From assembly GCA_963760735.1 (NCBI GenBank), contig CAVXEB010000004.1, positions 1,592,329 through 1,656,328 on the forward strand: 64,000 nucleotides of DNA, read 5' to 3'. Below the pieces are notes generated by a model. That model was given only the letters and a program-made list of their open reading frames with translations, searched no databases and had not been told where the DNA came from. The DNA is from an uncultured Chloroflexia bacterium (GTDB taxonomy: Bacteria > Chloroflexota > Limnocylindria > Limnocylindrales > CSP1-4). Positions within the stretch are counted from its first letter, which is position 1, and every line of letters begins with the position of its first letter. The translations under genes and the position numbers were made by a program. Shown here one piece after another: positions 1 to 64,000 of the stretch.

Positions 1-143
1 GCCGCTCCGCCTGGCCGCAGGTCGATGGTCGCCGCGTTGCCGAACCAGGCGCCGAGGCCCTCGGCCGTGGTCAGCGCCGCCCACACCGTGGCCGGCGGAT
101 GGGCGATCTCGACGGTTCGCTCGATTCGATCGGGAAACCCCAT
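1..143 (-). CDS. SRPBCC / AHSA1-like (Activator of Hsp90 ATPase homolog) domain protein, N-terminal 47 aa only; gene runs off left edge
   Basis: The reverse-complement of 1-143 translates to MGFPDRIERTVEIAHPPATVWAALTTAEGLGAWFGN..., which matches the AHSA1/SRPBCC N-terminus. An AGGAGAG RBS lies 6 nt upstream of the ATG at 143. Confidence 0.5.
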   Translation of the reverse strand, partial: MGFPDRIERTVEIAHPPATVWAALTTAEGLGAWFGNAATIDLRPGGA

Positions 144-165
144 GACAACTCTCCTGGACTACGTG

Positions 166-210
166 GCAACCATTTGGTTGCTACTCAAGTTATAGCAACT
201 GATCGGTTGC
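166..210. promoter_or_regulatory. Two similar 16-bp inverted repeats (GCAACCATTTGGTTGC at 166-181; GCAACTGATCGGTTGC at 195-210) in the divergent corA / SRPBCC intergenic region; candidate operator pair
   Basis: Read directly from the sequence. The arms GCAAC(C)/(G)GTTGC are repeated with a 29-bp centre-to-centre spacing, in a locally AT-richer stretch. Confidence 0.3.
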
Positions 211-374
211 GTCAAGTGCGGCGCCGTGAGGATCACCGCCGCGGAACTCCGTGTGCCACAGTTGCCCGACACCGATGGTTCGGTCTCGCCTTGCTGGCGG
301 ACGGGCTCGTCGGTCCGGCCCGCAGCGGGGATAGACAGGCCCACGGATCGCGTGACCTTGGGAGGGAAGGTGAC

Positions 375-1526
375 ATGACGGAGCGCCGATCGCGCTTCCA
401 GCTCCCGACGCGACGCCCACGCCACCCCGCCCATCCGACGCACGAGCCGGCCCCCGAAGTGTCGATGGAGGCCCGCCCCGAGGATGTCGCGGCGCCGGTC
501 GAGCAGAGCCTCGTCGACACCGCCATCTACCGCGACGGGCACCGAGTCGACACGCCGGCGACCGTCGCGGAGACCGCGCGGCGTCTGCGGGCCCAACCCG
601 GGACGATGGGCTGGATCGGGCTGTTCCGGCCGGCCGAGGCGCAGCTGCTCCCGGTCGCCGAGGAGTTCGGGCTGCACGAGCTTGCCGTCGAGGACGCGAT
701 CGTCGCCCACCAGCGGCCCAAGCTCGAACGGTACGGCGACACGCTGTTCGTCGTGCTCCGGGCGGCCACCTATCTCGACGACGTCGAGGAGGTCGAGTTC
801 GGCGAGATCCACGTCTTCGTCGGGCCGAACTTCGTCCTGACCGTCCGGCACAGCCGGACGCCGGACCTCGGCGCCGTCCGCCATCGGATGGAGGACGACC
901 CGGAGCTCCTCGCCCGTGGCCCCGAGGCCGTCCTGTACGCGATCCTCGACAGCGTCGTCGACGGCTACGCGCCGGTCGTCGCCGGGCTCCAGAAGGACAT
1001 CGACGAGATCGAGGGCCAGGTGTTCCAGCGGCGACCCGAAGGTGTCACGACGGATCTACGAGCTGTCGCAGGAGGTGATCGAGTTCCAGCGGGCGACGCG
1101 GTCCGCTCCAGCGCCATGCTGGACGCGCTCGCCGCGGGCTTCGACAAGTACGGCACGGACGAGGAGCTGCAGCGCTACCTGCGTGACGTCGGCGACCATG
1201 CGACGACGGTCACCGAGCGGGTCGCCGCCTTCCGCCAGTCGCTCAGCGACATCCTGACCGTCAATGCGACCCTCGTGAACCAGGCCCAGAACGAGGAGAT
1301 CAAGCGGCTGACCGAGGCCAGCTTCGATCAGAACGAGGAGGTCAAGCGGGTCTCGGCATGGGCAGCGATCCTGTTCGCACCGACGCTCGTCGGGACGGTC
1401 TACGGCATGAACTTCGCCAACATGCCCGAGCTCGACTGGCAGTACGGCTACCTGTACGCGCTGGGCCTGATGCTGCTGACGAGCGTCACGCTGTGGTTGA
1501 TCTTCAGGGCCCGCGGCTGGCTGTGA
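375..1526 (+). CDS. corA: CorA-family Mg2+/Co2+ transporter
   Basis: The C-terminus has the YGMNF (GMN) signature and two TM helices. The ATG at 375 has a GGGAGGGAAGG RBS. The ORF track's 99 start adds an implausible 92-aa N-terminal extension. Confidence 0.8.
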   Translation: MTERRSRFQLPTRRPRHPAHPTHEPAPEVSMEARPEDVAAPVEQSLVDTAIYRDGHRVDTPATVAETARRLRAQPGTMGWIGLFRPAEAQLLPVAEEFGLHELAVEDAIVAHQRPKLERYGDTLFVVLRAATYLDDVEEVEFGEIHVFVGPNFVLTVRHSRTPDLGAVRHRMEDDPELLARGPEAVLYAILDSVVDGYAPVVAGLQKDIDEIEGQVFQRRPEGVTTDLRAVAGGDRVPAGDAVRSSAMLDALAAGFDKYGTDEELQRYLRDVGDHATTVTERVAAFRQSLSDILTVNATLVNQAQNEEIKRLTEASFDQNEEVKRVSAWAAILFAPTLVGTVYGMNFANMPELDWQYGYLYALGLMLLTSVTLWLIFRARGWL

Positions 1527-1550
1527 GCAGGAGTCGCTGCACGCCTGCGT

Positions 1551-2339
1551 CTACGGCAAGCTGCCCACCGTGGACGGATCCCCATCGACCTCCGGGCCGC
1601 GATTGGCAAGGTGCATCCGTCGTTCGGCGGCCACTGCCGCGGTCCTGACGTCCCCGTCCGTTGGGCTGGCCCAGCCGAGCGACAGCCGAATCGAGAGACC
1701 CACCGACTCGAGCCAGTCGTCGGTGACAGCCCGCACGCGCTTCACGTAGCCGGCAGCTTTCTCCTCATCCGTCTCGAGGAGCAGGACCCCGTATCGCGCA
1801 CCGGGGAACCACGCGATCCAGTCGGCCTTGCGACCCTGTGCCACGAGCAGACGGGCCGTCTCGCGGGCCACCCGGTCGGCCATGTCGGGGCCGAGCGCCG
1901 CGCCCAGGTCGTCGAGGTGCGGGAGCTCGGCCATGACCACGGTCACGGGCCGCCCGAAACGGGCGAGGCGTGCCGACTCCTCACGGATCGCCCGGGACCA
2001 CGTCGCAGGATCGGCGAGTCCGGCGCGCCAGTCCGGTGGGGTCGAGTCCTGCCGGCGCCCGGGCGTGATGACGTCGCCGGCGCCGGGCGCGACGACCCCT
2101 TCCTCCTCGTCGCTCACGCTCGACGCCGCCGCAGCGTGAGGAACGGGACCGGGCGAGTCGGGCAATACACCGGCGACGAAGGCCTCGACGTCGGCGGCGG
2201 CGATGGGCACATCTTCAGTGGCGGCCACCGGCCTCGATCGGCTCCGGCGACGAGCCCGGAGCGCGGCCCAGATCGCGACTCCAACGTCCACGACGATGAG
2301 GCCGGCCAGGATCGCGAGGAGGACCTGGTCCTGCGTCAC
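1551..2339 (-). CDS. Membrane-anchored protein with a degenerate (inactive) GGDEF-like domain
   Basis: It has an N-terminal TM helix (LLAILAGLIVVDVGVAIWAAL) and an acidic linker. The domain (RFGRPVTVVMAELPHLDDL ... ARYGVLLLETDEEKAAGYVKRVR ... LSLGWASPTDGD ... AERRMHLAN) follows the GGDEF fold pattern but lacks the GGDEF/GGEEF motif. The GTG start at 2339 lies 4 nt after the parA stop, so the 2450 start would overlap parA by about 107 nt. Confidence 0.5.
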   Translation of the reverse strand: MTQDQVLLAILAGLIVVDVGVAIWAALRARRRSRSRPVAATEDVPIAAADVEAFVAGVLPDSPGPVPHAAAASSVSDEEEGVVAPGAGDVITPGRRQDSTPPDWRAGLADPATWSRAIREESARLARFGRPVTVVMAELPHLDDLGAALGPDMADRVARETARLLVAQGRKADWIAWFPGARYGVLLLETDEEKAAGYVKRVRAVTDDWLESVGLSIRLSLGWASPTDGDVRTAAVAAERRMHLANRGPEVDGDPSTVGSLP

Positions 2340-2343
2340 CAGG

Positions 2344-3183
2344 TCAGCCCGCTCGATGGATCGCCGCGGCCACGTTCGTTGAACGCGCGAACAACCGGCG
2401 CCAGCGTGACTGCGGGCGCCGGACGGGCTCCGAGAGATCCGCGCGCGCAATCAGCTCGTCGGCGAGCATCCGATAGTCGAGGGACGCACCGCTCTCGGGG
2501 GCATAGGCCGTGATCGGAAGACGGGCGGCTTCGGCCTCGGCGAGACGGATGCTCTCCCGGATGGTCGTTCGGGCCACGCGCCACCCGTAGATGCGTTCCA
2601 GCTCGTTGACGACCCCTCTCGCATGGAGTGTCCGGTTCATTCGACAGGCCAAAATCAGCGGACTCCGGAGGCCCGGATTGAAGGTGGACTGGATGCGCCC
2701 CATCTCGCGGACGACAGCCGCGACGCCGGGCAACGCGATCGCATGAGCCTCGACCGGGATGACCACCTCCTGGACGGCCATCAGGGCACCGACGGAGAGA
2801 TACGAGAGGGACGGCGGGCAATCGACGATCACGTACGCCCAGTCCGGGCTCAATCGTCGAACGGCTCGCACGACCCGCAGGCTGACCTCGCCCTTCTGGG
2901 TCTGCTCGGCCTCGAGCAGCCCGGCCGAGGAGCGCACGATCGCCAGCCCCGGGACGGCCGTCCGCTGGGCGTTGGCCACACCGTCGGGTGACGCGATGAG
3001 ATCGCGATGGTCACGGGCACCGGCGAGCCAGACGGACGCACTGCCCTGCGGATCGAGATCGATGAGCAGCGTCGGGAAGCCCCGCTCAGCGAGAATCGCG
3101 GCCAGACTGACCGCGGTCGTGGTCTTGCCGCTTCCCCCCTTGCGATTGACCACGGCGATGGTCCGCACGGTGATGCCCCACAC
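2344..3183 (-). CDS. ParA/Soj/MinD-family P-loop ATPase; no parB partner in the window
   Basis: Deviant Walker A motif [18 protein letters not shown] near the N-terminus, 279 aa, typical ParA architecture. Confidence 0.85.
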
Positions 3184-3600
3184 GATCGTGGCGGCGGGAG
3201 CAAATGGCAGTCCCGGCCACCGGGGCCGCAGGGTACATCAGCCGTCGGCGGGTACGGAAGTCCCAGCCGGACGATGGGAACGATGTCCGGTGCAGGCGGT
3301 CGACGCGCATCACGCGCGCTCGACTGAACCATCCGCCGTTCGAGCGTCGGATTGGGCGAGTCACCCGGTCCGCCGCGCGACAGGGCGGTCTACGGAATCT
3401 TGGTGATGACCGACGCCTCGGTCGACCCCGAGGCTGGCATGTCGCCCCTGCATGGCGAACCAAGGGTCCAAATCCGACAACGAACTCGGTTCGACACGAC
3501 CCAACCATCATGCTGTCGGCGGCGTCTGGACTCCCGACAGAAGCGATCGACGGCGACACCGCGACGAGCGGGCGCCAGGATCGACGGCCAGAGGGACGAC

Positions 3601-4194
3601 GTGGATGCGGTGACGACGGCGACGAACGCAGCGACGTCGGTCGACGACGCGCTCGTTCGGCGCGCTCGCTCCGGCGACGCCGCCGCGTTCGAGGTGCTGG
3701 TCGATACGCGGATCGATCGCTGCTACCGGCTTGCCTGGTCGATCCTGTCCAACGACGCGGACGCGGCCGATGCGACGCAGGACGCGCTCGTCGCGGCCTG
3801 GCGCCAGCTTCCGCGCCTCCGCGATTCGGCGTCCTTCGATGGCTGGCTCAACCGGATCGTTGCGAACACCGCCGTGTCGGCGCGCCGGCATCGGGTGCGG
3901 CTCCGCGAGGTGTCGGTCCGACCGGCCGACCCGAGCGCGGAGAGCTCTCCTCCTGAGTCTCCGCAGAACCTCCATGGCCGAACGCAGATGGACGAGATGG
4001 TCGACAACGACGCGATCGGACGTGCCTTCGACCGCCTGCGGCCGAAGGACCGGATGATTCTCGTCCTCCACCACGTCGAGGAGCGGCCCGTGGCCGAGAT
4101 CGCGCGGTCGCTCGGCATCCCGCTCGGAACGGCCAAATGGCGCCTGCATGCCGCTCGCAACGCGCTCGAGAAGGCGATGGAGGCCGAGGCATGA
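3601..4194 (+). CDS. ECF (sigma-70 family, group 4) RNA polymerase sigma factor
   Basis: Region 2 (ALVRRARSGDAAAFEVL ... DATQDALVAAWRQLPRL) and region 4 HTH (ILVLHHVEERPVAEIARSLGIPLGTAKWRLHAARN) are present. The GTG 3601 start is chosen to give a normal approximately 197-aa ECF. In-frame ATG 3439 and ATG 3352 are alternatives. Confidence 0.75.
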   Translation: MDAVTTATNAATSVDDALVRRARSGDAAAFEVLVDTRIDRCYRLAWSILSNDADAADATQDALVAAWRQLPRLRDSASFDGWLNRIVANTAVSARRHRVRLREVSVRPADPSAESSPPESPQNLHGRTQMDEMVDNDAIGRAFDRLRPKDRMILVLHHVEERPVAEIARSLGIPLGTAKWRLHAARNALEKAMEAEA

Positions 4195-5339
4195 ACGCTC
4201 CGCGCTTGACCGACGCCCAGATCGCCCAGGCACTGCGTGTCCATGTTCCGGAGCGCGCAGGGGCCGGCTTGCGCGAACGGACGCTCCGGGCAGCCGGGGC
4301 CACCGCCCAGCAGCGGGCGCTGCCCTCGTTCCTCGGCGCTCTCAGCGAAGCGGACCCGGTCGTGCGGCGGCGAGGCCTCCTCATCGCCGCGGCCCTCCTG
4401 GTTGCGGTGGCATTCGCGGGTGCCGCGGCGGTCGGGGCGTTGCGCCTCCTCCAGCCGGACCCCATCCGCGACCTGAGCGTCCTCACGCCTGAGCACGTCG
4501 AGGACCTCGGCCTCGAGCCGCCGACGGACGTCCAGGCGTTCGTCCTGTCCAGCTACGATCGGATGCCGAAGCTGCCGCCGGTCGCCATGACGTGGCGAGC
4601 CCATGGCTCGGCCAAGGGCCGCATCTATGTCGATCGCTCGGGGGCGGTTCGCTTCGAGCGGTTCGCGTCGGCCGATGCGACGGAGCCCGACACGTACCGG
4701 ATCCTCCGCGGCGACAGCATTGGATCGCTGGAGACCGTCGGGTCCGAGAAGGTCTGGGTCGCGCGGCACGAGGCCATCGGCGAGGACCCGCGGGTGTTCA
4801 TCCTCGCCGAGATCGAAACCGCCCCGATCCATTTCGACGGGCCGGGCTGCGATCTGACTCGGAACGCGGACGAAGCGGGCAACGGGACCGCGGCGACGGG
4901 TTGGCGGTACGTCGGCGTCGAGTCCGTCGCGGGCCGCGCCGCCCACCGCGTCACGTGCGGCGGCGGCGACCTCTGGCTCGATAGCGAGACCCGGCTGATC
5001 CTTCGCGCCCGGACGCCGCTCCTCGACGACGCCGACCAGCCGATCCCGGGTGAGTTCCAGACATTCGAGATCACCGAGATCGCGTTCGGCGAGCAGCCGG
5101 CGGCGCTCTTCGACCTGGCAGCACCCGCAGGCGTCACCGCGGTTCCGATCGAGGACCTGGAGGCGTACCGATGTGCGCGCGATCCGCTCTGTGCTGCCCT
5201 GCCGCCCAGCGAGCGTCCCCATCCCGATACCGGTGTACCGGGGAACGACCCGCCGCCTGAGTCCAGCCCAGATCCGGGCGCGCCAACCGAACAGTCGGAT
5301 TTCGGTGCTCCGGGCAACGGCCCATCGGCAAACCCATGA
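4191..5339 (+). CDS. Putative anti-sigma factor: single-pass membrane protein with an extracytoplasmic beta-rich domain and a Pro-rich tail
   Basis: ATGA overlap with the sigma stop. The N-terminal cytoplasmic segment is followed by one TM helix (LLIAAALLVAVAFAGAAAV) and an extracytoplasmic domain. The gene position is typical of ECF cognate anti-sigmas. Confidence 0.55.
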   Translation: MNAPRLTDAQIAQALRVHVPERAGAGLRERTLRAAGATAQQRALPSFLGALSEADPVVRRRGLLIAAALLVAVAFAGAAAVGALRLLQPDPIRDLSVLTPEHVEDLGLEPPTDVQAFVLSSYDRMPKLPPVAMTWRAHGSAKGRIYVDRSGAVRFERFASADATEPDTYRILRGDSIGSLETVGSEKVWVARHEAIGEDPRVFILAEIETAPIHFDGPGCDLTRNADEAGNGTAATGWRYVGVESVAGRAAHRVTCGGGDLWLDSETRLILRARTPLLDDADQPIPGEFQTFEITEIAFGEQPAALFDLAAPAGVTAVPIEDLEAYRCARDPLCAALPPSERPHPDTGVPGNDPPPESSPDPGAPTEQSDFGAPGNGPSANP

Positions 5340-6661
5340 TCGCCGCAACCAGAGGTGGGGACATGAACCGCCCGTTCAGACGATCTGCGTCGCCGATGGC
5401 AGCGGTGGTCGCGGTCGCTGCGATCCTGACAACCGCCTGCACTGGCGGGGCGGGCGTGGCCAGCGCGACCCCCGCAGCGACGCCTGGACCTACGGCTTCG
5501 CCGGCCCCGAGCGTGACCGCGCCTTCGGCCGCTCCGTCAACCAGCCCGAGCCCGGCGGCGACCCCGCTGATCTGGACCAAGGCGAGCCTGAAGGAGGATT
5601 GGCCGGCCCCGGTCCGCACCGAGCCCACCGGCCCCGCAACCATCGTGCCGATCAGCGACAGGTACCAGGATCCCACGAGCGACACCGAGTCCGGTGCGTT
5701 CCCTTGGACCGACATCCACGTGATCGGGTTCGGGCACAACAACGCCGTCGTGGTCTACGTCCCCGGGGCGCCCAACGTGGATCCGACCGAGCAGTGGATC
5801 GCCTACGGGGTCGTCGTGGATGACGACGGCGACGGCGTCGCGGACCGTCGATTCGGGATGGACAACATCCCAGGGCCCGCGGCGGAATTGCCACACCGGG
5901 CGTGGATCACCGACCTCCACACCGGTCGGACGGAGTCGTCGGTCCTGAACTCGCTTGACTACTTCGAGTCCCCGCAGGGGATCGTCAAGACGCCGATGGT
6001 CGGCGACACCTTCTTCGGCGCCTCCTTTCCGGCCAGGCAGACGGAGACCGACAAGGGCCCGTCCTGCTCACCGGCCCGTCACGCGGGCCCAAGCCATCCT
6101 TACGGCAACCCGCCGCCCTGGATGCGTGGGTTGGCCCCGGGAGAGCTCGAGTTCGGCGGGGGCGGAGACGTTGCCGGGAGCGCCGTTCAGAAGCAGAAGC
6201 CCGACACCAGGCCTGCCCGCTTCTACGCATGGGCATCGGTGATCGTCGATGGCCGGGTCATGGCCACCGATTTCGCCCCGGATGCGGGATGGCTGCATCC
6301 TTCGCCGAAGGCTCAACCGATCGAGGACGAGGTCGCCGTCGCTCCGCCAATCGACTCGCTCGACGAAGCCGTTGCCGCCGTTGGAGTGGTCGAGCCAGGC
6401 TTGACCGGCTTCCTGGCGACCGACACCAAGGTCCCCGGCGTGTCGGCCTGGATCGAGGCCGAGGCACGGGGCGGGGGCTGGGACATCACCTACGTGTGTG
6501 GTGACTCTCCGGACGGCGGCGCCAGCCACGTGGCAGCCGAGATCCACGTCCGCCGGAACGGGACCGTCGACGAGATCTGCGTCTGGCATGATCCGAGCGG
6601 GAACGACTACGCAGCTCCGGGGTACAGCCCGCCTGAAACCGAGGAGGCCGGCGCCTGTTGA
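5336..6661 (+). CDS. Secreted lipoprotein, function unknown
   Basis: ATGA overlap with the upstream gene. The signal peptide has a lipobox (AAILTTAC) and the mature protein is Asp/Gly-rich. The internal ATG at 5363 (MNRPF) is an alternative start. Confidence 0.5.
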   Translation: MIAATRGGDMNRPFRRSASPMAAVVAVAAILTTACTGGAGVASATPAATPGPTASPAPSVTAPSAAPSTSPSPAATPLIWTKASLKEDWPAPVRTEPTGPATIVPISDRYQDPTSDTESGAFPWTDIHVIGFGHNNAVVVYVPGAPNVDPTEQWIAYGVVVDDDGDGVADRRFGMDNIPGPAAELPHRAWITDLHTGRTESSVLNSLDYFESPQGIVKTPMVGDTFFGASFPARQTETDKGPSCSPARHAGPSHPYGNPPPWMRGLAPGELEFGGGGDVAGSAVQKQKPDTRPARFYAWASVIVDGRVMATDFAPDAGWLHPSPKAQPIEDEVAVAPPIDSLDEAVAAVGVVEPGLTGFLATDTKVPGVSAWIEAEARGGGWDITYVCGDSPDGGASHVAAEIHVRRNGTVDEICVWHDPSGNDYAAPGYSPPETEEAGAC

Positions 6662-6951
6662 GCGGCGTGCGACGGAAGTCGCCGAGCCGGGATCGATTCT
6701 GCGATGGGCGTGAGAATGGCTGCGCTCGCGATGGGAGCGACGAGGTCCAGCCCACCAATTGACATCATCGCGGGCTGGACGTGTTCCGGATGGTGCCGGA
6801 GATCGGCGTCGCGCTGCTCTGCCTGTCGATCGTGCCGATCACCGTTGGGATGCTGAAGCTCGAGGACCGAGTCAAACCACGATCTCGCGGAGTACCCCGG
6901 ATGGCGCCGTAGGTCCTCGGCCTTCCCGCCAGGCCCCGACGGCATCCGCGC

Positions 6952-7584
6952 TCAGGATTGCGCGACCGGCTGACGGATGATCGTCCGAAGCTTCTCGGGG
7001 GCACTCCGCCGCGGATCGCCGAGGTAGAGCTCGTGGTGCTTCTCCCGGCGGCCGTCGAACGTGTAGCCGAGCTCATGGATGAAGGCGTGCAGCCGCTCGA
7101 TCGTCGGGCCTTCGTCGCTGTACGGGCCGAGATACATGATCTGCGCCGCAAGCTCTTCCTCGAAGCCCGCCAGGCGTGCTCGGTCGACCGCCGCAAGCCC
7201 CTTCTTGCGGCGGACCTCGCCGCGGGCCCACTCGAAGCGGTCGAGGGTGACGACATCGGGTTGGGAGATCATCGCGGTCCAGTGCCAATTGGCTTTCCGC
7301 CCGGTAGCGAACTCGGCCATGTCGTCGGCCCACCACAGGCCCTCCAATGGCCCGACGCGGTAGGTGAGCCCGATCTCCTTCTTGATGGCGAACCCGAGGG
7401 TGTACGACAGGCCGAACAGCGCCTGGATCGCGCCCCGGTACTCGGTTGACGTGTTGGGGTCGCCCTCGCCGTCGATCTGGATGAACGTCAGCCTCGGCAC
7501 GCGCACCAGCTCAGGCGCCCGAGCCGCTTCGTACAGGCGGTCGATTGGGAGCTCGCGAACGGGAACCGCAGGAGCGGTCGTCAC
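6952..7584 (-). CDS. GyrI-like small-molecule-binding domain protein (AraC effector-binding / YdeE-like)
   Basis: Sequence pattern of GyrI-like domains, including ...RLTFIQIDGEGDP ... GPLEGLWW ... ISQPDVV ... YLGPYSDEGPT..., 210 aa. Confidence 0.65.
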   Translation of the reverse strand: MTTAPAVPVRELPIDRLYEAARAPELVRVPRLTFIQIDGEGDPNTSTEYRGAIQALFGLSYTLGFAIKKEIGLTYRVGPLEGLWWADDMAEFATGRKANWHWTAMISQPDVVTLDRFEWARGEVRRKKGLAAVDRARLAGFEEELAAQIMYLGPYSDEGPTIERLHAFIHELGYTFDGRREKHHELYLGDPRRSAPEKLRTIIRQPVAQS

Positions 7585-7641
7585 GGCACAACCACCTGCT
7601 TCATCTCCCCTCGCCTGACCATGCGTTCGACTTGATCGTAG

Positions 7642-8160
7642 TCAACGTGGGGCGAGCCTGGCCCCGCGGACGGCCAGGTATCCGAGCGCGACGAGGAGCG
7701 GGAGCTGGATGACCCGCAGCGTGATGCCCCACGTCTCGAACGGCGGCGTTCGGGTTGTAGAGACGTCCACGTACGCCCAGTAGACGAACACCTGGAAGAT
7801 CAGGCCCGCGACCCAGACCCAGCGTCGGTCGACGCCCACGAGCAGCACCGCGCCGAGCAGGAACGCGCCACCGGCCAGGGCCCCGAAGACCCACAGGAAG
7901 TCCCGGTCGCTGTCTGTCCCGCCGACGTTCAGCACGCCGAGGCCGATCAGGAAGTAGATGGCGGCCATGATCGCTGCCACGGCAGCCGCACCGTATCGGA
8001 TCGTCCGGCGAGATATACCCACGACGTCGGTCCTCCTTCGATTGGAGGTTGCCCGTGTCTCGGGTCTGGCACCAGTGCCGAACCGACCGTTCCTGCCGGT
8101 CCGTGTCGCTCCGAACACGCTGATCGCCGGCGCTCGATCGGTCATCTCAGGGCACAGCAT
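7642..8160 (-). CDS. Integral membrane protein (about 4 TM), function unknown; true start probably internal
   Basis: Hydrophobic helices AAVAAIMAAIYFLIGLGVL, WVFGALAGGAFLLGAVLLV, WVWVAGLIFQVFVYWAY and LPLLVALGYLAV. Confidence 0.35.
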   Translation of the reverse strand: MLCPEMTDRAPAISVFGATRTGRNGRFGTGARPETRATSNRRRTDVVGISRRTIRYGAAAVAAIMAAIYFLIGLGVLNVGGTDSDRDFLWVFGALAGGAFLLGAVLLVGVDRRWVWVAGLIFQVFVYWAYVDVSTTRTPPFETWGITLRVIQLPLLVALGYLAVRGARLAPR

Positions 8161-8385
8161 GACTGTTGTCGAGGGATGTCAGCCCAGGATCGCCGCTACG
8201 GCGCGATGAGTCTCCGACATGACCCAGGCACTCGAGTCTCGGCGTTTCCCGCGTCGCGGAAGACGTGCCGGCCTTTGTCCGCGCGACCGCTGACGAGCCA
8301 GCGGGTGGCCCCGACGGACGCCTTGGCCTGGCCTGGGTGATCGACAGCGCCCGTTCGGCCCTCCTTGAGCCGGTCTACCTTCAGC

Positions 8386-8793
8386 TCACGGGAGGATCCG
8401 GAAACGTCCGCCACTGAGCGGTCGCAGGACGTCGAAGTGCCGGCGATCGAGGGTCACGATGGTTCGCGTTCGGTAACGCTCGGCCAGGATCACGTTCGAA
8501 GCGTCCGCGACGCCGACGTTCTGGTCTGCATACCGCTCGATGACGGCGCAAGCCTGAACGAGCCCCTCGACATCGATCGCGGGTAGGTCCCATGCACCGC
8601 CGGTCAGCTCCCGCAGAACCGCCATCTCGGCCGAGACGCCGAGCCGAGACGCCACGAGGTAGTCGAGTTCGGCGACCACGTAGGGCGAAACCACGAGGGG
8701 CTCCGTCGCCCCGCCGAGAATGGCGGAAACCGTGTCGTGATCGGGCTCGTCGGTGTCGAAGAATGCGAGCAGCGCGCCGGTGTCGACGATCAC
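8386..8793 (-). CDS. vapC: PIN-domain ribonuclease toxin VapC
   Basis: MIVDTGALLAFFDTDEPDHD ... VVSPYVVAELDYL ... TIVTLDRRHF, with conserved acidic PIN residues; 4-nt overlap with the upstream antitoxin. Confidence 0.85.
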   Translation of the reverse strand: MIVDTGALLAFFDTDEPDHDTVSAILGGATEPLVVSPYVVAELDYLVASRLGVSAEMAVLRELTGGAWDLPAIDVEGLVQACAVIERYADQNVGVADASNVILAERYRTRTIVTLDRRHFDVLRPLSGGRFRILP

Positions 8794-9038
8794 CGCTCGC
8801 CGAACCCGCGCAGATGTTCGTCGGCCTCGCGCGCGATCGGAGCGCGGCTGGCGAACAGGCCACCGCGCGGGCGCGGTCGATCATTGCCGACCGCTTCGCG
8901 GATCGAGTCGCGAATGACCTCGGCCTCGGACACTCCCCGCTGCCGGGCAACGCGCTTGATCGCCGACTTGAGCTCCGTCGGCAAATAGATGGTCGTCTTG
9001 TCCACGCACGTATGGTACCACCGCTGGCGCTGGGCCAA
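8790..9038 (-). CDS. vapB: Ribbon-helix-helix (CopG-like) antitoxin VapB
   Basis: 82 aa. TIYLPTELKSAIKRVARQRGVSEAEVIRDSIRE forms an RHH. The gene overlaps vapC by 4 nt. Confidence 0.75.
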   Translation of the reverse strand: MAQRQRWYHTCVDKTTIYLPTELKSAIKRVARQRGVSEAEVIRDSIREAVGNDRPRPRGGLFASRAPIAREADEHLRGFGER

Positions 9039-9078
9039 CGTGGGCGATCGACTGTGTAGTGTGTTGCCTTGATCTGGT

Positions 9079-9125
9079 TGCGCTTCTGGGATCGACGCTG
9101 CGGGCCGCTCGCCTCCAATCCGACC
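9079..9125. repeat. About 45-nt repeat GGGATCGACGCTGCGGGCCGCT(C/A)GC(C/G)TCC(A/G)A(T/G)CCGACCCT(C/G)A, copy 1 (second copy at 15048-15094)
   Basis: Near-identical sequence found twice in the window, both in intergenic regions flanking the Kelch anti-sigma island. Confidence 0.6.
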
Positions 9126-9158
9126 CTCAGCACCCGAATCCTCAATAGGTCGGTCGGG

Positions 9159-9506
9159 TTACAGGCCCAGATGCAGGCGTAGGGCCTCATCGATGTCGAG
9201 CATGATTGCGTTCGGGACGACGCCCAGCCGGTCACCAACCCGCTCGACGGCAATCGAGCGGATCTGTTCAGCCTGCGCCTTGGAGTCGCGGTCGAGCCCC
9301 GCCTCGGTGGCTGGAAGCAGGACCTGGAACGGATAGACGCGCTCGACGTTCGATGTCACGGGAACCACCGTGATCACGCCGCGACCCAGTCGCCCCGCCG
9401 TCGCGTTGGCCGCGTCGTTGCTGACGATGACCGCTGGCCGGCGCTTGTTCGCCTCGGATCCGCGGGCAGGATCGAGATCGACGGAATGGATGTCGCCGCG
9501 CCGCAT
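9159..9506 (-). CDS. mazF: MazF/PemK-family endoribonuclease toxin
   Basis: MRRGDIHSVDLDPARGSEANKRRPAVIVSNDAAN ... VVPVTS is the classic MazF/PemK N-terminus. The ATG at 9506 overlaps the antitoxin stop (TGATG). Confidence 0.8.
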   Translation of the reverse strand: MRRGDIHSVDLDPARGSEANKRRPAVIVSNDAANATAGRLGRGVITVVPVTSNVERVYPFQVLLPATEAGLDRDSKAQAEQIRSIAVERVGDRLGVVPNAIMLDIDEALRLHLGL

Positions 9507-9727
9507 CACGACTTGAGTCCGTCGCCGGTCGTCGAATCCCAGAGGGTGCCATCGTCCTGGGCGGCCCACTCATCCCACGCCGCTTCGTATGTCCCGCCCA
9601 GCTCGGCCGTGCGCAGCAGGCGAACAGCTCGATGGAGCGCGGCCGATCTGGATTCCAGCCCCTGCTCCTTGGCGTATTCGTCGAGGAACTGGACGTCCTC
9701 GCCCGGGAGGCTGACACTGACTTTCAT
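9506..9727 (-). CDS. mazE: MazE-like antitoxin
   Basis: 73-aa acidic protein (MKVSVSLPGEDVQFLDEYAKEQG...) immediately upstream of and overlapping mazF. Confidence 0.6.
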   Translation of the reverse strand: MKVSVSLPGEDVQFLDEYAKEQGLESRSAALHRAVRLLRTAELGGTYEAAWDEWAAQDDGTLWDSTTGDGLKS

Positions 9728-9871
9728 ACTGAGATGCTACCACCGGTAGGGCTCGGGTGGCAATGCGGGTCTGCCCATGAGCGGAGTCGACACCCCAGTC
9801 CCGGCCCGGCACCATCGCCCTGATCTGGATAGGCGTGAATCAGCACGGTGGTTTCGTGCATCTATCGGGCG

Positions 9872-10426
9872 ATGGTGGCCATGACCGGAAGCACGACGGA
9901 GACCTCGGCGGGCCTGATGCGCCTCGCTGCGGATGGCGACGAGCTGGCCTTCGCGGGCATCGTGGACGCCCACCACGCCGACATGAGCAGTGTTTGCTTC
10001 GTCGTCACGGGTGGTGACGTCGAGCTCACCGAGGAGGCGGTCCAGTCTGCCTGGCCGATCGCCTGGCGGAAGCTGCACACGATCCGCGATCCCGAACGCC
10101 TTCGACCGTGGCTCATCTCGATCGCCGTCAACGAAGCCCGACAGCTGGCGCGTCGTCGACGGCGGGGTCGGGTGCTCGAAATCTCGGTCGCCCGCGATCC
10201 ATCCGCGGAAACCCCCTCGGATCCCGGCTCCCACGTCGGCGACATCGACCTCCGCAATGCCCTTGCCGGCATGAGCGCGGAGGACCGGGCGCTGATCGCC
10301 CTGCGATACGTCGCGGGATTCGATTCCACGGAGCTGGCGCGCGCTCTCCACATGAGTCCCTCCGGCACTCGCGCCCGATTGGCCCGATTGCTTGGCCGTC
10401 TTCGATCGGAGCTTGGCGATGGATGA
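9872..10426 (+). CDS. ECF sigma factor
   Basis: Region 2 (LISIAVNEARQLARRRRR) and region 4 (LIALRYVAGFDSTELARALHMSPSGTRARLAR) are present. The start is ambiguous among in-frame ATG 9872, ATG 9881 and ATG 9917. Confidence 0.8.
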   Translation: MVAMTGSTTETSAGLMRLAADGDELAFAGIVDAHHADMSSVCFVVTGGDVELTEEAVQSAWPIAWRKLHTIRDPERLRPWLISIAVNEARQLARRRRRGRVLEISVARDPSAETPSDPGSHVGDIDLRNALAGMSAEDRALIALRYVAGFDSTELARALHMSPSGTRARLARLLGRLRSELGDG

Positions 10427-13193
10427 CATGACCGCGTTCGAGGACCGGTTCGGGGAGCGCGTCCGGGCGTTCGCCACGAGCGGCGTGCAGTCGGTGGACT
10501 CTGCGGCCATTGCGCGAGGCGTGGCGGTCGGCCATCCCAAGAAGCCCGTCACCGGGCCGGCCAGGCGTCGGCTTCTGGACGACATTCATCGAGGCCGCCA
10601 GCGGCGCATCTTCAGAACCACACTGGCCGCGGCGGCGATCGTCGCGGCGGTCGCACTCGGTGGTGTGTTGGCGGTGATCGGGGGTCCGAGCCCGGCGCCG
10701 AGCGTGCATCCCAGCCCCAGCCTTCCTGGCGTCGTGCCTCCAAGTTCGACGCCCAGCGCGACAGCGCCGACCTCGTCCACGGTCGCGGCTCCGGGAGGGG
10801 TCTGGATCGCCACCGGGGCGATGGGAACGCCTCGCTCCGGCCACACCGCCGTCCGACTGCTGGATGGCCGGGTGCTCGTCGTGGGCGGCGCCAGCGGCGA
10901 TCCGGACAACGACACCTCCGCGGAGTTGTACGACCCGGTCACGGGGACCTGGTCGGCCACTGGAAGGATGGTCAGGACCCGGGGGGGTGGCTCCGCGTTC
11001 GCGGCCATGCGACTGCGCGATGGCAAGGTGCTTGCCGGGGATGACCAGGGCGCCGAGGTGTACGACCCGGATGACGGGACCTGGAAGGCCACCAAGACGA
11101 TGGCTCTCATCGATCCTGATGGGTCGAGCCACTGGGGCCGGGCCACGTTGCTGGACGATGGCAAGGCGCTCGTGGTCCACGACGGCGGCAGCTCCGAAGT
11201 CTACGACCCCGACAGCGGGACCTGGACCGCCACAGGGCAGCTGACACCGCCCGTGGACATCCCCACCCCGATCACGCTGCCCGACGGCAAGGTCCTCGTG
11301 GCCGGCGGGGAAGACACGACTCGCGATGGGGATCGGGCCGCCCTGTATGACCCGGCCACGGGCACCTGGGTCGCCACTGGAGCGATGGGGATGCCTCGAC
11401 TTGAACACCTCCTGGTATCGCTCCTCGATGGCCGTGTGCTCGTGGTGGGCGGCGCCAACGACGATCAACACGACACGTCCGCCGAGGTGTACGACCCGGC
11501 CACGGGGACCTGGTCCGCCACCGGGAGCATGCTCAACGCACACACCCGCTTCCCGGCCACCCTGTTGGGCGACGGCCGGGTGCTCGTCGGGGACGCCGCC
11601 GGCGCCGAGATCTACGACCCCGACAGCGGGACCTGGACGTTCACCGAGAAGATGGTCATGCCCACCGAGGGCTCCGCCACGTTGTTGTTCGATGGCACGG
11701 TCCTCGTGGCGGGTAGTGGGGGCTCGGCGGAGTTGTACATCCCTGCCGGCGCCTCGCCACCACCTGCGTTGCCGACTACCCCTGCGACCGGCGCCTGGAT
11801 CGCCACCGGGACGATGGGTACGCCTCGCTCCGGCCACACGTCGGTTCGGCTGCTTGATGGCCGGGTGCTCGTCGTGGGCGGCGGCAACGGCGACGTGAAC
11901 GACAGGTCCGCGGAGTTGTACGACCCGGCGACCGGGGCCTGGTCCGCCACCGGGAACACGGCCAAGCCCCCTGCGTGCTTCGACGCCACGCTGCTACGCG
12001 ACGGCAAGGTGCTTGTGGGGGATGTCGACGACCCGGACGCGGACCACCCGGTCCTCGGCGCCGAAGTGTACGACCCGGCAACCGGAACCTGGGCTTCCAC
12101 CGGGAAGATGGCCATCAGGGATGGTTGCTGGCTGTCCGCCACGCTCCTTCGCGACGGGAGGGTGCTCGTGACGGGTCGCGAGGGCTCCCAGCTGTACGAC
12201 CCGGACAGCGCGACCTGGGCTGCGACTGAGAGCATGATCGCTCGACCCGGCTTGATGGGGCGCCGCTTCGGCGCGGCCGTCCTGCTGCCCGATGGCCGCG
12301 TACTGATCGCGGGCGGTGGTACCGACAACCAGTACCTGGACACGGCCGAGCTGTACGATCCGGACACGGGGTCGTGGACCGCGATCGCGAACATGCACAG
12401 CCCCAAGGCTGGCCCCAGGGCCACGCTGATGCGCGACGGCAAGGTGCTCGTGATCGGCCGCTCCTCCTCGACGACCGCCGAGGTGTACGACCCGGCGACC
12501 GGGACGTGGACCGCCACCGGGGACTTCGCCAGAGCGGGCGTTCACTACGGATCGCTCACGCTATTGTCCGATGGCATGGTGCTCGTGGCGGACGACTACG
12601 GCGCCGAGCTGTACGACCCGGGCACCGGATCCTGGACCACCACCGGGTACCCGCTCCGGGGGCACGATGGTCCTCTGACGCTGCTCCTCGATGGCACCGT
12701 CCTCGCGGCGGGCGGCCGTGATTGCCTGAATGGGGGGTGTGTCGCAACGGGCTCAGCCGAGCTGTATGTGCCTGGCGGCGTGTCGCCGCCACCCGCTGTG
12801 GCGGCCCTCCCGATCCCGACCCAGACCCCGATCCCGACCGCGACTCCGAGCCCGACTCCGGTCCTACCCCAGGCGGGACCTGGCGGACGGCCCTGGAAGA
12901 TCCGGGTCAGCAACAGCAGCTCTCGACCCGCGACGTTGTTCGTCGCCGAGGAAAGCGATCAGGGCGTCATGGGGAAGCTCGTCGGGTCCGCGACCCCGAG
13001 TGTCGTGCCACCCGGCACCACCGTGGACGTGACCTTTCTCGTGCCCGCGACAGACACGGGTGGATGGTCGATCTTCGTGAACCCGCGACCAGGCACCGAC
13101 ACCGGAGGGGTGATCGGGTGGACCGTCTTTCCGCCGTCGGGCTCGATCCACATCAATGAGGAAGGGCTGTCCGGCTGGATGGGCGAGAGTTGA
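10419..13193 (+). CDS. Anti-sigma factor with two tandem six-bladed Kelch-repeat beta-propellers and a C-terminal beta-sandwich domain (about 925 aa)
   Basis: The gene overlaps the sigma stop (alternative start 10428). One TM helix is present (LAAAAIVAAVALGGVLAVIGG). Twelve Kelch-type blades of the form AE(L/V)YDPxTGTWxxTGxM...RxxHTAxLLxDGRVLVxGG are split into two approximately 330-aa halves. Confidence 0.75.
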   Translation: MDDMTAFEDRFGERVRAFATSGVQSVDSAAIARGVAVGHPKKPVTGPARRRLLDDIHRGRQRRIFRTTLAAAAIVAAVALGGVLAVIGGPSPAPSVHPSPSLPGVVPPSSTPSATAPTSSTVAAPGGVWIATGAMGTPRSGHTAVRLLDGRVLVVGGASGDPDNDTSAELYDPVTGTWSATGRMVRTRGGGSAFAAMRLRDGKVLAGDDQGAEVYDPDDGTWKATKTMALIDPDGSSHWGRATLLDDGKALVVHDGGSSEVYDPDSGTWTATGQLTPPVDIPTPITLPDGKVLVAGGEDTTRDGDRAALYDPATGTWVATGAMGMPRLEHLLVSLLDGRVLVVGGANDDQHDTSAEVYDPATGTWSATGSMLNAHTRFPATLLGDGRVLVGDAAGAEIYDPDSGTWTFTEKMVMPTEGSATLLFDGTVLVAGSGGSAELYIPAGASPPPALPTTPATGAWIATGTMGTPRSGHTSVRLLDGRVLVVGGGNGDVNDRSAELYDPATGAWSATGNTAKPPACFDATLLRDGKVLVGDVDDPDADHPVLGAEVYDPATGTWASTGKMAIRDGCWLSATLLRDGRVLVTGREGSQLYDPDSATWAATESMIARPGLMGRRFGAAVLLPDGRVLIAGGGTDNQYLDTAELYDPDTGSWTAIANMHSPKAGPRATLMRDGKVLVIGRSSSTTAEVYDPATGTWTATGDFARAGVHYGSLTLLSDGMVLVADDYGAELYDPGTGSWTTTGYPLRGHDGPLTLLLDGTVLAAGGRDCLNGGCVATGSAELYVPGGVSPPPAVAALPIPTQTPIPTATPSPTPVLPQAGPGGRPWKIRVSNSSSRPATLFVAEESDQGVMGKLVGSATPSVVPPGTTVDVTFLVPATDTGGWSIFVNPRPGTDTGGVIGWTVFPPSGSIHINEEGLSGWMGES

Positions 13194-13198
13194 TCGAT

Positions 13199-14617
13199 GT
13201 GAACCGCAGGTTCGCACCCGTCGTCGTGGTCGCTCTGCTAGTCATCGCCGGCTGTACGACCGGGCAACCGCCTGGGAGCGGGTCCGCTTCGCCGAGCCTG
13301 GCTGTGCCGAGCATGGCGTCCGTCCCGTCGTCGACCCCGACGAGCCCACCCAGCCCGGCAGCCAGCCCCGGAGTGGCCTCGATCTCCGATGGCCCGCTCG
13401 CCCCCGGCACCTACAGGATCCCGCAGTGGGACACGGGCTGCAGCGAGCACCAGCCAGGGTGCAGCCCGTCGCCCGCGCATGACGCCGTCCGCGTGACCCT
13501 CACCGTGCCCGGTGGCTGGGAGGGGATCGCGGGCACGATCTGGTTGGCCGAAAAGGGGAATGGGGCGCCCGACGGGGCCGGTCTGCTCGTCGGCAGGGGC
13601 GCCTGGCTGCTGACCGATGCGTGCACGAAGGCCGAACACGCGATCCCTCCGGATATCGAGGTCGGACCGAGTGTCGACGACTTCGCCAACGCCATCGCGG
13701 GTCATCCACTGCTCGATGCCTCGGATCCTGTCGACGTCACCCTTGCCGGATACGCCGGCAAGTACATCGACCTGCAGGTGCCGGCCGATCTCTCCAAGTG
13801 CGAGGTCTACCGTCCCTTCGATCCCGGGATCTACGCCCAGGGGCCGAGCCACCAGTGGCACCTCTGGATCCTCGACGTGGATGGCCTCCGCTTCGTGGTC
13901 CAGAGCACGGACTACCCAGGAACGTCGGCAAAGCACAAGACGCAGCTCAAAGCGATCGTGGATTCGATCAGGATCGACACTGGCGCGACGCCCGAGGTCC
14001 TCGGGGAGCGGCTGGCGGCCGGCACCCACACGGCGGCACCGTTCGACCCAGCGCTGCCCGACGCGTGGGGCGTCTGTGTTGGCCAGCCCGGCTGTTCGGA
14101 AGATCCCGCCGACGACTCGATCCGCATCACCTATACGGTGTCGGAGGGCTGGGCCTTCGGCTACGGGGCCGCGGTGACCAAACCGTCCGCGGGCACGGTC
14201 GCACCGAGCGGGATGAGCCTGCACTTCCTCCGTGGCGGGTGGCTGTTCAGCGACCCTTGCGTCACGACCGAAAGACCGCCGGACATCGAGGTCGGGCCGA
14301 CCGCCGACGACTTCGCCGACGCGCTCGCCGCCCATCCGCTCCTGGATGTCACGACGCCGGTCGATGTCAGGCTCGGTGGGTTCTCAGGGAAGTACCTCGA
14401 CCTCCAGGTGCCGGCTGACATCAGCGCCTGCGCCGAGTCCTACTACCCCTGGACGCCCGCCTTCTCTGCCCAGGGCCCGAACCATCGATGGCACATCTGG
14501 AACCTCGATGTCGACGGCGTCCGGGTCGTGATCCAGAGCGGAGACTTCGCAGGGACGCTACCGGAGAACCTCGTCGAGATGCACACAATCATCGAGTCCA
14601 TCCAGATCGAGCCCTGA
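13199..14617 (+). CDS. Secreted lipoprotein containing two tandem copies of an uncharacterised approximately 190-aa domain (paralogous to the ectodomain of anti-sigma 15738-16700)
   Basis: GTG 13199 gives MNRRFAPVVVVALLVIAGC with a lipobox; TTG 13190 is the alternative. The internal repeat spans DIEVGPSVDDFANAIAGHPLLD ... LQVPADLSKC ... WHLWILDVDGLRFVVQS and DIEVGPTADDFADALAAHPLLD ... LQVPADISAC ... WHIWNLDVDGVRVVIQS. Confidence 0.7.
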   Translation: MNRRFAPVVVVALLVIAGCTTGQPPGSGSASPSLAVPSMASVPSSTPTSPPSPAASPGVASISDGPLAPGTYRIPQWDTGCSEHQPGCSPSPAHDAVRVTLTVPGGWEGIAGTIWLAEKGNGAPDGAGLLVGRGAWLLTDACTKAEHAIPPDIEVGPSVDDFANAIAGHPLLDASDPVDVTLAGYAGKYIDLQVPADLSKCEVYRPFDPGIYAQGPSHQWHLWILDVDGLRFVVQSTDYPGTSAKHKTQLKAIVDSIRIDTGATPEVLGERLAAGTHTAAPFDPALPDAWGVCVGQPGCSEDPADDSIRITYTVSEGWAFGYGAAVTKPSAGTVAPSGMSLHFLRGGWLFSDPCVTTERPPDIEVGPTADDFADALAAHPLLDVTTPVDVRLGGFSGKYLDLQVPADISACAESYYPWTPAFSAQGPNHRWHIWNLDVDGVRVVIQSGDFAGTLPENLVEMHTIIESIQIEP

Positions 14618-14928
14618 CACGATTGGCTCGAGTGGCTCGCGCCGCTCGACGCGCGGGCCGGACGTGTGAGCGGTGTTGGTCGGACGCTCTCCTCGGCCAC
14701 CTGCCCGATGGCCGGCAGTGTCTGAGCCGCGGCCGCTGCGGACGGCTCACTCGGTTCGTCGATGGAACGGCCGTATTGAGCCGGAGCGAGTAGCCGTCGG
14801 CCTCGTTCGGGCGACCTCACGGTCATCAGCTACTCGAGCGTTGTGCCAGGCATTCGAGCGGAAGCGCAAGCGGGTTCGCCTCGGAGCACAGGGCTGATGC
14901 CTTTGTGCATCGGCTATTCTTGATCGGC

Positions 14929-14965
14929 GCCGACATAGCTCAGCGGTAGAGCAGCTGTTTCGTAA
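14929..14965 (+). repeat. 5' half of tRNA-Thr(CGT) (acceptor 5' strand through the anticodon loop, GCCGACATAGCTCAGCGGTAGAGCAGCTGTTTCGTAA); att-like remnant
   Basis: Identical to nt 1-37 of the intact tRNA at 21265. The identity breaks exactly in the anticodon loop and is followed by a 55-nt sequence identical to that after the 17663 copy. Confidence 0.8.
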
Positions 14966-15047
14966 GTCTCCCGCCCTGTGCGCAGTGCTACCCCGAGTGG
15001 CGGCCCGATACAAACGGGCACACTTATCAGCTATTCAATTCTTGGGG

Positions 15048-15094
15048 TGGTCCGCCTAGGATCGACGCTGCGGGCCGCTAGCGTCCGAGCCGAC
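15048..15094. repeat. About 45-nt repeat, copy 2 (see 9079-9125)
   Basis: GGATCGACGCTGCGGGCCGCTAGCGTCCGAGCCGACCCTGA matches 9079-9125 at about 85% identity. Confidence 0.6.
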
Positions 15095-15186
15095 CCTGAC
15101 TACCCGCACTGAACGATTCCGGCGCTCCGTACCCTCATGCTCGATAGACCGCGGTCGTCTCGACCACGGCTGATCGCCGGAGACCC

Positions 15187-15741
15187 ATGGACCGAGACCT
15201 CGTCGAGCGGGCGCGCTCGGGCGACCAGGCGGCATTCGAGGATCTGGTGCACCAGGTCAGCGACACGCTGTTCGGGATCGCTCGACGCATCCTGCGCGAT
15301 CCCGGCCTCGCCGAGGACGTTCTGCAGAACGCCCTTGTGACCATTTGGCGGAAGCTGCCGCATCTGCGGGAGCCAGACCGCTTCGAGGCATGGGCCTACC
15401 GGATCCTCGTCAACGCTTGCTACGCGGTTGCTCCGCACAACCGGAGATGGGCATCGACCGTGCGCGTTCTCCCAATCGATCGGGCGGACGACGTGGACGC
15501 TTACCAATCGATCTCCAATCGCGACGAGTTGGAGCAGGCTTTCCGCCGGCTACCGCTCGACCAGCGGGCGGTGTTCGTCCTCCACCACCACGTGGGCCTG
15601 CCCCTCGTGGCAGTGGCCGAGACGCTCGGCATCCCCGACGGAACCGCCCGCTCGCGACTGCACTACGCCACCCGCGCACTTCGGTCCGCTTTCGAGGCGG
15701 GCCGGGCGCCGATCAAGGTCCAGGAAGGGCGACTGTCATGA
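15187..15741 (+). CDS. ECF sigma factor
   Basis: MDRDLVERARSGDQAAFEDLVHQ ... ALVTIWRKLPHL ... VFVLHHHVGLPLVAVAETLGIPDGTARSRLHYA, 184 aa. Confidence 0.85.
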   Translation: MDRDLVERARSGDQAAFEDLVHQVSDTLFGIARRILRDPGLAEDVLQNALVTIWRKLPHLREPDRFEAWAYRILVNACYAVAPHNRRWASTVRVLPIDRADDVDAYQSISNRDELEQAFRRLPLDQRAVFVLHHHVGLPLVAVAETLGIPDGTARSRLHYATRALRSAFEAGRAPIKVQEGRLS

Positions 15742-16700
15742 GCGACGACCGAGCCTTCGAACGCGCCGTGGACGACTGGCTGGCAGACGGGTCCGACCGG
15801 ACCCCTCGGCCGGTGGTCGACGCCGTCTTCCTGGCCATCAAGACGACACCACAATCGCGGGATCTTCGGATTCCGTGGAGGACCCCACCCATGTCCGTTC
15901 CGCTGCGGCTCGCCGCCGGGATCGCGGTCGTCGCGATCGTCGGCTTCGCGGCCCTGACCGTCTTCACACCGGGCACCGGCCCCGGCTCCGGCCCGACGCC
16001 GGCGCCGTCGGCCACTCTCGCGCCGACCCCGTCACCGTCGCTCCTCCCCGCGGCTGGCGCCCTCGAACCGGGGACGTATGATTGGATTGCGTACTACACG
16101 CCCGTGGGGGGAGCGCGGTTCACCATCACCGTACCCGAGGGATGGGCGACGGCTGAGGGAGGAGTATTCGTCTATAGGAATCGCGTGGCCGCTGCGGCGA
16201 GCATGCCGCCGTTCACTGGATCTGGCGAGGTCCTACTCGCTATCTGGACCGTCAGCCATGTCTACACCGACGCCTGCCATCACGATGCGACGCTGGTCGA
16301 CGCCGGAACGACGATCGATGAGCTTGCGAGCTTGCTGGTGGCGCAGAAGGGCCGGGTCGCGTCGGCCGCCACCGACGTCACCCTGGGGGGCTTCCCGGCC
16401 AAGCGGATCGAGTTGACCGTCCCGGCCGACCTCGATGTCACGAAATGCGACGGGGGAATCATCAGGTTCTGGCCGGACCCGGGCCCGGATGAGTCCGGCG
16501 GCCTGTGCTGCAGTGCCGTCGGTTCGACCGATGTCGTCTATGTCGTCGACGTCGCCGGCGATCGCTTCGCCGTCGTTGCCAGGCATCAGGCGAGCAGCTC
16601 TGCCGAGGAGCTGGCCGAGCTCGAGGCCATCGTCGCTTCCATCAAGATCGAACCGCCGGCAACCAGTCCGTCCCCATCGGGCGCGTCCCCGTCTCCCTGA
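15738..16700 (+). CDS. Anti-sigma factor with one TM helix and an extracytoplasmic domain homologous to the lipoprotein 13199-14617 repeat
   Basis: ATGA overlap with the sigma stop. The TM helix is LAAGIAVVAIVGFAALTVF. The ectodomain (EPGTYDW ... TVPEGW ... DAC ... DVTLGGFPAKRIELTVPADLDVTKC ... VYVVDVAGDRFAVVARH) aligns with both repeats of the lipoprotein. Confidence 0.7.
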   Translation: MSDDRAFERAVDDWLADGSDRTPRPVVDAVFLAIKTTPQSRDLRIPWRTPPMSVPLRLAAGIAVVAIVGFAALTVFTPGTGPGSGPTPAPSATLAPTPSPSLLPAAGALEPGTYDWIAYYTPVGGARFTITVPEGWATAEGGVFVYRNRVAAAASMPPFTGSGEVLLAIWTVSHVYTDACHHDATLVDAGTTIDELASLLVAQKGRVASAATDVTLGGFPAKRIELTVPADLDVTKCDGGIIRFWPDPGPDESGGLCCSAVGSTDVVYVVDVAGDRFAVVARHQASSSAEELAELEAIVASIKIEPPATSPSPSGASPSP

Positions 16701-16826
16701 TCGGCCACACGACGCAAGGCACGCTTCAATCCGAGGGGGAGCCCGTGCTCCCCCCGGAAGGATTGGGGTCTCCAGAGTGACACCCGCTTACGCCACGTCG
16801 CCCTGACAAGTGCTACTATGTCGCAC

Positions 16827-17090
16827 ATGGAACGTGTCGGTGTGCGCGAGCTTCGGCGTCAGGCCAGTGCCATCCTGCGAAGAGTCGCCGCGGGCGAGAC
16901 GATCGAGGTCACTGATCGAGGACGTCCGGTCGCGGTCCTGCTGCGATCGATGCCAACCGGTCTGGCCAAGCTCGAGCGCGAAGGACTGCTGCGTCGCGCC
17001 GAGGCTGACCTGCTCGACCTCCCCACGGTCCAGCTGCCGGCCAATTCACCCGCTCCGTCCGACCTCGTGTCGAAGGCGCGGACGGATTGA
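16827..17090 (+). CDS. Phd/YefM-family antitoxin
   Basis: MERVGVRELRRQASAILRRVAAGETIEVTDRGRPVAVLL matches the Phd/YefM fold; it overlaps the downstream PIN toxin by 4 nt. The ORF track places the start at 16818 (MSHM...). Confidence 0.7.
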   Translation: MERVGVRELRRQASAILRRVAAGETIEVTDRGRPVAVLLRSMPTGLAKLEREGLLRRAEADLLDLPTVQLPANSPAPSDLVSKARTD

Positions 17091-17482
17091 AGGCCGTCTA
17101 TCTCGATAGCTCGGCGTTCGTCAAGCTGGTCGTCACCGAGGCGCAGTCGACCGAGCTCCGAGAATTCCTCGCGACGCACGAGGCTCGCCGCGTGTCGTCT
17201 TCCCTCCTCCGGGCCGAAGCCCTCCGAGCGGTCCGCCACCTGGGGCCTGACGCTCTCGCCATCGCCCGCGAGGGCCTTCGGCGTGTCGACCTGATCGCCA
17301 TCGACGATCGGATCCTCGATGCGGCCGGCATCCTCGAGCCTCGAATACTGCGCACGCTCGATGCCATCCATCTCGCGACCGCTCTGACGCTAGGTGACGA
17401 CCTCGACACGATCGTGACCTACGACGATCGGATGATCGAGGGGGCGGCGCTCATCGGGCTGGCCGCCGTCGCCCCGCGCTGA
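17087..17482 (+). CDS. vapC: PIN-domain toxin VapC
   Basis: MKAVYLDSSAFVKLVVTEAQS ... SSSLLRAEAL ... DAIHLATAL ... IVTYDDRM. Confidence 0.85.
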   Translation: MKAVYLDSSAFVKLVVTEAQSTELREFLATHEARRVSSSLLRAEALRAVRHLGPDALAIAREGLRRVDLIAIDDRILDAAGILEPRILRTLDAIHLATALTLGDDLDTIVTYDDRMIEGAALIGLAAVAPR

Positions 17483-17662
17483 TTGCGCCTAGATCGAACG
17501 GTCGTGCGGTTCGGGACCTCTCAAGGGTGCCCGACAGTCGTCGGCGTAGACACACTTATCAGCTGTTCGAGCGCTGTGCTACCGCTCTGAGCACGATCGC
17601 CGGCATGCTCCCGTGAGGGCGAATTGCCGCTGTGCGTTGAGCATCGGCTATTCTTGATCGGC

Positions 17663-17699
17663 GCCGACATAGCTCAGCGGTAGAGCAGCTGTTTCGTAA
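17663..17699 (+). repeat. Second copy of the 5' half of tRNA-Thr(CGT); att-like remnant
   Basis: It is identical to 14929-14965 and to nt 1-37 of the intact tRNA. It is embedded in an approximately 130-nt repeat (17642-17770 versus 14912-15036). Confidence 0.8.
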
Positions 17700-17870
17700 G
17701 TCTCCCGCCCTGTGCGCAGTGCTACCCCGAGTGGCGGCCCGATACAAACGGGCACACGTTTCAGCTATTCGGATTCAGGCACTGCCCGCCGCAGACGCAC
17801 GCTACGGCTGCGTCTTCCCGACACGACCCGGATGACCCTCCGCGATCCAACTGAACGCTCAACATCCCGT

Positions 17871-19052
17871 TCAAGAGCCGGAGACGGGGGCCCAGCTGTA
17901 CGTGCCATAGGTGGACGGTTCGTGGGTCACCTGGCCGATGAAGGCGCCGTCGAGATCCATGATCCAGAGGTCGTTGAGATCGCCGGCACCACGCTGGACG
18001 AGCAGATACTTCCCGTCCGGCGACCACTCGCCGACCTCGGCTTGGTCGGAGCCATCGGTCGCCGAGATTTCCTTCTGATCGCTGCCGTCGGGGCGGACCA
18101 GCGAGACCACGGACGTGCTCCCGTGCTTCCGCGAATAGGTGATCCACTCTCCGGTCGGAGACCACGACACCGCCCAGACAAAGTCCGCGCGCTCCGTGAT
18201 CGGTCGGGCCTCGCCGTCGTCGACGTCGACGTCGACGACGTAGATCCTGCCCTCGACGCCGAACGTCGCGCGCCTCCCATCCGGCGAGAGGCTGCCGACT
18301 GGCACGTCGAAGAAGTCGATCTTCGTGCCCGGCGGGTTGAGCTGGCGCAAGCCGCTGCCATCGGCGTTGACGACGTACACGTCGCCCGCCTCGTGCGGCT
18401 CGTCAGCACGTTCGGCCATGAACAGGATCTTCGACGCGCCCGGCGTGATCCCGAATGGATCGACATGGGCGATCCCCTCCGGAAGCGCGATCACGAGGCG
18501 GAGGTCGGCGAGGTCGGGGGATCCAAGGTACAGGCCGTTCCGAGCCGGCCGCGTATCATCCCAGCCGTCGAAGGCGATCCATCGACCATCTACGCTCGGC
18601 GTTGCCGGGCCAAGGGTGAGCGTCTTGATGGGTGGATCGATGACCGTGCGGTCAGCGCCATCCGGCCGCATCGTGGTGAACGACCAGGTGCCGTGCCCGG
18701 TGGAGCCCATCGTCCAGACGTGCGTCCCGTCCGTCGACCAACGGGCGCAGGCGCAGCCTTCGGCCGTGAAGAGCGCACGCTCATCCGTCCCGTCCGTGTT
18801 GATTGTGAAGTAGTGCTCCACCTGATCCGAGCCGCGACGATGGAACAGGATCCGGCCCGGCGGGACTTCGGCCGGGACCGCGGTCGCCGTGGGCTCGGGT
18901 GATGCGAGCGCCGTTCGACCAGGAGATGCCGGTGCAGTCGGCGAGGCGCCCGACCGAGCTGGGCCCGAGCCCTGGCAGGCCACCAACGACAGGGCAAGCA
19001 CCAGCCGCAAGCCTGCCCGTGGCCGACGAGTATTCACGACGTCGGCTGCCAA
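17871..19052 (-). CDS. Lipoprotein with PD40 / TolB-like beta-propeller repeats
   Basis: The signal peptide has lipobox LSLVAC. Repeated WSxDG(T/K) PD40 motifs are present (WSTDGTHVW, WSPTGEWITY, WSPDGKYLLV). The 5' end overlaps the upstream anti-sigma by 19 nt. Confidence 0.7.
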   Translation of the reverse strand: MAADVVNTRRPRAGLRLVLALSLVACQGSGPARSGASPTAPASPGRTALASPEPTATAVPAEVPPGRILFHRRGSDQVEHYFTINTDGTDERALFTAEGCACARWSTDGTHVWTMGSTGHGTWSFTTMRPDGADRTVIDPPIKTLTLGPATPSVDGRWIAFDGWDDTRPARNGLYLGSPDLADLRLVIALPEGIAHVDPFGITPGASKILFMAERADEPHEAGDVYVVNADGSGLRQLNPPGTKIDFFDVPVGSLSPDGRRATFGVEGRIYVVDVDVDDGEARPITERADFVWAVSWSPTGEWITYSRKHGSTSVVSLVRPDGSDQKEISATDGSDQAEVGEWSPDGKYLLVQRGAGDLNDLWIMDLDGAFIGQVTHEPSTYGTYSWAPVSGS

Positions 19053-20374
19053 AGCGCGTTGATCAGGAATTCGGTAACGGGAATCTTGCTATCTGGATCG
19101 TGGACCCACGCACAGGCCAAGCAGCCCGCTGCCGAGAGCTGGGCCACGTCCTCGACCGGCAGCTTGGCCTTGTTGGCGCCATCGGCATCCATGATCCAAA
19201 GCTCGAATCCCGTGGGCGCCGACGGATCGCCAACGCTGTGGGCGAAGACCAGGCGCCCATCTGCCGTCCAATTCGGTCGGCCAGAAGCGCGGTCGGTCGT
19301 CAAGGCCTGAAGACCGGTGCCGTCCGGGCGAATGGCGTAAATATCCCCGCCATGGGGAGTCTCACCGGGGGTCTCGCCGTAGAAGACGATCAGCGAGCCA
19401 TCCGGCGACCAGCGCGGCTCGATGGCATAGAGGTTCCGCGGGCCAATCTGATGCAGGTTGCTCCCATCAGCATTGACCATGAGGAGCGTCGCTTGGGAGG
19501 GACGGGCCGTCTGCCGAGCGAAGGTCAATCGGGTCCCGTCCGGCGACCAATGCGGCGCGTCATTGCGGTCGGAGGCCGTCGAGGCGAGCTCGGTGACGTG
19601 ACCGGTGGCCACGTCCACCAGGGCGATCACCGATCCCCCCGAGGTCGTGATGGGCGGCCGGGCGAACGCGATCGTGGCGCCGTCTGGCGAGAACTCGTAG
19701 CCCGAGACCGTGGGGCAGCCGATCGGGCACAAGACGTCAAATGGGAGCGACTGCAGGACGGCGCCCGACGCATCGGCCAGCCACAGTCCCGCGGCATCCT
19801 CGAAGAGCAGGCGGGTCCCATCACGTGACCACGAAAGGGGGGTCTGGTAACCGTGGTGGTCCGGCAGCAATTCGTGCGCATTGGTTCCATCCGTGTTCGA
19901 AACCCAGATCCGCGAGCATCCGGTGGGCCGCTGGTCGTCCCACCAACCCCTAGCTCCACGCTCACAGTCCGTGTCGACCGCCTCGAGTGGAACGAACTTC
20001 ACGTACGCGATCAGGCCCGAGGACGCAGGGGGCACTGAAGGGGCCTCCGACCGGAGTTCGGCGGATGGTTCGGTGGACGGATCCGCCGACCTGACAACGG
20101 ACGGCGGCACGACAGACGGCAACTTGACGATGCCGGACCCAGCGATGAGCGCCCCGCCCACGATCGCGCTGATCAATGCTGCGGCGACGAGCACGAGACT
20201 CGTCCGGCGACCGAACCTGGCCGGCCAGCGGCCGAACCAGCGGCGCTGCGGCACGAGGGGGATCGTCGCCAGGACGTGCTGGTAGAAGCGGTCTTCGTCT
20301 CCCAGGTCGGCAGCCCGCTCGCGGAGTCCTTGGGCGAGGTACGTATCGACGAGGTCGGGGTCGATGGTGGTCAT
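19034..20374 (-). CDS. Anti-sigma factor with one TM helix and an extracytoplasmic PD40/TolB-like beta-propeller
   Basis: 4-nt overlap with the ECF sigma 20371-20934. The TM helix is LVLVAAALISAIVGGALIAGSGI. PD40 motifs follow (WSRDGTRLLF, FSPDGATIAF, WSPDGTRLTF, WSPDGSLIVF). Confidence 0.7.
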   Translation of the reverse strand: MTTIDPDLVDTYLAQGLRERAADLGDEDRFYQHVLATIPLVPQRRWFGRWPARFGRRTSLVLVAAALISAIVGGALIAGSGIVKLPSVVPPSVVRSADPSTEPSAELRSEAPSVPPASSGLIAYVKFVPLEAVDTDCERGARGWWDDQRPTGCSRIWVSNTDGTNAHELLPDHHGYQTPLSWSRDGTRLLFEDAAGLWLADASGAVLQSLPFDVLCPIGCPTVSGYEFSPDGATIAFARPPITTSGGSVIALVDVATGHVTELASTASDRNDAPHWSPDGTRLTFARQTARPSQATLLMVNADGSNLHQIGPRNLYAIEPRWSPDGSLIVFYGETPGETPHGGDIYAIRPDGTGLQALTTDRASGRPNWTADGRLVFAHSVGDPSAPTGFELWIMDADGANKAKLPVEDVAQLSAAGCLACAWVHDPDSKIPVTEFLINALWQPTS

Positions 20375-20934
20375 GCCTGGGTCTCCAGCGCTCGTCCGAG
20401 CGCCTTTCGCGCGGCGTGGAGCCGTGACTTCGCGGTGCCGACGGGAATGCCGAGCTCCCGCGCGACCTGGTCCAGAGGGCGCTCCTCGAGATGGTGGAGG
20501 GCAAGGATCTGGCGATCGGCGATCGACAGGCGATCGAAGGCGGCCAGCACCGCGGCGCGCTCGAGCGCATGCGGCGCTGGATCCGCGGCTTGCAGAGCCG
20601 CTCCCTCGAGGTCGATCTCCCTTATGCGCCCACGCCTGCGCAGCAGATCACGGCAGCGGTTTGCGAGGATGGTGTTCAGCCACGCGTTGAACCGGCGCTC
20701 GTCACGAAGCCGCGGGAGGTTCTGCCAGGCCGAGACGAAGGCATCCTGGGTGGCATCCCGGGCGTCTGCCTCGTTCCTGACGATCGTGCGGGCGAGCCTG
20801 AGCAGGCCCGGCAGCCGGTCCGCCATCAGGAGGCCGAATGCGTCGGCGTCACCGCGCGCCGCTCGGGTGATGAGGACGTCATCGGCGACCGACGCCGCAT
20901 CGCGGGTGCCTCGGGTCAGGTCCAAGGCGCACAT
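20371..20934 (-). CDS. ECF sigma factor
   Basis: LITRAARGDADAFGLLMADR ... DATQDAFVSAWQNLPRL ... ILALHHLEERPLDQVARELGIPVGTAKSRLHAARK, 187 aa. Confidence 0.85.
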   Translation of the reverse strand: MCALDLTRGTRDAASVADDVLITRAARGDADAFGLLMADRLPGLLRLARTIVRNEADARDATQDAFVSAWQNLPRLRDERRFNAWLNTILANRCRDLLRRRGRIREIDLEGAALQAADPAPHALERAAVLAAFDRLSIADRQILALHHLEERPLDQVARELGIPVGTAKSRLHAARKALGRALETQA

Positions 20935-20966
20935 CGTGGGCTCCTCGTAGGTCGCATGTCACGTAT

Positions 20967-20992
20967 GACGGCCACCAAGCGGGTCTGGTTCG
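20967..20992 (-). promoter_or_regulatory. Candidate ECF-type autoregulatory promoter (-35 GAACC, 16-nt spacer, -10 CGTC) upstream of sigma 20371-20934
   Basis: The minus strand reads tcGAACCagacccgcttggtggcCGTCatacg about 33 nt upstream of the ATG. A second GAACC lies about 25 nt further upstream. Confidence 0.35.
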
Positions 20993-21250
20993 AGCCTTCT
21001 CAAGCTCTGGTTCGTGTAGCCACGGGACGCCCCGGGCCCACCGGCCTGTTGACTGGTGCCTGACCCCCGCGGATTCACGCTTCGAACTCCGGGCCGGGAG
21101 GTCAAATAGAACGCCCGTTCCGGGAGACCGTGGGATTTGACCTACGTGCTCTGACAGTCATCGGCTGTTCGAGCGCTGTGCCGGCCAGATGAAGGCGATC
21201 CCGACCGTGCTCCAGAGCTCGTGAACAGACTGATGTCTTCGAGCAGCACC

Positions 21251-21256
21251 TATAAT
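21251..21256 (+). promoter_or_regulatory. TATAAT -10-like hexamer 8 nt upstream of tRNA-Thr
   Basis: Exact TATAAT in a 70%-GC background immediately before the tRNA 5' end. Confidence 0.3.
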
Positions 21257-21264
21257 CGTGCGGC

Positions 21265-21339
21265 GCCGACATAGCTCAGCGGTAGAGCAGCTGTTTCGTA
21301 AACAGCAGGTCCTCGGTTCAAATCCGAGTGTCGGCTCCA
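21265..21339 (+). tRNA. tRNA-Thr (anticodon CGT), intact, with encoded CCA
   Basis: Manual fold of the cloverleaf is complete: acceptor GCCGACA/TGTCGGC, D stem GCTC/GAGC, anticodon stem GCTGT/ACAGC with loop TTCGTAA (anticodon CGT), variable AGGTC, T stem CTCGG/CCGAG with TTCAAAT loop, discriminator T, then CCA. Confidence 0.9.
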
Positions 21340-21397
21340 CTCCCCTCTTCGTGCTCAGGAAGAGCAGCTGTTTGGAGTTAGCACGGTCTTTGCGGCG

Positions 21398-21435
21398 GAC
21401 GAAGACCTGCTAACTGACGAAGACCTGCTAACTGG
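21398..21435 (+). repeat. Tandem direct repeat 2 x 19 nt (GACGAAGACCTGCTAACTG) just downstream of tRNA-Thr. Related copies occur at 23950-23966 and 26408-26423.
   Basis: Read from the sequence; the GAAGACCTGCT core recurs. Confidence 0.7.
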
Positions 21436-21498
21436 ACAGGTTCCTACCCTCGGCGAGGGCCGTCCAAGCACGAGCGTGTCTGCCGGCGAGGCGAGACG

Positions 21499-21531
21499 CC
21501 AACATCAGGGCCCACGAAGACCTGCTGTCTT
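21499..21531. repeat. Inverted repeat GAAGACCTGCT-N11-AGCAGGTCTTC sharing the GAAGACCTGCT core
   Basis: Perfect 11-bp arms. Confidence 0.6.
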
Positions 21532-22040
21532 CCAGATAGCAGGTCTTCCCGAATACAGGAATCCGGCTGATCGGTCGCGCGGTTCTACCGCCACGCGGTC
21601 TGTGATGACCGACCGCGTACGGTCTCGTCCAATGAAGCTCTCCGACCAGTACGACCTCGAGGGCTTCCAGCAGGACGTCAACTGGCGGGCACCTGCGTTC
21701 GTTCGGGACCCAACTCGTCGCAGCCGGCCTGGATGAGTTGGCATCGATTGACTTCTGGGATGAGGACGTCGGCCGCTTCTACGTCGCAACGGAGGCCGCC
21801 ATCTACATCGGCGTCTTCACGCCACGTCGCGACAGCGGGTTTGATCTCAACCTGAGGCGAGCGGCATACCGTGGCGTCATGTGTCCTCCTTGCGATCACC
21901 ACCGATGTGGGCGAGGGAACCGTCGTCAAGTGAGGATCGAGGATCCGGCCTTGGAACGAGCGTCGAATCGCGATCGAGAGCTGAAGCGGCTGGCGGAGTT
22001 CGGGACGGTCTGCCTCCGGCGCCACGGGCGACACGGTCGG

Positions 22041-22793
22041 CTACCAGCGGAAGAGCGCCAGCTCCTCTGCGAACGACAAGTCCACGACCTCCGAGGGGAC
22101 TTCGTCAGAGGCGGCGGCCCCGGTCTCAGGTGGCAGGAGCTGTCGTGCGAGGGTCGCGAACTGCCATGCCTTGTACCGTTCGATCGGCCACCCGCATTCC
22201 TCGGTGAAGGCCTGGTAGGTCTCCCAGCGGTGCACCCCGAACAGCAAGTCGAGCGCCAGTGATGGATCGAGTCCGGGACGTAGCTCGCCGCCGCGAGCGA
22301 ACGTCTCGATGACCTGCCGCATTCCATCCCGCCGGCGCCGTTCGAGTGCATGCCACGCTTCGTCGACGCCAGGGTCCACCGATGCGGCCGCGCGGACGGC
22401 GGGCATCAGTGGGCTCACGCCCCGATAGATCTCGTTGCCGTACTCGACGATGAGCGCGAGACGCCGCGTACCGGATGTCGCGGCCATCACGTGACCGAAC
22501 CAGGCGCGCTCGATTGGCTCTTCGGGACCACCCTGCTCACCACCGGCCACGTTCAGGGCCGCGAGGAGCAGCTCGGCCTTGGTATGAAACGCGAAATAGA
22601 CCGTCTGTACGGCGACTCCTGCGTCGGCGGCGATCGTTTCCATCGTCGTGGCCGCGTAGCCCGGGCCCTGGAAGCGGATCAGGGCGGCCTCGATGATCCG
22701 GCGACGGGTCGCCTGCGCTCGTTCACGTCGGGTGGGGCTCGGAACGTCCGATGGAGGAATTGGGGGCTTGACTGCGGTCATGGTGGACAGCAT
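22041..22793 (-). CDS. TetR/AcrR-family transcriptional regulator
   Basis: N-terminal HTH (RRRIIEAALIRFQGPGYAATTMETIAADAGVAVQTVYFAFHTKAELL) with a C-terminal ligand-binding domain. Confidence 0.85.
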   Translation of the reverse strand: MLSTMTAVKPPIPPSDVPSPTRRERAQATRRRIIEAALIRFQGPGYAATTMETIAADAGVAVQTVYFAFHTKAELLLAALNVAGGEQGGPEEPIERAWFGHVMAATSGTRRLALIVEYGNEIYRGVSPLMPAVRAAASVDPGVDEAWHALERRRRDGMRQVIETFARGGELRPGLDPSLALDLLFGVHRWETYQAFTEECGWPIERYKAWQFATLARQLLPPETGAAASDEVPSEVVDLSFAEELALFRW

Positions 22794-22849
22794 ACTCCAG
22801 CACTCACTAGCGTGACCTCTAGTGGCGAGTCTGATAGCGCGAGGATGCC

Positions 22850-23329
22850 ATGACCGCGGTGATCGAGAACACGATCGACATCACCCGCCCGCCCGATGCG
22901 GTCTTCGATTACCTTTCCGACCTCCAGAACGAGCTCCAGTGGAATCCGGATTGCGTATCGGTGGAGAAGCTCACCGACGGGGCGGTTGGCCTGGGGACAC
23001 GGTTTCGGGCCAAGTGGAAGCAAGGCCCGGCCATCGAAACCGAGTGCACGCTGTTCGAGCGGCCGCGATCCTGGCGGTACGAGAACGGCGGCCCCGCAAG
23101 CCTGGTGCTCACGATCAAGCTCGAGGCAACCCCAACCGGCGGCACGCGGATGACGTCGCATGGCGAGTGGACGCCTCACGGTTGGTTTCGCCTGGCCTTT
23201 CCCGTCTTCATCCGCGTGATGCGACGCGCCGAGCACGGCGTCGTCGCCAACGCCCGACGCGCCCTGGAGGAAGGGCTCGACCGGCCACCAGGGCGATCGC
23301 CAACAGCGTTACCTGCAGGCAGGGCATGA
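22850..23329 (+). CDS. SRPBCC-superfamily protein (polyketide cyclase / dehydrase-like)
   Basis: IDITRPPDAVFDYLSDLQNELQWNPDCVSVEKL ... follows the SRPBCC pattern, 159 aa. Confidence 0.7.
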   Translation: MTAVIENTIDITRPPDAVFDYLSDLQNELQWNPDCVSVEKLTDGAVGLGTRFRAKWKQGPAIETECTLFERPRSWRYENGGPASLVLTIKLEATPTGGTRMTSHGEWTPHGWFRLAFPVFIRVMRRAEHGVVANARRALEEGLDRPPGRSPTALPAGRA

Positions 23330-23790
23330 CTGGACCCGATGCCGCAGTCACGGAGCACGCTTTGGTAGCGGCTCGAATGGTTGGAACCGGCTCCGAGCGC
23401 GGCGCACTAGCCATCCGCGTCGCCGCAGGCATGCATCTCTTCCTGGGCCTGGCCTTCGGTGCTTCCGTCCCGATCGTGCTCAGCCACCTCGTCCGCCAAG
23501 GCGAGCTGCCGATGTCACCCTTTGGATGGAGGTACATGGCCGGACAGCCGGTCGAACACCTGAGCACCGACCAGTTCATCGCGCTCGGTTGGGCGCTCGT
23601 CGGCGTTTCTGCCCTCGACGTGGTCGCCGGGATCTGGCTCTGGCAGGGTCGCCGCCGAGGTCTCAGGCTGGCGCTCGCAACCGCCGCTCCGGCCCTCGTC
23701 CTCGGCGCCGCCTTCGAGCTGCCGCTGCTCCTGGTCGGCGTGCCGATCCGGACGGCGCTGGCTTTGGCGGGGCGTCGGGCGGTCCGATGA
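23326..23790 (+). CDS. Small integral membrane protein (about 4 TM)
   Basis: ATGA overlap with the SRPBCC stop. Helices include LAIRVAAGMHLFLGLAFGASVPIVL and FIALGWALVGVSALDVVAGIWLW. Confidence 0.5.
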   Translation: MTGPDAAVTEHALVAARMVGTGSERGALAIRVAAGMHLFLGLAFGASVPIVLSHLVRQGELPMSPFGWRYMAGQPVEHLSTDQFIALGWALVGVSALDVVAGIWLWQGRRRGLRLALATAAPALVLGAAFELPLLLVGVPIRTALALAGRRAVR

Positions 23791-24019
23791 GTTCGCCGGA
23801 TCTCGACTAAGCGCGCGCAAGCTCAGTCGCGACGATCGGCGACTCCGCGCGTCCTCGTGGGCATGGTCGGCGATGTATATGCCCACCTCCGAGGGACGAT
23901 GTCGGCGACATCGCGCCATACCTCAGAGGCTGACAACGGGTTCAGAATCGAAGACCTGCTAACTGAGCGGCCTACGCTCGCGATTCCATGCTTGTGCTAC
24001 AACGCTTACGCCGAACTCC

Positions 24020-24064
24020 TTCGTAAACAGCAGGTCCTCGGTTCAAATCCGACTGTCGGCTCCA
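24020..24064 (+). repeat. 3' half of tRNA-Thr(CGT) (anticodon loop through CCA), 1 mismatch; att-like remnant
   Basis: TTCGTAAACAGCAGGTCCTCGGTTCAAATCCGACTGTCGGCTCCA matches nt 31-75 of the intact tRNA, with one mismatch in the T arm (GAGTG to GACTG). Confidence 0.8.
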
Positions 24065-24421
24065 ACAGATCATGCGTGAGGTCGGGCCCTTTGCCCGCTC
24101 TCAGGGCTGTTGTCGCCGTTTCGTGAGCCCTGCTCTGACCCCTTTCGCGACTCTCTTCCACGACCACTCGTCTGGTGATCTGGGAGCCGCGTGCTTCGGG
24201 TGGTCATTGCCCGCGCAACTACCTCGAAATCGAGGTGAGCGGAGAGCGCGCCGGCGGCCACCCAGCCGCTGATCGGCGCGTTGCCGTCATCATCCACGAC
24301 CGTCGAGGGCAGCGTTGTCGGGACAGTTGGCACTGTCCGGGGCGCGTCCTTCGCCCGATCATGAGGGCAACCCTACAGGGTGACCCTCGGGCCACTCGAC
24401 CACGCAACGGAGGTGGTGACC

Positions 24422-24640
24422 ATGGTGGCCAAGCAACGGGACCGCATCCTGATCGACTCCGACAAGGCCGGCGAACCGGCTCGCGAAGGCGAGATTCTCG
24501 AGGTGATCGAGGCCGAGTACGGGACCCGCTACCGTGTCGCCTGGGACGACGGGCACGAGTCGACGATCCGGCCGGCAGGCGGAATCGCCCATGTCGTCCA
24601 TCCCACGGAGAAGGTCGGGCCGACGGAACCGCGGCGCTGA
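24422..24640 (+). CDS. DUF1918-like small protein
   Basis: MVAKQRDRILIDSDKAGEPAREGEILEVIEAEYGTRYRVAWDDGHESTIRP resembles actinobacterial DUF1918 proteins. Confidence 0.55.
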   Translation: MVAKQRDRILIDSDKAGEPAREGEILEVIEAEYGTRYRVAWDDGHESTIRPAGGIAHVVHPTEKVGPTEPRR

Positions 24641-24842
24641 TCCGGTCGAAGAGCGATCAGATAGCGCGAGGAGGCCGTTTGCGTCCCACACTGGAGGCCG
24701 ATCAAGCACCCGCTGGCTCGGCGGTCATCGACGGGCCCCGCTGCTCGTCCCCCTCGTCCCAAGCAGCAGGTCGTCTCCGTGGCCGCAACGAGTGGAACGG
24801 CCGGCGGCGACTCGATGACCGCCCCCAGGGGAAGGAGGGGCT

Positions 24843-25262
24843 GTGATGACCAGTCCCCGCACTACCGGTGTCTGGATCTCCGCCAACTCCGCAACCGTGT
24901 TGCGCTGGAGCCCGGAGCTCACCGCGCGCCACCGCATCGACTCGACGGTACCTGGCCGGCGCCGCTCGACGGGACGACCACCCACCGAAGAGCACCCGGG
25001 CGGCGAAGGCCATCGCGACGAACACATGCGGGCCTTCTTCGATCAGGTCTCTCGAGTGGTGGCGGTTGACGACGACCTGCTCCTGGTCGGGGACGGAGAG
25101 GTCGTCGGGCACCTCGCGGACGACATCCGGGCCGACGACGCGAACCACGGCCGTGAGAGACGGATCCAGGTCCAGAAGAGCGGGCCGATCACGGAACCCC
25201 AGTTGCTCGCCCGGATCCGAACGTTCGCGGGATCGCCAGCCAAACGCCACCGGCCGCGCTGA
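24843..25262 (+). CDS. Hypothetical protein
   Basis: Protein-like composition with no recognised domain. An Arg-rich antisense ORF (24702-25250) overlaps it. Confidence 0.3.
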   Translation: MMTSPRTTGVWISANSATVLRWSPELTARHRIDSTVPGRRRSTGRPPTEEHPGGEGHRDEHMRAFFDQVSRVVAVDDDLLLVGDGEVVGHLADDIRADDANHGRERRIQVQKSGPITEPQLLARIRTFAGSPAKRHRPR

Positions 25263-25512
25263 TCACGGGTATTGACTCGGGACTGACCGGGATTCGAAGC
25301 CTCGTCCCGCCGCACAACCGCGCACCCGAAGCGCTTGCGCGCGATCACGACCGGCTCGCTGATTGTGAGATTTGGCCGGAGGACTAGGATAGGTGCGGCC
25401 CCCGCTCCGCACGTCGACGACGATCCCTTTTGGGGTTTGGTCAGATCGCGACAACCGGGGGCCTCTGCCGGGCGCATGAGTTTGCCGAGGGCCCTGGTGG
25501 CAGGAGGACGAG

Positions 25513-26328
25513 ATGCCGGCTCGGAAGACCAGGGGGAAGGTCGCGTTCGGTACCCGAGCCGAGCACCGCGCCGCGAAGGCCGCCGCCGATGCGGCAGCCG
25601 CGGCCGCGCTGAGTCAAGCCGCGGCCGGAGCTGCCGATGTGACCCGCGGCAAAGACGAGGCGGCCGTCGCAGCGACCTATTCGACCCTGAGCGATGCGGC
25701 CGCCCGGAGAGGTGCGCGCGACGCCGCCGAGGGCGCTGCGACCCTCGACATGGCCGACGAAGTCGCCGCTGGCGGAGCACTCGCCGCCGCGCTCAGCACC
25801 GACGAGTTCCGCCGCGGCATGGACCTTGCAGCCATCGCCGGCCAGGTCCAGGTGGCCGCGGATCTCGTCCGGGGTGTCGGGCAGCCGACGCTCGCGGCCT
25901 TTCTCGGCCGGACGAGCCACCAGCTGCGCGTCCTGGCAACCGACGCGCTCCGCCGAGCCACCGAGGGCGCTCTCGTGGCCCACGGAGCGGAGCACCTCGC
26001 GGGTGAGCTCGCGGCGCTCGGACGGACCGAGATGGGCGAGGGGCGCGACGAATACGCGAGCTCCGATGCGCTTGGCGCCGCAAGTGCCGAGATGGCGGCG
26101 GCGGCCGTGCGATCGGCGGCCGCAGGAGCCGCTGAACTCGCTGCCGCGGCGGCGATGGGCGGGATGGCGCAGGCTCTGGCGCACGACAGCGCCGAGCCCC
26201 TGGCCGGCGCCGGCGAGGCAGACGAAGGCCTTTCCGGGAGAGCCGCGGCGGCCCACCGTCCGCCAAAGGCGGCAACCCGGGCTCCAGCCCGGCAGGGATC
26301 AGGCAGGCCATCCAGGCCAAAGAAGTAG
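25513..26328 (+). CDS. Ala-rich hypothetical protein
   Basis: Strong AGGAGG RBS 5-10 nt upstream of the ATG; coiled-coil-like low-complexity Ala-rich sequence. Confidence 0.45.
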   Translation: MPARKTRGKVAFGTRAEHRAAKAAADAAAAAALSQAAAGAADVTRGKDEAAVAATYSTLSDAAARRGARDAAEGAATLDMADEVAAGGALAAALSTDEFRRGMDLAAIAGQVQVAADLVRGVGQPTLAAFLGRTSHQLRVLATDALRRATEGALVAHGAEHLAGELAALGRTEMGEGRDEYASSDALGAASAEMAAAAVRSAAAGAAELAAAAAMGGMAQALAHDSAEPLAGAGEADEGLSGRAAAAHRPPKAATRAPARQGSGRPSRPKK

Positions 26329-26466
26329 ATCTCCGTTGGAGACGGGTTTCGGAGTGGCCTCGGGTTTCGGCTACTCCCCACCTTCGTGCTCGAGTTGCGG
26401 CGCGTTGAAGACCTGTTGACTGGGCGGCCAGGGCTCGCGATGAAGAGCAGCCTCTGACGGGCGATG

Positions 26467-27814
26467 TCAACGGGTTCCGCGAACGGCAAATCGGACGTTC
26501 AACGGGTTGATTCCGTAGGGGAGCGGCCGGTCCGAGGCCAGCTTCGGCCGAAGCAGCTCGAACTGCCGCTGTCGGAGCAGCTCCGCGAGGCTGGCAGTGC
26601 CGAGCAGGAGGGCGAGATTTCGGCCGGCACACTGCGCGCCGCCGCGCGAGAACACGTTCATCTGCCAGTCGGCGTCTGCCGAGCCGTCGAGCCAGAGGCC
26701 CGGTGCGAACCGGTTCGCATGCGGCAGGCCGACGCGCGCGATGGTGGGCGGCGACCGGGATGAGGACACTCGTGCCGATCGGCAGCGTCTCGCCGTACCA
26801 CTCCGTCTCGGCCGCCGTGACTCGCACGAGCATCGCTGCCGCGGGATACAGCCGGACGCTGTCGAGCAGGCAGGCGCGCACGAAGGGAAGGTCGGCGAGG
26901 CCGGCGACCGTGCCCGGCCCATGGGCCTTGTCCGCCTGGCGGACCTCGGCGAGGGCGCGCTCGTGCGCGACGGGATCGGTCGCGAGCAGCGCCAGCGCGT
27001 TGAAGACCGCGATGCGAACCGCGTCGAGCGCCATCAGCCAGAACGGAGCCTGGCCGTTCGGCCGAGTGTCCGCCTCCGTGGGCGCGGACGCGAAGAGACT
27101 GACGAGCGTTCCGGGCTCGGCGGCGGCTGCGTACCGCTGGATCCGTGCGTCCATGGACGCACGGAGCCGTGCGTTCCTGCGTCGATTCCAGAACTTGAGC
27201 CCCAGCCAGTCGGCGTCCGCGCGCAATCGGCTGTGCTCCTCGCTGAACTCCGTGTCATCCGCGGCGGCATCCCCGAAGGCGCAGCGCCGCGAGATCCTCC
27301 GAAAGGCCGCGAGCGACCGCTCGTAATCGAGGACCGCGGCGTCCGCCAGCATCGCCGCAATTTCCTCGTGGACGACCCGCAGGAATCGCTCCGCGAGGCG
27401 ATGGGGCTCGTGTCCGTAGTCAAGCACGGCCTCGTTGAACGGCCGGCGCTCGGCATGGAGATCCGGGGGCGAGCCGTTGAGCACGTCTGGTGCGAACTGA
27501 GCGAACAGCCGCCTCTTTTCGGGCGCGTTCATTGCGTAGACGAAGACAGGTGACTCCAGGACCCGGCGGACATCGCTCGCCGCCAGGACGAGGAGCGTCT
27601 GCCCGCCGACGCTTCGAAGCATCACGGGCCGGTCGGAGTAGCGCTCGGTCAGACGCTCCACCGTCGCCACGCCGCGCCCGTGGTCAAAGCGGATCGCCAG
27701 CTCGGTCCAGAACGGCAACGGGATCAGGGCCCCCCGGAGCGCGGTCGGCAGCTGGTACGTCAGCGTGAACCGGACGCTCTCGAGGAGCGACGCCCGCGGG
27801 AGCCCTGAGGTCAT
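26467..27814 (-). pseudogene. Cytochrome P450, frameshifted in a (CG)4 tract near 26733-26741
   Basis: The N-terminal 360 aa are read in one frame up to ...LIPVAAHH. The heme-binding FSRGGAQCAGRNLAL and the PxRW-like ANRFAPGLW are read in the +1 frame (ORF 26467-26922). The combined length of about 449 aa is normal for a P450. Confidence 0.6.
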
Positions 27815-27963
27815 CCTTACCCCCCCTGTGGAGCGGCCTCGCATCATCGTAGGACGCTGACGACTCGCTGGCGTTTCGGCGAGCGCGATACGGGTCAACC
27901 GTGCGGCCGGGGACAAGGCGGCCCACACTTGAAGGGTTCTGCCCGTTGCTGTGAGGCGACCGC

Positions 27964-28323
27964 ATGACCATGGCTGATCCGCCCATTGATCCGACCGTTC
28001 CTCCGAGCGGTCCGGGCTGCGTCGAGTGCCTCGCCACGCCGGACGGATGGTGGTTCCACCTCCGGCGGTGCGCGGCCTGCGGTCACGTCGGGTGCTGCGA
28101 CTCGTCACCGTCGCAGCATGCCCATCATCACGCCGACGATGCCGGCCACCCGATCGCGCAGAGCTACGAGCCCGGCGAGGACTGGTTCTGGGACTACGTC
28201 CGCGACGGCCAGGTGGAGGGGGTCCCGCCTCTTGCGCCGCCCCGCCATCATCCGCGCGATCAACCCGTGCCGGCGCCAGCCGATCGGGTCCCCGAAGACT
28301 GGGTGAGGCAGCTGCACAACTGA
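27964..28323 (+). CDS. UBP-type zinc-finger domain protein
   Basis: CVECLATPDGWWFHLRRCAACGHVGCCDSSPSQHAHHH shows the zf-UBP Cys/His pattern. Confidence 0.6.
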   Translation: MTMADPPIDPTVPPSGPGCVECLATPDGWWFHLRRCAACGHVGCCDSSPSQHAHHHADDAGHPIAQSYEPGEDWFWDYVRDGQVEGVPPLAPPRHHPRDQPVPAPADRVPEDWVRQLHN

Positions 28324-28348
28324 GCTCGGGGCGGCCACACTCGAGACG

Positions 28349-28837
28349 TTGATGACCGACAAGGCGCTGTTCCTCCTGCCCGCGCTCCGGCGAGCCCGCG
28401 ACCTCATCGATCGCGAGTACGCGGAGCCGCTCGACCTCGACGCGATGGCTCGCGAAGCCGGCTACTCGCGCTTCCACTTCGCCCGGGGGTTTGCCGCGGC
28501 GTACGGGGAGACACCACGGGCGTACCTCACTCGCCGGCGGATCGAGCGCGCGAAGACCCTGCTGCGAACCGCGAATCTCTCCGTGACCGAGATCTGCTTC
28601 CTCGTCGGCTTCTCGAGCCTCGGCTCGTTCAGCGCCCGCTTCCGGGAGCTCGTCGGACGGTCGCCGAGTGAATACCGCGACGACGCGGTGGCACGGACCG
28701 GCGTCCCGCCGATCCCCGGGTGCGTGGTGATGATGTGGACGCGGCCGCACCCCGACGGTCAGCAATCCGGGAGAAGCGCAGCGGCCCCCGGCGCGGCTAC
28801 GGTGGCCCGGGAACCACAGCCGAAGGAGCACCGATGA
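28349..28837 (+). CDS. AraC-family HTH transcriptional regulator
   Basis: The AraC signature is YSRFHFARGFAAAYGETPRAYLTRRRIERAKTLLRTANLSVTEICFLVGFSSLGSFSARFRELVGRSPSEYR. Confidence 0.8.
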   Translation: MMTDKALFLLPALRRARDLIDREYAEPLDLDAMAREAGYSRFHFARGFAAAYGETPRAYLTRRRIERAKTLLRTANLSVTEICFLVGFSSLGSFSARFRELVGRSPSEYRDDAVARTGVPPIPGCVVMMWTRPHPDGQQSGRSAAAPGAATVAREPQPKEHR

Positions 28838-29247
28838 TCAGCCGCCTCAATCACGTGAACGTGTTCGTGCTCGATCAGGACCGGGCCAAGACGTTCTACA
28901 CCGAGACCCTCGGGTTCGAGCTTCGGAACGACGCCGTCCTCGACGGCTTCCGCTGGCTCACGGTCGGGCCGAAGGACCAGAAGGATCTCAACATCCTCCT
29001 CGCCTATCCCGCCCCGCCGATGTTCAGCCCCGAGGACGCGGAGGCGGTCCGAGCGCTCGTCGCGAAGGGCTCGCTCGGCGGCGGCGTGTTCGAGACGGCC
29101 GACTGCCAGAAGGCATTCGAGGAGCTGTCGGCGAAAGGCGTCACCTTTCTTCAGGAGCCCGCCGAGCGGCCGTACGGGATCGAAGCGCTGTTCCGGGACG
29201 ACTCCGGCAACTGGTTCAGCCTCACCCAGCCGAAGTGGCTCGGCTAG
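28834..29247 (+). CDS. Glyoxalase/bleomycin-resistance (VOC) family protein
   Basis: MISRLNHVNVFVLDQDRAKTFYTETLGFEL ... ; GAAGGAG RBS; ATGA overlap with the araC stop. Confidence 0.85.
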   Translation: MISRLNHVNVFVLDQDRAKTFYTETLGFELRNDAVLDGFRWLTVGPKDQKDLNILLAYPAPPMFSPEDAEAVRALVAKGSLGGGVFETADCQKAFEELSAKGVTFLQEPAERPYGIEALFRDDSGNWFSLTQPKWLG

Positions 29248-29290
29248 CGGGCGTTCCGGCTGAGGGCGGCGCGAATACAGCCGATCGATC

Positions 29291-29674
29291 TCAGGCGCTC
29301 GCCGGATAACCCCGGAGCGTGGGGAGGAAGTCGAACCATGGGGCCGCGACAGGTTCGAGGGTCGGGCCGGGTGTGAGCACCAGTGGACGGCTTGGTGTCC
29401 GGCGTGCGACGACCGTCACGCTGTCCGCGACGGGCGCGTCCGCGTCAGCGACGTCGGATGCGCCCCACATCGGACAGTCGAGATCGTGGCCTGGCGCCGT
29501 TGGCTTCCAGCAGCGACATCGGAGCGGCTGGCTGGGCGGAACGAACTTCAAGAGCGTCATGACCGCAAGGATGCGAAGCAGCCGTCCCGCACGCCATCGA
29601 CCGACGGCGATCCTGCGTACCGTCATCTGACCATGACGTCCGGCGAGGAGGGCGGACGTCGGCCGCAACGGCAC
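29291..29674 (-). CDS. Small hypothetical (possibly secreted) protein
   Basis: ORF with a hydrophobic N-terminal stretch (LLRILAVMTLLKFV); no homology recognised. Confidence 0.25.
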   Translation of the reverse strand: MPLRPTSALLAGRHGQMTVRRIAVGRWRAGRLLRILAVMTLLKFVPPSQPLRCRCWKPTAPGHDLDCPMWGASDVADADAPVADSVTVVARRTPSRPLVLTPGPTLEPVAAPWFDFLPTLRGYPASA

Positions 29675-29725
29675 CGCCGCGCCACGATGTCCCGGCCAGG
29701 CCGTTCGGCCCCAGTCGTTGCGTCT

Positions 29726-29747
29726 TTGGTTCGGTTTTGGTTCAATC
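29726..29747 (+). promoter_or_regulatory. GGTTCA direct-repeat motif site 1 (TTGGTTCGGTTTTGGTTCAATC)
   Basis: It lies about 35 nt upstream of the Gfo/Idh/MocA ATG at 29779. See the motif finding for the full set. Confidence 0.55.
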
Positions 29748-29778
29748 TGATCGCAGGGGATCGCGACGGGAAGGGGCG

Positions 29779-30909
29779 ATGGAGCATTCAGATGGCGGCC
29801 GCGTGCCGCTCCGGGTCGGCGTCATCGGCTGTGGCCTGGTCGCCCAGGTCATGCACCTGCCCTACCTGCGCGAGCTGTCCGATCGGTTCTCGCTCGAGGC
29901 GATCTGCGACCTCTCGCCGGCCGTCCTGTCGGCCGTCGGGGAGCGGTTCGCCGTTCCGACCCGGGTCGTCCACTGGCAGGACCTGCTCGAGACGCCGCTC
30001 GACGCCGTGGTGATCGCCACCCCGGGATCGCACGCCCAGCAGGCGGTCGCGGCCGCCCGGGCCGGGCTCCACATCTTCGTCGAGAAGCCGATGTGCTTCT
30101 CGCCCGTCGAGGGGCGGGCGATGATCGAGGCGGCGCGAACTGCCGGCGTCACGTTGATGGTCGGCAACATGAAGCGCTTCGATCCGGCCGTCGGCCGCCT
30201 CGCGGAGGAGCTCGCGACGACCGGCGCCCTGCGCCTCGTCCAGGTCACCACCCTCGAGGCGCCGTTCCGGCCCTACGTCCAGCAGTATCCGCTCGCCCTC
30301 CCGGCAGATGACGTCGACGCCGACGGGCTCGCGGCCGCCGTGAGCGCGTCGGACACGGCGCTCGCCGAGGCGCTCCCGGACAGCGACACCGCGACGAGAG
30401 CGGTCTACCAGGCGGTGTTGCTCGACACGCTCATCCACGAGCTGAACCTGCTCCGACTGTTCCTCGGGACGCCGACCGGGGTTCGGCACGCGCGGGTGAC
30501 GAGGGAAGCCGCGACGATCGAGCTCGAGTTCGGCAACGTCACGGCCGTCCTCACCTGGGTCGACCTGCCGGGGATCGCCCGCTATCAGCAGGAGCTCGTC
30601 TTCTACGCGCCGGATCGCCGGCTCCGGCTGAGCTTCCCCTCGCCGTTCCTGCGGAACGCCCCGACCGAGCTGGTCGTCGAGGGCGGCGTTGTCGGCGGCC
30701 CGCGCTCCTGGGCAACCCACGAGGTGGTCGCGTACGAGGAGGCGTTCAAGCTGGAGCTGATCGAGTTCGCCGCCGCGATCTCCGACCGGCGCGAGCCGCG
30801 GACGACCAGCGAGGACGGTCTTGCCGACGTCGAGCTGTGCGTCGCGATCATGGAGTCGATGCGAACGGGCAGTCCGGTGCGTGGCCTCGCGTCGGCGGCT
30901 GCGCGATGA
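29779..30909 (+). CDS. Gfo/Idh/MocA-family NAD(P)-dependent oxidoreductase
   Basis: N-terminal Rossmann (LRVGVIGCGLVAQVMHLPYL) plus family-typical EKPM motif. Confidence 0.85.
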   Translation: MEHSDGGRVPLRVGVIGCGLVAQVMHLPYLRELSDRFSLEAICDLSPAVLSAVGERFAVPTRVVHWQDLLETPLDAVVIATPGSHAQQAVAAARAGLHIFVEKPMCFSPVEGRAMIEAARTAGVTLMVGNMKRFDPAVGRLAEELATTGALRLVQVTTLEAPFRPYVQQYPLALPADDVDADGLAAAVSASDTALAEALPDSDTATRAVYQAVLLDTLIHELNLLRLFLGTPTGVRHARVTREAATIELEFGNVTAVLTWVDLPGIARYQQELVFYAPDRRLRLSFPSPFLRNAPTELVVEGGVVGGPRSWATHEVVAYEEAFKLELIEFAAAISDRREPRTTSEDGLADVELCVAIMESMRTGSPVRGLASAAAR

Positions 30910-31820
30910 CCGTCCGGATCGCCAACGCTCCGGTGACCTACGGCGCCTTCGAGCGCACCGTGGGCCAGCCGGGCGTGCCGACCGCCGACGCCGTCCTCGA
31001 CGCGGTCGCCGACGCCGGCTACGAGGGCATCGACCTCGGTCCGGTCGGCTTCCTCGGCCTCGGCGACGGGCTCCGGGATGCGCTCGCCGACCGTGGCCTG
31101 GCGCTCGCCGGCGGCTACGTCGAGCTGCCGTTCAGCGACCCTGCCCGCCTTCCGGAGGCATGGCGCGAGCTCGACGCGGTGCTCGACGCGTTCGATGCCG
31201 CCGCGTCCATCCAGGGGCCACATCCGCCTCGGCCGACGCTCGCCCACGCGCCGACCCCGGAACGCGCGGCGCATCCCGGCCAGGCAGGCAGCAATCCGTC
31301 GCTGGCAATGAAGCCGGCCGCCTGGTCCGCGTTCGTCGACGGCATCGGCGAGGCGATGGATCGGTGCCGTGCGCGGGGCTACGAGCCGACGTTCCACCCG
31401 GAGCTCGGCACGGATGTCGAGGCCCCGGCCGAGATCGAGGCGCTGCTCGCAGCGACCGAGATCGGGCTCTGCCTCGACACCGGCCACTTCCTCGCCGCCG
31501 GCGGCGACCCGGTCGCCGCCATCGCCGGCTGGGCCCCTCGGATCAAGCAGGTCCATGTCAAGGACGCCCGTCTGGATCGCATCGCCGAGGTCGTCCGGCT
31601 CGACGAGGACGCGGACGCCATCTGGGGTCGAGGCGTGTTCTGCGCGCTGGGCGAGGGAGACCTCGACGTCCCGGGCGTGCTCGAGGCGCTCAAACGTGCC
31701 GGGTACGAGGGCTGGATCGTCGTCGAGCAGGACTCCCTGCCCGGTGATGCGGCCACGTTCGCTGCCGCGGCGCGGGCGCAGCAGGAGAACCGGCGGATCC
31801 TGGCGCGAAGCGGCTACTGA
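30906..31820 (+). CDS. Sugar phosphate isomerase/epimerase (xylose-isomerase-like TIM barrel)
   Basis: ATGA overlap with the upstream gene. The pattern (YEGIDLGP ... GYEPTFHPELGT ... GLCLDTGHF ... VHVKDAR ... GYEGWIVVEQD) fits the AP endonuclease 2 / xylose isomerase-like fold. Confidence 0.8.
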   Translation: MTVRIANAPVTYGAFERTVGQPGVPTADAVLDAVADAGYEGIDLGPVGFLGLGDGLRDALADRGLALAGGYVELPFSDPARLPEAWRELDAVLDAFDAAASIQGPHPPRPTLAHAPTPERAAHPGQAGSNPSLAMKPAAWSAFVDGIGEAMDRCRARGYEPTFHPELGTDVEAPAEIEALLAATEIGLCLDTGHFLAAGGDPVAAIAGWAPRIKQVHVKDARLDRIAEVVRLDEDADAIWGRGVFCALGEGDLDVPGVLEALKRAGYEGWIVVEQDSLPGDAATFAAAARAQQENRRILARSGY

Positions 31821-33235
31821 GCCGGCCGGCCTCCGACCCAGACGGGGTTCGTGAGCGTGAGCAGGTCGCCGTTCGACGCCGTTCCCGTTCGCAGCTCGAG
31901 CCGCCACCACGTCGACGCAACGAGTCCGGGCCGGACGAGACGGGTGGTCCCGGGCTGGCAGGCCTCGAGGGCGATCCTCGAACCGGACGTGACGAACCAG
32001 AGCGTCGCCGGTGCCTCCAGCCCGTCGACGGTTGCCTCCAGATCCACGGGGCCGTCGCCGGGGAGCTCCGAGCCCGGCAGCCCGACCTCGGCTCCATCGG
32101 GGCCACTGGCGCGGAACGACACGATCGGTCCGGACGACAGGAACACGTGCCCGCGCCGGATCCCGTCGAGGATCGCGGCCTCGCTGCGGTCGTCGGCGTG
32201 GACGTGGTTCATCGGCAGGGCCACGTACTCGTCCTCCTCCGCCGAGTGACTGTCCGTCCCCGAGACGGCAGTCGGCCGGAAGCCCGCGTCGAGCAGGTCG
32301 GTCCAGAGGGCGAGCGCGCTGTCGTTGGCGGTTTCGGGGATCGCCCAGCGGCCGTTCCAGACCTCGATCGCATCGATCGTCGAGTAGTCCACGAGCGCGA
32401 AGTCCCAGTGGCAGCCGACGCACCACGGGTCGCCGAATGCGCTCGGGTGATTGATCGAGATCAGGGCGTCCTGACGGTGGGCCTGCTCCGCGATCGTGGC
32501 CGCGCCGCTGCCGCGACCTGCGTTCCGCCAGTCGATCGCCTGGTGGAGCCCGAAGCAGTTCATGTGGCCGTGGAAGGTCGTGACCTCGCTTGCCCGGATC
32601 GGGGTGATCACGTCCGGCCAGCGATCGACCTCGCGATGGTGGCTGATCGTGTTGTGGTCGGTGATCGCCAGGAAGTCGAGGCCGCGCTCGACGGCGCCAC
32701 GGACCCGGTCCTCGACCGTGATCTCGCCGTCGCTGTGCACGGTGTGCGAGTGGAGATCGCCGCGGTACCAGCGAGGACCATCGGCCTCGGACGGACGGCG
32801 GGCCGTGGCTGCCGGAACGACCTCCGCCGGCCGTGGCTCCGTCGTTGCATCGGCGACCGTGGCGGATGCCGCGAGGTGGTACTCGAGATAGCCGGTCTCG
32901 CCGCCATCGTTGAGGATGGACGCGGTCGAGACCACGAGGGCCCAGGTCCCGGGCGGCAGCGGCCCGGCGAGGAGTCCGAGCGTGGCGGCCGATTCCCCGA
33001 CGACGTTCTCGCGGTCCCGCGATGCGACGCCGCGAAATCCGGCGGGATCGAAGAGCGTCACCGACAGCCCGTTCGCCTCGTGCTCGGACCCCATGTCGGC
33101 GGGCTCCCAGCTGAACCGGATGCGAAGCTCGGACGTGCGCTCCGGGACCTCGATCTCGAAGCGAATGTGCTGGTGACGGTCCCGATGGGTCCACCGACCG
33201 CTCGTGTCGAGCAGCGGCAGGACCGCCTGGTCCAT
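31814..33235 (-). CDS. PHP-domain metal-dependent phosphoesterase (CehA/McbA-like) with N-terminal beta domain
   Basis: WYRGDLHSHTVHSDG ... LAITDHNTI matches PHP-domain motifs. The ATG at 33235 overlaps the GH4 stop by 1 nt. Confidence 0.7.
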   Translation of the reverse strand: MDQAVLPLLDTSGRWTHRDRHQHIRFEIEVPERTSELRIRFSWEPADMGSEHEANGLSVTLFDPAGFRGVASRDRENVVGESAATLGLLAGPLPPGTWALVVSTASILNDGGETGYLEYHLAASATVADATTEPRPAEVVPAATARRPSEADGPRWYRGDLHSHTVHSDGEITVEDRVRGAVERGLDFLAITDHNTISHHREVDRWPDVITPIRASEVTTFHGHMNCFGLHQAIDWRNAGRGSGAATIAEQAHRQDALISINHPSAFGDPWCVGCHWDFALVDYSTIDAIEVWNGRWAIPETANDSALALWTDLLDAGFRPTAVSGTDSHSAEEDEYVALPMNHVHADDRSEAAILDGIRRGHVFLSSGPIVSFRASGPDGAEVGLPGSELPGDGPVDLEATVDGLEAPATLWFVTSGSRIALEACQPGTTRLVRPGLVASTWWRLELRTGTASNGDLLTLTNPVWVGGRPAQ

Positions 33236-34581
33236 CAAGCCGCGCCGAACTGTTCCACCAGCGCCGGCTGGCCCGCGAGGTAGCCGTCGAGGATCCGCTC
33301 GGCGACGTTGACCGATGGGACCAGGGGATGGAGCGCGAGCGCCTTGATGGCCATGGCTCGTGAGCCGGAGAGTGCCGCCTCGATCGCCGCCCGCTCGGCC
33401 GCGCGAACCGAGAGGATCAGGCCCTGTGCCTGCAGGGGAACACTCCCGATCGCCGCTGGAACGACCCCGCCCGGGCCGATGATGCACGGCACCTCGACGA
33501 TCGCCTCCTCGTCGAGGAACGGCAGGCTCGAGCGATTGGGAACGTCAAGGATCATGACCCGGTAGCCGTCGCCGTGGAGCCCGTCCACGAGGTTCAGGGC
33601 CAGCGTCCCGTAGTCGCCCGGTCCACGCGCCGCCACGATCCCGGCCATCTCGTCCTCCCGGCCGGTCCACGCCTCCTCCATGTAGTGCGACTCGCGCTCG
33701 GCGTGGGTGCGACGCCAGTCGCGCAGCGCCTCGGCCGGTGAGCCGTGACCCGCGTAGAAGGCGGCCTGCTGACGTTCGAGGAAGGCGGAGCGAACCGTCC
33801 CGGCGTTCATCGCCTCGAGCGCCTCGGCGTTGAAGTCGTAGTAGTAGAGGTACTCGTTCGGGATCATCCCCACCGAGCGGAGCCAGTCCGCACCGAACAG
33901 GCGCCCCTCTTCGAAGGTCTCGAGCCGTTCGCGGTCCGCCAACAGGCCCGGCAGGACGTCCCGCCCGCCGTCGAGGACACCACGCAGCCAGCCCAGGTGG
34001 TTGATCCCGAAATAGTCGAACCACAGCTCCTCGGGCGGCCGGTCGAGGGCACCCGCGACCCGCTTGCAGAGGTCCAGCGGGGCGTCGCAGATGCCGATCA
34101 CCCGGTCGCCCAGGACCCGCCGAGCGGCTTCCGTCACCAGGCCCACCGGGTTCGTGAAGTTCACGAAGGTCGCGTTGGGCGCTCGGCGAGCCACCACCTC
34201 GGCGATCGAGGTGACGACCGGGACGGTCCGAAGGGCGAAGGTGATCCCGCCGGGTCCCGTCGTCTCCTGCCCGATCACGCCCTGGGCGATGGCTGCCGTC
34301 TCGTCGAGAATACGGCCCGCCATGCCGCCGGCCCGAACCGCGCAGTAGACGATGTCGGCACCATCCACCGCCTCGTCGAGGTTGGTCGTCATCGTCACCG
34401 GCGCGGTCGCTCCGAGCTCCTCGGAGATGCCGTCGAGGACGCAGCCGATCCGGTCCAGGCGGCCCTGGTCGATGTCGTAGAAGGCGACCTCGTCGTAGCG
34501 GGTCGCGACCTCGCCGGCGGCGAGGGCTCGGTAGATCACCGGCGTCCGGAAGCCGCCGGCACCGATCAGCGTCAACTTCAT
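33235..34581 (-). CDS. Glycoside hydrolase family 4 (NAD+/Mn2+-dependent 6-phospho-glucosidase / alpha-glucosidase-like)
   Basis: MKLTLIGAGGFRTPVIY ... DIVYCAVRAGG ... FVNFTNPVGLVTEA ... IGICDAPLDL fits the GH4 Rossmann and active-site pattern. Confidence 0.85.
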   Translation of the reverse strand: MKLTLIGAGGFRTPVIYRALAAGEVATRYDEVAFYDIDQGRLDRIGCVLDGISEELGATAPVTMTTNLDEAVDGADIVYCAVRAGGMAGRILDETAAIAQGVIGQETTGPGGITFALRTVPVVTSIAEVVARRAPNATFVNFTNPVGLVTEAARRVLGDRVIGICDAPLDLCKRVAGALDRPPEELWFDYFGINHLGWLRGVLDGGRDVLPGLLADRERLETFEEGRLFGADWLRSVGMIPNEYLYYYDFNAEALEAMNAGTVRSAFLERQQAAFYAGHGSPAEALRDWRRTHAERESHYMEEAWTGREDEMAGIVAARGPGDYGTLALNLVDGLHGDGYRVMILDVPNRSSLPFLDEEAIVEVPCIIGPGGVVPAAIGSVPLQAQGLILSVRAAERAAIEAALSGSRAMAIKALALHPLVPSVNVAERILDGYLAGQPALVEQFGAA

Positions 34582-34587
34582 GCCGGC

Positions 34588-34608
34588 GATTGAACCAAAT
34601 TTGAACCG
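34588..34608 (-). promoter_or_regulatory. GGTTCA direct-repeat motif site 2 (CGGTTCAAATTTGGTTCAATC on the minus strand), ending 6 nt before the GH4 ATG
   Basis: Read directly from the sequence. Confidence 0.55.
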
Positions 34609-34637
34609 TAATATCAAGCCGTTCGTACCGGCTCGCG

Positions 34638-35927
34638 CTAGAAGCGGATGTCTGCGTCCCGGAGCAGGTCGGCGATCGTCACGGTCTGGCCGCGCTCCAT
34701 GGACGCGTTGGACGCGATGCCGGTCAGGATCGACCATGCGCCGTCGACGTGGCTGGATCGGCGGAGATACGGGTCGTGGCTCGCCGCCGGGTTCAGCAGC
34801 TGGTCGAGCATGACGGGGTCGCCGCCGCCGTGATCTCCTTCGCCTGACCAGACGTCCACCCGCTGCGGCTCCTCGCCGTGGCGGTGAAGAACCGTTGTCG
34901 TCGCGCTGTCGTCGGCGTGATGCCTCGTCCCGCCGAAGATGCCGTGCACGCCGACGTGCCGGTGCGTCAGCTCGCCAGCGGTGCCGGAGAACACGATCTC
35001 GTATCCCTCCCACGGGCTGTAGGCACACAGGGTGTAGTTCATCGAGACGCCGTTTGCGTAGCCGACCTGGACCTGCATCGTGTCCTCGATGCTGATCTCA
35101 CTCGAGAAGATGCAGCGGTCGCGGACGTAGCCGTCCGCGTCTTCCGTCTCGAGATACAGAGGGCTCAGATCCGGGTCGCCTTCGAGGTCGAGGCGATACG
35201 GGCACGGAACGCTCGCCGGGCAGGTGTGACAGCGCTCACCCCGTCCGCTCAGCCCGAGGGATTCGGCCGTGCTCGGGGTGTAGAAGCGACGAGCGCCCAG
35301 CGCCGAGATCGTCTCGGGGTGGGACCCGACCCACCAGTTGACCAGGTCGAAATGATGGGTCGCCTTGTGGACGAGCAGCCCGCCCGACTGATCCTTCCGG
35401 CGATGCCATCGGCGGAAGTAGTCGGCCCCGTGGACCCGGTCGAGGGACCACCGGAAATCCACGGCGGTGATCTCGCCGATGCCGCCGGACACCAGGATGT
35501 CCTTCAGCTGGGTGTGAGCCGGGTTGTAGCGATAGTTGAAGGTCACCGTGATCGAACGGCCGGTTTCCCGCTGCGCGTCGACGATCCTCTTCAACCTGGC
35601 GAGATCGATCGTCATCGGCTTTTCGGTGATGACGTCACAGCCGGCCCGCAGCGCCCGGACGATGTAGGCGTCGTGCAGGTAGTCCGGCGTAGTCACGATG
35701 ATCGTGTCGGGTCGCTGCTCGGCGATCATCCGATCGAACTCGTCGGCCGGGTAGAGGCCGATGACATCCGCACCCCCACCGGGAACCCGGGAGGCAGCCA
35801 GCGCCAGACGCAGCGGGTTGCTGTCGCACAGTGCGACGAGCTCGTTGCCGGCGTCGATCGGGTGGTCGACCAGCGCCTCGCGATACATGGCGTGCCGCGA
35901 TCCCGTCCCGACGATGGCGTACCTCAC
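34638..35927 (-). CDS. Gfo/Idh/MocA-family oxidoreductase
   Basis: MRYAIVGTGSRHAMY ... DTIIVTTPDYLHDAYIVRALRAGCDVITEKPM. Confidence 0.85.
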   Translation of the reverse strand: MRYAIVGTGSRHAMYREALVDHPIDAGNELVALCDSNPLRLALAASRVPGGGADVIGLYPADEFDRMIAEQRPDTIIVTTPDYLHDAYIVRALRAGCDVITEKPMTIDLARLKRIVDAQRETGRSITVTFNYRYNPAHTQLKDILVSGGIGEITAVDFRWSLDRVHGADYFRRWHRRKDQSGGLLVHKATHHFDLVNWWVGSHPETISALGARRFYTPSTAESLGLSGRGERCHTCPASVPCPYRLDLEGDPDLSPLYLETEDADGYVRDRCIFSSEISIEDTMQVQVGYANGVSMNYTLCAYSPWEGYEIVFSGTAGELTHRHVGVHGIFGGTRHHADDSATTTVLHRHGEEPQRVDVWSGEGDHGGGDPVMLDQLLNPAASHDPYLRRSSHVDGAWSILTGIASNASMERGQTVTIADLLRDADIRF

Positions 35928-36880
35928 GTCCGGGTGCCCGGCCGGAGCTCGCGCTGGAAGAAGGCCATGACCTTCTCGTGCATTTCGGGCGTCTCGCGGT
36001 GATCGACGCCCGCCTGCACGAACACCTCGAGGGCATCCCCTGCTCCCGCCACCTCGTACATCGGTCTGGTCACCGCGAGTGCGCGTTCGATGCTCGGCGG
36101 CGGGGTGAGCTCGTCGTCCTCGCCCAGGCAGATGAGCTGCGGCCGGGGCGCCACCATGCCTGCGATCTCCCCGGTCGAGGTGCGCCGGAGCATCCCCGGC
36201 ACGAGCAGGTAGATCCCGTGGTTGTCGTGGGCGCCGAGGTCGACGAGGGTCGCGTAGTCCGCGTAGCAGCAGAGGTGCGCGACCGCCCGGATCCTCGGAT
36301 CGAGCGCCGCATGCCAGTACGCAAGCGTGGAACCGAGCGAGATCCCGAACGCCCCGATGCGCTGCGGGTCGACATCGTCGCGGGACGAGAGATAGGTCAG
36401 GGCCGCGGCCTGTTCCGACACCATCTGACCGATCAGGGACGTGCCGTACCAGATGTGGGCCTTGGCAGCCGCGCTCTCCTCGACGTCGTCGCGATCGCCG
36501 AACGTCGGCATGTCCATGCAGATCGTGACGTAGCCCGCGCGGGCAAGCAGCGGCCCGAACGGACTCAGCAGGTAGGAACGTCCGTCCATCAGCTCGCTGG
36601 CGCCGATCTCATGGCGTCCACCATGCGAGTGCCCATAGAGGATGGCCGCTTGACGACCGATGGCCCCGGCGGGTCGGGTCAGGAAGGCGCGCACCCTGCC
36701 GACACCCTCGAGGTCGAGCTCCAGGCGCTCGAACGCGTAGCCGTCCCGGTCTGCCGCCTCGGCCGAGATGAGTCCGATCCCGGGCTCACGGAATGACAGG
36801 AGCGACGCGAGCTCGTCGCGAGAGATCGCCAATCCGGCTCCCTTGTGCTGCGCCCATCCCACGGGTCGCGATTGAACCAA
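35924..36880 (-). CDS. Alpha/beta hydrolase (dienelactone hydrolase / acetyl-esterase-like)
   Basis: GHSHGG and GISLGS nucleophile-elbow motifs are present. The ORF-track start is TTG 36880, with an alternative GTG at 36862. Confidence 0.7.
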   Translation of the reverse strand: MVQSRPVGWAQHKGAGLAISRDELASLLSFREPGIGLISAEAADRDGYAFERLELDLEGVGRVRAFLTRPAGAIGRQAAILYGHSHGGRHEIGASELMDGRSYLLSPFGPLLARAGYVTICMDMPTFGDRDDVEESAAAKAHIWYGTSLIGQMVSEQAAALTYLSSRDDVDPQRIGAFGISLGSTLAYWHAALDPRIRAVAHLCCYADYATLVDLGAHDNHGIYLLVPGMLRRTSTGEIAGMVAPRPQLICLGEDDELTPPPSIERALAVTRPMYEVAGAGDALEVFVQAGVDHRETPEMHEKVMAFFQRELRPGTRT

Positions 36881-36891
36881 CGATGAACCAC
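36868..36891 (-). promoter_or_regulatory. GGTTCA direct-repeat motif site 3 (GTGGTTCATCGTTGGTTCAATCGC, minus strand), overlapping the annotated start of the hydrolase gene
   Basis: Read directly from the sequence. Confidence 0.5.
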
Positions 36892-36926
36892 GGACGCAAC
36901 GGCTCGCGGGTCGCCACGTCTGATGT

Positions 36927-38123
36927 GTGATACATTACCAGCATGAGCCCCTCGTCGCCCACATGAGGATCGTCCGCCTGCAGCTCCATCCGGTGCGTGT
37001 CACCCGGGAGACGGGTGTCGCGAACGAGCACGTCATCGTCGAGATCGAGACGGACGGCGGGGTTCCCGGATGGGGCGAGATGAGCGACCTCTCGCACCTC
37101 CCGCTCTACCAGTTCGACCTGACGCAGCTGCAGTCCGCGCTGTCGGAGATCCTCGTCGGAGCGGATCCAAGGGCGCTGAACGACATCGAGCGTCGGATGA
37201 CGGGCTTCTATCCCGACGAAGGCCACATGTACAGCCGTTCCGGGCTGGTGCGCCAGGGCGTCGAGCTGGCGCTCTTCGACTGCCTCGGGCGCGCGGACGG
37301 CGTGCCGGTCCATCGCCTCCTGGGTGGAGCGCTGCGCGATCGGATCCCCGTCTGCTACCCGGTGTTCCGTCTCCGCACGACCGATCAGGCGCCGGCGGCG
37401 CTCGACCGTGTCGACGAGAAGCTTCGCCAGGGATTCGACGTCATCCGGTTCTACGCCGGCAGCGATCCTGCCGCCGACCTGGCGTTCATGATGGGCTTCG
37501 CCGACCGGTTCGCCGGCCGGGTCCGGATCAAGTCGCTCGACTTCTCCAACCTGCTCGGATGGCGCGACGCACTCCAGGCGACCGAGCGGCTGACCGGCGT
37601 CACGGACGTGATGCTGGTCGAGAGCGTCGCGCTCCGCGGCGACATCGAGGGCCTCGCGGAGTTCCGGCGCCGCAGCAGGCATCCGGTCTCCGAGCACGCG
37701 CACGGGCAGCGACACGCCTGGCAGCTCCTGCACCAGGGCGCGGTCGACATCCTGAACCTGTCGCCGTACGTCCTTGGCGGGATCCGCCCGACGATCCGAG
37801 CGGCGGCGATGGCGGACGCCGCCGGAGCCAGCGTCCTGCTCGGCACCACGCAGGAGCTCGGCCTGGGAACCGCGGCGGTCGCCCACGTCGGCGCGGTCTT
37901 GGCGGCCCTTCCATACCCGAGCGACAACGTCGGACCGCGTCTCTACACCGCGGATGTCGCGACACCGCCCGTCGAGTACGTCGATGGCCATCTGGTCGTG
38001 CCGACCGGTCCCGGACTCGGTCCCTCGGTCGATCCGTCCCTGCTCGAGAGCCTTCGGTCGAACGGGGACTGGGGCTTCGGGCTCGACCTGGCCGGCGCCG
38101 TCGATCGCACCTTGCCGTCATGA
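36927..38123 (+). CDS. Enolase-superfamily enzyme (mandelate racemase / muconate lactonizing enzyme family; likely sugar-acid dehydratase)
   Basis: The N-terminal capping domain and barrel are recognisable (VIVEIETDGGVPGWGE ... GFDVIRFYAG ...). Confidence 0.75.
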   Translation: MIHYQHEPLVAHMRIVRLQLHPVRVTRETGVANEHVIVEIETDGGVPGWGEMSDLSHLPLYQFDLTQLQSALSEILVGADPRALNDIERRMTGFYPDEGHMYSRSGLVRQGVELALFDCLGRADGVPVHRLLGGALRDRIPVCYPVFRLRTTDQAPAALDRVDEKLRQGFDVIRFYAGSDPAADLAFMMGFADRFAGRVRIKSLDFSNLLGWRDALQATERLTGVTDVMLVESVALRGDIEGLAEFRRRSRHPVSEHAHGQRHAWQLLHQGAVDILNLSPYVLGGIRPTIRAAAMADAAGASVLLGTTQELGLGTAAVAHVGAVLAALPYPSDNVGPRLYTADVATPPVEYVDGHLVVPTGPGLGPSVDPSLLESLRSNGDWGFGLDLAGAVDRTLPS

Positions 38124-38151
38124 AGCCTGTCTGCACGGGAGGAACGTGGAA

Positions 38152-39060
38152 ATGACCGTCCGAGACGAGCCGATGGTCGCAGTCGAGCCCTTCGAGATCG
38201 CCGACCCGGCGACGACGCTGACGCCGATGCAGGAGTACCTGTTCGACCTGAACGGCTACCTGGTCCTGAGGGGCGCCATCAGCTCCGATGACGTCGCCGC
38301 GATGAACGCCACCTACGACGCGATCGCCGCCGCCAACATCGATGGGATGGGCTGGTTCGGGCGTGTCGCAGTGAACAACGTCGGCCGTCAGGAGGGAATG
38401 ATCTTCGAGCAGCTCTACGAGGCGGGTCCCGTCTGGGAGAAGCTCGTCGACCACCCGGCCTGGTTCCACAAGGTCGCCCACTTCGTCGGGTCCGACGACC
38501 CGGAGAACTTCGACAACCATCACGGCCTGCTGTTCATCGACGAGTGCTTCGGCACGATCCGGCGGAAGGGCGGCGCGCAGCGGATGCATTCGGGCGGCCA
38601 CGTCGGCACCATCCGCACCCAGTACCGGTATCACGCCGGCAAGTTCCACTGCGGCCAGATCGTCATCCTGATGGCGTTGACCGACATCGGACCGGGCGAC
38701 GGCGCGACGATGGTCGTGCCCGGCAGTCACAAGTCGAACATCAAGCATCCGCAGACCGTGCCTCTCGAGATGCGCGGCGAGGACATCTCGATCGACGGCG
38801 TCGCCGGCGCGATCGAGTGCCACCTGAAGAAGGGCGATGCCCTGCTCTTTGTCGACGCGATCGCCCACGGCTCGGCCCGCCGCACGAACCCGGAAGGCGA
38901 GCGCCGCGTGGCGAGCTATCGCTACGGACCGAGCTGGGGCTTCTTCCGCTACCCATACCGGCCGAGCGAGGAGCTGCTCGCCCGTCTGACGCCGGAGCGT
39001 CGTCAGACGATCCAGCCACACGGCGAAGTCGTCGAACCGCCCGCGCCGCCACCGTTCTGA
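38152..39060 (+). CDS. Phytanoyl-CoA dioxygenase (PhyH)-family Fe(II)/2-oxoglutarate oxygenase
   Basis: GGGAGGAACG RBS. The HxD...H facial-triad context is MHSGGHVG ... TMVVPGSHK. Confidence 0.75.
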   Translation: MTVRDEPMVAVEPFEIADPATTLTPMQEYLFDLNGYLVLRGAISSDDVAAMNATYDAIAAANIDGMGWFGRVAVNNVGRQEGMIFEQLYEAGPVWEKLVDHPAWFHKVAHFVGSDDPENFDNHHGLLFIDECFGTIRRKGGAQRMHSGGHVGTIRTQYRYHAGKFHCGQIVILMALTDIGPGDGATMVVPGSHKSNIKHPQTVPLEMRGEDISIDGVAGAIECHLKKGDALLFVDAIAHGSARRTNPEGERRVASYRYGPSWGFFRYPYRPSEELLARLTPERRQTIQPHGEVVEPPAPPPF

Positions 39061-39095
39061 CGAGACGGGCGCCGTGGCGTCCGGGGTCGCGCCGA

Positions 39096-39890
39096 TCAGC
39101 CCGTCGCGTCGATGCTCTTGCCGCCGTCGATGGCGACGGTGGCGCCCGTGATCATCACGGCAACGTCCGAGCAGAGGAAGCGGATCAGCGCGGCGACCTC
39201 TCCGGGCTCGATCAGACGGCCCCACGCCGCCGCCAGCGGCGCCATCGCCAGGTAGGAGGCGAGGGCGGCCGCCGGGTCGGGGGCCTCAGTCAGGTTGCGA
39301 TCCATGATCCCGGTGTCGCCGACCGGACCCGGACAGACGGCATTGACCCGGATGCGGTCTGCAGCATGGGCCCGCGCCAGCGAACGGGTCAGCATCAGGA
39401 GACCCGCCTTGGACGTCGAGTAGGCCGGTTCGTCCGCTCGTGCGACGAGCCCGGCGTTGGAGGCGACGTTGACGATCACGCCGCCGCCCGTCGCACGCAG
39501 CCGCGGAATGGCCTGACGGGCGACCAGGAACGGGCCCTTGAGGTTCGTGTCGAGACAGGTGTCCCAGTCGATCTCCGAGAGGTCCTCGACGCGCCCGACC
39601 ATGTCGATGCCCGCGTTGTTGACGAGGATGTCGAGCCGGCCGCCGTTGTCGATCTCGACGAAGGCCTCCTCGACGGATCGGGCATCCGCGACATCCATCC
39701 GGACGACCCGGAGGTCGAGGCCCTGGGCGGAGGCCTCGGCGGCGACGTGCCGCCCCCGATCGAGGTCCCGGGAGGCGACGTAGACCGCCGCGCCGTCCGC
39801 CGCGAGCACCCGGGCGGTCGCCAGCCCGATGCCCGTTGCCCCTCCGGTGACGATCGCGACGCGGCCGGCGAGCTCCCGGTCCATGGTCAT
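39096..39890 (-). CDS. Short-chain dehydrogenase/reductase (SDR)
   Basis: TGGATGIG glycine motif and the NNAG ... YSTSKAG catalytic pattern. Confidence 0.85.
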   Translation of the reverse strand: MTMDRELAGRVAIVTGGATGIGLATARVLAADGAAVYVASRDLDRGRHVAAEASAQGLDLRVVRMDVADARSVEEAFVEIDNGGRLDILVNNAGIDMVGRVEDLSEIDWDTCLDTNLKGPFLVARQAIPRLRATGGGVIVNVASNAGLVARADEPAYSTSKAGLLMLTRSLARAHAADRIRVNAVCPGPVGDTGIMDRNLTEAPDPAAALASYLAMAPLAAAWGRLIEPGEVAALIRFLCSDVAVMITGATVAIDGGKSIDATG

Positions 39891-40771
39891 GACGCCACCG
39901 CCGGCCAGGATCGACGGTGCGCCGGCCAGACGAAGCCGGCGCCGGTCCCGGGGACCCAGACCGACGCGGACGGATGGTGCTTGCGCATCGCTCGGACGAA
40001 GGCGTCGGGTCGTCCGACGTTGCCCCGGATCGTGTCGAAGTGCATCGGGATCGCGAGGGCCACGCCGACATCGCGGGCGAGCCGCGCCGCCTCATCCGGT
40101 GACAGGTTGCCGACGATGCCGCGCCGTTCCCGCTCCGGATCGCGACCATTGATCGGGAGCAGGGCGATGTCCGGACGGAGCTCGGCCACGGCCCGGACCA
40201 GGATCTCGTCCGCCAGCGTGTCGCCAGCGTGGTAGAGGCGAACGCCGTCGAGCTCGACGACGTAGCCGACGAACCTTGGTGTTCCCTGCTCCTGATCGCC
40301 CAGGGAATATCCGTCCTCGATCGAGACGGCATGCCGAGCCGGCACCGCCGTCGCCCGAACGTGCCCGACATCGATCGGGCTGTCGATCCGGGCGCCGGAC
40401 ACCCGATCGGCCGGGATCCCCGCGCCGGTCACGAGGGGCACGAGCGGCGCCGGCACGACGAACCGGGCGGCCGGCGAGACGTCCGCGATGATCGTCCAGA
40501 TCGGCAGGTCGAGGTGGTCGCCGTGCTCGTGCGTCGCGAGGACAGCGGTGACGCCGACGAGGCCGCGCGGATCGACCATCGGCTCGACCAGCCTCTCGGG
40601 TCGTCTCGAGAGGAACGGGTCGATCAGGACGAGGTCGTCGCCGCTCCGGAGGGCGAAGCCCGCCTGGCCGAGCGCGACCAGCCCGACCGAGTCCCGCGGC
40701 GGACGCCATGCGGCCAGGTGCGAGGCGAACGCGACGGCCGACGTCACGCCCGCGCCGCCGTCGGATGCCAT
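39887..40771 (-). CDS. MBL-fold metallo-hydrolase (possible lactonase)
   Basis: ATHEHGDHLD is the HxHxDH metal motif. The start is set at ATG 40771 (MASDGG...). The upstream 150 codons of the ORF are R/P/S-rich and lack a motif. Confidence 0.65.
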   Translation of the reverse strand: MASDGGAGVTSAVAFASHLAAWRPPRDSVGLVALGQAGFALRSGDDLVLIDPFLSRRPERLVEPMVDPRGLVGVTAVLATHEHGDHLDLPIWTIIADVSPAARFVVPAPLVPLVTGAGIPADRVSGARIDSPIDVGHVRATAVPARHAVSIEDGYSLGDQEQGTPRFVGYVVELDGVRLYHAGDTLADEILVRAVAELRPDIALLPINGRDPERERRGIVGNLSPDEAARLARDVGVALAIPMHFDTIRGNVGRPDAFVRAMRKHHPSASVWVPGTGAGFVWPAHRRSWPAVAS

Positions 40772-40793
40772 CCGCCGGACCGGAACCCTCCGA

Positions 40794-41522
40794 TCACGAC
40801 GAGGCGATCGGGGGGGCCGCCGTCCGGCCGCCGGTCTCCTCGACGTGGCGACGGGTGTCGGCCAGGGCCTGCCGGAGGTGGGCCGCCATCGCGTCGCGTG
40901 CCGCACCGCCGTCCCGGGCGGAGATCGCGTCGACGACCCGCTGATGCTCACCGCGTCGGTGCGGCTGGCCCCGATACAGCCGCGGAAACACCGCGCGCGC
41001 AATGAGGACGTGCGTCCGGAGTCCCGCGTAGAGAGTGTCGAGTCGCTGGTTGTGAGCGGCCTGAACGATGGCGGCGTGCAGCTCGGCGTCGGTGGCAATC
41101 TCCTGGAGATACGTCTCCAGGTCGATGGCGCGGCCCGCTCGGCCGGCCGGTCCGGACTCGAGGCGCTCCGCGAGCTCCTGCACCCGCGCGAGCTCGTCGG
41201 GCGTCGCCCGGCCGGCGGCAAGTTCTGCAGCCTCGGGCTCGATCATCAGGCGGATCTCGTAGAGCTCCTCGATGTCCCGGATCGAGACCGGCGAGACGAC
41301 GGTCCCGCGACGTGGCGTCACCGTGACCAGGCCCTCGGCGGCCATCTGGTTCACGGCGTCCCGAACCGGGGTGATGCTGACGCCGAGCGCGGCCGCGATG
41401 TCCGGCGGGGAGATCCGCTCGCCGGGCTCGAGCTCGCGACGAAGGATCCGGCCGAGGAGCTGATCGTGGATCTGCTGCTGGAGCGATCGCAGCTCGAGGC
41501 CGCCGTCCGTGGGTGCGCCCAT
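40794..41522 (-). CDS. GntR-family regulator (FadR/FCD subfamily)
   Basis: N-terminal wHTH (ISPPDIAAALGVSITPVRDAVNQMAAEGLV) plus a helical C-terminal domain. Confidence 0.8.
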   Translation of the reverse strand: MGAPTDGGLELRSLQQQIHDQLLGRILRRELEPGERISPPDIAAALGVSITPVRDAVNQMAAEGLVTVTPRRGTVVSPVSIRDIEELYEIRLMIEPEAAELAAGRATPDELARVQELAERLESGPAGRAGRAIDLETYLQEIATDAELHAAIVQAAHNQRLDTLYAGLRTHVLIARAVFPRLYRGQPHRRGEHQRVVDAISARDGGAARDAMAAHLRQALADTRRHVEETGGRTAAPPIASS

Positions 41523-41569
41523 CGCCGGGAGTGTAGACGGCTGATGTACCAGACTTCTGGCATGCCGTC

Positions 41570-41590
41570 AGTGAACCAAAGGTGAACCGA
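41570..41590 (-). promoter_or_regulatory. GGTTCA direct-repeat motif site 4 (CGGTTCACCTTTGGTTCACTG, minus strand), about 50 nt upstream of the GntR start
   Basis: Read directly from the sequence. Confidence 0.55.
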
Positions 41591-41647
41591 ACGAGCAAGG
41601 ACCGTCGCGAGAGGTCGAGGAACTCCGTCGATCCCGCCCGGCCCGCC

Positions 41648-42442
41648 CTAGATGGCGACGCGCGGCGTCCCGACCCCTGCCGCGAGGGTCGTGGCGAAGC
41701 CGTAGCGGTCGCCACGGTTCAGCAAGCGAGCCGTCTCGAACGGCTCGTCGTACTGGTCGAACGTCATCTCGTCGAGCTCGAGCAGGGGATCGCCCGCGCG
41801 GACGGTCAGGAGCGACGCCTGGCGCTCGGTCGCCGGCACCGCGCGGACCACGACCTCTGCCCGGCTGGGGATGACCCCACCACGCTCGCGGACGGTGCCG
41901 TAGAGCGACCGATTGGCGAAGTCCACGCCCTTCAGCGCCGGAATGAGGCGCGGATGCAGGACCGAGCGGTCCAGCGAGATCGGGACGCCCTCGATGAACC
42001 GCACCCGCTCCAGCTCGAACACCTTCGACGACGCGACGATCCGCAGGTCCGACGCCTCGCCGGTCGTGGCGGTCCGCGATCGAGCGGCCAGGACGTTCGA
42101 GGTCACGACATAACCGTGCCGGGCCGCCCACTCGGTGAAGCTCGGGGGGCCTTCGATCCGCTCGGTCACCGCGGGCCCGACGACGACCCAGCCGCCCCGA
42201 CCCCGGGCCTGGATCAGGCCCTTGTCGGCCAGCGCGGAGAGGGCTCGCCGGAGCGTGTTCCGGGCAACCCCGAGCCGGGCCCCGAGCTCGCGCTCGGGGG
42301 CCAGGCGACTCCCCGGCAGAAGTCGTCCGGTGAGGATGTCGGCCTCGATCCGTCGGAGCACCTGGACGGACGGCAGGTCATCGCCGTGGACGTCGTGTCG
42401 CCCGGTCCCGAGGGGCTCGTCGGCGGCCTGAGGCAGGGTCAT
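41648..42442 (-). CDS. GntR-family regulator (HutC subfamily with UTRA effector domain)
   Basis: wHTH (LAPERELGARLGVARNTLRRALSALADKGLI) plus a UTRA-like C-terminal domain. Confidence 0.8.
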   Translation of the reverse strand: MTLPQAADEPLGTGRHDVHGDDLPSVQVLRRIEADILTGRLLPGSRLAPERELGARLGVARNTLRRALSALADKGLIQARGRGGWVVVGPAVTERIEGPPSFTEWAARHGYVVTSNVLAARSRTATTGEASDLRIVASSKVFELERVRFIEGVPISLDRSVLHPRLIPALKGVDFANRSLYGTVRERGGVIPSRAEVVVRAVPATERQASLLTVRAGDPLLELDEMTFDQYDEPFETARLLNRGDRYGFATTLAAGVGTPRVAI

Positions 42443-42546
42443 GGTTGGTACGCTCGTCCCTACTCCGAACTCGGCGGCACACGATCAGAGGAGATCGCAT
42501 TGTATGACCTGGGTCCGGCCGAACCGGGTCTCGTCGGGGTCCACGG

Positions 42547-43416
42547 GTGAAGGTCGACGTTGTCTGCGTTGGCGATCCGTTCCTCGACCTGATCTTCCGT
42601 GGGCTCCCGTCGTTTCCGGTTCCCGGCGAAGAGCTCCTTGCGACCAACCTCGTGGTCGTGCCGGGTGGCATGGCGAACGTCGCGTACGCCCTCGGTCGCC
42701 TCGAGCTGGCGGCCGTCGTGTGCGCGCCGATGGGGCAGGACCCGGCCGGACGCTTCCTCGCCGGCCTGATGGCCGACGCAGGCATCGCGTGGGTCGGGCG
42801 CTTCGCCGAGGCCACGCCGGTCACCGTCGCTCTGCCGGCGGACGGGGATCGGGCGCTCGTCAGCGTCATGCCCGACCCGACCGTTGACGCGGAGACCCTG
42901 GCCGGCATCACGACCCGAGCGATCGTCGTCGACCTGCCCTCGGCCGGTCAGTTGCCGGTCCTCGGATCGCAGCCACGGGTCTACGCGGTCGTCGGCGACC
43001 CGGAGGTGGCGGTGCTGATCGATCGGCTCCCGTCGAAGCTCGACCACATCCGCGCCCTGGTCCTCAACCAGCGGGAGGTCGTGCGGGTCACCGGTCGTGC
43101 CGACGTCCCGTCCGCGGCCCGCCACCTTGCCGATCTCGGCACGACGGTCGTCGTCACCCGCGGATCACAGGGGGCGATCGCCGTCGAGCCGGACGGGCGG
43201 ATCGTGGAGGTCGCGGCGCGCACCGTCGACGTTGCCGATCCGACCGGGGCCGGCGATCTGTTCGCGGCGGCCTATGTCTGGGCGGACCTCGCCGGTCACC
43301 AGCTCGAGGAGCGGCTCCACGACGCGACGACCTACGCGTCGCTGTCGCTAGAGCGAGCGACCGATCGCCAGAAGGGCATCACCCTCCGCGAGTTCAACGC
43401 CCTGCTGACCGGCTGA
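42547..43416 (+). CDS. PfkB-family carbohydrate kinase (ribokinase / 2-keto-3-deoxy-sugar-acid kinase-like)
   Basis: VVPGGMANVA and the C-terminal DPTGAGDLFAAAY anion-hole motif. Confidence 0.8.
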   Translation: MKVDVVCVGDPFLDLIFRGLPSFPVPGEELLATNLVVVPGGMANVAYALGRLELAAVVCAPMGQDPAGRFLAGLMADAGIAWVGRFAEATPVTVALPADGDRALVSVMPDPTVDAETLAGITTRAIVVDLPSAGQLPVLGSQPRVYAVVGDPEVAVLIDRLPSKLDHIRALVLNQREVVRVTGRADVPSAARHLADLGTTVVVTRGSQGAIAVEPDGRIVEVAARTVDVADPTGAGDLFAAAYVWADLAGHQLEERLHDATTYASLSLERATDRQKGITLREFNALLTG

Positions 43417-43426
43417 CGAGCGCCGA

Positions 43427-46400
43427 TCAGGGACCTTCCGTGGCGGCCAGGACGATCCGGCCACGCAGGGTCGTGCCGGTCGTGATCGGGAGTCCGGACC
43501 CGAGATACGCCGACCAGATCGGATGGTTGCCGTCGAGCGTTCGCACGCCGCCGTACCAGTCGAGCACGTGCAGCTCCGGCGATCCGTCGACCAGCTCGGC
43601 CCGGACGTGCTGGGCGCCGTCGGACACGATCGTGAGCGACCGCGCGCCGTCGGTCGCGCCGGCGGTGAGGATCCGCCGCTTCACGCTCCGGTAGTCGTTG
43701 CTGCCGGCCGGGGTCGCGTCCTGCTCCCAGGTCTCCGCCGGATGAAGCGTCGTGTTCGAGCCCGGCAACCCCGCCGCGTAGCCCGTCGTGCGTCCCACGT
43801 GGTCCGCCGGGTACAGGCTCCACTCCCCGATCCGTCGCCACGAGAGGTCGGTCAGCTCGCGCGGCGGACGAACCGTCAGCCCGGCCTCCTTGGCGTTGAA
43901 CGCCCGCGATCCCGTGTAGGTTGCCTCGTACTCGAACGCGACGGTCCGGCCCTCGATCCGGGCGGTGATCGTGCCCTCCCAGTCCCAGCCGGCGAGCGGT
44001 ACCCGGAGCTCGTGTGGCCCGATGACCGTGACGTGCCCGACATCCGTGCGGGGGCTCGGGACGGGGACATGGGGCATGTCCACGTCGAGAACGTGGAGCT
44101 CCGGCCACTCCCGAAGCCAGCGGCCTCCGTCACCCGAGACGATCGGCAGACCCGGCTGCGAGAGGTCGAGACGAAGCTCCACGGCTCGCTCGAGGACCGC
44201 AGCCTGGGGCGCTCGCGCCGCCCCTGGCCAGGCCCACTCCCAACCGTCGATCAGCCAGCCCTCGGGATGCCGGACCTCGACACGGACGGTCTCCGACCCG
44301 GGTGTCGGGCGGAGCGTGAGGTGCGCCGTCTCGCCGGGACCGGCGGTCAGCCGTTCCGGGTTACCGTCGATCGCGGCGCCGGTCACCGCCACCTCGAGCC
44401 CCGCGAACGAGCGGTGCGAGAAGCGGTTCACGAGGGCGATGTCGAGCCGGTCACCCGCGTCGGCGAAGTCGGCGGCGGCGACCTCGATCGGCGAGTACAT
44501 CTCGTGGACGTGCCACAGCTCCGGCCGTGCCCGGTTCCACCCATCGAACAGGCCCCAGTCGCCATCGCCTCGCCGAAAGACGCCGGGCTCGGCCGGGTAG
44601 TGGTCGCGCGTCCGGACGTAGTCGGAAGCCGGGAGGTGGGCCCATGGGCCCTCGCCGATCGTCAGGTCGAGCGGGATCGCGAACACCTCCCCGAACCCGC
44701 CCCAGATCATCCCGCCGATGACGCCGCGGTCCTGCAGCGCGGCCCGCATGAACGGCTGGTAGCCGGCGCCCCAGTAGTCGCGGATCCCCGGATCGATCGC
44801 GAGGCCGTAGCCCTCGCCGGGGCCCCGGAGGCACGGCGCGAGGACCGGCGCGTACTCGTCGAGGACCACCGGCTGGTCGTACGACCCGAGCCACGCCAGG
44901 TCCTCCTGCCAGGTGCGGTCCCAACCCGGGTAGTGATAGCTCCGGATGTCGGGTCGCTCGGCGGCCGCCTTGCCGACGAGCTCGTTCTCACCGCCCAGCT
45001 CGTTGAGGTCGAACGAGAAGATCGTCGGGCGGCGCGGGTCCATCGACCGGACCAGCGCGAGTTGTGCGTCGAAGCCGCTCCCCCACCGACTCTCGTTGCC
45101 GAGGTCCCAGACGATCACCGAGCAATGTCCCCTGTCCCGGGCGACGGTCTCGGCGGTGACCTCGAGGAGATACGGGATCAGCTGGGCGGCCTCGTTCGTC
45201 CGGGTCCAGTGGTGGTCGTCGAAGCCGCCCGAGAAGCAGATCGGCGGCTGCTCGAACACGAACATCCCGACCTCGTCGCACACCTCGAGGAGATACGGGC
45301 TCGGCGGATAGTGCGACGTCCGGATGACATTGACGTTGGCCCGGCGCAGGTTGATGACATCGGCACGCATGTCCTCGGCGGACAGCGCCCGGCCCTTGAG
45401 GATCCGGGAGTCGTGCCGATTGACGCCGCGGATCCGGATCGGCGCCCCGTTGACGAGCAGCTGATTGTCACGGGTCTCGACCCGCCGGAACCCGATCCGG
45501 CGGCGGTAGGTCTGGGCGGTCCCGTCGCCGGAGGCGACCACCGCCTGGAGGTCGTACAACGTGGGCTCTTCCGCGGACCACGGGCGGACAGGCAGCGGTC
45601 CCGACGCGAACGCCTCCCGGGTGCTCGCCGCGCCATCGATCGACCCTTGCCGGCTCGAGCGATGGACGACCTCGCCGCCGTCGTCCGTCACCGTCACATC
45701 GAGGTCGAACGTCTGCGCGTCCGGCCCGACGTTGATCAGGTCCACGCCGAGGTTCATCGATCCCGACGCCGGGTTCGGGTCCCAGTCCACATCGATGTCG
45801 AGCTGGCCGAGATGGAGCATCGGGGTCGAGAACAGGAAGACGTCGCGCCAGATCCCGAGCAGCGACATGTGGGCGTACCAGCTCATGTCGTCGAGGACGG
45901 CGTACGGCGTGTACTCGGTCAGGGTGATCGCCAGCTCGTTCACTCCCGGCCCGAGAAACGGCTTGAGATCCACATCGAAGGAGGTAGCCCCGCTTCCGTG
46001 GACGCCGGCGAGGGAGCCATTGAGGCGGACCTCGGCTCGGCCGTAGGCGCCGTCGCAGCGCAGGAAGACGGCGCGCCCCGACCAGGACTCGGGCAGGTCG
46101 AAGGTCCGATGGAACGTCGCGACCCCGTCCTCCGGCACGAGCCCGTCGTAGATGACGTGGCCGGGAACCCTGGTCGGCGCCCGGCCGCTCGCGGCGTCGT
46201 GACCGCGGAACGGCCCGCCGGCAAAGCCCCACTCCCCGGTGAGATCGAGGCGATCGGCCGCCGGCGGGAGCTCACGCAGCCCGCGTGCCAGGAGGCGGGT
46301 GTCCACCGTCATCGCGGTCGCGAGCGAGCCAGTGCCCGTGGAGATCGTCACCGCGCCGTGCCGAGCGAGCGGCAGGGCGTCGAGCACCGGGATCCGGAAC

Positions 46401-46897
46401 ACCCCGGTCGGGTCGGTTGCCACCGTGATCGTCCGCGCGTCGCTCGCGACTCGAACCGGGACGCCGGCAACGCCGGCGCCATCGGGGGCACCCAGCGTGC
46501 CGATCAACCCGCCGAGCGAATCGCCGACGACCGTGATCACGGGTGGTGGCGGCTCCGACGAGAACAGGCGGAGCTCGGACATCACCACGTCCGGGCCCGC
46601 GATGCGCTCGACGGCGAGCTCGAGCGTCCCGTCGGCGTACGCAGCGCGCGGGACCACGACCCGGACGACGGTGGCCGTGGCCATGGCGAGCTCCGTGGGC
46701 GGATGCAGCTCCAGCCCTCCCGAGGTCATCGCCTGAACGCGATGCACGCCGCGTTCGCAGAGGTAGGTTGCCTCGAGCTCGTACACGGCGTCGGGACGGA
46801 GGTCGGGGAACGCCGCCTCGATGACCTCCGGGGCCCAGCCCATGAATCGAAGGCTGTCGCTCGCCAGCGTCGCGACGTCGACATCCGACATCGCCAT
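43427..46897 (-). CDS. Glycoside hydrolase family 2 (beta-galactosidase / beta-mannosidase-like), about 1156 aa
   Basis: Sugar-binding, Ig-like and TIM-barrel domains are recognisable (GVNRHDS ... VIRTSHYPPSPYLLEVCDEVGMFV ... WDLGNES). The start is ATG 46897 (MAMSDVD). The upstream part of the 1520-aa ORF is a different gene read in another frame. Confidence 0.8.
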   Translation of the reverse strand: MAMSDVDVATLASDSLRFMGWAPEVIEAAFPDLRPDAVYELEATYLCERGVHRVQAMTSGGLELHPPTELAMATATVVRVVVPRAAYADGTLELAVERIAGPDVVMSELRLFSSEPPPPVITVVGDSLGGLIGTLGAPDGAGVAGVPVRVASDARTITVATDPTGVFRIPVLDALPLARHGAVTISTGTGSLATAMTVDTRLLARGLRELPPAADRLDLTGEWGFAGGPFRGHDAASGRAPTRVPGHVIYDGLVPEDGVATFHRTFDLPESWSGRAVFLRCDGAYGRAEVRLNGSLAGVHGSGATSFDVDLKPFLGPGVNELAITLTEYTPYAVLDDMSWYAHMSLLGIWRDVFLFSTPMLHLGQLDIDVDWDPNPASGSMNLGVDLINVGPDAQTFDLDVTVTDDGGEVVHRSSRQGSIDGAASTREAFASGPLPVRPWSAEEPTLYDLQAVVASGDGTAQTYRRRIGFRRVETRDNQLLVNGAPIRIRGVNRHDSRILKGRALSAEDMRADVINLRRANVNVIRTSHYPPSPYLLEVCDEVGMFVFEQPPICFSGGFDDHHWTRTNEAAQLIPYLLEVTAETVARDRGHCSVIVWDLGNESRWGSGFDAQLALVRSMDPRRPTIFSFDLNELGGENELVGKAAAERPDIRSYHYPGWDRTWQEDLAWLGSYDQPVVLDEYAPVLAPCLRGPGEGYGLAIDPGIRDYWGAGYQPFMRAALQDRGVIGGMIWGGFGEVFAIPLDLTIGEGPWAHLPASDYVRTRDHYPAEPGVFRRGDGDWGLFDGWNRARPELWHVHEMYSPIEVAAADFADAGDRLDIALVNRFSHRSFAGLEVAVTGAAIDGNPERLTAGPGETAHLTLRPTPGSETVRVEVRHPEGWLIDGWEWAWPGAARAPQAAVLERAVELRLDLSQPGLPIVSGDGGRWLREWPELHVLDVDMPHVPVPSPRTDVGHVTVIGPHELRVPLAGWDWEGTITARIEGRTVAFEYEATYTGSRAFNAKEAGLTVRPPRELTDLSWRRIGEWSLYPADHVGRTTGYAAGLPGSNTTLHPAETWEQDATPAGSNDYRSVKRRILTAGATDGARSLTIVSDGAQHVRAELVDGSPELHVLDWYGGVRTLDGNHPIWSAYLGSGLPITTGTTLRGRIVLAATEGP

Positions 46898-46998
46898 CCG
46901 ACGCTTCGTCCTCGTCCGGAGATGCGGCGCCTGGAGCTCGAGGCCGCATTGCTCGAGGGCGATCAGAGTTCGCGGTTCGTCGGGCACGGTCCTGTTCC

Positions 46999-47949
46999 TC
47001 AGTCGAGCGCCGGAACGGCGGTTGGCGCGACGTCCGAATGGGTCGTCAACCACTGGCGCATCCCGGGTGCGGTGACGATGTGGTCGATGACCCGGCGCTG
47101 ATCGGGGTCGCACGGCGGCATCGGCAGGCTCGGCTCGCCGACGTCCCAGCCGCAGGCCTGGAGCGTCGCCTTGAGGCCTGCCAGCCAATATCCCTGGTCG
47201 AAGACCGCGGCGAGCTCCCCCACCGTGGCCTGGAGGGCGAGCGCCTCCAGCCTCGGAGCATCCTGGACCGAGGCCGCCAGGACCTGCAGCAGGCGCGGGG
47301 CGAAGTTGGCCATCCCCGAGATCAGCCCGTCGGCGCCCGACCACATCGAGATCGCCGCGAGGCGTTCGCGGCCCTGCATCACGCTGAAGGCGTCCGACCG
47401 GAGGGCAAGGAATTGCTCGAACGCGAACCAGTCGCCGGCGGAATCCTTGATCCCGACGATCCGGGGATGGCTGGCCAGCGCCCGGACGGCCGACGGGGCG
47501 AGCGGCAGGTGGGTGTTCTGCGGGATGTTGTAGAGGACGACCGGCGCCGCTGCCCGCTCGGCAACCGTCGCGAAGTACTCGACGATCCGCGTCTCGGAGT
47601 CGACCGCGTAGTACAGCGGCGCCGCGACGACGAGGAAGTCGGCCCCGGCGTCGGCGAACCGGTCCGACCGAGTCAGCGTCCGGCTCAGGCCGTTGTCGCC
47701 CACCCCGACGTAGACGGGGATCCGCCCGGCGACGTGGTCGACCGCGACCCGCGCGACGCGCAGGGCGACGTCGTCGGGCAGCCAGGTGAGCTCGCCGGAG
47801 GATCCCAGCACGAACAGGCCGTCCAGGTCCGGCACGAGCGCGTCGATCAGGCCACGCAGCACCGGCTCGTTGAGGCGCCCATCGGCGGTCAGGGGCGTCA
47901 CCAACGGACAGACGATCCCCGTCGGTCGAGGCGCGACAGCCGGGCTCAT
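46999..47949 (-). CDS. DapA/NAL-family class I aldolase (dihydrodipicolinate synthase-like; probable 2-keto-3-deoxy-sugar-acid aldolase)
   Basis: GIVCPLVTPLTADGRLNEPVLRGLIDALV ... GLFVLGSSGE ... the Schiff-base Lys context YNIPQNT. Confidence 0.8.
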   Translation of the reverse strand: MSPAVAPRPTGIVCPLVTPLTADGRLNEPVLRGLIDALVPDLDGLFVLGSSGELTWLPDDVALRVARVAVDHVAGRIPVYVGVGDNGLSRTLTRSDRFADAGADFLVVAAPLYYAVDSETRIVEYFATVAERAAAPVVLYNIPQNTHLPLAPSAVRALASHPRIVGIKDSAGDWFAFEQFLALRSDAFSVMQGRERLAAISMWSGADGLISGMANFAPRLLQVLAASVQDAPRLEALALQATVGELAAVFDQGYWLAGLKATLQACGWDVGEPSLPMPPCDPDQRRVIDHIVTAPGMRQWLTTHSDVAPTAVPALD

Positions 47950-48956
47950 GCGAGACCGGGCACGAGGATCCGCTTGGTGGACGACTCATCCGTCCGGAGC
48001 AGCTCGGGTCCCTGCTCCAGGGGGGCCACGGTGACCGGTCGAGGCGTTCGAGCGACGTCGCCGGCCGTGATGGCCTCGGCTGCCCGGACGAAGTCGGCGA
48101 AGCAGTGGCTCACCGATCCCTGGAGCGCGATCTCGCGAACGGTCAGGTCCAGCAGGTCGACTGGCGTCCGCTTCGGGTGGCCGCCGAGGACGAGGATCCG
48201 GCCGCCTCGTCGCACCGCGGCCGCCGAGGCGACCACGGCCGAAGCGGCGCCGGCGGTCTCGAAGACGATCTCGGCGTCGACGTCGGCGACGCGCTCCGGG
48301 GGCAGCGTCTCGGAGGCACCGGCGTCGCGCGCCAGCGCCCGCGCCCGCTCCGATCGGCTGACGGCGACCACCTCGCGGGCGCCCGCCAGGATCGCGGCCT
48401 CGACCACGCACAGACCGAGGGAGCCGATCCCGACGACGGCGACGCGCCGGCCCGTCAACGGTTCCTGGTGGACAGCGTGGAATGCGACGGCGAAGGGCTC
48501 GACCAGGACGGCTCGCTCCGGCTCGACATCCGGACCGATGGGCACGCACCGGCTGCCCTCGACGAGGAGGTAGTCCGCCATGCCGCCGTCGGCGCTCATG
48601 CCGAGGGCCACCATTCGCGAACAGCGATTGGCATGGCCCGTGGCGCAGTCCCGACACTGCTCGCACGGTTGCGACGGCCAGGGCGCGACCCGCGTCTCCG
48701 GGGAGAGGCCGGACGCTGCGCCGGCGACAGCGACGAAGCCGACCATCTCGTGGCCGAGGGTCACCGGCGCCATGCGGCCGTTGACCGGATGCGGCTGGAC
48801 CGGCACGGTGATCGGCCCCAGCCGGACCTCGTCGACGTCCGTGCCGCAGATCGCCGCCGCCTCGATGCGGATCAGGACCTCGGTGTCGCGGGGCGTGGGG
48901 ACCAGGACCTCGTCGAGTCGGACGTCACCCCTGGCGTGCCATCGAACCGCCTTCAT
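47946..48956 (-). CDS. Zn-dependent medium-chain alcohol/polyol dehydrogenase
   Basis: MKAVRWHARGDVRLDEV ... ICGTDV ... GHEMVGFV ... CEQCRDC ... VAVVGIGSLG. Confidence 0.85.
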   Translation of the reverse strand: MKAVRWHARGDVRLDEVLVPTPRDTEVLIRIEAAAICGTDVDEVRLGPITVPVQPHPVNGRMAPVTLGHEMVGFVAVAGAASGLSPETRVAPWPSQPCEQCRDCATGHANRCSRMVALGMSADGGMADYLLVEGSRCVPIGPDVEPERAVLVEPFAVAFHAVHQEPLTGRRVAVVGIGSLGLCVVEAAILAGAREVVAVSRSERARALARDAGASETLPPERVADVDAEIVFETAGAASAVVASAAAVRRGGRILVLGGHPKRTPVDLLDLTVREIALQGSVSHCFADFVRAAEAITAGDVARTPRPVTVAPLEQGPELLRTDESSTKRILVPGLA

Positions 48957-49876
48957 GCCGGATGCCAGCCGATCTCGGCGTGCAGGACCAGGGCCTCCTC
49001 GATGAGCTCGTCGGCGATCCGCCGGTGATGGGCGTCGAACGGCACCGCGGGCCGGCGGAGGCCCGCGCCGGCAAAGACGCCCTGGCGAACCGCCAGAAGC
49101 TTCAGGAACTGGTTGGAGATGTCGATGTGCTGATTCTGCCAACCGAGGATCGGCAGCAGCCGCGCGAACAAGGCTCTTGCCGACGGGCGGTCGCCCGCGC
49201 GATAGCGGCGAACCACGACGTCGATCACCCAGTGGAGCCCGCCCGGCGTCACGACGTGGATCCCCCGATCGAGGGCCTCGATCAGGTACGGAACCGCCCA
49301 GCCCGCGGCGACGTTGAGGCGACCTCCGGTCGCCTCGATGATCGCCGTGTACTTGGCGCCGGCCGGCACCGTCTCGACCTTGATGCAGCGGAACGGCTCG
49401 AGCTCGTCGAAGAGCCGCGCGATCGTGGCGATCGGCAGCCCGGGCCCGCCCCACTCCAGGTCCTGGATCATCAGGACGTCGATCGGCGCCTCGCAGACCG
49501 AACGAAAGAAGTCGATCGTCGCCGCCTCGTCGTGGAGCAGCGCCACCGGAGCCTGGACGAGGACGCCGGCCGCCCCGTGGGTTCGCGCGAACTCGGCGAT
49601 GGATCGGGCGGTTCGGGGATCGTCCGCGCTCGCCCCGATGAAGACCGGCACGTGTCCCGCCGCCTGCTCCAGGACCGCGCGAGTCAACGTCCGACGCTCG
49701 GCCGGCGTCAGCCGGGAGACCTCGCTCGCGACGACCGGATAGAGCAGGCCGGCCACGCCTGCCGCGAGCCGATCGGCGACCCCGCGCTCGAAACTGTCAA
49801 GATCGATCCGATCGGCTTCGTCGAACGGGGTCTGGGGGATCGCGACGACCCCCGACAGCGGGTAGAGCTCCTTCAT
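48953..49876 (-). CDS. DapA/NAL-family class I aldolase (second copy)
   Basis: GVVAIPQTPFDEADRIDLDSFERGVADRL family pattern; overlaps the ADH start by 4 nt. Confidence 0.8.
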   Translation of the reverse strand: MKELYPLSGVVAIPQTPFDEADRIDLDSFERGVADRLAAGVAGLLYPVVASEVSRLTPAERRTLTRAVLEQAAGHVPVFIGASADDPRTARSIAEFARTHGAAGVLVQAPVALLHDEAATIDFFRSVCEAPIDVLMIQDLEWGGPGLPIATIARLFDELEPFRCIKVETVPAGAKYTAIIEATGGRLNVAAGWAVPYLIEALDRGIHVVTPGGLHWVIDVVVRRYRAGDRPSARALFARLLPILGWQNQHIDISNQFLKLLAVRQGVFAGAGLRRPAVPFDAHHRRIADELIEEALVLHAEIGWHPA

Positions 49877-49946
49877 GTGCCGACCATCATGGCATATCAT
49901 ACGATGAATTGCGTCTCCATCCGGCCGGTGTGAGGAGGGCTGCGGC

Positions 49947-51677
49947 GTGGCACCTGACGATCGACGAGCGCTGCGAAGCCAGTCGTGGTGGGAGGGCGGC
50001 GCCCTCGACCTGATCGGTCACCGCTCGCAATTCCGGATGCAGGGATTCCCGGAGGAATCGTTCACCGGCCGCCCCGTGATCGGAATCCTCAACAGCTGGA
50101 GCGAGGTCGCCGGCTGCAACGCCCACCTCCGCGACCTCGCGGAGCACGTCAAGCGCGGGGTCCTGCGCGCGGGTGGGTTTCCCGTCGAGGTCCCGGTGAT
50201 CTCGCTGGGCGAGCCGATCATCAAGCCGACGGCGATGCTCTACCGGAACCTGATGGCCATGGCCGTCGAGGAGCTGATCCGCGGCAACCCGCTCGACGGC
50301 GTCGTCCTTCTGGCAGGCTGCGACAAGACGATTCCGGCGAGCCTCATGGGAGCGGCCAGCGTCGACGTGCCGGCGATGATGGTGACCGGCGGCCCGATGC
50401 TCAGCGGTCGGTTCCGGAACGAGCACGTCGGCGCCTGTACGGATTGCTGGCGGCTGCACGACGAGCTCCGGGCCGATCGGATCAGCCAGGCCGACTGGGA
50501 CGAGTTCGAGGCCGGCATGTGCCGGAGCGACGGGCACTGCTCGCCAATGGGGACCGCGTCGACGATGGCCTGCCTGACCGAGGCCCTCGGCATGGCGCCC
50601 AGCGGCAGCGCCGCGATCCCGGCCGTGGATTCGCGTCGCCGTCACGTCGCGGAACGGGCCGGGTCCCAGATCATCGACCTCGTCGCCGCGGGCACCCGCC
50701 CCTCGGACATCATGACCCGGGCTGCGTTCGAGAACGCGATCCGGACCTTGCACGCCATCGGTGGCTCGACCAACGCCGTCATCCACCTCGTGGCGATCGC
50801 GGGACGTCTCGGGGTCGATCTTCCGATCGACCTGTTCGACGAGCTCGCCGCCTCGACACCCCTGCTCGTGAACATCAAGCCATCCGGTGCCTATCTCATG
50901 GAGGACTTCTTCTACGCGGGAGGCCTGCCCGCGGTCCACGCCGAGATGACGGACCTGCTCCACCTCGACGCCCGGACGGTCACCGGTCGAACGATCGGCG
51001 AGGCGATCCTCGGCGCGTCGATCGTCAACGACGACGTGATCCGGCCGCGCGACCGCGCGCTCCTGTCGGGCGGCAGTCTCGCGATCCTCCGGGGCAGCCT
51101 CTGTCCCGACGGGGCGGTGCTCAAGGTCTCCGCGGCCAGCAGCCGGCTGCTCCAGCACGAGGGACGCGCCGTCGTCTTCCACGACGTCAACGAGCTCCAC
51201 GCGACGATCGACGATCCGGCGCTCCAGATCGAGCCCGACGACGTCCTCGTCCTCCAGAACGGCGGGCCGGTCGGCGCGCCCGGCATGCCCGAGTTCGGCC
51301 ACCTCCCGATGCCGTCCTACCTGCTGCGGCAGGGCGTCACCGACATGGTCCGGATCAGCGACGCGCGGATGAGCGGCACGGGCTTCGGCACCGTGGTCCT
51401 CCATGTCGCTCCGGAGTCGGCGATCGGCGGGCCGCTCGCGCTCGTCGAGACCGGCGACCGCATCCGCCTCGACACAGCGGGCCGGCGGCTCGACCTGCTC
51501 GTCGGGGACGAGGCGCTCGCGGCACGCCGGCAAGCGTGGACGCCCCGTCCGACGAGTGACACGAGGGGCTATCGAGGGCTGTATGTGCGGACGGTCATGC
51601 AGGCCGACCGCGGCTGCGACCTGGACTTCCTCGTCGGGCAGTCACCGCCGGTCCGGGCCGGGATCACGCACGGATGA
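49947..51677 (+). CDS. IlvD/EDD-family dehydratase (sugar-acid dehydratase such as arabinonate/xylonate/gluconate dehydratase)
   Basis: Fe-S cluster Cys context (CDKTIPA ... CPGMCxx-like SDGHCSPMGTASTM) and the SDARMSG C-terminal motif. Confidence 0.85.
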   Translation: MAPDDRRALRSQSWWEGGALDLIGHRSQFRMQGFPEESFTGRPVIGILNSWSEVAGCNAHLRDLAEHVKRGVLRAGGFPVEVPVISLGEPIIKPTAMLYRNLMAMAVEELIRGNPLDGVVLLAGCDKTIPASLMGAASVDVPAMMVTGGPMLSGRFRNEHVGACTDCWRLHDELRADRISQADWDEFEAGMCRSDGHCSPMGTASTMACLTEALGMAPSGSAAIPAVDSRRRHVAERAGSQIIDLVAAGTRPSDIMTRAAFENAIRTLHAIGGSTNAVIHLVAIAGRLGVDLPIDLFDELAASTPLLVNIKPSGAYLMEDFFYAGGLPAVHAEMTDLLHLDARTVTGRTIGEAILGASIVNDDVIRPRDRALLSGGSLAILRGSLCPDGAVLKVSAASSRLLQHEGRAVVFHDVNELHATIDDPALQIEPDDVLVLQNGGPVGAPGMPEFGHLPMPSYLLRQGVTDMVRISDARMSGTGFGTVVLHVAPESAIGGPLALVETGDRIRLDTAGRRLDLLVGDEALAARRQAWTPRPTSDTRGYRGLYVRTVMQADRGCDLDFLVGQSPPVRAGITHG

Positions 51678-52434
51678 CGGCCCTGGACGGCGTGTTCGCG
51701 GGCCCGGGCGGGATGTCGAGGCTGACCATCGACTGGGTCACCAGCCGCTCCATCGCCGCCCCGGCGCGATCCGCGTCGCCTTCGACGACGGCGTCGAGCA
51801 CCTCACGATGAGGGCCGATGCTGTAGTCGAGGAAGTCCGGCCAGTCCCAGCCATGGCGGGTGGCGATCTGGAGGCCCGCCTGGAGCGCCGGGCCGAACGC
51901 CGCCACCAGCTGGACCAGATGGTCATTGTGCGTCGCGGCCACCAGCATCGCGTGATACCGGACGTCGGCGTCGAGGTACGTCACCTCGTCATGGGCGGTG
52001 GCCATCGCCTCGAGCGCCGCCCGGATCGCGGCGTGCTCGTCGGGGTTGGCCCGTCCGGCGGCGAGCCGGGCCGCGGCGGGTTCGATGATCCTGCGGACCT
52101 CGAACATGCTGCGCAGGAACTCCGGGTCGAGGCCGGCTTCGGTCAGCCAGGCGAGCACGTCGGGGTCCAGGAGGCGCCACTCCGACCGTGGCAGGATCAC
52201 CGTTCCGCGCTTGGACCGCGATTCGACCATGCCCTTGGCGGCGAGCACCTTCGTCGCTTCCCGGACCACGGTCCGGCTGACGCCGAGCATCCGGCTCAGC
52301 TCACCCTGCTCGGGGAGGATCTCGCCCGTGGCCAGCTCGCCTCGGACGATTCGTCGGCCGATGCCGTCGACCACGCCGGCATGGATGCCGGCCGGTTGCC
52401 GTGAGATCACGATCGCTGCGGTCCGTTGATACAT
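51664..52434 (-). CDS. GntR-family regulator (FadR/FCD subfamily)
   Basis: wHTH (LPEQGELSRMLGVSRTVVREATKVLAAKGMV) plus an FCD-like C-terminal domain. The start is set at ATG 52434 (MYQRTAAIV). Confidence 0.8.
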   Translation of the reverse strand: MYQRTAAIVISRQPAGIHAGVVDGIGRRIVRGELATGEILPEQGELSRMLGVSRTVVREATKVLAAKGMVESRSKRGTVILPRSEWRLLDPDVLAWLTEAGLDPEFLRSMFEVRRIIEPAAARLAAGRANPDEHAAIRAALEAMATAHDEVTYLDADVRYHAMLVAATHNDHLVQLVAAFGPALQAGLQIATRHGWDWPDFLDYSIGPHREVLDAVVEGDADRAGAAMERLVTQSMVSLDIPPGPANTPSRAVIRA

Positions 52435-52446
52435 ACTATTGTATGA
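52431..52446. promoter_or_regulatory. Imperfect palindrome CATACTATTGTATG in an AT-rich divergent promoter; candidate GntR operator
   Basis: 5-bp arms CATAC/GTATG around TATT, overlapping the GntR start codon region. Confidence 0.25.
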
Positions 52447-52527
52447 TAGCGTCAGAGACGCCGGAACGCCATCTGCCTCCCGACGGCATCGGGCACGGCG
52501 AGGGCGTCGGCAGGGCGGCCGAAGCAT

Positions 52528-52575
52528 TGGTTCAGATTTGGTCGTTGACTCGAACGGTTCAACTTTGGTTCAATC
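52528..52575 (+). promoter_or_regulatory. GGTTCA direct-repeat motif site 5, extended (GGTTCAGATTT GGTCGTTGAC ... CGGTTCAACTTTGGTTCAATC; core 52555-52575)
   Basis: It lies upstream of the ABC permease operon. Confidence 0.55.
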
Positions 52576-52696
52576 ACTCCCGTCCGTAGAACTCCGATCG
52601 GCCAGGGCGTCGATCTCTGGAGGTTCACAGGCTGGTGGTTCCAGGACCCGAGCATAACCCTCGTCACGGGGTCGATGATCGTCCGCGCCATGGCGC

Positions 52697-53719
52697 GTGG
52701 CGATGGGATCCATTCCGCGGGTGGAGACCGTGACGGCGATCGCCCAGCCGCCAGGGCCGGCGGTCGCCGCCCGACGGTCGCGACTAGGTCGGTTCAGCCT
52801 GACCCGTGCCGAGCGCCGGAACCTGCGCACCGGCCTCCTGTTCATCTCGCCGTGGCTGATCGGGTTCTTCGCGTTCACCCTCTACCCGGCCCTCGCGTCG
52901 CTTTACTACAGCTTCACGGACTTCAAGATCCTCTCGAGCCCGCGCTGGATCGGCCTGGACAACTACACCCAGCTGCTCCGTGACCCCCTGTTCTGGAAGT
53001 CCCTCAGCAATACCCTGTATCTGACGCTCATCGGCGTGCCGCTCGCGGTCATCGTCGCGCTCTCGATCGCGCTCCTGCTCAATCGCAAGCGCATGCGCGG
53101 GATCGGGGTCTTCCGGACCATCTTCTACCTGCCCGTCGTGATCCCGGCGGTCGCCGGCGCCGTTCTCTGGATCTACCTGCTGAACCCGTCGAACGGGCTC
53201 GTCAACCAGATTCTCGGCACCGTCGGGATCCAGGGACCGGGCTGGTTCTTCGATCCGGCGTGGGCGAAGAACGGGATCGTCCTTCTCATGGTCTGGGCGG
53301 CCGGCGACGTCGTGATCATCTATCTCGGGGCGCTCCAGGGCGTGTCCCGGTCCCTGTACGAAGCCGCCGACGTGGACGGTGCGGGCGCCTGGGTGAAGCT
53401 CCGCCACGTGACAATCCCGATGATCAGCCCGGCGATCCTCTTCAACCTGATCGTGGGCGCCATCGGCGCGTTCCAGTACTTCACCCAGGCGTACGTGATC
53501 GGCAACGGGGTTGCGCGCGGCACGAACGACGTCTCCATCGGAGGCGTCCAGAACTCGCTGCTCATGTACGGGCTCAACCTGTACAACAACGGGTTCCGCT
53601 ACTTCCGGATGGGCTACGCCTCGGCCCTGGCCTGGCTGCTGCTCATCACGATCCTCGTCGCGACGATCGCGATGCTCTGGGTGTCGAGGAACCGCGTCTA
53701 CTACGAGAGCGAGCGGTGA
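52697..53719 (+). CDS. Carbohydrate ABC transporter permease (MalF/UgpA-like)
   Basis: Six TM helices; the EAA-like loop region is IYLGALQGVSRSLYEAADVDGAG. The N-terminal start is uncertain. Confidence 0.8.
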   Translation: MAMGSIPRVETVTAIAQPPGPAVAARRSRLGRFSLTRAERRNLRTGLLFISPWLIGFFAFTLYPALASLYYSFTDFKILSSPRWIGLDNYTQLLRDPLFWKSLSNTLYLTLIGVPLAVIVALSIALLLNRKRMRGIGVFRTIFYLPVVIPAVAGAVLWIYLLNPSNGLVNQILGTVGIQGPGWFFDPAWAKNGIVLLMVWAAGDVVIIYLGALQGVSRSLYEAADVDGAGAWVKLRHVTIPMISPAILFNLIVGAIGAFQYFTQAYVIGNGVARGTNDVSIGGVQNSLLMYGLNLYNNGFRYFRMGYASALAWLLLITILVATIAMLWVSRNRVYYESER

Positions 53720-54591
53720 GCACGGTGGCCCTCAGCCCGTCGATGGCCGTGACGCGGCGCCGGGCGTTGATGCGGACCCTGTCGAGGTTCGCTCCATTGA
53801 TCGTGATCCTGATCCTGGCGGCGGTCTACCTGACGCCCTTCGTCTGGATGGTCAGCACGTCCCTCAAGACCCAGGCCCAGTCGATCGCCTCGCCGCCGGT
53901 CCTGGTTCCGGGCCCGATCACGGTCGACGCATTTCCACTGGCATTCGCGAGGATGGACTTCCTGCGTGGCCTCTGGAACACCCTGATCTACGCCGTCCCG
54001 TCGGTCATCGGCACCGTGGTGTCGTGCAGCCTGGTGGCGTACGGGTTCGCGCTCGTCCCCTGGCGGGGCCGGAACGTCGTGTTCGTGATCATGCTCACGA
54101 CGATGATGCTGCCGAGCCAGGTCACGCTGATCCCGCTGTACGTCATCTACGCGAAGCTGGGCTGGATCAACACGTACCTGCCGCTCGTCGTTCCGACCTT
54201 CTTCGGGACCCCATTCTTCATCTTCCTGCTGCGCCAGTTCTTCATGGGAATCCCGCGCGAGCTCCTCGATGCCGCGCGTCTCGATGGGGCCAGTGAGCTG
54301 CGGATCCTCACGCGGATCGTCGCGCCGCTGGCCGCCCCCGCGCTGATCACGGTCGCGCTGCTGACCTTCATCGACAAGTGGAACGACTTCTACGGCCCGC
54401 TGCTCTATCTCCAGAAGCCGGAGCTCCGGCCGCTGTCCCTCTCCATCCAGGTCTTCCAGTCCGCCCATCGCACGGACTGGCCCCAGACGATGGCCGCGTC
54501 GATCCTCGTCGCGGCTCCGCTGGTGCTCATCTACTTCTTCGCACAGCGCAAGTTCATCGAGGGGATCACCCTCACCGGCATGAAGGGCTAG
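53716..54591 (+). CDS. Carbohydrate ABC transporter permease (MalG/UgpE-like)
   Basis: GTGA overlap with the upstream gene; EAA motif LDAARLDGASELRILTRIVAPLA. Confidence 0.85.
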   Translation: MSTVALSPSMAVTRRRALMRTLSRFAPLIVILILAAVYLTPFVWMVSTSLKTQAQSIASPPVLVPGPITVDAFPLAFARMDFLRGLWNTLIYAVPSVIGTVVSCSLVAYGFALVPWRGRNVVFVIMLTTMMLPSQVTLIPLYVIYAKLGWINTYLPLVVPTFFGTPFFIFLLRQFFMGIPRELLDAARLDGASELRILTRIVAPLAAPALITVALLTFIDKWNDFYGPLLYLQKPELRPLSLSIQVFQSAHRTDWPQTMAASILVAAPLVLIYFFAQRKFIEGITLTGMKG

Positions 54592-54663
54592 AGGAGGAAG
54601 GCCCTGAACATCACGACCTACCCATTCGGCGGTGCCAGTCACCAGAGGTGGAGGAGAACTTCG

Positions 54664-56016
54664 ATGCACAGGAAATTGATCGGGTTGGCGACGGCGAGCG
54701 TGCTGCTCGTCACCGCCTGCGGCTCGTCGACCGCGTCACCCACGCCCGCGACTTCGGCCGCAGCCAACCCGGGGAGCGAGGCGCCGGCCGCCAGCGCGCC
54801 GGTCGCCGTCACCAACCTGAACCTTCGCTACTGCTGGGGCGGCGAGGGTGAAGTCAAGGCGATGGAAAAGGTCATCTCGGCCTGGAATGCGAAGAACCCC
54901 GACATCCAGGTCACGGGCATCAGCGGCAGCATCAACACCGAAGAGGTCGCCGCCGCCGTCGCCGGGGGCGCGCCACCGGACATGGTGATCATGTGCGACA
55001 ACGGCGCCGTTGCCGGCTTCGCGCACGACAAGGTGATCATGCAGCTCGATCCGCTCCTGGACTCGATCAAGGCGGACAAGAGCAACATCATCCCGGCGGC
55101 CCTCAAGTGGGTGACGTATCAGGGCGGGCTCTACGGATTGCCATTCGGCCAGGACACGTGGGCGCTCTACTACGACACCGACGCCTTCAAGGCAGCCGGC
55201 CTCGACCCCACCAAGCCGCCGACGACCCCGGACGAGCTCTGGGCCGACGCCGCAAAGCTCACGAAGACGAACGCCGACGGGAGCCTGGCCCGCGCCGGGT
55301 TCATCCCCAACGATCCGGACCCGAACCTTGAGTCGACCTCGAACCTGTTCAACTGCCAGACCTACGACGAGTCGGCCAAGAAGATCACGCTGAACAGCCC
55401 CGAGTGCGTCGCCTGGTTCAACTGGTACAAGAAGTGGTACGACGAGTACAACAAGAACAACGCGATGGTCAACCTCGCCTCCACGCGAACCGGTGGCGAC
55501 GCCGGGCTGTTTATCGCCGGCCAGCAGGCGATGGTGATCATGGGCGAGTGGGAGAACGGCGCGTCGTATCTTCCGCAGACGGCCCCGAATCTCCACTACG
55601 CCACCGCCCCGATCCCAGCGGTCAGCCCGGACAAGTACGGTGCGGCGTTCATCAACGGCAACGCGTTCATGATCCCGACGGGCTCCAAGAACCCCGAGGC
55701 CGCGGCGAAGTTCGGCATGTACCTCATGACCGACGAACCGTCGAAGACGATGTCGCTCCAGAACGCAAGCGTGCCGCAGCTGACGTCGCTCCTGACGGAC
55801 CCGGAGATGCTGGCGATCCCGAACCAGAAGACCTTCCTGGACCTCGTGAACCACAAGGACGCCTGGGTCACGCCGATGATCTCGGTCTACCCGCAGATCA
55901 AGGACGGCCTCGCGAGCGCGCTGAGCGCGGTCCTGACCGGTGGCGCCGACCCGAAGAAGGCGCTCGACGATCTGGCCGGCCAGGTCCAGTCCCAGCTCGA
56001 CGCGAACGGGCCGTAG
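54664..56016 (+). CDS. Extracellular solute-binding lipoprotein (ABC sugar transporter, family 1)
   Basis: The signal peptide has a lipobox (LLVTAC). GGAGGAG RBS. Family 1 SBP sequence pattern. Confidence 0.85.
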   Translation: MHRKLIGLATASVLLVTACGSSTASPTPATSAAANPGSEAPAASAPVAVTNLNLRYCWGGEGEVKAMEKVISAWNAKNPDIQVTGISGSINTEEVAAAVAGGAPPDMVIMCDNGAVAGFAHDKVIMQLDPLLDSIKADKSNIIPAALKWVTYQGGLYGLPFGQDTWALYYDTDAFKAAGLDPTKPPTTPDELWADAAKLTKTNADGSLARAGFIPNDPDPNLESTSNLFNCQTYDESAKKITLNSPECVAWFNWYKKWYDEYNKNNAMVNLASTRTGGDAGLFIAGQQAMVIMGEWENGASYLPQTAPNLHYATAPIPAVSPDKYGAAFINGNAFMIPTGSKNPEAAAKFGMYLMTDEPSKTMSLQNASVPQLTSLLTDPEMLAIPNQKTFLDLVNHKDAWVTPMISVYPQIKDGLASALSAVLTGGADPKKALDDLAGQVQSQLDANGP

Positions 56017-56189
56017 CCCTTGAGCGTCGATCGTCGTCCATGACGTCCTAGGCCGGCGGAACCGGCCGCCATGAGCCATCCAGGCTCTCGGCCCGTCCTC
56101 CTCCATTCGAGCCGCCGTCCCGGTCCCCCGGACCGGGCGGCGGCTCGTCCGCGTGGACCGCGTGCGTCGCGCCGCGTGCCGCAGGCCCG

Positions 56190-58814
56190 ATGACCGAGCT
56201 GCCGGTGGCGGTCGACCTCCGGGTCGAGGGCGTCGTCGATCCGATCGGCCTCGACGAGCTCCGGCCACGGCTCAGCTGGCGCGTCGCGCTGGCCCACCCG
56301 TCCACCCACCAGTCCTCATTCGCCATCGAGGTATCCGGCGATCCGACCGTCGCTCCCGCGGCCGTGGTCTGGTCCCGCACCGACGTCGCAGGCCCGGACA
56401 CCGCGATCGTCTACGACGGCCCACCAGCGGGCTCGCGGGAGCGACGCTTCTGGAGAGTCCGGGTCGCCGACGACCGCGGGGCCGCCGGTCCGTGGAGCGC
56501 GCCTGCGTCCTGGGAGTCTGGTCTCCTCGCCCCCGACGACTGGATCGGTCGGTGGATCGCATGGATCGATCCGGCACGAGCGAGCTGGTCGTCCCGGAGC
56601 CCGATCCTTCGGCGGTCGTTCCGGGTCGCCGGGGCCGCCACCCGAGCGCGGGCGTACGTGACGGCGCTCGGGCTCGTGGAGCTGAGCCTCAACGGCCGTC
56701 GCGTCGGCGCCGACCGGTTGGCACCGGGGTGGACCGATTACCGGCGCCGCATCCAGTACCGAACCAGCGACGTCCTGGACCTGCTCCGACCCGGGGAGAA
56801 CGTCATCGCCGCGCGTCTCGGGCGCGGCTGGTTCGCCGGCGAGGTCGGGGACTTCGGGGCCGAGCAATACGGGGACTTCCCCGCCCTCATGGCCCAGGTC
56901 GAGGTCGACCGCGCGGACGGACGTCGGACGATCGTCGCGACCGACACGACGTGGCGAGCCCATCCGGGGCCGCTCGTCGAGGACGACTTGTTGTTCGGCG
57001 AGACGGTCGACGCGCGCGACGAGCCCACCGGCTGGGACGCGCCGGGCTTCCCGGACGACGACTGGCAGCCGGTCATCGTCCGGGCCGCGCCGGGTGGCCG
57101 ACTCGTCGCCCAGCGGGACGCGGGGGTGCGGATCGTCGACGAGCTGGCGCCCGCGGCGATGACGAGCGTCGCGCCGGACCGCCAGATCGTCGACTTCGGC
57201 CAGAACCTGGCGGGACATGTCCGGATCCGCGCCATGCAGAGCGCCGGGACGACGATCACGATCCGCCACGCCGAGGCCCTCGACGCCAGGGGCGAGCTCT
57301 ACACGGCGAACCTCCGAACGGCCCGGCAGACCGATCGGTACACCTTCGGGGGCAACGGCGAGGAGGTCTTCGAGCCGCGCTTCACCTCCCACGGCTTCCG
57401 GTACGTGGAGATCAGCGGGCTGCCGGAGGGCCTGGATCGCGGTCAGCTGACGGCCCGCGTCGTGAGCTCGATGGGCCCGGCGACGGGGTCATTCGCCTGC
57501 TCCGACGAGCTCGTCAACGCGATCCACCGCAACGTCGTCTGGGGTCTCCGCGGCGGGATCGTCGGGATCCCGACCGACTGCCCGCAGCGAGACGAGCGGC
57601 TCGGCTGGACGGCGGACGTCGCGGCGATGGCCCCGAGCGCCCTCTTCCTCGCCGACACGGCGCCTGTCTTCGAGAAGTGGCTCATCGACCTCGCCGATGC
57701 CCAGCCGCCGTCCGGCGCGTATCCGGACATCGCGCCGCGCATCGGCGTGACCGGGTCGGGCAACGCCGGCTGGGCGGACGCCGGCGTGGCTCTGCCGTGG
57801 GTCATCCATCAGCGGACCGGGGACGGCCGGGTCATCGAGCGGCAGTACGACTCGATGCGGCGGTTCGTCCGGTTTCTCGAGGCCGACCAGGTCGGCGGTC
57901 TCCGCCACGGTGGTCGGTACGGCGACTGGCTGGCGCTCGAGACCCCGACCGGCCTCGAGCTGATCGGCACGGCGTACCTGACGCGGTCCGCAGCGCTCTT
58001 CGCCCGGATGGCCCGCATGCTCGGCAACGACGAGGACGCGGACGCGGCCGCCCGGCTTGCCGCCCGTTCGCGGGCGGCCTTCCGACGTCGGTTCGCGCCC
58101 GGCGGCGTGCTCCGCGAGGAGACCCAGACCGGCTACGCCCTGGCCCTCGGGTTCGAGCTCCTCCCCCGCAGCGTCAGGTCGGCGGCCTCGAGCCGCCTCG
58201 CCGACCTGATCCGGGCGGCAGACGATCATCTCCTGACCGGGTTCCTGGGCACGGGGCTCGTGCTGGCGGTCCTGTCCGACCACGGACACCACGAGCTGGC
58301 CGCCAGGGTCGTCCGTCAGGAGACCTATCCCGGCTGGGGCTTCGAGGTCCGCCAGGGGGCAACGACGATCTGGGAGCGCTGGAATTCCTGGACTCCGGAG
58401 GAGGGGTTCGCCGACCCGGGAATGAACTCGCTCAACCACGCCGCCCTGGGCTCGGTCGCCGACTGGCTCCATGAGCGCCTGGCCGGTCTCGCGCCAGGGG
58501 CGCCCGGCTATCGGACGATGCTCGTCCGCCCGGGACCGGCAACGGGCATCGAGTGGGCGCGCGCGACGCACGAGTCGGCCCATGGACTGCATTCGGTCGA
58601 GTGGGCGGCCGACCGGCAGCGCCTCGAGGTCATCGTCGAGGTGCCACCGAACACGTTCGCTGACATCATGGTTCCCGAGGGGGGACGAGCGCTCACCCTC
58701 AACGGGCGTCGCCCGCGAACCGGCGCCGCGGGTCTCCTGCGGATCGCCGGGTCCGGCACGGAGGGCCGCCTCACGCTCAGCTGCGGCCGCCACGTCGTGG
58801 AGGTCGCGCGCTGA
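56190..58814 (+). CDS. Alpha-L-rhamnosidase (glycoside hydrolase family 78)
   Basis: N-terminal LRVEGVVDPIGLDELRPRLSWRV; the (alpha/alpha)6 catalytic-domain motifs are IVGIPTDCPQRDERLGWTADVAA. Confidence 0.85.
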   Translation: MTELPVAVDLRVEGVVDPIGLDELRPRLSWRVALAHPSTHQSSFAIEVSGDPTVAPAAVVWSRTDVAGPDTAIVYDGPPAGSRERRFWRVRVADDRGAAGPWSAPASWESGLLAPDDWIGRWIAWIDPARASWSSRSPILRRSFRVAGAATRARAYVTALGLVELSLNGRRVGADRLAPGWTDYRRRIQYRTSDVLDLLRPGENVIAARLGRGWFAGEVGDFGAEQYGDFPALMAQVEVDRADGRRTIVATDTTWRAHPGPLVEDDLLFGETVDARDEPTGWDAPGFPDDDWQPVIVRAAPGGRLVAQRDAGVRIVDELAPAAMTSVAPDRQIVDFGQNLAGHVRIRAMQSAGTTITIRHAEALDARGELYTANLRTARQTDRYTFGGNGEEVFEPRFTSHGFRYVEISGLPEGLDRGQLTARVVSSMGPATGSFACSDELVNAIHRNVVWGLRGGIVGIPTDCPQRDERLGWTADVAAMAPSALFLADTAPVFEKWLIDLADAQPPSGAYPDIAPRIGVTGSGNAGWADAGVALPWVIHQRTGDGRVIERQYDSMRRFVRFLEADQVGGLRHGGRYGDWLALETPTGLELIGTAYLTRSAALFARMARMLGNDEDADAAARLAARSRAAFRRRFAPGGVLREETQTGYALALGFELLPRSVRSAASSRLADLIRAADDHLLTGFLGTGLVLAVLSDHGHHELAARVVRQETYPGWGFEVRQGATTIWERWNSWTPEEGFADPGMNSLNHAALGSVADWLHERLAGLAPGAPGYRTMLVRPGPATGIEWARATHESAHGLHSVEWAADRQRLEVIVEVPPNTFADIMVPEGGRALTLNGRRPRTGAAGLLRIAGSGTEGRLTLSCGRHVVEVAR

Positions 58815-58816
58815 CG

Positions 58817-60163
58817 ATGGCGACCCGATCCGTTCCAGGGTCCGGCGCCACACCCTGGGAGCGCCCCGCGCCGGCGGATCGGGCCGCGCGCAGCGAGGCT
58901 ATCGAGCGGCGCATCCGCAACGCAGCCGGACGCGTCGCCGACCCGGGGCTCCGCCGTCTCCTGGAGGGGACGCTGCCGAACACCCTCGACACGACGATCG
59001 TCGCGGGTGGCACGGATGCCCGCCCCGACACGTTCGTCGTGACCGGGGACATCGACGCGATGTGGCTGCGCGACTCGACCGCCCAGGTCTGGCCGTATCT
59101 CGCCTCGATCCGCGACGACGCCGGGCTCGATCGTCTGATCCGGGGGGTGATCCACCGCCAGAGCGACCAGATCCTGCTCGATCCGTACGCGAATGCATTC
59201 CGGTCCGACGACGAGCCGAGCGAGTGGGCGAGCGACGAGACCGACATGCGGCCGGGCGTGCACGAACGGAAGTGGGAGCCGGATTCGCTCTTCGCGTTCT
59301 GCCGGCTGTCCGCCGGGTATCGGAGCGCCGGCGGCACGCTCCGACCGTTCGATGCGGCCTGGCGCGGCGCCCTCGAGTCGGTCCTCCGGACGCTGCGGAC
59401 GGAGCAGCGACTCGACGGCGCCAGCCCGTACCGGTTCCGCCGGCCGAACGGCGATCCCACGGACGTCGTGCCGAACGACGGCCGCGGCGCGGCGACGCGC
59501 CCGAACGGAATGGTGCACGGCGCCTTCCGGCCTTCCGACGACGCGTCCGATCTGCCGTTGAACGTCCCGATCAACCTCGCCCTCGCGGCCGCCCTCGACG
59601 CGGTGGCTCCACTCGTCGTTACGATCGGCGATCACGAGGCTGCGAAGGAGGCCCGCTCTCTGGCCGCGGAGATCCGCGCCGGCGTCGCCCGCGATGGGAT
59701 CGTCCGGCGGGGATCGGCGTCCGTCTGGCTCTACGAGGTGGACGGACTCGGCGGGCAGGTCCGGATGGACGACGCGAACGTGCCCAGCCTCCTGTCCCTG
59801 CCATACCTCGGCGCCTGCGACGTTGCCGACCCGACCTACGTTGCGACCCGCAGCTGGGTCCTGTCGGCCGCCAACCCATGGTGGTTCCAGGGCGGGCTCG
59901 GAGACGGCATCGGGTCGCCGCACACGGGCCCGCGGCGGATCTGGCCGATCGCCGTGGCCATGCGCGGCCTGACCGCGACCTCCGACAGCGAACGGGTGGC
60001 TGCCGCTCGCCTGCTCGGCACCTCCCACGCGGGAACGTATCTCGCCCACGAGTCCTTCGACCCCGACGACCCGACGCGGTTCACCCGGTCATGGTTCGCC
60101 TGGGCCAACTCGCTGGTCGGCGAGTTCCTCGAGCGCGCGGCGCTCGACGGCCTCCTGGGGTAG
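58817..60163 (+). CDS. GH125-like (DUF1237) metal-independent alpha-mannosidase family protein
   Basis: GDIDAMWLRDSTAQVWPYL and the overall (alpha/alpha)6 pattern; 2-nt gap after the GH78 stop. Confidence 0.55.
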   Translation: MATRSVPGSGATPWERPAPADRAARSEAIERRIRNAAGRVADPGLRRLLEGTLPNTLDTTIVAGGTDARPDTFVVTGDIDAMWLRDSTAQVWPYLASIRDDAGLDRLIRGVIHRQSDQILLDPYANAFRSDDEPSEWASDETDMRPGVHERKWEPDSLFAFCRLSAGYRSAGGTLRPFDAAWRGALESVLRTLRTEQRLDGASPYRFRRPNGDPTDVVPNDGRGAATRPNGMVHGAFRPSDDASDLPLNVPINLALAAALDAVAPLVVTIGDHEAAKEARSLAAEIRAGVARDGIVRRGSASVWLYEVDGLGGQVRMDDANVPSLLSLPYLGACDVADPTYVATRSWVLSAANPWWFQGGLGDGIGSPHTGPRRIWPIAVAMRGLTATSDSERVAAARLLGTSHAGTYLAHESFDPDDPTRFTRSWFAWANSLVGEFLERAALDGLLG

Positions 60164-60188
60164 ACAGGGACGATCGCCGCGGCGGTCC

Positions 60189-60992
60189 TCAGCCGACCCG
60201 CTTCAGCTTGCCGGTCCGCTTGGCGTAGTGCTCCGCACGACCGAAGGCCCAGAGCCCGATCGGGATGTAGACGAAGCCCATCACGATCAGGGGCCAGACG
60301 TCATCCCACAGCTGGCTGACGGGCGTCCCCTCCACGATCCCCTTTCGGACGCCATCGAGGACGTAGGTCGCAGGCGAGAACTTCGAGAGCACCTGCATCC
60401 AGCCGGGCAGGATCGTGACCGAGTAATACACGCCGCTGACGAGCAGCAGGCACGACTGCAGGACGAACGTCATCTGCGCCCCGCGCTCCACGTAGAGGAG
60501 GGGCAGGATCGCGGCGATCACCCCGATCCCGACGAAGCTGAACGAGCCGAGCGCCATGAACACCGCGGCGGTCCCCGGGTTCGCCTTCGACAGGTCGATC
60601 GCCGGGAAGAAGAGCACGAGGACCGCGAAGATCACCACCGTGTGGATCAACCCGTAGACGATCGCGTAGGACACCTGGCCGATGAGCCGCGACGAGCGCC
60701 GGATCGGCGCCATCATCGTGTACTCGAGCGTGCCCTCCCAGCGCTCGACCGCGATCGTCTCCGCGATCCAGCTGAACACCACCGAGAGGTAGTTCCAGAA
60801 GATCGCCCCCACCATCAGGGACAGGACGAGCGCCGCGCTGCCCTGGTCGACCCCGATGAGCGAGATCGAGAGCGCGCTCGCGACGGAGTAGACGAGGAAG
60901 GCGACCTCCCACGCCCAGGTCCGCCGGGTCAGGAAGAAGTTCCGCTCCATGAAGGCGTACGACGCCCGGAGCTCGTGGCCGAGCGTGGTCAT
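60189..60992 (-). CDS. ABC-2 type exporter permease
   Basis: Six TM helices; the ABC-2 family pattern overlaps the ATPase gene by 4 nt. Confidence 0.8.
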   Translation of the reverse strand: MTTLGHELRASYAFMERNFFLTRRTWAWEVAFLVYSVASALSISLIGVDQGSAALVLSLMVGAIFWNYLSVVFSWIAETIAVERWEGTLEYTMMAPIRRSSRLIGQVSYAIVYGLIHTVVIFAVLVLFFPAIDLSKANPGTAAVFMALGSFSFVGIGVIAAILPLLYVERGAQMTFVLQSCLLLVSGVYYSVTILPGWMQVLSKFSPATYVLDGVRKGIVEGTPVSQLWDDVWPLIVMGFVYIPIGLWAFGRAEHYAKRTGKLKRVG

Positions 60993-61861
60993 GGCGTGCC
61001 CTCCTCGGCGTCCTCGGAGATGTCGTCATCGAGAGAGCGGCCGGTCCAGGCCATGAACACGTCCCAGAGCGTCGCCTCACGGCCGAGCCGGCTCGATGCC
61101 GATGCGACCAGACCCTCGGGCGTGTCGCTCGCGACCACGCGCCCGCCGTCGATGATCGTGATCGCGTCGGACAGGCGCTCGGCCTCGGCGAGGTCGTGCG
61201 TGGTCAGCACGATCGTCGTGTCGTGGGTGGCACGGAGCTCCTCGACGAACTGCTGGACGTCGAGCTTCGAGCGCGGATCGAGCCCGGTCGTGGGCTCGTC
61301 CAGGAGGAGGAGGGTCGGACTCGTGAGGAGCGCTCTGGCGATCGCGACCTTCTGCTGCATGCCCCGGCTCATCTGCTCGATCGGCCGATCCACCCGATCA
61401 CTGCCGACGTGGAGGCGCTCGAGGATGGCGTAGACGGTCCGCCTGGCCGTCGGCATGTCGAGGCCGTAGGTCCGCGCGGCGAAGGTGAGGTTCTCCATCG
61501 GGCTGAGCTTCTTGAAGAAGGCCGCATCGACGCTGACCCGGTTGATCAGGCGCTTGACCCGCAGCTCGTCGCGCTCGATGTCGAGCCCGAACACCTCGAC
61601 CCGGCCCGCATCCAGGGTCAGGAGGCCCGCGATCAGCCGGATCAGGGTCGACTTGCCGGACCCGTTGGCGCCGAGGACGCCGTGGATGTCCCCGCGCTCG
61701 AGACGCAGGGACACGTCCGTGACGGCGTCGACGGGCGCCTGATGGCGACCGGTGACGAAGGTCTTGAAGACGTGGTCGACGAGCAGCGCGGGAGGCTGGG
61801 GCGCCCCCGGCGCGATGGGCGGCTGTGACGAGAGTGGGCGTGCGATCGGGTTCAGGGTCAT
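60989..61861 (-). CDS. ABC transporter ATP-binding protein
   Basis: Walker A GANGSGKST, signature MSRGMQQKV and Walker B LLLLDEP. Confidence 0.85.
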   Translation of the reverse strand: MTLNPIARPLSSQPPIAPGAPQPPALLVDHVFKTFVTGRHQAPVDAVTDVSLRLERGDIHGVLGANGSGKSTLIRLIAGLLTLDAGRVEVFGLDIERDELRVKRLINRVSVDAAFFKKLSPMENLTFAARTYGLDMPTARRTVYAILERLHVGSDRVDRPIEQMSRGMQQKVAIARALLTSPTLLLLDEPTTGLDPRSKLDVQQFVEELRATHDTTIVLTTHDLAEAERLSDAITIIDGGRVVASDTPEGLVASASSRLGREATLWDVFMAWTGRSLDDDISEDAEEGTP

Positions 61862-62208
61862 GGTGGTCTCGGGGCGTGCAGGGCGACAACCGGAGGCGGC
61901 GCGCGGACCGATCGTCCCGGATCCAGCGGCTCACAACAGAGAAGCCGCGGGTCTGGCCCACGGCTCCCGGGTTTCCATGTGGCGGCGACGCCGCCGCGCT
62001 ACCCCCGAACGACCGACGCTCGGGTGCGGATCTCAACGCTCTCGTGGGCCTGCGCGCATCGAACTGCGGTCTCCATCCGATGGCCTCACGTAGCGGAATC
62101 CATCCGACGGTCCATCTTTGGTTCAGACGGACGCCGAAGGCCGATTGTAGGGATGGTCCCGGTCCGCGTCAAAGTGAGCGGCAGGCAGACCCCTTTCACT
62201 TGACTAGT

Positions 62209-62230
62209 CTGGTTCACTTTTGGTTCAATG
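62209..62230 (+). promoter_or_regulatory. GGTTCA direct-repeat motif site 6 (CTGGTTCACTTTTGGTTCAATG), overlapping the annotated ATG of the P450. A half-site (TTTGGTTCAGA) lies at 62117-62127.
   Basis: Read directly from the sequence. Confidence 0.55.
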
Positions 62231-63418
62231 CGTCCGGTGAAGTCGTCTTCGGCGGTGGTGTGGAACCCGCTCGTCCCGCTGGACGATCCGTACCCGATCT
62301 ACCGCCGGCTACGGGACGAGGCGCCGCTCCATTACGACGACCAGTCCGACCTCTGGGTCCTGACGCGGTTCGACGACGTCCAGGCGGCCGGGAAGGACTG
62401 GGAGACCTTCTCGAGCAGCGTCGGCGGCCGGGGCAACGACGTCGACGACACCTACCAGCTCTTCCTGCCGGCCGGCGATCTCGCCGGGGTGGATCCTCCG
62501 GTTCACACCCGCCTTCGGGGCGCCCTCCGCCTCGCGTTCAGCCCGTCGGCGCTCCGCACCCGCTTCGAGCCGATCGTCCGCCGGAAGGCGATCCAGCTGA
62601 TCGAGGTCTTCATGGATGCCGGGCAGGCGGACTTCGCCCGCGACCTTGCGCGGCCGCTTCCCGGCACGACGATGTTCTCCTGGTTCGGCTTCCCGGAGAC
62701 GGACCATCCACAGCTGCTCGACTGGTTCGGCGACATGCTCGAGCGGGACCCCGGCGAGCGCGCGCTGCCGGATCGCGCGATTGCCGGCCGTGACCGGATG
62801 CGGGCGTACATGCAGGAAGCAGCGGCCGGCCGGCGGAGATCTCCGCGCGAGGACCTGATGACGTTTCTCGTCGAAGCCGAGGACTCCGGCCAGATCAGCG
62901 CCGACGAGCTCACCGGTGGCGCGATGCTGCTGTTCGTCGCGGGGATCACCACGACATCCGGGCTCATCTCCAACTCCCTGCTCCATCTCGATCGGTATCC
63001 GGACCAACGGGACCGCATCCGCGACGATCCGTCGGTCGTCCCCGCGGCCGTCGAGGAGCTGCTCCGGTACGACGCCCCGATCCAGGCCCTCGCGCGGACC
63101 GCGACGAGGGACGTCGAGATCCACGGCCGGGTGATCCCGCGAGACGCACGAGTCGCGCTAGTGTGGGCGTCCGCGAACCGCGACGAGCGGCGCTGGGCGG
63201 ATCCGGACCGACTCGACATCGACCGCGAGCTGCAACGACACATCACGTTCGGCGACGGGATCCACCACTGCCTCGGTGCTCCGCTGGCCCGCATGGAGGC
63301 GCGGATCGTCTTCGAGGAGCTCTTCCAGCGGATTCCCGAGTACGCCGTGTGCGGTCCGATCGTCCGGATCAAGACGCCGACGGACCGGGCGCTCGAGTCG
63401 CTGCCCGTCGAGTTCTGA
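62228..63418 (+). CDS. Cytochrome P450
   Basis: EELLRYDAP (ExxR), the PERF-like ERRWADPDRLD and heme-binding FGDGIHHCLGAPLA. The true start may be GTG 62240 or 62261 downstream of the motif. Confidence 0.85.
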   Translation: MRPVKSSSAVVWNPLVPLDDPYPIYRRLRDEAPLHYDDQSDLWVLTRFDDVQAAGKDWETFSSSVGGRGNDVDDTYQLFLPAGDLAGVDPPVHTRLRGALRLAFSPSALRTRFEPIVRRKAIQLIEVFMDAGQADFARDLARPLPGTTMFSWFGFPETDHPQLLDWFGDMLERDPGERALPDRAIAGRDRMRAYMQEAAAGRRRSPREDLMTFLVEAEDSGQISADELTGGAMLLFVAGITTTSGLISNSLLHLDRYPDQRDRIRDDPSVVPAAVEELLRYDAPIQALARTATRDVEIHGRVIPRDARVALVWASANRDERRWADPDRLDIDRELQRHITFGDGIHHCLGAPLARMEARIVFEELFQRIPEYAVCGPIVRIKTPTDRALESLPVEF

Positions 63419-63435
63419 CGGCCGGCGGCGGTGGG

Positions 63436-64000
63436 TCAGGCGGTCGGGGATCGCGATGACTGTCCGCCGAGCGCCTCGTTCCAGGAGCGGTCGAGCAGCT
63501 CGGCGAGCTCGCGCGGGCGGCTCAGCGCCGGACAGTGTCCGCTGTCGATCTCGTCGGGCTCGATGCCGAGCCGGTCACGGACCAGTGGACGGAGCCATCG
63601 CGCCGGGAAGTACCGGTCGCTCCTGCAGAGGACGAACCGCGTCGGGATGTCCGGCCACCGCATGAGCGGCCACGGCTCCCGGCCGGGCGTGTCGGATTGG
63701 CGACGGCCGCGGCTCATGGCGTCGTCGGCAAGCTCCCGCGGGACGTCGTGGTAGAAGACCGCGCGGGCGCTCGAATCCTCGAGCTGCTCGGGCTCCCAAC
63801 CCGTCGTCGCGAACATCACTTCGGCGCGTTTCGCCGGGTGACGGGATCATCGCGGCGACGAGCACGATGAGCCGGGCATCGAGCCGCTCGGCCGCGATCG
63901 GAGCGACATAGCCGCCGAATGAATGGGCGACGACGACCGCGTCACGCCGATCGCCGATCGCATCGATGACGACCGTCGCGTATTCGGTCAGCCCCGCCCG
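63436..64000 (-). pseudogene. Alpha/beta-fold hydrolase, 3' part in window, apparently frameshifted near 63825-63835; 5' end beyond the right edge
   Basis: The nucleophile elbow VVVAHSFGG is in the frame entering from 64000. The catalytic-His motif IDSGHCPALSRP is in a different frame (ORF 63436-63819). The two frames overlap around PSPGET / RAEVMF. Confidence 0.45.

Follow-up and report, generated by a model that had tools for sequence, protein, structure and literature searches.

ATPases of the ParA family are spatial organisers of chromosomes, plasmids, organelles and division sites, and each owes its specificity to its partner protein. Several orphan ParA-like positioning ATPases have a dedicated adaptor encoded next door, as in the PpfA–TlpT, McdA–McdB, ParC–ParP, PomZ–PomXY and MipZ systems; among the known adaptors of orphan ParAs we are aware of no c-di-GMP-sensor domain and no integral membrane protein like the one described here. 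The main lifestyle messenger of bacteria is c-di-GMP, and we know of only one documented case in which a GGDEF-type receptor links it directly to the ATPase superfamily, the BcsE–BcsQ pair of enterobacterial cellulose secretion. Another degenerate GGDEF protein, PopA of Caulobacter, has lost its active site (A-site) and has kept the RxxD I-site, which it uses as a ligand pocket. PopA differs from the protein reported here in having two receiver domains and in recruiting proteolysis adaptors.

In the cellulose secretion system, the degenerate GGDEF protein BcsE binds directly to BcsQ, an ATPase of the MinD/ParA superfamily (PMC7439463). BcsE senses c-di-GMP at its RxxD I-site, and its binding to BcsQ does not depend on this ligand. 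A single-pass transmembrane (TM) element, BcsF, recruits the complex to the membrane, and the C-terminal tail of BcsQ has been looked at for a possible role in membrane targeting (PMC7439463). PelD of Pseudomonas is also comparable to the protein reported here, being membrane-anchored, with a lost A-site and an RxxD I-site that is the ligand pocket (PMC7439463), although it contains a GAF domain and four TM helices and serves to activate Pel synthesis. No ParA-type ATPase is encoded together with PopA or PelD, and neither is known to act on one. Also in Pseudomonas, the action of a MinD/ParA-family ATPase, FleN/FlhG, is reportedly tied to a c-di-GMP-binding partner, FleQ (PMC3424551), but the latter is a soluble transcription factor that binds c-di-GMP in an AAA+ domain and not in a GGDEF domain.

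The locus analysed here lies in a 64-kb window (the whole stretch of DNA under study) and contains a ParA-like ATPase gene followed by a gene for a membrane protein whose GGDEF domain is degenerate, both on the minus strand in the ORF list of the window. This pair, first pointed out in an initial annotation made from the sequence alone, is confirmed, and its two genes are:

2344..3168, minus strand: gene for a ParA-like ATPase of the Soj type, 274 aa, GTG start at 3168, stop codon at 2344–2346
1551..2339, minus strand: gene for a membrane protein that has one TM pass and carries a degenerate GGDEF domain (the partner), 262 aa, GTG start at 2339

The partner gene starts 4 nt past the stop codon of the ParA gene, and this junction, already noticed in the initial annotation, is conserved: in each locus checked the genes overlap by up to 4 nt or are separated by up to 5 nt. 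In all 18 loci examined, which were reached three ways (from the partner protein, from ParA and from the upstream DNA), the two genes lie side by side, the stop of one no more than 5 nt from the start of the other; because the pairing recurs in 18 of 18, it is not due to chance, and the expectation that the genes would be kept as neighbours in relatives is borne out. The genes that flank the pair vary from locus to locus and no third neighbour recurs; in the window its neighbours are CorA and an ECF sigma operon. The best explanation is that the pair forms one translationally coupled operon, self-contained, of two genes and about 1.6 kb. Its hosts are uncultured soil and freshwater Chloroflexota of the class Limnocylindria. 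No other GGDEF or ParA genes were found in the 64-kb window, and a PADLOC scan for anti-phage defence gave no match of any weight. Canonical cyclases do exist in the lineage, as one of the related loci (L088) encodes a GAF-GGDEF protein with an intact GGEEF.

The longest ORF of the ATPase (2344–3183, 279 aa) starts at a GTG at 3183. The true start is likely to be the GTG at 3168, giving 274 aa, because in an alignment with 17 orthologous loci this codon matches the ATG of locus L012; most orthologues in the database are 278 aa long. The protein is recognised by the Pfam models AAA_31 (7e-32), CbiA (1e-18) and MipZ (2e-9), its AF2 model has a pTM of 0.82, and it contains the following features:

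3118..3141, minus strand: KGGSGKTT, a deviant Walker A motif that includes the signature lysine (K10 and K15, 274-aa numbering), read from the sequence
2347..2442, minus strand: C-terminal extension past the Soj core (residues 243–274), conserved in orthologues
2383–2409, minus strand: basic/aromatic motif SRWRRLF-R (residues 254–262), conserved in the tail

The Walker A motif is invariant in 42 orthologues and aligns to the KGGVGKTT of Soj, and the Walker A' (DLDPQ) and Walker B (VIVDCPPS) motifs match those of Thermus thermophilus Soj in an alignment that covers residues 5–248. This protein is the best solved relative, both with the single sequence (7e-34) and with the family profile (1e-44), followed with the profile by Helicobacter pylori Soj (4e-38) and a mycobacterial ParA-like protein (2e-36). 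McdA (7e-15) and MipZ (1e-5) are much more distant from the ATPase than chromosomal Soj is, FleN is a distant relative only (1e-6), and MinD structures are reached at 6e-12 (archaeal) and 4e-6 (E. coli), the scores against the NCBIfam minD models being far under their cut-offs. No minC or minE gene adjoining the ParA gene was found in the neighbourhood. Judged by these alignments, all the catalytic motifs are intact and the protein is a member of the Soj clade, and not of the MinD, MipZ or PpfA-like clades among which the initial annotation had considered placing it. Its other description there, a canonical small Soj/ParA ATPase, stands. The arginine of MNRTLH (R179, 274-aa numbering) aligns with that of dgRTLL in Soj and is near-invariant among orthologues. 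The Soj RTL arginine corresponds to the R189 (DARTNL) with which the Bacillus subtilis protein binds DNA non-specifically, and the ATPase is predicted to keep the arginine that Soj/ParA proteins use for this purpose.

The C-terminal tail is seen in all the ParA orthologues and is missing from Soj, whose alignment stops near residue 248. Compared with the C-terminal amphipathic membrane-targeting helix of MinD, it is modelled by AF2 as a detached helix (residues 255–271) of low confidence (low pLDDT), in which W, L, F, V, A and I share one face of the helical wheel; its hydrophobic moment is not above that of shuffled sequences, the amphipathicity being statistically indistinguishable from them. 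The tail contains no tyrosine and hence no tyrosine cluster.

The partner is built from a single TM helix, a disordered linker and a domain of GGDEF fold, with these features:

2241..2333, minus strand: N-terminal TM helix, residues 3–33 (AF2 helix, pLDDT ~90)
2169..2201, minus strand: linker motif AAADVEAFVAG, residues 47–57, family form AA(I/V)EAF(V/I)
1599..2030, minus strand: GGDEF-fold domain, residues 104–247 (AF2 pLDDT 93–97)
1821..1832, minus strand: I-site RxxD, R170-K-A-D173, six residues ahead of the lost GGDEF position
1791..1805, minus strand: degenerate active site, reading PGARY instead of GG[DE]EF in a profile alignment to the GGEEF of solved cyclases
1737..1739, minus strand: R201, third primary I-site residue, invariant in the family alignment

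A longer version of this ORF (299 aa, from a TTG at 2450) was rejected as an over-extension. The TM segment is conserved and hydrophobic with a mid-helix N/D and is followed by an Arg-rich juxtamembrane stretch (RRRRRS), which by the positive-inside rule implies a predicted N-out, C-in topology; the single TM helix of the initial annotation thus reappears in the AF2 model. The linker motif lies in a disordered region (AF2 pLDDT <50), and its residues E52 and F54 are invariant in the family alignment. The C-terminal domain scores above the cut-offs of Pfam GGDEF (27.3 vs 23.8 bits) and TIGR00254 (42.2 vs 37.4 bits), a search of the PDB with the family profile gives GGDEF at 6e-16, and the confident model (pLDDT ~95) matches in Foldseek the GGDEF domains of GcbC, DosC, PleD and WspR (E 1e-10, target-normalised TM score 0.74–0.81, rmsd 2–3 Å), and a Thermotoga maritima GGDEF domain falls in this TM-score range too, in agreement with the fold proposed at the outset. 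Domain searches found no DNA-binding domain and no REC or EAL domain, canonical or degenerate, in the partner.

The loss of the GG(D/E)EF motif, also proposed in the initial annotation, is evident both here (PGARY) and in the family, whose consensus at this position in a column view of 60 loci is G-D-A-R-F. In addition, the metal-binding first Asp of the DxD strand is replaced by Glu and the base-contacting Asn by Ala. On these grounds the partner should not be filed as a cyclase, and it is predicted to be unable to make c-di-GMP. The I-site, for which an RxxD had been suggested as a check, is present: all 32 sequences compared carry R170 and D173 at the canonical spacing, and the motif aligns to that of the c-di-GMP-bound structures 3ign and 5euh. 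R201 aligns to the Arg of ERIR in c-di-GMP-bound 3ign. Profile positions 161–240 (80 positions) correspond to residues 318–397 of 2wb4_A, ranges of equal length taken as ungapped, and we take R201 to be the equivalent of R390 in PleD numbering. With an apparently dead A-site and a full predicted I-site pocket, the partner has the pattern of the degenerate-GGDEF receptors, and on the strength of these three residues it should bind c-di-GMP.

The I-site triad, with its RxxD, is kept also in paralogues that are not linked to ParA. These receptor-type proteins form a family of about 200 clusters (at 50% identity) in Limnocylindria, and the ParA-linked partners sit inside this expansion of I-site-only GGDEF proteins as one clade, recovered in 196 of 200 neighbour-joining bootstraps. 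The linker motif AA(I/V)EAF(V/I) separates both groups completely, being present at the 18 ParA-linked loci (18/18) and in none of the unlinked paralogues (0/66), and is a candidate ParA-contact peptide. The neighbourhoods of the unlinked paralogues contain Mo-cofactor oxidoreductase, amidohydrolase and Tad/VWA genes, which offer no functional clue.

The absence of an adjacent parB or centromere, stated in the initial annotation, holds true: neither the neighbours of the pair in the window nor those at the related loci examined include a ParB-domain protein, no parS-like site exists in the 64-kb window with up to 3 mismatches allowed, and there are no iteron-like repeats. At this locus the pair is not part of a ParABS system, and a separate ParABS may lie elsewhere in the genome. 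Compared with Soj/ParA–Spo0J/ParB–parS, the ATPase has the same fold, all the ATPase motifs and the DNA-binding arginine, and its closest solved structures belong to that system, but it has no linked ParB or parS, it carries the extra C-terminal tail and its partner resembles a membrane c-di-GMP receptor. With the orphan positioning ATPases it shares a ParA fold encoded without ParB/parS beside its partner, and a short disordered peptide in that partner which would be expected to touch the ATPase dimer.

Upstream of the ParA gene there is a further conserved element:

3211..3306, minus strand: conserved non-coding block 5' of the ParA gene (nucleotide-level conservation, 17 loci)

Its layout is GTCGAC-N4-CTGCACCGGACA ... 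CCGTACC ... GATGTACCCTGCGG, and it is probably a promoter with an operator; a scan for the sigma-70 consensus in the block gave no match. A riboswitch or RNA leader was considered and rejected (RNAalifold −3.5 kcal/mol, no real covariation, candidate pairings varying on one side only), Rfam gave no match in the block at E<=1, and ARAGORN found no tRNA upstream of the ParA gene. The block is treated as a DNA-level element because there is neither an Rfam match nor covariation support for an RNA fold. The DNA pattern derived from it was too loose to reveal a regulon in a metagenome scan: it matched at least 120 loci, and among 120 of these three were genuine (L097, L162 and L208), all three carrying the gene pair.

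By comparison of architecture, BcsE–BcsQ of E. coli is the nearest precedent, analogous rather than homologous. Both systems combine a degenerate GGDEF domain with an I-site, a ParA/MinD-type ATPase, a TM anchor and a C-terminal tail on the ATPase. However, the ATPase studied here is of the Soj type, with a score of 57.6 bits against the BcsQ model TIGR03371 (cut-off 157.85), and BcsQ is not among the best 60 solved relatives of the ParA family profile. The partner is a 262-aa TM–linker–degenerate GGDEF protein, whereas BcsE is a soluble protein of degenerate REC, GGDEF and EAL domains (GIL) with a separate BcsF anchor, and neither BcsR nor cellulose synthase genes are present at the loci examined. 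Moreover, the GGDEF domain here keeps the full canonical fold, whereas that of BcsE is severely degenerated (PMC7439463). The initial annotation did not recognise the pairing as a described system; this stands for the stand-alone module of a ParA and a TM-anchored degenerate GGDEF protein, of which no description was found in the literature searched, but a functional precedent exists in BcsE–BcsQ (PMC7439463).

The reading that we favour, to which we give about an even chance, is that an orphan Soj-like ATPase has a membrane-anchored c-di-GMP receptor as its dedicated partner, which suggests, short of proof, that the second messenger controls where the ATPase acts. The active Soj-type ParA would form an ATP sandwich dimer, and the partner, anchored by its TM helix, would stand in for ParB. 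Its disordered linker would show the clade-specific motif to the cytoplasm as a ParA-contact or ATPase-modulating peptide, and its catalytically dead GGDEF domain would bind c-di-GMP through R170, D173 and R201, as PopA, PelD and BcsE do with their own I-sites. Occupancy by c-di-GMP, possibly cross-linking two receptor domains, would alter the recruitment or stimulation of the ParA dimer, which could thus move between nucleoid-bound, membrane-bound and free states, and the c-di-GMP level would be translated into the spatial organisation of the cell (nucleoid–membrane relation, division site or chromosome function). Such control by c-di-GMP is not guaranteed, because BcsE and BcsQ bind each other independently of it. 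The cellular process served by the pair is a guess, because no cargo or output gene linked to it was found among the loci examined.

That same independence would also fit a degenerate GGDEF domain that binds no nucleotide at all and acts as a scaffold anchoring or activating ParA at the membrane, the RxxD and the third arginine having structural or protein-contact roles. Degenerate GGDEF domains that serve purely as interaction modules exist, and many further columns of the domain are invariant too. We nevertheless hold this to be unlikely: the three primary I-site residues are invariant and spaced exactly as in the canonical site, in a domain with a decayed active site, and the pattern of a kept I-site and a lost A-site spans a lineage-specific expansion of paralogues in unrelated contexts, for which reason a shared ligand fits better than a shared protein partner. 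Alternatively, nucleoid-bound ParA could distribute or segregate clusters of the GGDEF-like membrane protein, which would be a cargo and a c-di-GMP sink or sensor hub and not a regulator of the ATPase, in the way that PpfA positions TlpT arrays and McdA carboxysomes. Orphan ParAs are typically encoded beside their cargo adaptor, the Soj-type ATPase retains the DNA-binding arginine, and the disordered linker with its short motif resembles other ParA-activating peptides; but the 262-aa partner has no output domain to make positioning useful, an integral membrane cargo rides the nucleoid gradient less freely than a cytoplasmic body, and the conserved tail of ParA points to the ATPase itself as the component that is targeted, either to the membrane or to the partner, making this explanation quite unlikely.

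A role as an accessory of envelope or exopolysaccharide secretion, like that of BcsQ/BcsE or of the split BY-kinase pairs, in which a TM activator works with a cytoplasmic P-loop kinase (CapA/CapB), is very unlikely. To the BcsE precedent, which applies here too, can be added weak matches to BcsQ (Pfam 1.8e-6, and the TIGR03371 score given above), to the eps_fam tyrosine kinases (3.5e-7) and to CapA/CapB chains (~3e-6), but the cut-offs are far above the scores, both for BcsQ (57.6 vs 157.85 bits, with Soj at 1e-44) and for TIGR01007 eps_fam (30 vs 108 bits), the ParA tail has no tyrosine cluster and none of the loci examined is flanked by glycosyltransferase, cellulose synthase or Wzx/Wzy genes. 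It is extremely improbable that the pair is a partition cassette from a plasmid or an integrated mobile element, with the partner as an unusual ParB substitute, even though it is found in different genomic contexts across MAGs and its best NCBIfam match is the plasmid-type ParA_partition model (3e-29). This match (101.8 bits) falls under the 180-bit cut-off, there are no integrase, replication or conjugation genes nearby and no centromere-like repeat or parS, the GC content of the pair is uniform with that of its flanks, the contigs are chromosomal in size (0.3–2 Mb), and the partner is embedded in the membrane and lacks a DNA-binding domain.

If the favoured reading of a c-di-GMP receptor dedicated to a Soj-like ATPase is right, the operon would be a minimal, heterologously expressible system for how a second messenger steers a ParA-type spatial machine, in Limnocylindria, abundant uncultured soil and freshwater Chloroflexota with an expanded family of receptor-type GGDEF proteins. 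A bolder version, tentative and rather unlikely, is that this is the first case of a Soj-type ParA that has swapped ParB for a membrane c-di-GMP receptor, the messenger gating whether the ATPase is at the nucleoid or at the membrane. If true, the AA(I/V)EAF(V/I) linker peptide would be a new kind of ParA-activating motif, and a major uncultured soil lineage would have a nucleoid–membrane tether, or a switch of division or chromosome organisation, run by c-di-GMP.

The pair comprises a gene for a ParA-like ATPase and, downstream, a gene for a 262-aa membrane protein with a degenerate GGDEF domain (the partner). The features in and around it are:

99-1526 (+): CorA Mg2+ transporter ORF, longest reading
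1551-2339 (-): partner gene, 262-aa ORF with GTG start
2344-3168 (-): ParA-like ATPase gene as annotated, 274 aa, start GTG 3168 from the orthologue alignment
2344-3183 (-): longest ORF of the ATPase gene, 279 aa, GTG start
3211-3306 (-): conserved non-coding block upstream of ParA, ~95 nt
3352-4194 (+): ECF sigma factor gene, first of an operon (3352-6661, +) divergent from ParA
4137-5339 and 5336-6661 (+): overlapping ORFs of that operon, no Pfam match
8386-9038 (-): two small overlapping ORFs, 82 aa and 135 aa

The shorter ATPase form was chosen because, in a 5'-end alignment of 17 orthologous loci, conservation starts at the second GTG (3168), which is matched by an ATG in locus L012 and preceded by a GGGG Shine-Dalgarno-like run, and because it fits the length of most database ParA orthologues (278 aa). 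Only CCTG separates the ATPase stop (TGA, 2346-2344) from GTG 2339 of the partner, the 4-nt spacing proposed in the initial annotation. A 299-aa TTG ORF from 2450 was rejected as the partner gene because it extends too far, into the ParA gene. The absence of an adjacent parB or centromere, also proposed there, was confirmed: no ParB gene lies beside the pair, and neither a parS-like site nor an iteron array was found across the 64-kb window, whose GC content is even.

The neighbours of the pair are a convergent CorA gene and the divergent ECF-sigma operon. CorA and the GGDEF-like gene converge with just 24 nt between their stops; the longest CorA reading carries an Arg-rich N-terminal extension of ~120 aa and, since the orthologue in L001 (the closest relative) is called at 352 aa, the true start is probably internal. 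In the ECF-sigma operon, the first ORF after the sigma factor gene has a weak anti-sigma-like match; synteny of this operon is kept in L001 and absent from the other loci, so that it probably lies outside the module. The 82-aa and 135-aa ORFs are arranged like a putative toxin-antitoxin pair (a short upstream gene, then a PIN-like toxin).

Related loci were reached in three ways, independent of one another: one starting with the partner protein (four metagenome contigs and the GTDB species representatives), one with ParA (four contigs) and one with the DNA block upstream of it (three contigs). ParA is directly followed by a GGDEF-like gene in 18 of the 18 loci examined, two of which (L001 and L005) are the same contig entered twice; in L087 the gene caller overlooked the partner, whose presence is shown by tblastn and by the sequence of the junction. 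At the tightest junctions stop and start overlap by 4 nt (GTGA) and at the widest they lie 5 nt apart; a spacing of exactly 4 nt is the commonest. The flanking genes vary, and a comparison of neighbours across loci revealed no recurring third gene; in single, non-recurring cases the pair lies ~2 kb from ftsZ (L002, 8897-10291) or immediately follows a gene for a class III nucleotide cyclase (L003, 4104-4940). Nearly all contigs with the pair are assigned to the Chloroflexota class Limnocylindria; assignments to other phyla are few and concern short MAG contigs that were probably mis-binned. Judged from gene order and sequence, the pair forms a single operon with translational coupling, its two genes co-occur strictly and both proteins bear clade-specific features.

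The identification of a canonical small ParA/Soj ATPase was borne out. Pfam assigns AAA_31 (7e-32) and CbiA, with MipZ, ParA and BcsQ matching more weakly, and no NCBIfam equivalog reaches its cut-off. When the ATPase and a 42-sequence family profile were compared with solved structures (60 best matches inspected), chromosomal Soj/ParA proteins were by far the nearest, well ahead of MinD and MipZ.

E-values of the ATPase family profile against solved structures
T. thermophilus Soj: 1e-44
8ray ParA: 2e-42
H. pylori Soj: 4e-38
mycobacterial 4pfs: 2e-36
McdA: 7e-15
ParF: 1e-13
MinD: 6e-12 (archaeal), 4e-6 (E. coli)
FleN: 1e-6
MipZ: 1e-5

No variation is seen in the signature lysine, the catalytic lysine, the DLDPQ switch or the Walker B motif, and therefore the ATPase should be active and dimerising. 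The Arg of its 'NRTLH' aligns with the 'RTL' Arg of Soj, which we take to be B. subtilis Soj R189, required for non-specific DNA binding. Every orthologue carries a C-terminal tail of ~30 residues, absent from Soj, with a conserved SRWRRLF-R; in the AF2 model (core pTM 0.82) it is a detached low-confidence helix. On a helical wheel of the tail, W, L, F, V, A and I share one face, with the arginines opposite, recalling the MinD membrane-targeting sequence. The hydrophobic moment is not significant against shuffles, so that membrane, partner and extra DNA binding are all candidate roles.

The layout of the partner, drawn from a 32-sequence alignment and an AF2 model, is:

Residues 3-33: N-terminal TM helix (pLDDT ~90), with a conserved mid-helix Asn/Asp
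Directly after the helix: Arg-rich juxtamembrane stretch
Residues 34-100: disordered linker (pLDDT <55), unconserved save one short motif
Linker motif: AAADVEAFVAG in the window protein, AA(I/V)EAF(V/I) in the family, with E52 and F54 invariant
Residues 104-247: compact domain (pLDDT 93-97)

By the positive-inside rule, the Arg-rich stretch places the remainder of the protein in the cytoplasm, in line with the single-TM topology first proposed. The suggested GGDEF fold also held, since Foldseek matches residues 104-247 to the solved GGDEF domains of GcbC, DosC, PleD, WspR and T. maritima (E ~1e-10, target-normalised TM 0.74-0.81, rmsd 2-3 A), and the family profile finds the same structures by sequence (6e-16). 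In profile alignments to c-di-GMP-bound cyclase domains, 'RaaDriawLgdarFgvLLlET' stands opposite 'RqsDsagrYGGEEFgiiLpET': the GG[DE]EF active site (A-site) is lost, as initially noticed, the family having G-D-A-R-F at this position and the window protein P-G-A-R-Y. In the DxD strand the first metal-binding Asp has become Glu, and Ala stands in place of the base-contacting Asn; on its sequence, the partner cannot be a diguanylate cyclase.

The inhibitory c-di-GMP site (I-site) is kept. Its RxxD is invariant (R170-K-A-D173) and lies at the canonical distance, six residues ahead of the former GG[DE]EF motif. R201, also invariant, lines up with the 'ERIR' Arg of 3ign and falls on PleD position 390 in the match to 2wb4_A (profile 161-240 to residues 318-397, of equal length and taken as ungapped); we take PleD R359, D362 and R390 to be the primary I-site. 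The invariant R127 sits where cyclases carry a secondary-site Arg. Loss of the A-site combined with retention of the I-site is the mark of PopA, PelD and BcsE, c-di-GMP receptors of the GGDEF type. PelD and BcsE are both described in PMC7439463. The lineage has cyclases to make the ligand, since L088 encodes a GAF-GGDEF protein with GGEEF and RxxD.

A genome scan found ~60 Limnocylindria loci with partner paralogues (32-49% identity) in unrelated gene contexts, without a neighbouring ParA; these have likewise lost GG[DE]EF and kept RxxD, which argues that Limnocylindria has expanded a lineage-specific family of predicted receptor-type GGDEF proteins. An exhaustive HMM search returned 202 clusters (50% identity) at E<=1e-30 among 91,547 GGDEF matches. 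L010-L071 hold paralogues (e.g., L042:4542-5465, L014:4026-5483, L024:5001-5780), many of them between molybdopterin oxidoreductase and amidohydrolase genes; a number of them, 380-500 aa in length, have an additional region at the N-terminus. When 86 domains were placed in a neighbour-joining tree, the 17 that are ParA-linked fell into one clade (196/200 bootstraps). All ParA-linked proteins contain the linker motif (a search with the regular expression AA(I/V)EAF(V/I) matched 16 of 18, and L001/L005 carry ADVEAFV, the same as the window protein), against 0 of 66 unlinked ones. Being conserved within a disordered linker only where ParA is encoded next door, it is the best candidate for an element that contacts ParA or modulates its ATPase, as the N-terminal peptides of ParB, MinE, McdB or PomX do.

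The block upstream of ParA is conserved at the nucleotide level in 17 loci (the window, L001-L004, L006-L009, L012, L013, L085-L088, L097 and L162) whose ParA proteins are only 60-85% identical. GCACCGGA and G-TGTA are invariant and CCGTACC is present in most loci, the motifs being GTsGAC-N4-CTGCACCGGACA, CCGTACC and GrTGTACCCTGCGGGCCCGG. Since the block shows no Rfam match and no covariation, and its TACCCT fits the TAnnnT-type -10 element of Actinobacteria, it is likeliest a candidate promoter with operator sites for some regulator. Some loci carry a 40-60 nt insertion between block and ParA start (L003 ~5050-5110; equivalent positions in L004, L007, L009 and L162) that includes GGTTCGAGGTTCGAATCC-like sequence, similar to the T-arm of a tRNA. 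No tRNA is called there by ARAGORN, and the insertion may be a tRNA-derived remnant or a small mobile repeat.

The nearest functional precedent is BcsE-BcsQ of E. coli, in which a degenerate GGDEF domain takes c-di-GMP at its I-site and directly binds a MinD/ParA-superfamily ATPase, the complex being tethered by the single-pass BcsF (PMC7439463). The module is alike in logic and is not a member: its ATPase is Soj-type, its receptor has a different architecture with a well-preserved GGDEF fold, and bcs genes are absent. Membership tests disfavour a BcsQ- or BY-kinase-type secretion accessory, a very improbable reading (BcsQ is absent from the best 60 solved relatives of the family profile), and also speak against a mobile-element partition cassette, which is extremely improbable. 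From every described orphan-ParA system (PpfA, McdA, ParC, PomZ and MipZ) the module differs in the kind of partner. Two readings are the chief competitors of the one favoured below: a cargo-positioning system appears rather unlikely, and that the degenerate GGDEF domain is a nucleotide-independent scaffold is unlikely; it has lost its A-site and keeps an invariant I-site.

A membrane c-di-GMP receptor acting as ATPase partner, with ligand-dependent redistribution of ParA, is a reading with about an even chance of being right. The GGDEF domain would bind c-di-GMP, possibly as an intercalated dimer cross-linking two domains; the membrane protein would be a dedicated ATPase partner taking ParB's place; and ligand occupancy would alter recruitment or ATPase stimulation, redistributing ParA among nucleoid, membrane and cytosol. 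No cargo gene is linked, and the cellular output could be nucleoid-membrane tethering, division-site choice or a chromosome function. Among the papers searched on ParA-type ATPases with GGDEF or c-di-GMP, and on Limnocylindria, none describes the module. Confined to an uncultured lineage and with a function that we infer, it is real, conserved and compact, and testable in vitro.

Follow-up and report, generated by a model that had tools for sequence, protein, structure and literature searches.

Four modules in a 64-kb stretch of DNA (the window) from an uncultured soil bacterium of the Chloroflexota, related to Candidatus Limnocylindrales (Limnocylindria-like), are probably paralogous members of one lineage-specific family of ECF sigma/membrane anti-sigma cassettes, with swappable sensors and lipoprotein co-sensors, able to move as units. 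New here is that a short two-helix cytoplasmic head, neither a class I nor a zinc domain, is common to all four membrane proteins. We propose that the single-pass protein, co-translated with the sigma factor, probably uses this head to keep the latter at the membrane, and that the extracytoplasmic part would be the swappable sensor: a domain "X" in module 1, two seven-repeat Kelch propellers in module 2, a domain "M" in module 3 and a PD40 propeller in module 4. The most likely role of the lipoprotein that follows in modules 1, 2, and 4 is that of a detachable co-sensor or second sensor domain which, as fusions and conserved gene order suggest, would be placed on the same outer face of the membrane and act together with the anti-sigma ectodomain. 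The presumed signal is binding of an envelope lipid, glycan or protein; by analogy with RseA/RseB, it would release the sigma factor via regulated proteolysis of the anti-sigma or a conformational change. The cassettes would act as movable units, those of modules 3 and 4 within two tandem integrase-less islets at the anticodon loop of a tRNA-Thr(CGT). The features are collected in Table 1.

Table 1. Sigma modules and tRNA-Thr islet features in the window
Feature	Position	Strand	Description
ECF sigma factor 1	3601..4194	+	Sigma70_r2 + Sigma70_r4_2; passes TIGR02937
Putative anti-sigma 1	4191..5339	+	Two-helix head ~8-37; membrane helix ~56-88; RseB/MucB/LolA-like ectodomain X ~100-335; Pro-rich tail
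Lipoprotein 1	5336..6661	+	Lipobox TTAC at 32-35; orphan domain Y ~residues 40-328; C-terminal extension
ECF sigma factor 2	9872..10426	+	Sigma70_r2 + Sigma70_r4_2; passes TIGR02937
Putative anti-sigma 2	10419..13193	+	Cytoplasmic head; membrane helix ~64-93; two blocks of 7 Kelch-type repeats; conserved C-terminal domain ~770-924
Lipoprotein 2	13199..14617	+	Lipobox IAGC; two tandem Mog1/PsbP-like M domains
Orphan copy 1, tRNA-Thr(CGT) 5' half	14929..14965	+	Exact 37-nt match to 21265-21301; left border of islet A (14966-17699)
ECF sigma factor 3	15187..15741	+	Inside islet A; Sigma70_r2 + Sigma70_r4_2; passes TIGR02937
Putative anti-sigma 3	15738..16700	+	Helices 4-18, 24-36; membrane helix 54-75; Mog1/PsbP/MTC28-like ectodomain M ~105-305
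Toxin-antitoxin pair	16818..17482	+	Islet A; Phd/YefM-type antitoxin 16818-17090, PIN toxin 17087-17482
Orphan copy 2, tRNA-Thr 5' half	17663..17699	+	Exact 37-nt copy; border of islet A and islet B (17700-21301)
Lipoprotein 4	17871..19052	-	Inside islet B; PD40 beta-propeller type; lipobox LVAC
Putative anti-sigma 4	19034..20374	-	Cytoplasmic head; membrane helix ~54-89; PD40/TolB-like propeller
ECF sigma factor 4	20371..20934	-	Inside islet B; Sigma70_r2 + Sigma70_r4_2; passes TIGR02937
Intact tRNA-Thr(CGT)	21265..21339	+	Integration target; ARAGORN; Rfam 72.6 bits
tRNA-Thr 3'-half copy	24027..24064	+	1 mismatch; right border of third islet (21340-24064)

Sigma factors and their membrane partners

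All four sigma ORFs matched only Sigma70_r2 and Sigma70_r4_2 (E 1e-7 to 1e-16), passed the sigma70-ECF model TIGR02937, and are 28-48% identical to one another. An HMM built from the four found no further copy in the 64-kb window, so the density of four genes in 17 kb (3.6-21 kb), against none in the other 43 kb, is real, and the clustering described in an earlier note on this DNA stands. Orthologues in related loci are 92% identical for sigma 1 (L004/L077), 93-95% for sigma 2 (L004 and L005), and 98-99% for sigma 3 (L001 and L077). The start codon of sigma 1 is uncertain because its ORF is open from 3352. No convincing ECF promoter motif shared among the modules was found; sigma 4 has a weak candidate element, GAACC-N16-CGTC, about 35 nt 5' of its ATG.

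Each sigma gene is followed, as had been claimed, by that of a single-pass membrane protein, with one hydrophobic segment at about residues 50-93. The overlaps between the two genes are 4, 8, 4, and 4 nt in modules 1-4, and lipoprotein genes 1 and 4 overlap their anti-sigma genes by 4 and 19 nt, respectively. Lipoprotein gene 2 starts 5 nt past the anti-sigma 2 stop, unless TTG at 13190 is the start, giving an overlap of 4 nt. In the related loci, nearly every sigma gene that could be evaluated has the same layout downstream of it; four rows have no membrane-helix protein, one of them from a wrong frame chosen by the script.

The four cytoplasmic heads align to a single pattern, in which the two helices are followed by a conserved (T/P)xQRR motif and an invariant Gln stands directly before the membrane helix. 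The AlphaFold2 models of two of the membrane proteins each show a pair of short helices ahead of the membrane helix, with only moderate confidence for the head (pLDDT about 60-74). Pfam anti-sigma domains (zf-HC2, RskA, and similar) matched none of the four proteins, a profile of the heads matched no solved anti-sigma chain, and the NCBIfam "anti-sigma factor" model NF052375 gave weak matches in 28 of 54 anti-sigma 3 homologues (best E 8e-4). The RskA/zinc-finger-like fold on which the earlier note had staked its anti-sigma reading, that is, a class I fold, is not seen in the heads: Pfam has no match and AlphaFold2 only the two short helices, so that the heads can only be class II-like or of a new type.

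It would be surprising, though conceivable, if the membrane proteins were not sigma inhibitors at all and served as co-expressed receptors, scaffolds or positive regulators, with the sigma factors controlled otherwise. Such a role would fit the missing sequence match to described anti-sigma domains and a head of two helices where class I has four, and Casas-Pastor et al. 2021 (PMC7826278) warn against taking every newly predicted anti-sigma factor for a functional one. However, the layout is the defining context for anti-sigma prediction: position +1, translational coupling, N-in single-pass topology, and a conserved head common to the four paralogues and hundreds of homologues regardless of ectodomain. 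Class II anti-sigma domains (CnrY, NepR), moreover, are known and differ structurally from class I (PMC8103513), and the weak matches to NF052375 recur.

Ectodomains and lipoproteins

Signal peptides with lipobox cysteines bear out that three of the modules carry a secreted lipoprotein. That each lipoprotein is a paralogue of its own anti-sigma sensor, as had also been suggested, holds weakly for module 4 (26% identity between lipoprotein 4 and the anti-sigma 4 ectodomain, E 5e-7), but not for lipoprotein 1, which has no similarity to the anti-sigma 1 ectodomain, nor for lipoprotein 2, which is unrelated to its own Kelch anti-sigma and resembles the module 3 ectodomain instead.

For module 1 there is evidence of another kind. 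Domain Y of lipoprotein 1 matches the C-termini of anti-sigma 1 homologues of 560-590 aa at 36-55% identity (E down to 1e-68). Among the best 120 anti-sigma 1 homologues, 55 have the architecture X-Y, 41 X only, 11 X-PD40, five X-M, and one X-Kelch, and the remaining seven have X without a recognised add-on. Domain Y has no relatives in Pfam or PDB; the global library has it in 436 cluster representatives out of 1.84e9, in a free form (start at residue 50-90) as well as a fused one (start past residue 300). Judged by sequence, the Y of lipoprotein 1 is thus best read as a split-off version of the C-terminal domain fused onto anti-sigma 1 homologues elsewhere. The trio recurs in L077, where the lipoprotein 1 orthologue (74% identical) is again placed after anti-sigma 1, and on the contig of P0243.

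The Kelch_1 match of anti-sigma 2 (E 1.6e-50) confirms it as a Kelch protein, and its repeats do fall into two blocks; we count 14 of them, 2 x 7, instead of the 2 x 6 of the six-bladed propellers described earlier. Its orthologue in L004 is 84% identical, and one-propeller relatives are found in L005, L008, L010, and L011; where the protein begins with the repeats, a sigma gene precedes it. The second M domain of lipoprotein 2 (13976-14617) is an internal duplication, the orthologues in L004 and L005 having a single one; the trio is present again in L004 and, as two tandem copies, in L005. The ectodomain of anti-sigma 3 matches both lipoprotein 2 repeats (29-31% identity, E 1e-15 and 8e-8), in agreement with the earlier equation of this ectodomain with one repeat unit, and from this likeness modules 2 and 3 could cross-talk. 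Module 3 itself has no lipoprotein gene.

In module 4, Pfam matches agree with the PD40 assignment of both proteins (anti-sigma 4: PD40 E 8.6e-15, and E 7e-24 with a TolB propeller model, below that model's cut-off). Anti-sigma 4 homologues are placed after a sigma gene with a 4-nt overlap. Lipoprotein 4 orthologues, 48-53% identical, lie immediately 3' of them in L012 and L013, and PD40 proteins occupy the same position in L074-L076; the trio thus recurs in L012, L013, L074/L075, and L076. Propeller ectodomains of this kind had been called unusual, which is a weak claim: PD40 proteins of anti-sigma 4 size make up the best matches listed in a metagenome protein search, most of them matching at least 80% of its length, and wherever the locus was inspected, head and membrane helix were the same.

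As read from gene neighbourhoods, then, modules 1, 2, and 4 recur as trios in related genomes, in line with the three-component scheme of the earlier note. The partner is not obligatory, because module 3 and a second sigma/PD40 pair in L074 have no lipoprotein. Y, M, and PD40 are found covalently fused behind X in anti-sigma homologues elsewhere, which is why we favor a detachable co-sensor, and this fusion ("Rosetta stone") evidence, again drawn from sequence, argues for anti-sigma/lipoprotein coupling more strongly than the paralogy first proposed.

The lipoproteins might instead be outputs, the first regulon members of autoregulated sigma operons, for instance envelope maintenance or binding proteins, and their domain types would then coincide with those of the ectodomains only through a lineage reusing few secreted domains. 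ECF operons often include target genes, as with sigK-rskA beside mpt70/mpt83 in mycobacteria, and this role would suit a lipoprotein 2 unrelated to its own anti-sigma as well as the pairs that have no lipoprotein. M and Y also stand alone, many matches covering the anti-sigma 3 ectodomain only and Y often starting near the N-terminus. We nonetheless consider outputs rather unlikely: the covalent fusion of Y to the anti-sigma in 55 of the 120 best homologues, with PD40 and M in the same position elsewhere, is hard to explain if the lipoprotein is a mere regulon product, and anti-sigma and lipoprotein genes overlap by 4-19 nt in an order kept down to about 50% identity.

tRNA-Thr islets and mobility

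The tRNA-associated islets of the earlier note are real, bordered by half-tRNA copies and holding modules 3 and 4, but only one intact tRNA is involved: ARAGORN and Rfam found a single tRNA, Thr-CGT, in the whole window and scored orphan copy 1 as no tRNA. The identity of the tRNA-half repeats ends within the anticodon loop. A 134-nt repeat, 98% identical to 14903-15036, covers 71 nt after orphan copy 2 (17700-17770), and islets A and B therefore have the same left end. The toxin-antitoxin genes of islet A were named from Pfam (PIN toxin) and from the Pfam hit recorded for the antitoxin gene of L077, where the DNA is 98.9% identical. In the third islet there are TetR and SRPBCC genes but not a sigma module. 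Neither the islets nor the genes scanned from 21.6 to 31 kb yielded an integrase.

The tRNA-half repeats and comparison with relatives point to horizontal mobility, as had been proposed. Islet A is 98.9% identical to L077 over 2806 nt, against 80-94% for the common backbone genes, and modules 1-3 are found at differing positions in close relatives. In L001 the stretch from a 5'-half copy to the intact tRNA contains only module 3; module 2 lies 5' of CorA in L004 and 3' of module 1 in the window; and at the same cassette border in L005 there is an additional trio, about 90 nt 5' of sigma 2. The tRNA-Thr that adjoins module 3 in L001 adjoins a module 4 homologue in L074, there without an orphan 5' half, and this linkage may be old synteny instead of a recent insertion.

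There is a better than even chance that the clustering as such has no functional meaning, cassettes having piled up at a tRNA hot spot and by local duplication in an ECF-rich lineage, as independent, non-cooperating switches. The modules are apart and reordered in relatives (L001, L004, L077), two of them sit in separate islets, toxin-antitoxin genes lie between modules, and tandem modules occur at other loci too (L005, L010, L074). We see no evidence against this reading, and it is compatible with the co-sensor cassettes that we propose, which concern single cassettes and not cross-talk between them.

Comparison with known systems

As in E. coli RpoE-RseA-RseB and Pseudomonas AlgU-MucA-MucB, one operon encodes an ECF sigma factor, a single-pass anti-sigma, and an extracytoplasmic accessory protein. 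RseB, bound to the outer domain of RseA, controls RseA proteolysis (PMC8103513). Unlike in RseA/RseB and MucA/MucB, the RseB-like domain is here inside the anti-sigma polypeptide, with Y as the separate or fused partner, and the head has two helices in place of the four-helix class I domain of RseA. The Chloroflexota host probably has no outer membrane or LPS, unlike the E. coli and Pseudomonas hosts.

With class II anti-sigmas (CnrY of Cupriavidus metallidurans, NepR) the heads share two short, here predicted, helices and the absence of a zinc motif, sequence similarity to any solved chain being undetectable. In CnrY the helices lead directly into the membrane helix, the layout also found here; unlike CnrY, which has almost no ectodomain, these proteins have sensors of 200-850 aa. 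Clostridium (Acetivibrio) thermocellum SigI-RsgI likewise has several paralogous pairs per genome, and RsgI anti-sigmas combine a common cytoplasmic head with varied outer sensor modules also present in secreted proteins; SigI, however, is not an ECF sigma factor, the RsgI sensor modules bind carbohydrate, and we know of no downstream lipoprotein, split-sensor arrangement or tRNA islets in that system. In the Streptomyces coelicolor sigE-cseA-cseB-cseC operon, the lipoprotein CseA modulates the pathway of an ECF sigma factor from outside the membrane, but SigE is controlled by a two-component system and not an anti-sigma, and CseA is unrelated to the domains described here.

Finally, the islets resemble tRNA anticodon-loop genomic islands in the direct partial-tRNA repeats that border each of them and lose identity in the anticodon loop, in tandem stacking at one tRNA, and in the toxin-antitoxin genes of one islet. 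They differ from the usual tRNA islands in being only 2.7-3.6 kb long and without an integrase, and two of them duplicate the tRNA 5' half plus upstream region, in contrast to the 3' part usual in known islands.

The sigma factors and their membrane-bound partners

All four open reading frames that the earlier note had named as ECF sigma factors proved to be so: each encodes a protein of 184–197 aa, within the ≈ 170–200 aa typical of ECF (group 4) sigma-70 factors, matched only by Sigma70_r2 and Sigma70_r4_2, and each exceeds the TIGR02937 sigma70-ECF cut-off of 42.9, with scores of 55–82 bits. Their matches to NCBIfam equivalog and subfamily models (SigE-fam_strep, PRK11922 and others) all fall below the respective cut-offs. 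The four are paralogues (28–48% identity), and as an HMM derived from them detects no additional copy in the 64-kb window, all four sigma genes are confined to 17 kb, with none in the other 43 kb. In modules 1–4 the sigma gene overlaps its downstream neighbor by 4, 8, 4, and 4 nt, respectively, and the lipoprotein genes follow just as closely, with an overlap of 4 nt in module 1 and 19 nt in module 4, and a start 5 nt past the preceding stop in module 2. The G+C content of the window is about 68%, and the nearest named relatives of its proteins are from Candidatus Limnocylindrales and Chloroflexota metagenome-assembled genomes. Among the modules lie a GyrI-like gene and genes for a PIN and a MazF toxin.

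The regions upstream of the sigma genes contain conserved blocks inside each orthologue group, and no motif common to all four was found; apart from these blocks, only a candidate element GAACC-N16-CGTC before sigma 4 was seen. A consensus scan for promoters and terminators was uninformative.

The protein encoded downstream of each sigma factor has a single hydrophobic helix at approximately residues 50–93, preceded by a short cytoplasmic head. An RskA or zinc-finger-like fold, which the earlier note had expected here, is not borne out: none of the four heads matched the Pfam anti-sigma models (zf-HC2, RskA, and related) at E ≤ 0.1, no Cys or His motif of the HxxxCxxC zinc type is visible in any of them, and a head profile run against PDB sequences returned chance matches only, with no solved anti-sigma chain. 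NCBIfam likewise gave nothing for the four membrane proteins beyond weak matches to NF052375 and to the CU044_5270 family. The former, an “anti-sigma factor” model, recurs weakly in 28 of 54 homologues and is the sole sequence hint for anti-sigma identity. A further candidate, PF26056, is listed for two homologues of anti-sigma 3, a match that hmmscan did not reproduce. When aligned, the four heads nevertheless have a common pattern of helix, proline-containing loop, helix, and a (T/P)xQRR-like motif, whose glutamine, immediately before the membrane helix, is invariant in all four.

AlphaFold2 models of anti-sigma 3 and anti-sigma 1, built with 54–55 homologues, are of moderate confidence in the head (pLDDT ≈ 60–74) and both place two helices before the membrane helix, and not the four-helix bundle of ≈ 80–90 aa of class I. 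In layout, the modelled heads resemble the short class II type (CnrY, NepR), a two-helix segment that wraps around sigma-2 and sigma-4, with no sequence relation to its solved members. This short type has been described (PMC8103513).

The main argument for the predicted anti-sigma role is genomic context. All four proteins are encoded at position +1 to an ECF sigma gene, are anchored in the membrane and have the head pattern common to the family; position +1, a membrane anchor and a conserved cytoplasmic part are the prediction criteria of Casas-Pastor et al. (PMC7826278), who also note that Pfam has no match for the majority of predicted anti-sigma factors and that the prediction is no guarantee of function. 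In the related loci, nearly every sigma gene that could be evaluated has behind it, overlapping by 4–8 nt, the gene of a protein with a single membrane helix (residues 52–78); four rows of this comparison failed, that of L002 because the wrong frame had been picked.

Coordinates of features in the window and of helices in the AlphaFold2 models
Feature	Position	Strand	Remarks
ParA-like ATPase gene	2344–3183	minus	upstream of module 1
Sigma 1	3601–4194	plus	module 1
Lipoprotein 1	5336–6661	plus	module 1
PIN toxin gene	8386–8793	minus	beside cassettes
MazF toxin gene	9159–9569	minus	beside cassettes
Sigma 2	9872–10426	plus	module 2
Lipoprotein 2	13199–14617	plus	module 2
Second M domain of lipoprotein 2	13976–14617		internal tandem duplication
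Islet A	14966–17699		module 3 and Phd/PIN toxin–antitoxin pair
Sigma 3	15187–15741	plus	module 3, without lipoprotein
Phd/YefM-type antitoxin and PIN toxin genes	16818–17482	plus	beside cassettes
Islet B	17700–21301		module 4
Lipoprotein 4	17871–19052	minus	module 4
Sigma 4	20371–20934	minus	module 4
tRNA-Thr(CGT), intact	21265–21339	plus	
Stretch directly downstream of tRNA	21340–21433		≈ 94 nt
Islet C	21340–24064		TetR, SRPBCC/Polyketide_cyc2 protein, two small ORFs; no sigma module; 3′ side of tRNA
tRNA-Thr 3′ half	24027–24064		one mismatch
1520-aa ORF	43427–47989	minus	largest ORF of the window
Anti-sigma 3, helix 1	residues 4–18		
Anti-sigma 3, helix 2	residues 24–36		
Anti-sigma 3, membrane helix	residues 54–75		
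Anti-sigma 1, helix 1	residues 8–18		
Anti-sigma 1, helix 2	residues 27–37		followed by 4-residue turn
Anti-sigma 1, membrane helix	residues 56–87		

Ectodomains, lipoproteins, and their fused and split forms

The ectodomain of anti-sigma 1, here called X, is an unclosed β-barrel with a helical plug, structurally like RseB and LolA. By sequence it does not reach the gathering score of Pfam MucB_RseB, and the window protein has no Pfam match at E ≤ 0.1. Module 1 thus has, as a single chain, the counterparts of the RseA and RseB that Proteobacteria encode separately. The ectodomain of anti-sigma 3, domain M, is an α-β-α sandwich structurally like MTC28, LpqN, and PsbP. The Kelch and PD40 domains of the other two are assigned from Pfam matches: Kelch_1 in anti-sigma 2 (E 1.6e-50), and PD40 in anti-sigma 4 (E 8.6e-15) and lipoprotein 4 (E 7.8e-6). 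Where the earlier note saw two six-bladed Kelch propellers in anti-sigma 2, we count 14 Kelch-type repeats in two blocks of seven, these being repeats in the sequence and not blades seen in a structure. Anti-sigma 4 is not TolB itself, since it scores E 7e-24 with the TolB propeller model, far under the equivalog cut-off.

Most matches from a scan of metagenomes with anti-sigma 4 were distant PD40 proteins, and the informative ones were limited to L012–L014. P0121 is a 100%-identical copy of anti-sigma 4; exact look-ups of it and of anti-sigma 3 gave no entry. Seven distant homologues of ≈ 700–750 aa (P0188, P0189, P0194, P0200, P0201, P0208, and P0232) have PD40 together with a Trans_reg_C winged helix (PF00486), and two such PF00486-carrying relatives are named by JGI [quoted passage not shown]. 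A PD40 sensor and a DNA-binding domain are evidently also joined in one protein.

By inspection of the pattern, all three lipoproteins have a signal peptide ending in a lipobox cysteine; the lipoboxes of lipoproteins 2 (IAGC) and 4 (LVAC) are good, and that of lipoprotein 1 (TTAC) is atypical. The idea that each lipoprotein is a homologue of its own anti-sigma's ectodomain holds, weakly, for module 4 (26% identity, both PD40) and fails for modules 1 and 2: lipoprotein 1 has no similarity to the anti-sigma 1 ectodomain, and lipoprotein 2 is unrelated to the adjoining Kelch ectodomain. The cross-module relation claimed earlier is sound, as the anti-sigma 3 ectodomain matches both repeats of lipoprotein 2 at ≈ 30% identity. 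The L004/L077 and L005 orthologues of lipoprotein 2 have one M domain.

What the lipoproteins are becomes clearer from the 120 best homologues of anti-sigma 1, all of which contain X. Behind X, 55 have domain Y, the orphan domain of lipoprotein 1, at 36–55% identity to its residues ≈ 40–328 and with E down to 1e-68; because Y is fused there, lipoprotein 1 is read as the split-off form of a domain usually borne by the anti-sigma. In a further 11 the domain behind X is PD40, in five M and in one Kelch; in other genomes, the window's other lipoprotein domain types occupy this fused position as well. The remainder have nothing recognised behind X, 41 with a head, as in the window protein, and seven in which no head was found. 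The main rival to a sensory partnership is that the lipoproteins are merely the first products of the regulon of the sigma factor; for Y, PD40, and M, the fusions speak against this.

Domain Y has no relatives in Pfam or PDB, is unrelated to M by hhalign, and has only 436 relatives at E ≤ 0.001 in a library of 1.84 billion representatives. It begins near the N-terminus in some of these (the free form) and past residue 300 in others (the fused form). An invariant acidic motif, DDDxDGxxDxRxG (lipoprotein 1 residues ≈ 102–116, window ≈ 5640–5685), recalls calcium-binding loops. In L078 and L079 only the order of Y after X could be read; the gene call for their sigma factor is a fragment of 68 aa and tblastn matches them in pieces, which suggests frame-shifted assemblies. 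In L001, a protein encoded at 19223–19969 combines a Y-like N-terminal part (35% identity to lipoprotein 1 residues 146–321) with a META domain, and since another sigma/anti-sigma pair follows its gene directly, a module can also have a Y-type protein in front of it.

The proposed conservation of the trio in other genomes is confirmed for modules 1, 2, and 4. Module 1 recurs in L077 with its sigma factor, anti-sigma (69% identical) and lipoprotein (74% identical), and the contig of the homologue P0243 has a 469-aa gene at the place of the module 1 lipoprotein. Module 2 recurs in L004 (proteins 84–95% identical) as sigma factor, Kelch anti-sigma, and single-domain M lipoprotein, and L005 has two trios of this type in tandem. 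Module 4 is found in L012, L013, L074/L075, and L076, with an anti-sigma 65–67% identical and a PD40 protein directly after it; the sigma gene stands in front in all but L012, whose locus is truncated. The second sigma/PD40 pair of L074 is an exception without a lipoprotein. The module 3 pair, as in the window, is without a lipoprotein in L001, L002, and L003.

tRNA-Thr repeats and the movement of modules

The window has a single tRNA gene, tRNA-Thr(CGT). Its 37-nt 5′ half is present three times without mismatch, at 14929, 17663, and, in the intact gene, 21265, and its 3′ half recurs once. Identity among all copies ends in the anticodon loop (...CAGCTGTTTC/GTAA) and is followed by divergence; the ≈ 150 nt preceding the 5′ copies are likewise related, and the 71 nt past both orphan copies fall in a 134-nt repeat that is 98% identical between copies. 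That the islets might reflect tRNA genes missed by ARAGORN was considered and rejected, as Rfam too finds just one tRNA and the copies diverge past the anticodon loop. The repeated halves define three stacked units, islets A, B, and C. The islets are tRNA-associated, as the earlier note had it: their borders are the repeated tRNA-Thr halves, that is, the direct repeats by which tRNA-integrated islands are recognised. The same direct-repeat structure is found in L001 and L077, and L074 has a comparable 3′-half copy 4.4 kb from its tRNA. A scan of the islet genes, and of genes from 21.6 to 31 kb, turned up no integrase or recombinase domain.

The window has six copies of a motif, CAGCTRTTYSR, where chance would give 0.2, and all are on the plus strand (14952, 17560, 17686, 17762, 21288, and 21365): three lie in the anticodon stem-loop of the tRNA-Thr copies, and each of the other three is either ≈ 126 nt ahead of a tRNA copy or ≈ 76 nt past one. 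They may be core or arm sites of a recombinase, and CAGCTGTTTCGTAA could be the target of a tyrosine recombinase.

Other genomes have the islets in other combinations. L001 has just module 3 in the interval from an orphan 5′ half to the intact tRNA. In L077, islet A stands two genes after module 1, modules 2 and 4 are absent, and the islet is 98.9% identical over 2806 nt, in contrast to 80–94% for shared backbone genes; such a difference indicates recent transfer, or conversion, of islet A. The Phd/YefM–PIN pair accompanies module 3 both here and in L077, and L001 lacks it. For module 4, L074 has a homologue at the same tRNA with no orphan half, so the linkage may be older. The stretch directly downstream of the tRNA in the window, for which Rfam gave no family, belongs to a match of 169 nt with L074 that takes in the tRNA and has 92% identity; the neighboring module 4 genes of L074 are ≈ 73% identical in DNA.

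Module 2 also moves as a unit. It has a sharp left border ≈ 90 nt upstream of sigma 2, at which L005 has an extra trio inserted, and in L004 the module lies upstream of CorA. Tandem sigma/anti-sigma arrays are present in L005 (4055–10722, two Kelch trios), L010 (4830–12122, two to three Kelch modules), and L074 (5465–11974, two PD40 modules), and they make local multiplication of cassettes common in the lineage. The clustering of four modules in the window is best explained by accumulation of cassettes and not by cooperation between modules.

Proposed mechanism and comparison with known systems

We propose that the head would bind and sequester the sigma factor, and that ectodomain and lipoprotein, on the same face of the membrane, would sense an envelope or external ligand. 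The folds of X and M place them in families whose members bind lipids or serve as protein-docking modules. The signal would then free the sigma factor by regulated proteolysis or a conformational change, by analogy with RseA/RseB (PMC8103513). A more far-reaching joint reading, which we offer tentatively and regard as rather unlikely in its entirety, is that of “split-sensor” ECF systems. The built-in RseB-like domain would dock interchangeable sensors (Y, PD40, Mog1/PsbP-like, Kelch), either fused or set free as lipoproteins with a lipid anchor, and the step that gates release of the sigma factor would be the binding or detachment of the lipoprotein. Genomes would exchange the cassettes whole, as sensory plug-ins; the vehicles would be the tiny islets without an integrase, which would recombine at the tRNA-Thr anticodon loop and come with a promoter and tRNA 5′ half of their own.

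ECF sigma/anti-sigma pairs are a very common bacterial route to sensing the outside, and the sensor domain and signal of most predicted anti-sigma factors are not known (PMC7826278). The locus and its relatives form a natural fused and split series of the same sensor domains, making the role of the large ectodomains and neighboring lipoproteins of uncharacterised anti-sigma factors directly testable; the pairs that the series singles out are domains X (anti-sigma 1) and Y (lipoprotein 1), and the PD40 propellers of the two module 4 proteins. In a lineage thought to be without an outer membrane, the presence of an RseB/LolA-like domain on an anti-sigma factor prompts one to ask what lipid or envelope cue it senses. 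A role can now be proposed for Y and M, two orphan domain families that have no model in Pfam. The islets suggest horizontal exchange of whole sensory switches in an abundant, uncultured soil lineage, and orthogonal sigma/anti-sigma pairs with modular sensors are useful parts for synthetic biology as well. In the open-access literature we found no paper joining Kelch or PD40 ectodomains with ECF anti-sigma factors, no description of Kelch, PD40, RseB-like, or Mog1-like ectodomains on those of Chloroflexota, and none of these modules in Limnocylindria, for which one paper merely counts sigma factors.

The general logic of the system is standard. As far as can be told from sequence, it would work as RpoE–RseA–RseB does, with an ECF sigma factor, an anti-sigma factor, and an accessory protein, and in its several paralogues with swappable sensor modules it resembles the SigI–RsgI sets. 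It differs from systems with class I anti-sigma domains, the tests for which the heads in the window fail. What goes beyond the standard scheme is the short anti-sigma head, the built-in RseB-like domain, the fused and split sensor series, and the tiny tRNA islets that carry whole switches.

Follow-up and report, generated by a model that had tools for sequence, protein, structure and literature searches.

A predicted PsbP/LpqN-like domain shared by a lipoprotein and a candidate anti-sigma factor of ECF sigma modules in an uncultured Chloroflexota bacterium

Signalling by ECF sigma/anti-sigma pairs ranks as the third principal mode of signal transduction in bacteria, with a signal established for only a minority of these pairs. 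The window analysed here, a 64-kb stretch of DNA from an uncultured Chloroflexota bacterium, contains two adjacent ECF sigma modules, one with a lipoprotein and the other with a candidate anti-sigma factor that share an exported domain. The initial annotation described this as a Rosetta-stone relationship, in which the domain duplicated in the lipoprotein also forms the sensor domain of the anti-sigma factor, and took it as evidence of a physical or functional link. The relevant features of modules 2 and 3 are the following.

9848 to 10426, + strand: ECF sigma factor of module 2 (Pfam Sigma70_r2, E 6e-8; Sigma70_r4_2, E 2.5e-7; TIGR02937)
10419 to 13193, + strand: Kelch anti-sigma candidate of module 2 (Kelch_1, E 1.8e-50)
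13190 to 14617, + strand: lipoprotein with two tandem PsbP-like domains (d1/d2 BLASTP alignment, invariant cysteine pairs, lipobox)
13370 to 13990, + strand: d1, first tandem copy (residues 61–267)
13991 to 14614, + strand: d2, second tandem copy (residues 268–475)
14892 to 14915, + strand: terminator-like hairpin and T-rich tail, separating modules 2 and 3 (consensus scan, pattern match only)
15187 to 15741, + strand: ECF sigma factor of module 3 (Sigma70_r2, E 6e-15; Sigma70_r4_2, E 1.3e-9; TIGR02937, 79 bits against a cut-off of 42.9)
15738 to 15899, + strand: predicted cytoplasmic N-terminal segment of the module 3 anti-sigma candidate, residues 1–54 (motif DR...R..R.WL..G....P..V.DAV......TPQ.R...WR, consensus of 107 relatives)
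15900 to 15968, + strand: predicted single transmembrane helix, residues ~55–77, VPLRLAAGIAVVAIVGFAALTVF, read from the sequence
16047 to 16655, + strand: d3, PsbP/LpqN-like extracytoplasmic domain, residues 104–306 (Cys180, nt 16275–16277; Cys237, nt 16446–16448)

The exported domain is about 200 residues long and is present in three copies, d1 and d2 in the lipoprotein and d3 in the anti-sigma candidate encoded at 15738–16700; tblastn searches of the whole 64-kb window with each domain returned only these three at E < 0.1. d1 and d2 are 52% identical over 178 residues (BLASTP, E 2e-58). With composition-based statistics, residues 127–309 of the anti-sigma candidate aligned to residues 101–267 of the lipoprotein with 31% identity (E 4e-17) and to residues 312–475 with 29% identity (E 2e-9), which bears out the proposed identity of the lipoprotein and sensor domains. 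These alignments span the globular domain and the Pro/Ala/Ser linkers lie outside them, so the similarity is not restricted to low-complexity sequence. All of the motifs by which the domain was initially recognised (GTY, TVPxGW, DxC, DVTLxG..K..L.VP.D...C, W, DVxGxR.VV) are present in alignments A1 and A3. Both cysteines of the DAC...KC pair, already noted as conserved, are invariant across 105 sequences and correspond to C180/C237 in the anti-sigma candidate and to C145/C204 and C357/C414 in the first and second copies of the lipoprotein, suggesting that one disulfide probably stabilises the domain. A subfamily-specific vicinal Cys-Cys (GGLCC) is also found in d3.

Scans of the window proteins against Pfam and NCBIfam gave no match to the domain, a Pfam hmmscan of 105 relatives gave none at E <= 1, including the families of PsbP, LpqN and DcrB-type proteins, and a family profile matched no PDB sequence, in agreement with the initial remark that it was not recognised as a named family. 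Weak matches to DUF7537, LppK, CU044_5270 and T7SS_Rv3446c were dismissed, as they lay on the signal-peptide, transmembrane or linker region and far below the cut-offs. PF26056 was a precomputed label on two of 240 relatives that hmmscan did not reproduce. The family comprises 5,191 clusters at 50% identity, without a match in the Pfam library searched. At the level of predicted fold the domain is not an orphan: the modelled structure has the central antiparallel beta-sheet packed by helices of the PsbP/Mog1/LpqN superfamily, and its structural relatives, at 13–16% identity, are mycobacterial LpqN, LpqT, Mtc28 and Apa (PDB 6e5d, 4pws, 5zx9) and an uncharacterised Jonesia protein (3lyd). An AF2 model of the two-domain lipoprotein showed the same secondary-structure pattern in both halves; its pTM of 0.64 is uninformative on d1–d2 packing, and coverage of d1 was shallow since MAFFT placed most single-domain relatives on d2. 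The binding partners of the structural relatives are very diverse and include both proteins and lipids.

The sigma factors of modules 2 and 3 both carry Sigma70_r2 and Sigma70_r4_2 above threshold, as expected of ECF sigma factors, and TIGR02937 (sigma70-ECF) scored 55 bits on that of module 2 against a cut-off of 42.9. The reading frame of the module 2 anti-sigma candidate opens at 10392, with a likely ATG start at 10419 that overlaps the sigma stop; the protein comprises a short N-terminal cytoplasmic segment, one transmembrane helix, a large Kelch beta-propeller ectodomain and a C-terminal region of ~130 residues. The lipoprotein that follows has 475 residues and a signal peptide (MIDVNRRFAPVVVVALLVIAG|C) ending in the lipobox VIAG|C at Cys22, a sequence that fits the pattern [LVI][ASTVI][GAS]C. 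The coordinates initially assigned to the lipoprotein and the anti-sigma candidate were correct, GTG 13199 being one of two possible lipoprotein starts; the other, TTG 13190, overlaps the anti-sigma stop (TTGA). The fusion of d1 to d2 is not an assembly artefact, because P0001, an 86%-identical protein from a JGI metagenome, crosses the same junction. Among free d2-like lipoproteins, the nearest one found, P0027 with 85% identity, also comes after a Kelch anti-sigma gene, and an assignment of d2 to module-1-type operons was dropped for this reason.

The initial Rosetta-stone argument is supported, but with a caveat. Taken alone, the window pair is weak evidence: d3 is only distantly paralogous to d1/d2 (~30% identity), their operons are independent and have a terminator-like hairpin between them, and at L070 module 3 recurs, 97% identical, in another neighbourhood that lacks module 2. 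These facts also fit a reading without any functional link, in which the domain is a common exported module of the lineage, present in two neighbouring operons by coincidence. Coincidence is contradicted by a census of other genomes and is very improbable. Among 87 domain copies at 67 genome loci, collected with the lipoprotein-type alignment A2 and thus biased towards lipoprotein-like sequences (many matches were still anti-sigma fusions), 71 had an ECF sigma gene on the same strand no more than 4 kb upstream, that is 82% of all copies and about 90% of those assessable, compared with at most about 22% expected from the sigma density of the same loci and about 12% for the window (four sigma genes in 64 kb). 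Seven of the remaining copies were unassessable and nine had no such gene, although three of these nine (L028) had a fragmented sigma gene directly upstream. In related soil Chloroflexota the domain is thus almost always found in ECF sigma operons. A conserved operon of sigma factor, Kelch anti-sigma factor and PsbP-like lipoprotein was found at ~14 loci, with gaps of less than 70 nt where ORF starts were unambiguous. A lipobox-like pattern was present in about 85 of 230 single-domain relatives, mostly ~260 residues long.

Related parts were also found both split and fused, which again speaks against coincidence. At two loci, L044 (788 aa) and L053 (774 aa), a single ORF encodes an N-terminus and mid domain like those of anti1, the anti-sigma candidate of module 1, with a transmembrane helix, followed by a module like the module 1 lipoprotein lipo1 and a d2-like PsbP domain. 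L045 encodes these parts in separate genes, and both fused proteins align to three L045 proteins. Residues 1–347 of the 788-aa fused protein match the L045 anti-sigma factor (71% identity), residues 345–573 match its separate lipo1-like lipoprotein (51%), and residues 576–788 match its PsbP-like lipoprotein, likewise a separate protein (60%), as well as window d2 (59%); identity of d2 to the fused domain of L053 is 54%. The components are therefore separate in one genome and joined in others, as a gene-fusion argument demands. Together with the census, this comparative evidence makes a functional link between domain-bearing anti-sigma factors and the lipoprotein well supported, and the two forms of the domain very probably work together in envelope signalling, because the domain is almost always in ECF sigma operons.

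Whether 15738–16700 is itself an anti-sigma factor requires separate consideration. The + strand ORF encodes 320 residues directly downstream of the module 3 sigma gene, whose stop its start overlaps (ATGA), which is the position of an anti-sigma gene. Arg-rich sequence precedes hydrophobic residues 55–77, and a linker rich in Pro/Ala/Ser/Thr (residues 78–103) follows; an N-in single-pass topology is predicted by a simple hydrophobicity rule rather than a dedicated predictor. No match to zf-HC2, RskA or the other anti-sigma models of Pfam and NCBIfam was obtained for the protein, and its cytoplasmic ~54 residues contain no Cys or His motif and no HxxxCxxC. Class I anti-sigma domains average 101 residues in four helices, segments under 50 residues have been set aside as possible class II, and short class II anti-sigmas such as CnrY exist (PMC7406223). 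Since the cytoplasmic segment is short and matches no anti-sigma model, it is gene position that points to sigma binding, possibly by a short, unclassified anti-sigma domain. These properties would also suit a membrane-anchored envelope protein encoded in a sigma operon whose sigma factor is controlled otherwise, but this is quite improbable. In the census, no more than 700 nt separated 37 of the 87 domain copies from a sigma stop, and at most of the loci where the ORF call was unambiguous the domain gene overlapped that stop by 4 nt, with a transmembrane helix near residue 57; this helix position recurs in the relatives, and the arrangement with one membrane pass and the N-terminus inside is conserved. 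The cytoplasmic segment, too, shows good conservation, which would be unexpected for a mere anchor. The TPQRR part of its motif also occurs in the TolB-type anti-sigma candidate of module 4 (E 4.7e-6), and the presence of the N-terminal motif on proteins with very different ectodomains, such as the PD40 type, is what would be anticipated for a module that binds sigma factors.

On balance we favour the reading that the domain is an exported PsbP-like binding module of ECF sensing, acting in cis in module 3 and in trans in module 2. Within the ECF sigma/anti-sigma modules of Limnocylindria-type Chloroflexota it would belong to the sensing machinery outside the cytoplasm. In module 3, a single-pass anti-sigma factor would bind its co-translated sigma factor through the ~54-residue N-terminus and pick up the signal through the external PsbP-like domain. 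In module 2, the two-copy lipoprotein, apparently coupled in translation to the Kelch-type anti-sigma factor, would be anchored at the same membrane face and could contact the anti-sigma ectodomain as a co-sensor or modulator, in the manner of RseB or CseA. Binding of a ligand or partner may then alter the stability or conformation of the anti-sigma factor, releasing the sigma factor.

The shared domain could instead reflect a shared ligand, as in RsgI/SigI systems. The anti-sigma domain would sense an envelope or environmental substrate, and the lipoprotein copies would be outputs of the operon (binding proteins, chaperones or enzymes that bear this binding module) that neither touch nor regulate the anti-sigma factor. 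This is consistent with the third-gene proteins P0083 and L071, in which two PsbP-like domains are joined to an Esterase domain within a sigma/anti-sigma operon, and with P0269, which combines one PsbP-like match with an Esterase domain. Precedents are the RsgI proteins of Clostridium thermocellum, which carry CBM, PA14 or GH modules like those of the enzymes they regulate (PMC6852018), and the structural relative LpqN, a lipoprotein that binds lipids and has MmpL transporters as interaction partners (PMC8427324). We nevertheless consider a pure output role somewhat unlikely, in that most lipoprotein-type members consist of the domain without an enzyme part, and that in L044 and L053 relatives of the free lipoprotein modules sit inside the anti-sigma factor, where they are more easily explained as sensor parts. 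The esterase-fused proteins P0083 and P0269 themselves look less like regulators than like output enzymes equipped with a binding module.

The two outer modules of the window bear on how the co-sensor reading might be generalised.

3640 to 6661, + strand: module 1, with an ECF sigma factor (~3640–4194), anti-sigma candidate anti1 (4191–5339) and lipoprotein lipo1 (5336–6661)
17871 to 20934, − strand: module 4, with an ECF sigma factor (20371–20934), an anti-sigma candidate with a PD40/TolB-like ectodomain (19034–20374) and a PD40/TolB-like lipoprotein (17871–19052; Pfam PD40)

In module 4, the anti-sigma candidate and lipoprotein are 26% identical (E 1.6e-5), so that the anti-sigma ectodomain and the downstream lipoprotein are of one domain type. 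Relatives of the module 1 operon in other genomes have the PsbP-like domain fused to the anti-sigma factor, in an extra lipoprotein, or in both forms, and at least five loci (L045, L026, L037, L043, L053) pair a PsbP-like domain on the anti-sigma factor with a downstream lipoprotein of the same kind. A search for the pattern GGAAC-N-CGT, a simple one, upstream of the four window sigma genes found none. A three-part ECF design can be imagined for Limnocylindria-type Chloroflexota in which anti-sigma ectodomain and co-translated lipoprotein are drawn from one repertoire (PsbP-like, PD40, 'lipo1') and domains of the same type associate beyond the membrane; for the anti-sigma sensor domain, the free lipoprotein would be a co-receptor, or a decoy or competitor, and evolution would freely turn trans arrangements into cis fusions. 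We regard this as speculative and unlikely; if true, it would be an undescribed principle of ECF regulation built on an unnamed family of >5,000 clusters.

No relevant account of PsbP-like domains on anti-sigma factors emerged from a literature search. A large uncharacterised extracytoplasmic family gains a predicted fold class and a probable genomic role, as a sensor-side ECF component in abundant uncultured soil Chloroflexota, and could be entered in Pfam or the ECF hub as a new sensor domain of anti-sigma factors. The split and fused arrangements point to specific protein pairs as interaction candidates. No concept is overturned, as modular anti-sigma sensor domains and accessory lipoproteins in sigma operons were already known.

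Compared with LpqN, LpqT, Mtc28, Apa and 3lyd, the domain is longer (~200 residues, against ~130 aligned) and only 13–16% identical, and it is set apart from LpqN-type proteins by the invariant cysteine pair and the tie to ECF sigma operons, an association not known, to our knowledge, for that group. Among the closest known proteins, PsbP/CyanoP and Mog1 of the PsbP/Mog1 fold superfamily, DcrB and the DUF1795 proteins (PA0094, SciW/EagT6-type chaperones) show no detectable sequence relationship to the domain and act in other cellular settings (photosystem II lumen, Ran cycle, T6SS effector chaperoning). E. coli RpoE-RseA-RseB and S. coelicolor sigE-cseA resemble the present case in that an accessory protein encoded in one operon with the ECF sigma factor acts outside the cytoplasm to modulate signalling, as the lipoprotein would here. 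The target of RseB is the periplasmic domain of RseA, to which it binds. RseB and CseA differ in being unrelated to the present domain in sequence and, as far as we know, in fold, and neither is paralogous to a domain fused elsewhere to an anti-sigma factor. CseA, a lipoprotein whose loss up-regulates the sigE promoter (PMC6767563), acts with a two-component system and not with an anti-sigma factor. A parallel in organisation is SigI/RsgI of Clostridium thermocellum, with several paralogous sigma/anti-sigma pairs per genome and a single-pass RsgI whose C-terminal extracellular binding modules are interchangeable and of the same kinds as in the co-regulated secreted proteins (PMC6852018, PMC10328401). 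Unlike the proteins described here, SigI is a non-ECF sigma factor, and RsgI combines an N-terminal domain of its own with a periplasmic domain that is autoproteolytic. Moreover, whereas RsgI modules are CBM, PA14 or GH domains of known ligand, the module here is PsbP-like and its proposed partner is a lipoprotein encoded in the operon.

The window has a G+C content of 65-73%, and its nearest relatives are soil MAGs labelled Chloroflexota, 'uncultured Chloroflexia' or Candidatus Limnocylindrales. Four ECF sigma genes lie in its first 21 kb and none in the other 43 kb. They belong to four paralogous ECF sigma/single-pass membrane protein modules within 17 kb (3640-20934); the membrane protein gene lies 3' of each sigma gene, and is followed by a lipoprotein gene in three of the four. 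Neighbouring genes overlap by a few bases (ATGA at the third sigma gene and its partner, TTGA at the Kelch protein and lipoprotein genes). The ectodomains vary among the modules: an unnamed 'mid' domain, Kelch, PsbP-like and PD40, respectively.

Genes of the four ECF sigma modules.
Module 1: sigma, ~3640-4194; anti-sigma candidate, 4191-5339; lipoprotein (lipo1), 5336-6661
Module 2: sigma, 9848-10426; Kelch protein (anti-sigma candidate), 10419-13193; lipoprotein, 13190-14617
Module 3: sigma, 15187-15741; anti-sigma candidate, 15738-16700; without lipoprotein
Module 4 (minus strand): sigma, 20934-20371; PD40 protein (anti-sigma candidate), 20374-19034; PD40 lipoprotein, 19052-17871

Two type II toxin-antitoxin pairs flank the modules, at 16818-17482 (+) and 8793-9569 (-); the types present are Phd/YefM antitoxin with PIN (VapC-like) toxin, and RHH antitoxin with PemK/MazF toxin. 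A degenerate tRNA-like sequence between modules 2 and 3 (14929-15005, +) scored 20.2 bits against the Rfam tRNA model (gathering score 29; E 0.15), was not called as a tRNA by ARAGORN, and could represent a decayed tRNA gene or what is left of an integration site.

The module 2 lipoprotein has a signal peptide, a lipobox (VIAG/C) and two tandem domains of ~200 aa, d1 and d2, which are 52% identical (E 2e-58). Residues 127-309 of the 15738-16700 product match both, at 31% (E 4e-17) and 29% (E 2e-9) identity, confirming the proposal of the initial annotation that a domain duplicated in the lipoprotein recurs in the module 3 anti-sigma candidate. The alignment covers the globular part and leaves the Pro/Ala/Ser linkers outside, ruling out a similarity limited to Pro/Ala linkers. 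The duplication is genuine, since the same d1-d2 junction is also present in a JGI metagenome protein that shares 86% identity with the lipoprotein. No copies beyond these three were found in the window.

Searches of Pfam and NCBIfam gave no model matching the domain in the window proteins or in any of 105 relatives, and a family profile found nothing among PDB sequences, in agreement with the earlier view that this is not a named sequence family. Structural comparison returned the relatives listed below, with ~130 alignable residues at 6-16% identity, and Foldseek returned the same set.

Fold relatives of the domain, with score.
3lyd, Jonesia protein of unknown function, 11.1
4pws, M. tuberculosis MTC28, 10.5
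6e5d, LpqN, 9.9
2xb3, cyanobacterial PsbP, 9.6
5zxa, Apa, 7.9
6e8a, DcrB, 7.9
5yfg, Mog1, 7.5

As the sequence libraries were blank and structural relatives were found, the domain is new by sequence, with a predicted fold that is not novel. The structural relatives act as binding scaffolds and not as catalysts. One of them, LpqN, is a lipoprotein that binds lipid and contacts MmpL transporters through their periplasmic domains (PMC8427324). Searching 1.84 billion cluster representatives with a profile recovered 5,191 proteins at E <= 1e-3, of which 3,065 reached E <= 1e-10; many contain the domain two or three times.

The cysteine pair that had been noted as conserved (DAC...KC) proved invariant in an alignment of 105 family members. 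Lipoprotein-type members have a second pair (C...QPGC) in an N-terminal insertion. Many, though not all, anti-sigma-type members carry a vicinal Cys-Cys (GGLCC; residues 254-255 in the window protein), which lipoprotein-type members lack. Disulfides between vicinal cysteines are uncommon and can serve as redox switches.

Two forms are commonest among 240 close relatives. In one, of ~260 aa, a signal peptide or lipobox precedes a single domain; the other, of ~310 aa, has an N-terminal segment of ~55 aa, then a TM helix and a single domain. This segment is conserved as M..DRD..R..RSWLE.G....PDRVLDAVL.....TPQRR...WR. The PD40-type partner of module 4 shares the TPQRR part of the segment (E 4.7e-6), which suggests a single common cytoplasmic module joined to varied ectodomains. 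Position, topology and this motif make the 15738-16700 product a candidate anti-sigma factor. None of the anti-sigma domain models matches it, and its cytoplasmic part is ~54 aa, whereas class I anti-sigma domains are about 101 aa (PMC7406223). The Kelch anti-sigma candidate has a separate C-terminal region of ~130 aa beyond its propellers (12800-13190), which matches no Pfam model and is 50-93% identical in Kelch anti-sigma relatives; encoded directly 5' of the lipoprotein gene, it could be a contact site.

With each GTDB species represented by one genome, a scan yielded 67 loci with the domain, nearly all from Chloroflexota. ORFs were called and searched with the domain HMM and with an ECF sigma HMM derived from three sigma factors of the window, and distances were measured.

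Position of 87 domain copies relative to ECF sigma genes.
Less than 700 nt from a same-strand sigma stop (protein directly after sigma): 37/87
0.7-4 kb downstream of a sigma gene: 34/87
More than 4 kb downstream: 1/87
Less than 4 kb of upstream sequence available: 7/87
Sigma gene not found: 8/87

From sigma density alone, about 12% (window) to at most 22% (scanned loci) of copies would be expected within 4 kb downstream of a same-strand sigma gene. Among the copies within 700 nt, those with an unambiguous ORF call show a 4-nt overlap with the sigma gene and a TM helix near residue 57. Three of the eight copies in the last class, all at one locus (L028), have immediately upstream a sigma gene that is fragmented. 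The farther copies fall mostly into two conserved operon types: sigma, Kelch anti-sigma and PsbP-like lipoprotein (~14 loci, also L001 and L072), and sigma, module 1-type anti-sigma, lipo1-like lipoprotein and PsbP-like lipoprotein.

The initial annotation took the sharing of the domain by modules 2 and 3 as a Rosetta-stone relationship. The functional link is supported; the window pair is by itself weak evidence for it, because the copies are paralogues of ~30% identity that belong to independent units, the modules have a terminator-like hairpin between them, and a 97%-identical copy of module 3 occurs in another neighbourhood without module 2. The real fusion evidence, on sequence comparison, is in related operons outside the window. 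Locus L045 encodes a 512-aa anti-sigma with a C-terminal PsbP-like domain, followed by separate lipo1-like and PsbP-like lipoproteins. At L044 (788 aa) and L053 (774 aa), a single ORF comprises the anti-sigma N-terminus, TM helix, mid domain and two lipoprotein-type modules; identity to L045 is 71% in the anti-sigma part and 51% in the lipo1-like module, and the PsbP-like domain is 60% identical to the L045 lipoprotein and 59% to d2. The window's module 1 anti-sigma candidate (382 aa, versus 512 aa in its L045 relative) has neither added module, and lipo1 (441 aa) has ~120 extra C-terminal residues compared with a 280-aa relative; neither protein matches Pfam. At least five loci combine a PsbP-like anti-sigma ectodomain and a PsbP-like lipoprotein in one operon. 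At a further locus (L010, 4979-7615), Kelch anti-sigma and PsbP-like lipoprotein form an uninterrupted 878-aa ORF with a lipobox at residue 629, either another fusion or a stop-codon sequencing error. In module 4 (17871-20374, minus strand) the sensor domain is likewise matched by a co-operonic lipoprotein, of a fold other than PsbP-like; homology between the PD40/TolB-like ectodomain and this lipoprotein is weak (26% identity, E 1.6e-5).

We consider it most likely, with modest confidence, that the domain is a binding module of the extracytoplasmic sensor in these ECF systems. It would act in cis in module 3, fused to the anti-sigma, and in trans in module 2, where the lipoprotein, tethered to the membrane, would work together with the anti-sigma ectodomain. 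The main rival follows RsgI/SigI, where the RsgI anti-sigma bears the same kind of binding module as secreted proteins under its control (PMC6852018), and would make the lipoproteins outputs. Rarer domain fusions add PD40 repeats or an esterase domain, and esterase fusions in a sigma/anti-sigma operon favour outputs, while the lipoprotein modules built into the anti-sigma itself at L044 and L053 favour co-sensors. Both readings could hold at once. The novelty lies in a large, unnamed family of sensor domains with a PsbP-like fold and in its recurrent use, split or fused, within ECF operons of a phylum that has been little studied; the scheme of ECF sigma, single-pass anti-sigma with modular ectodomain and accessory lipoprotein is already known. 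The trans role of the co-sensor reading would resemble that of RseB with RseA, and that proposed for the lipoprotein CseA in the Streptomyces sigE operon (PMC6767563).
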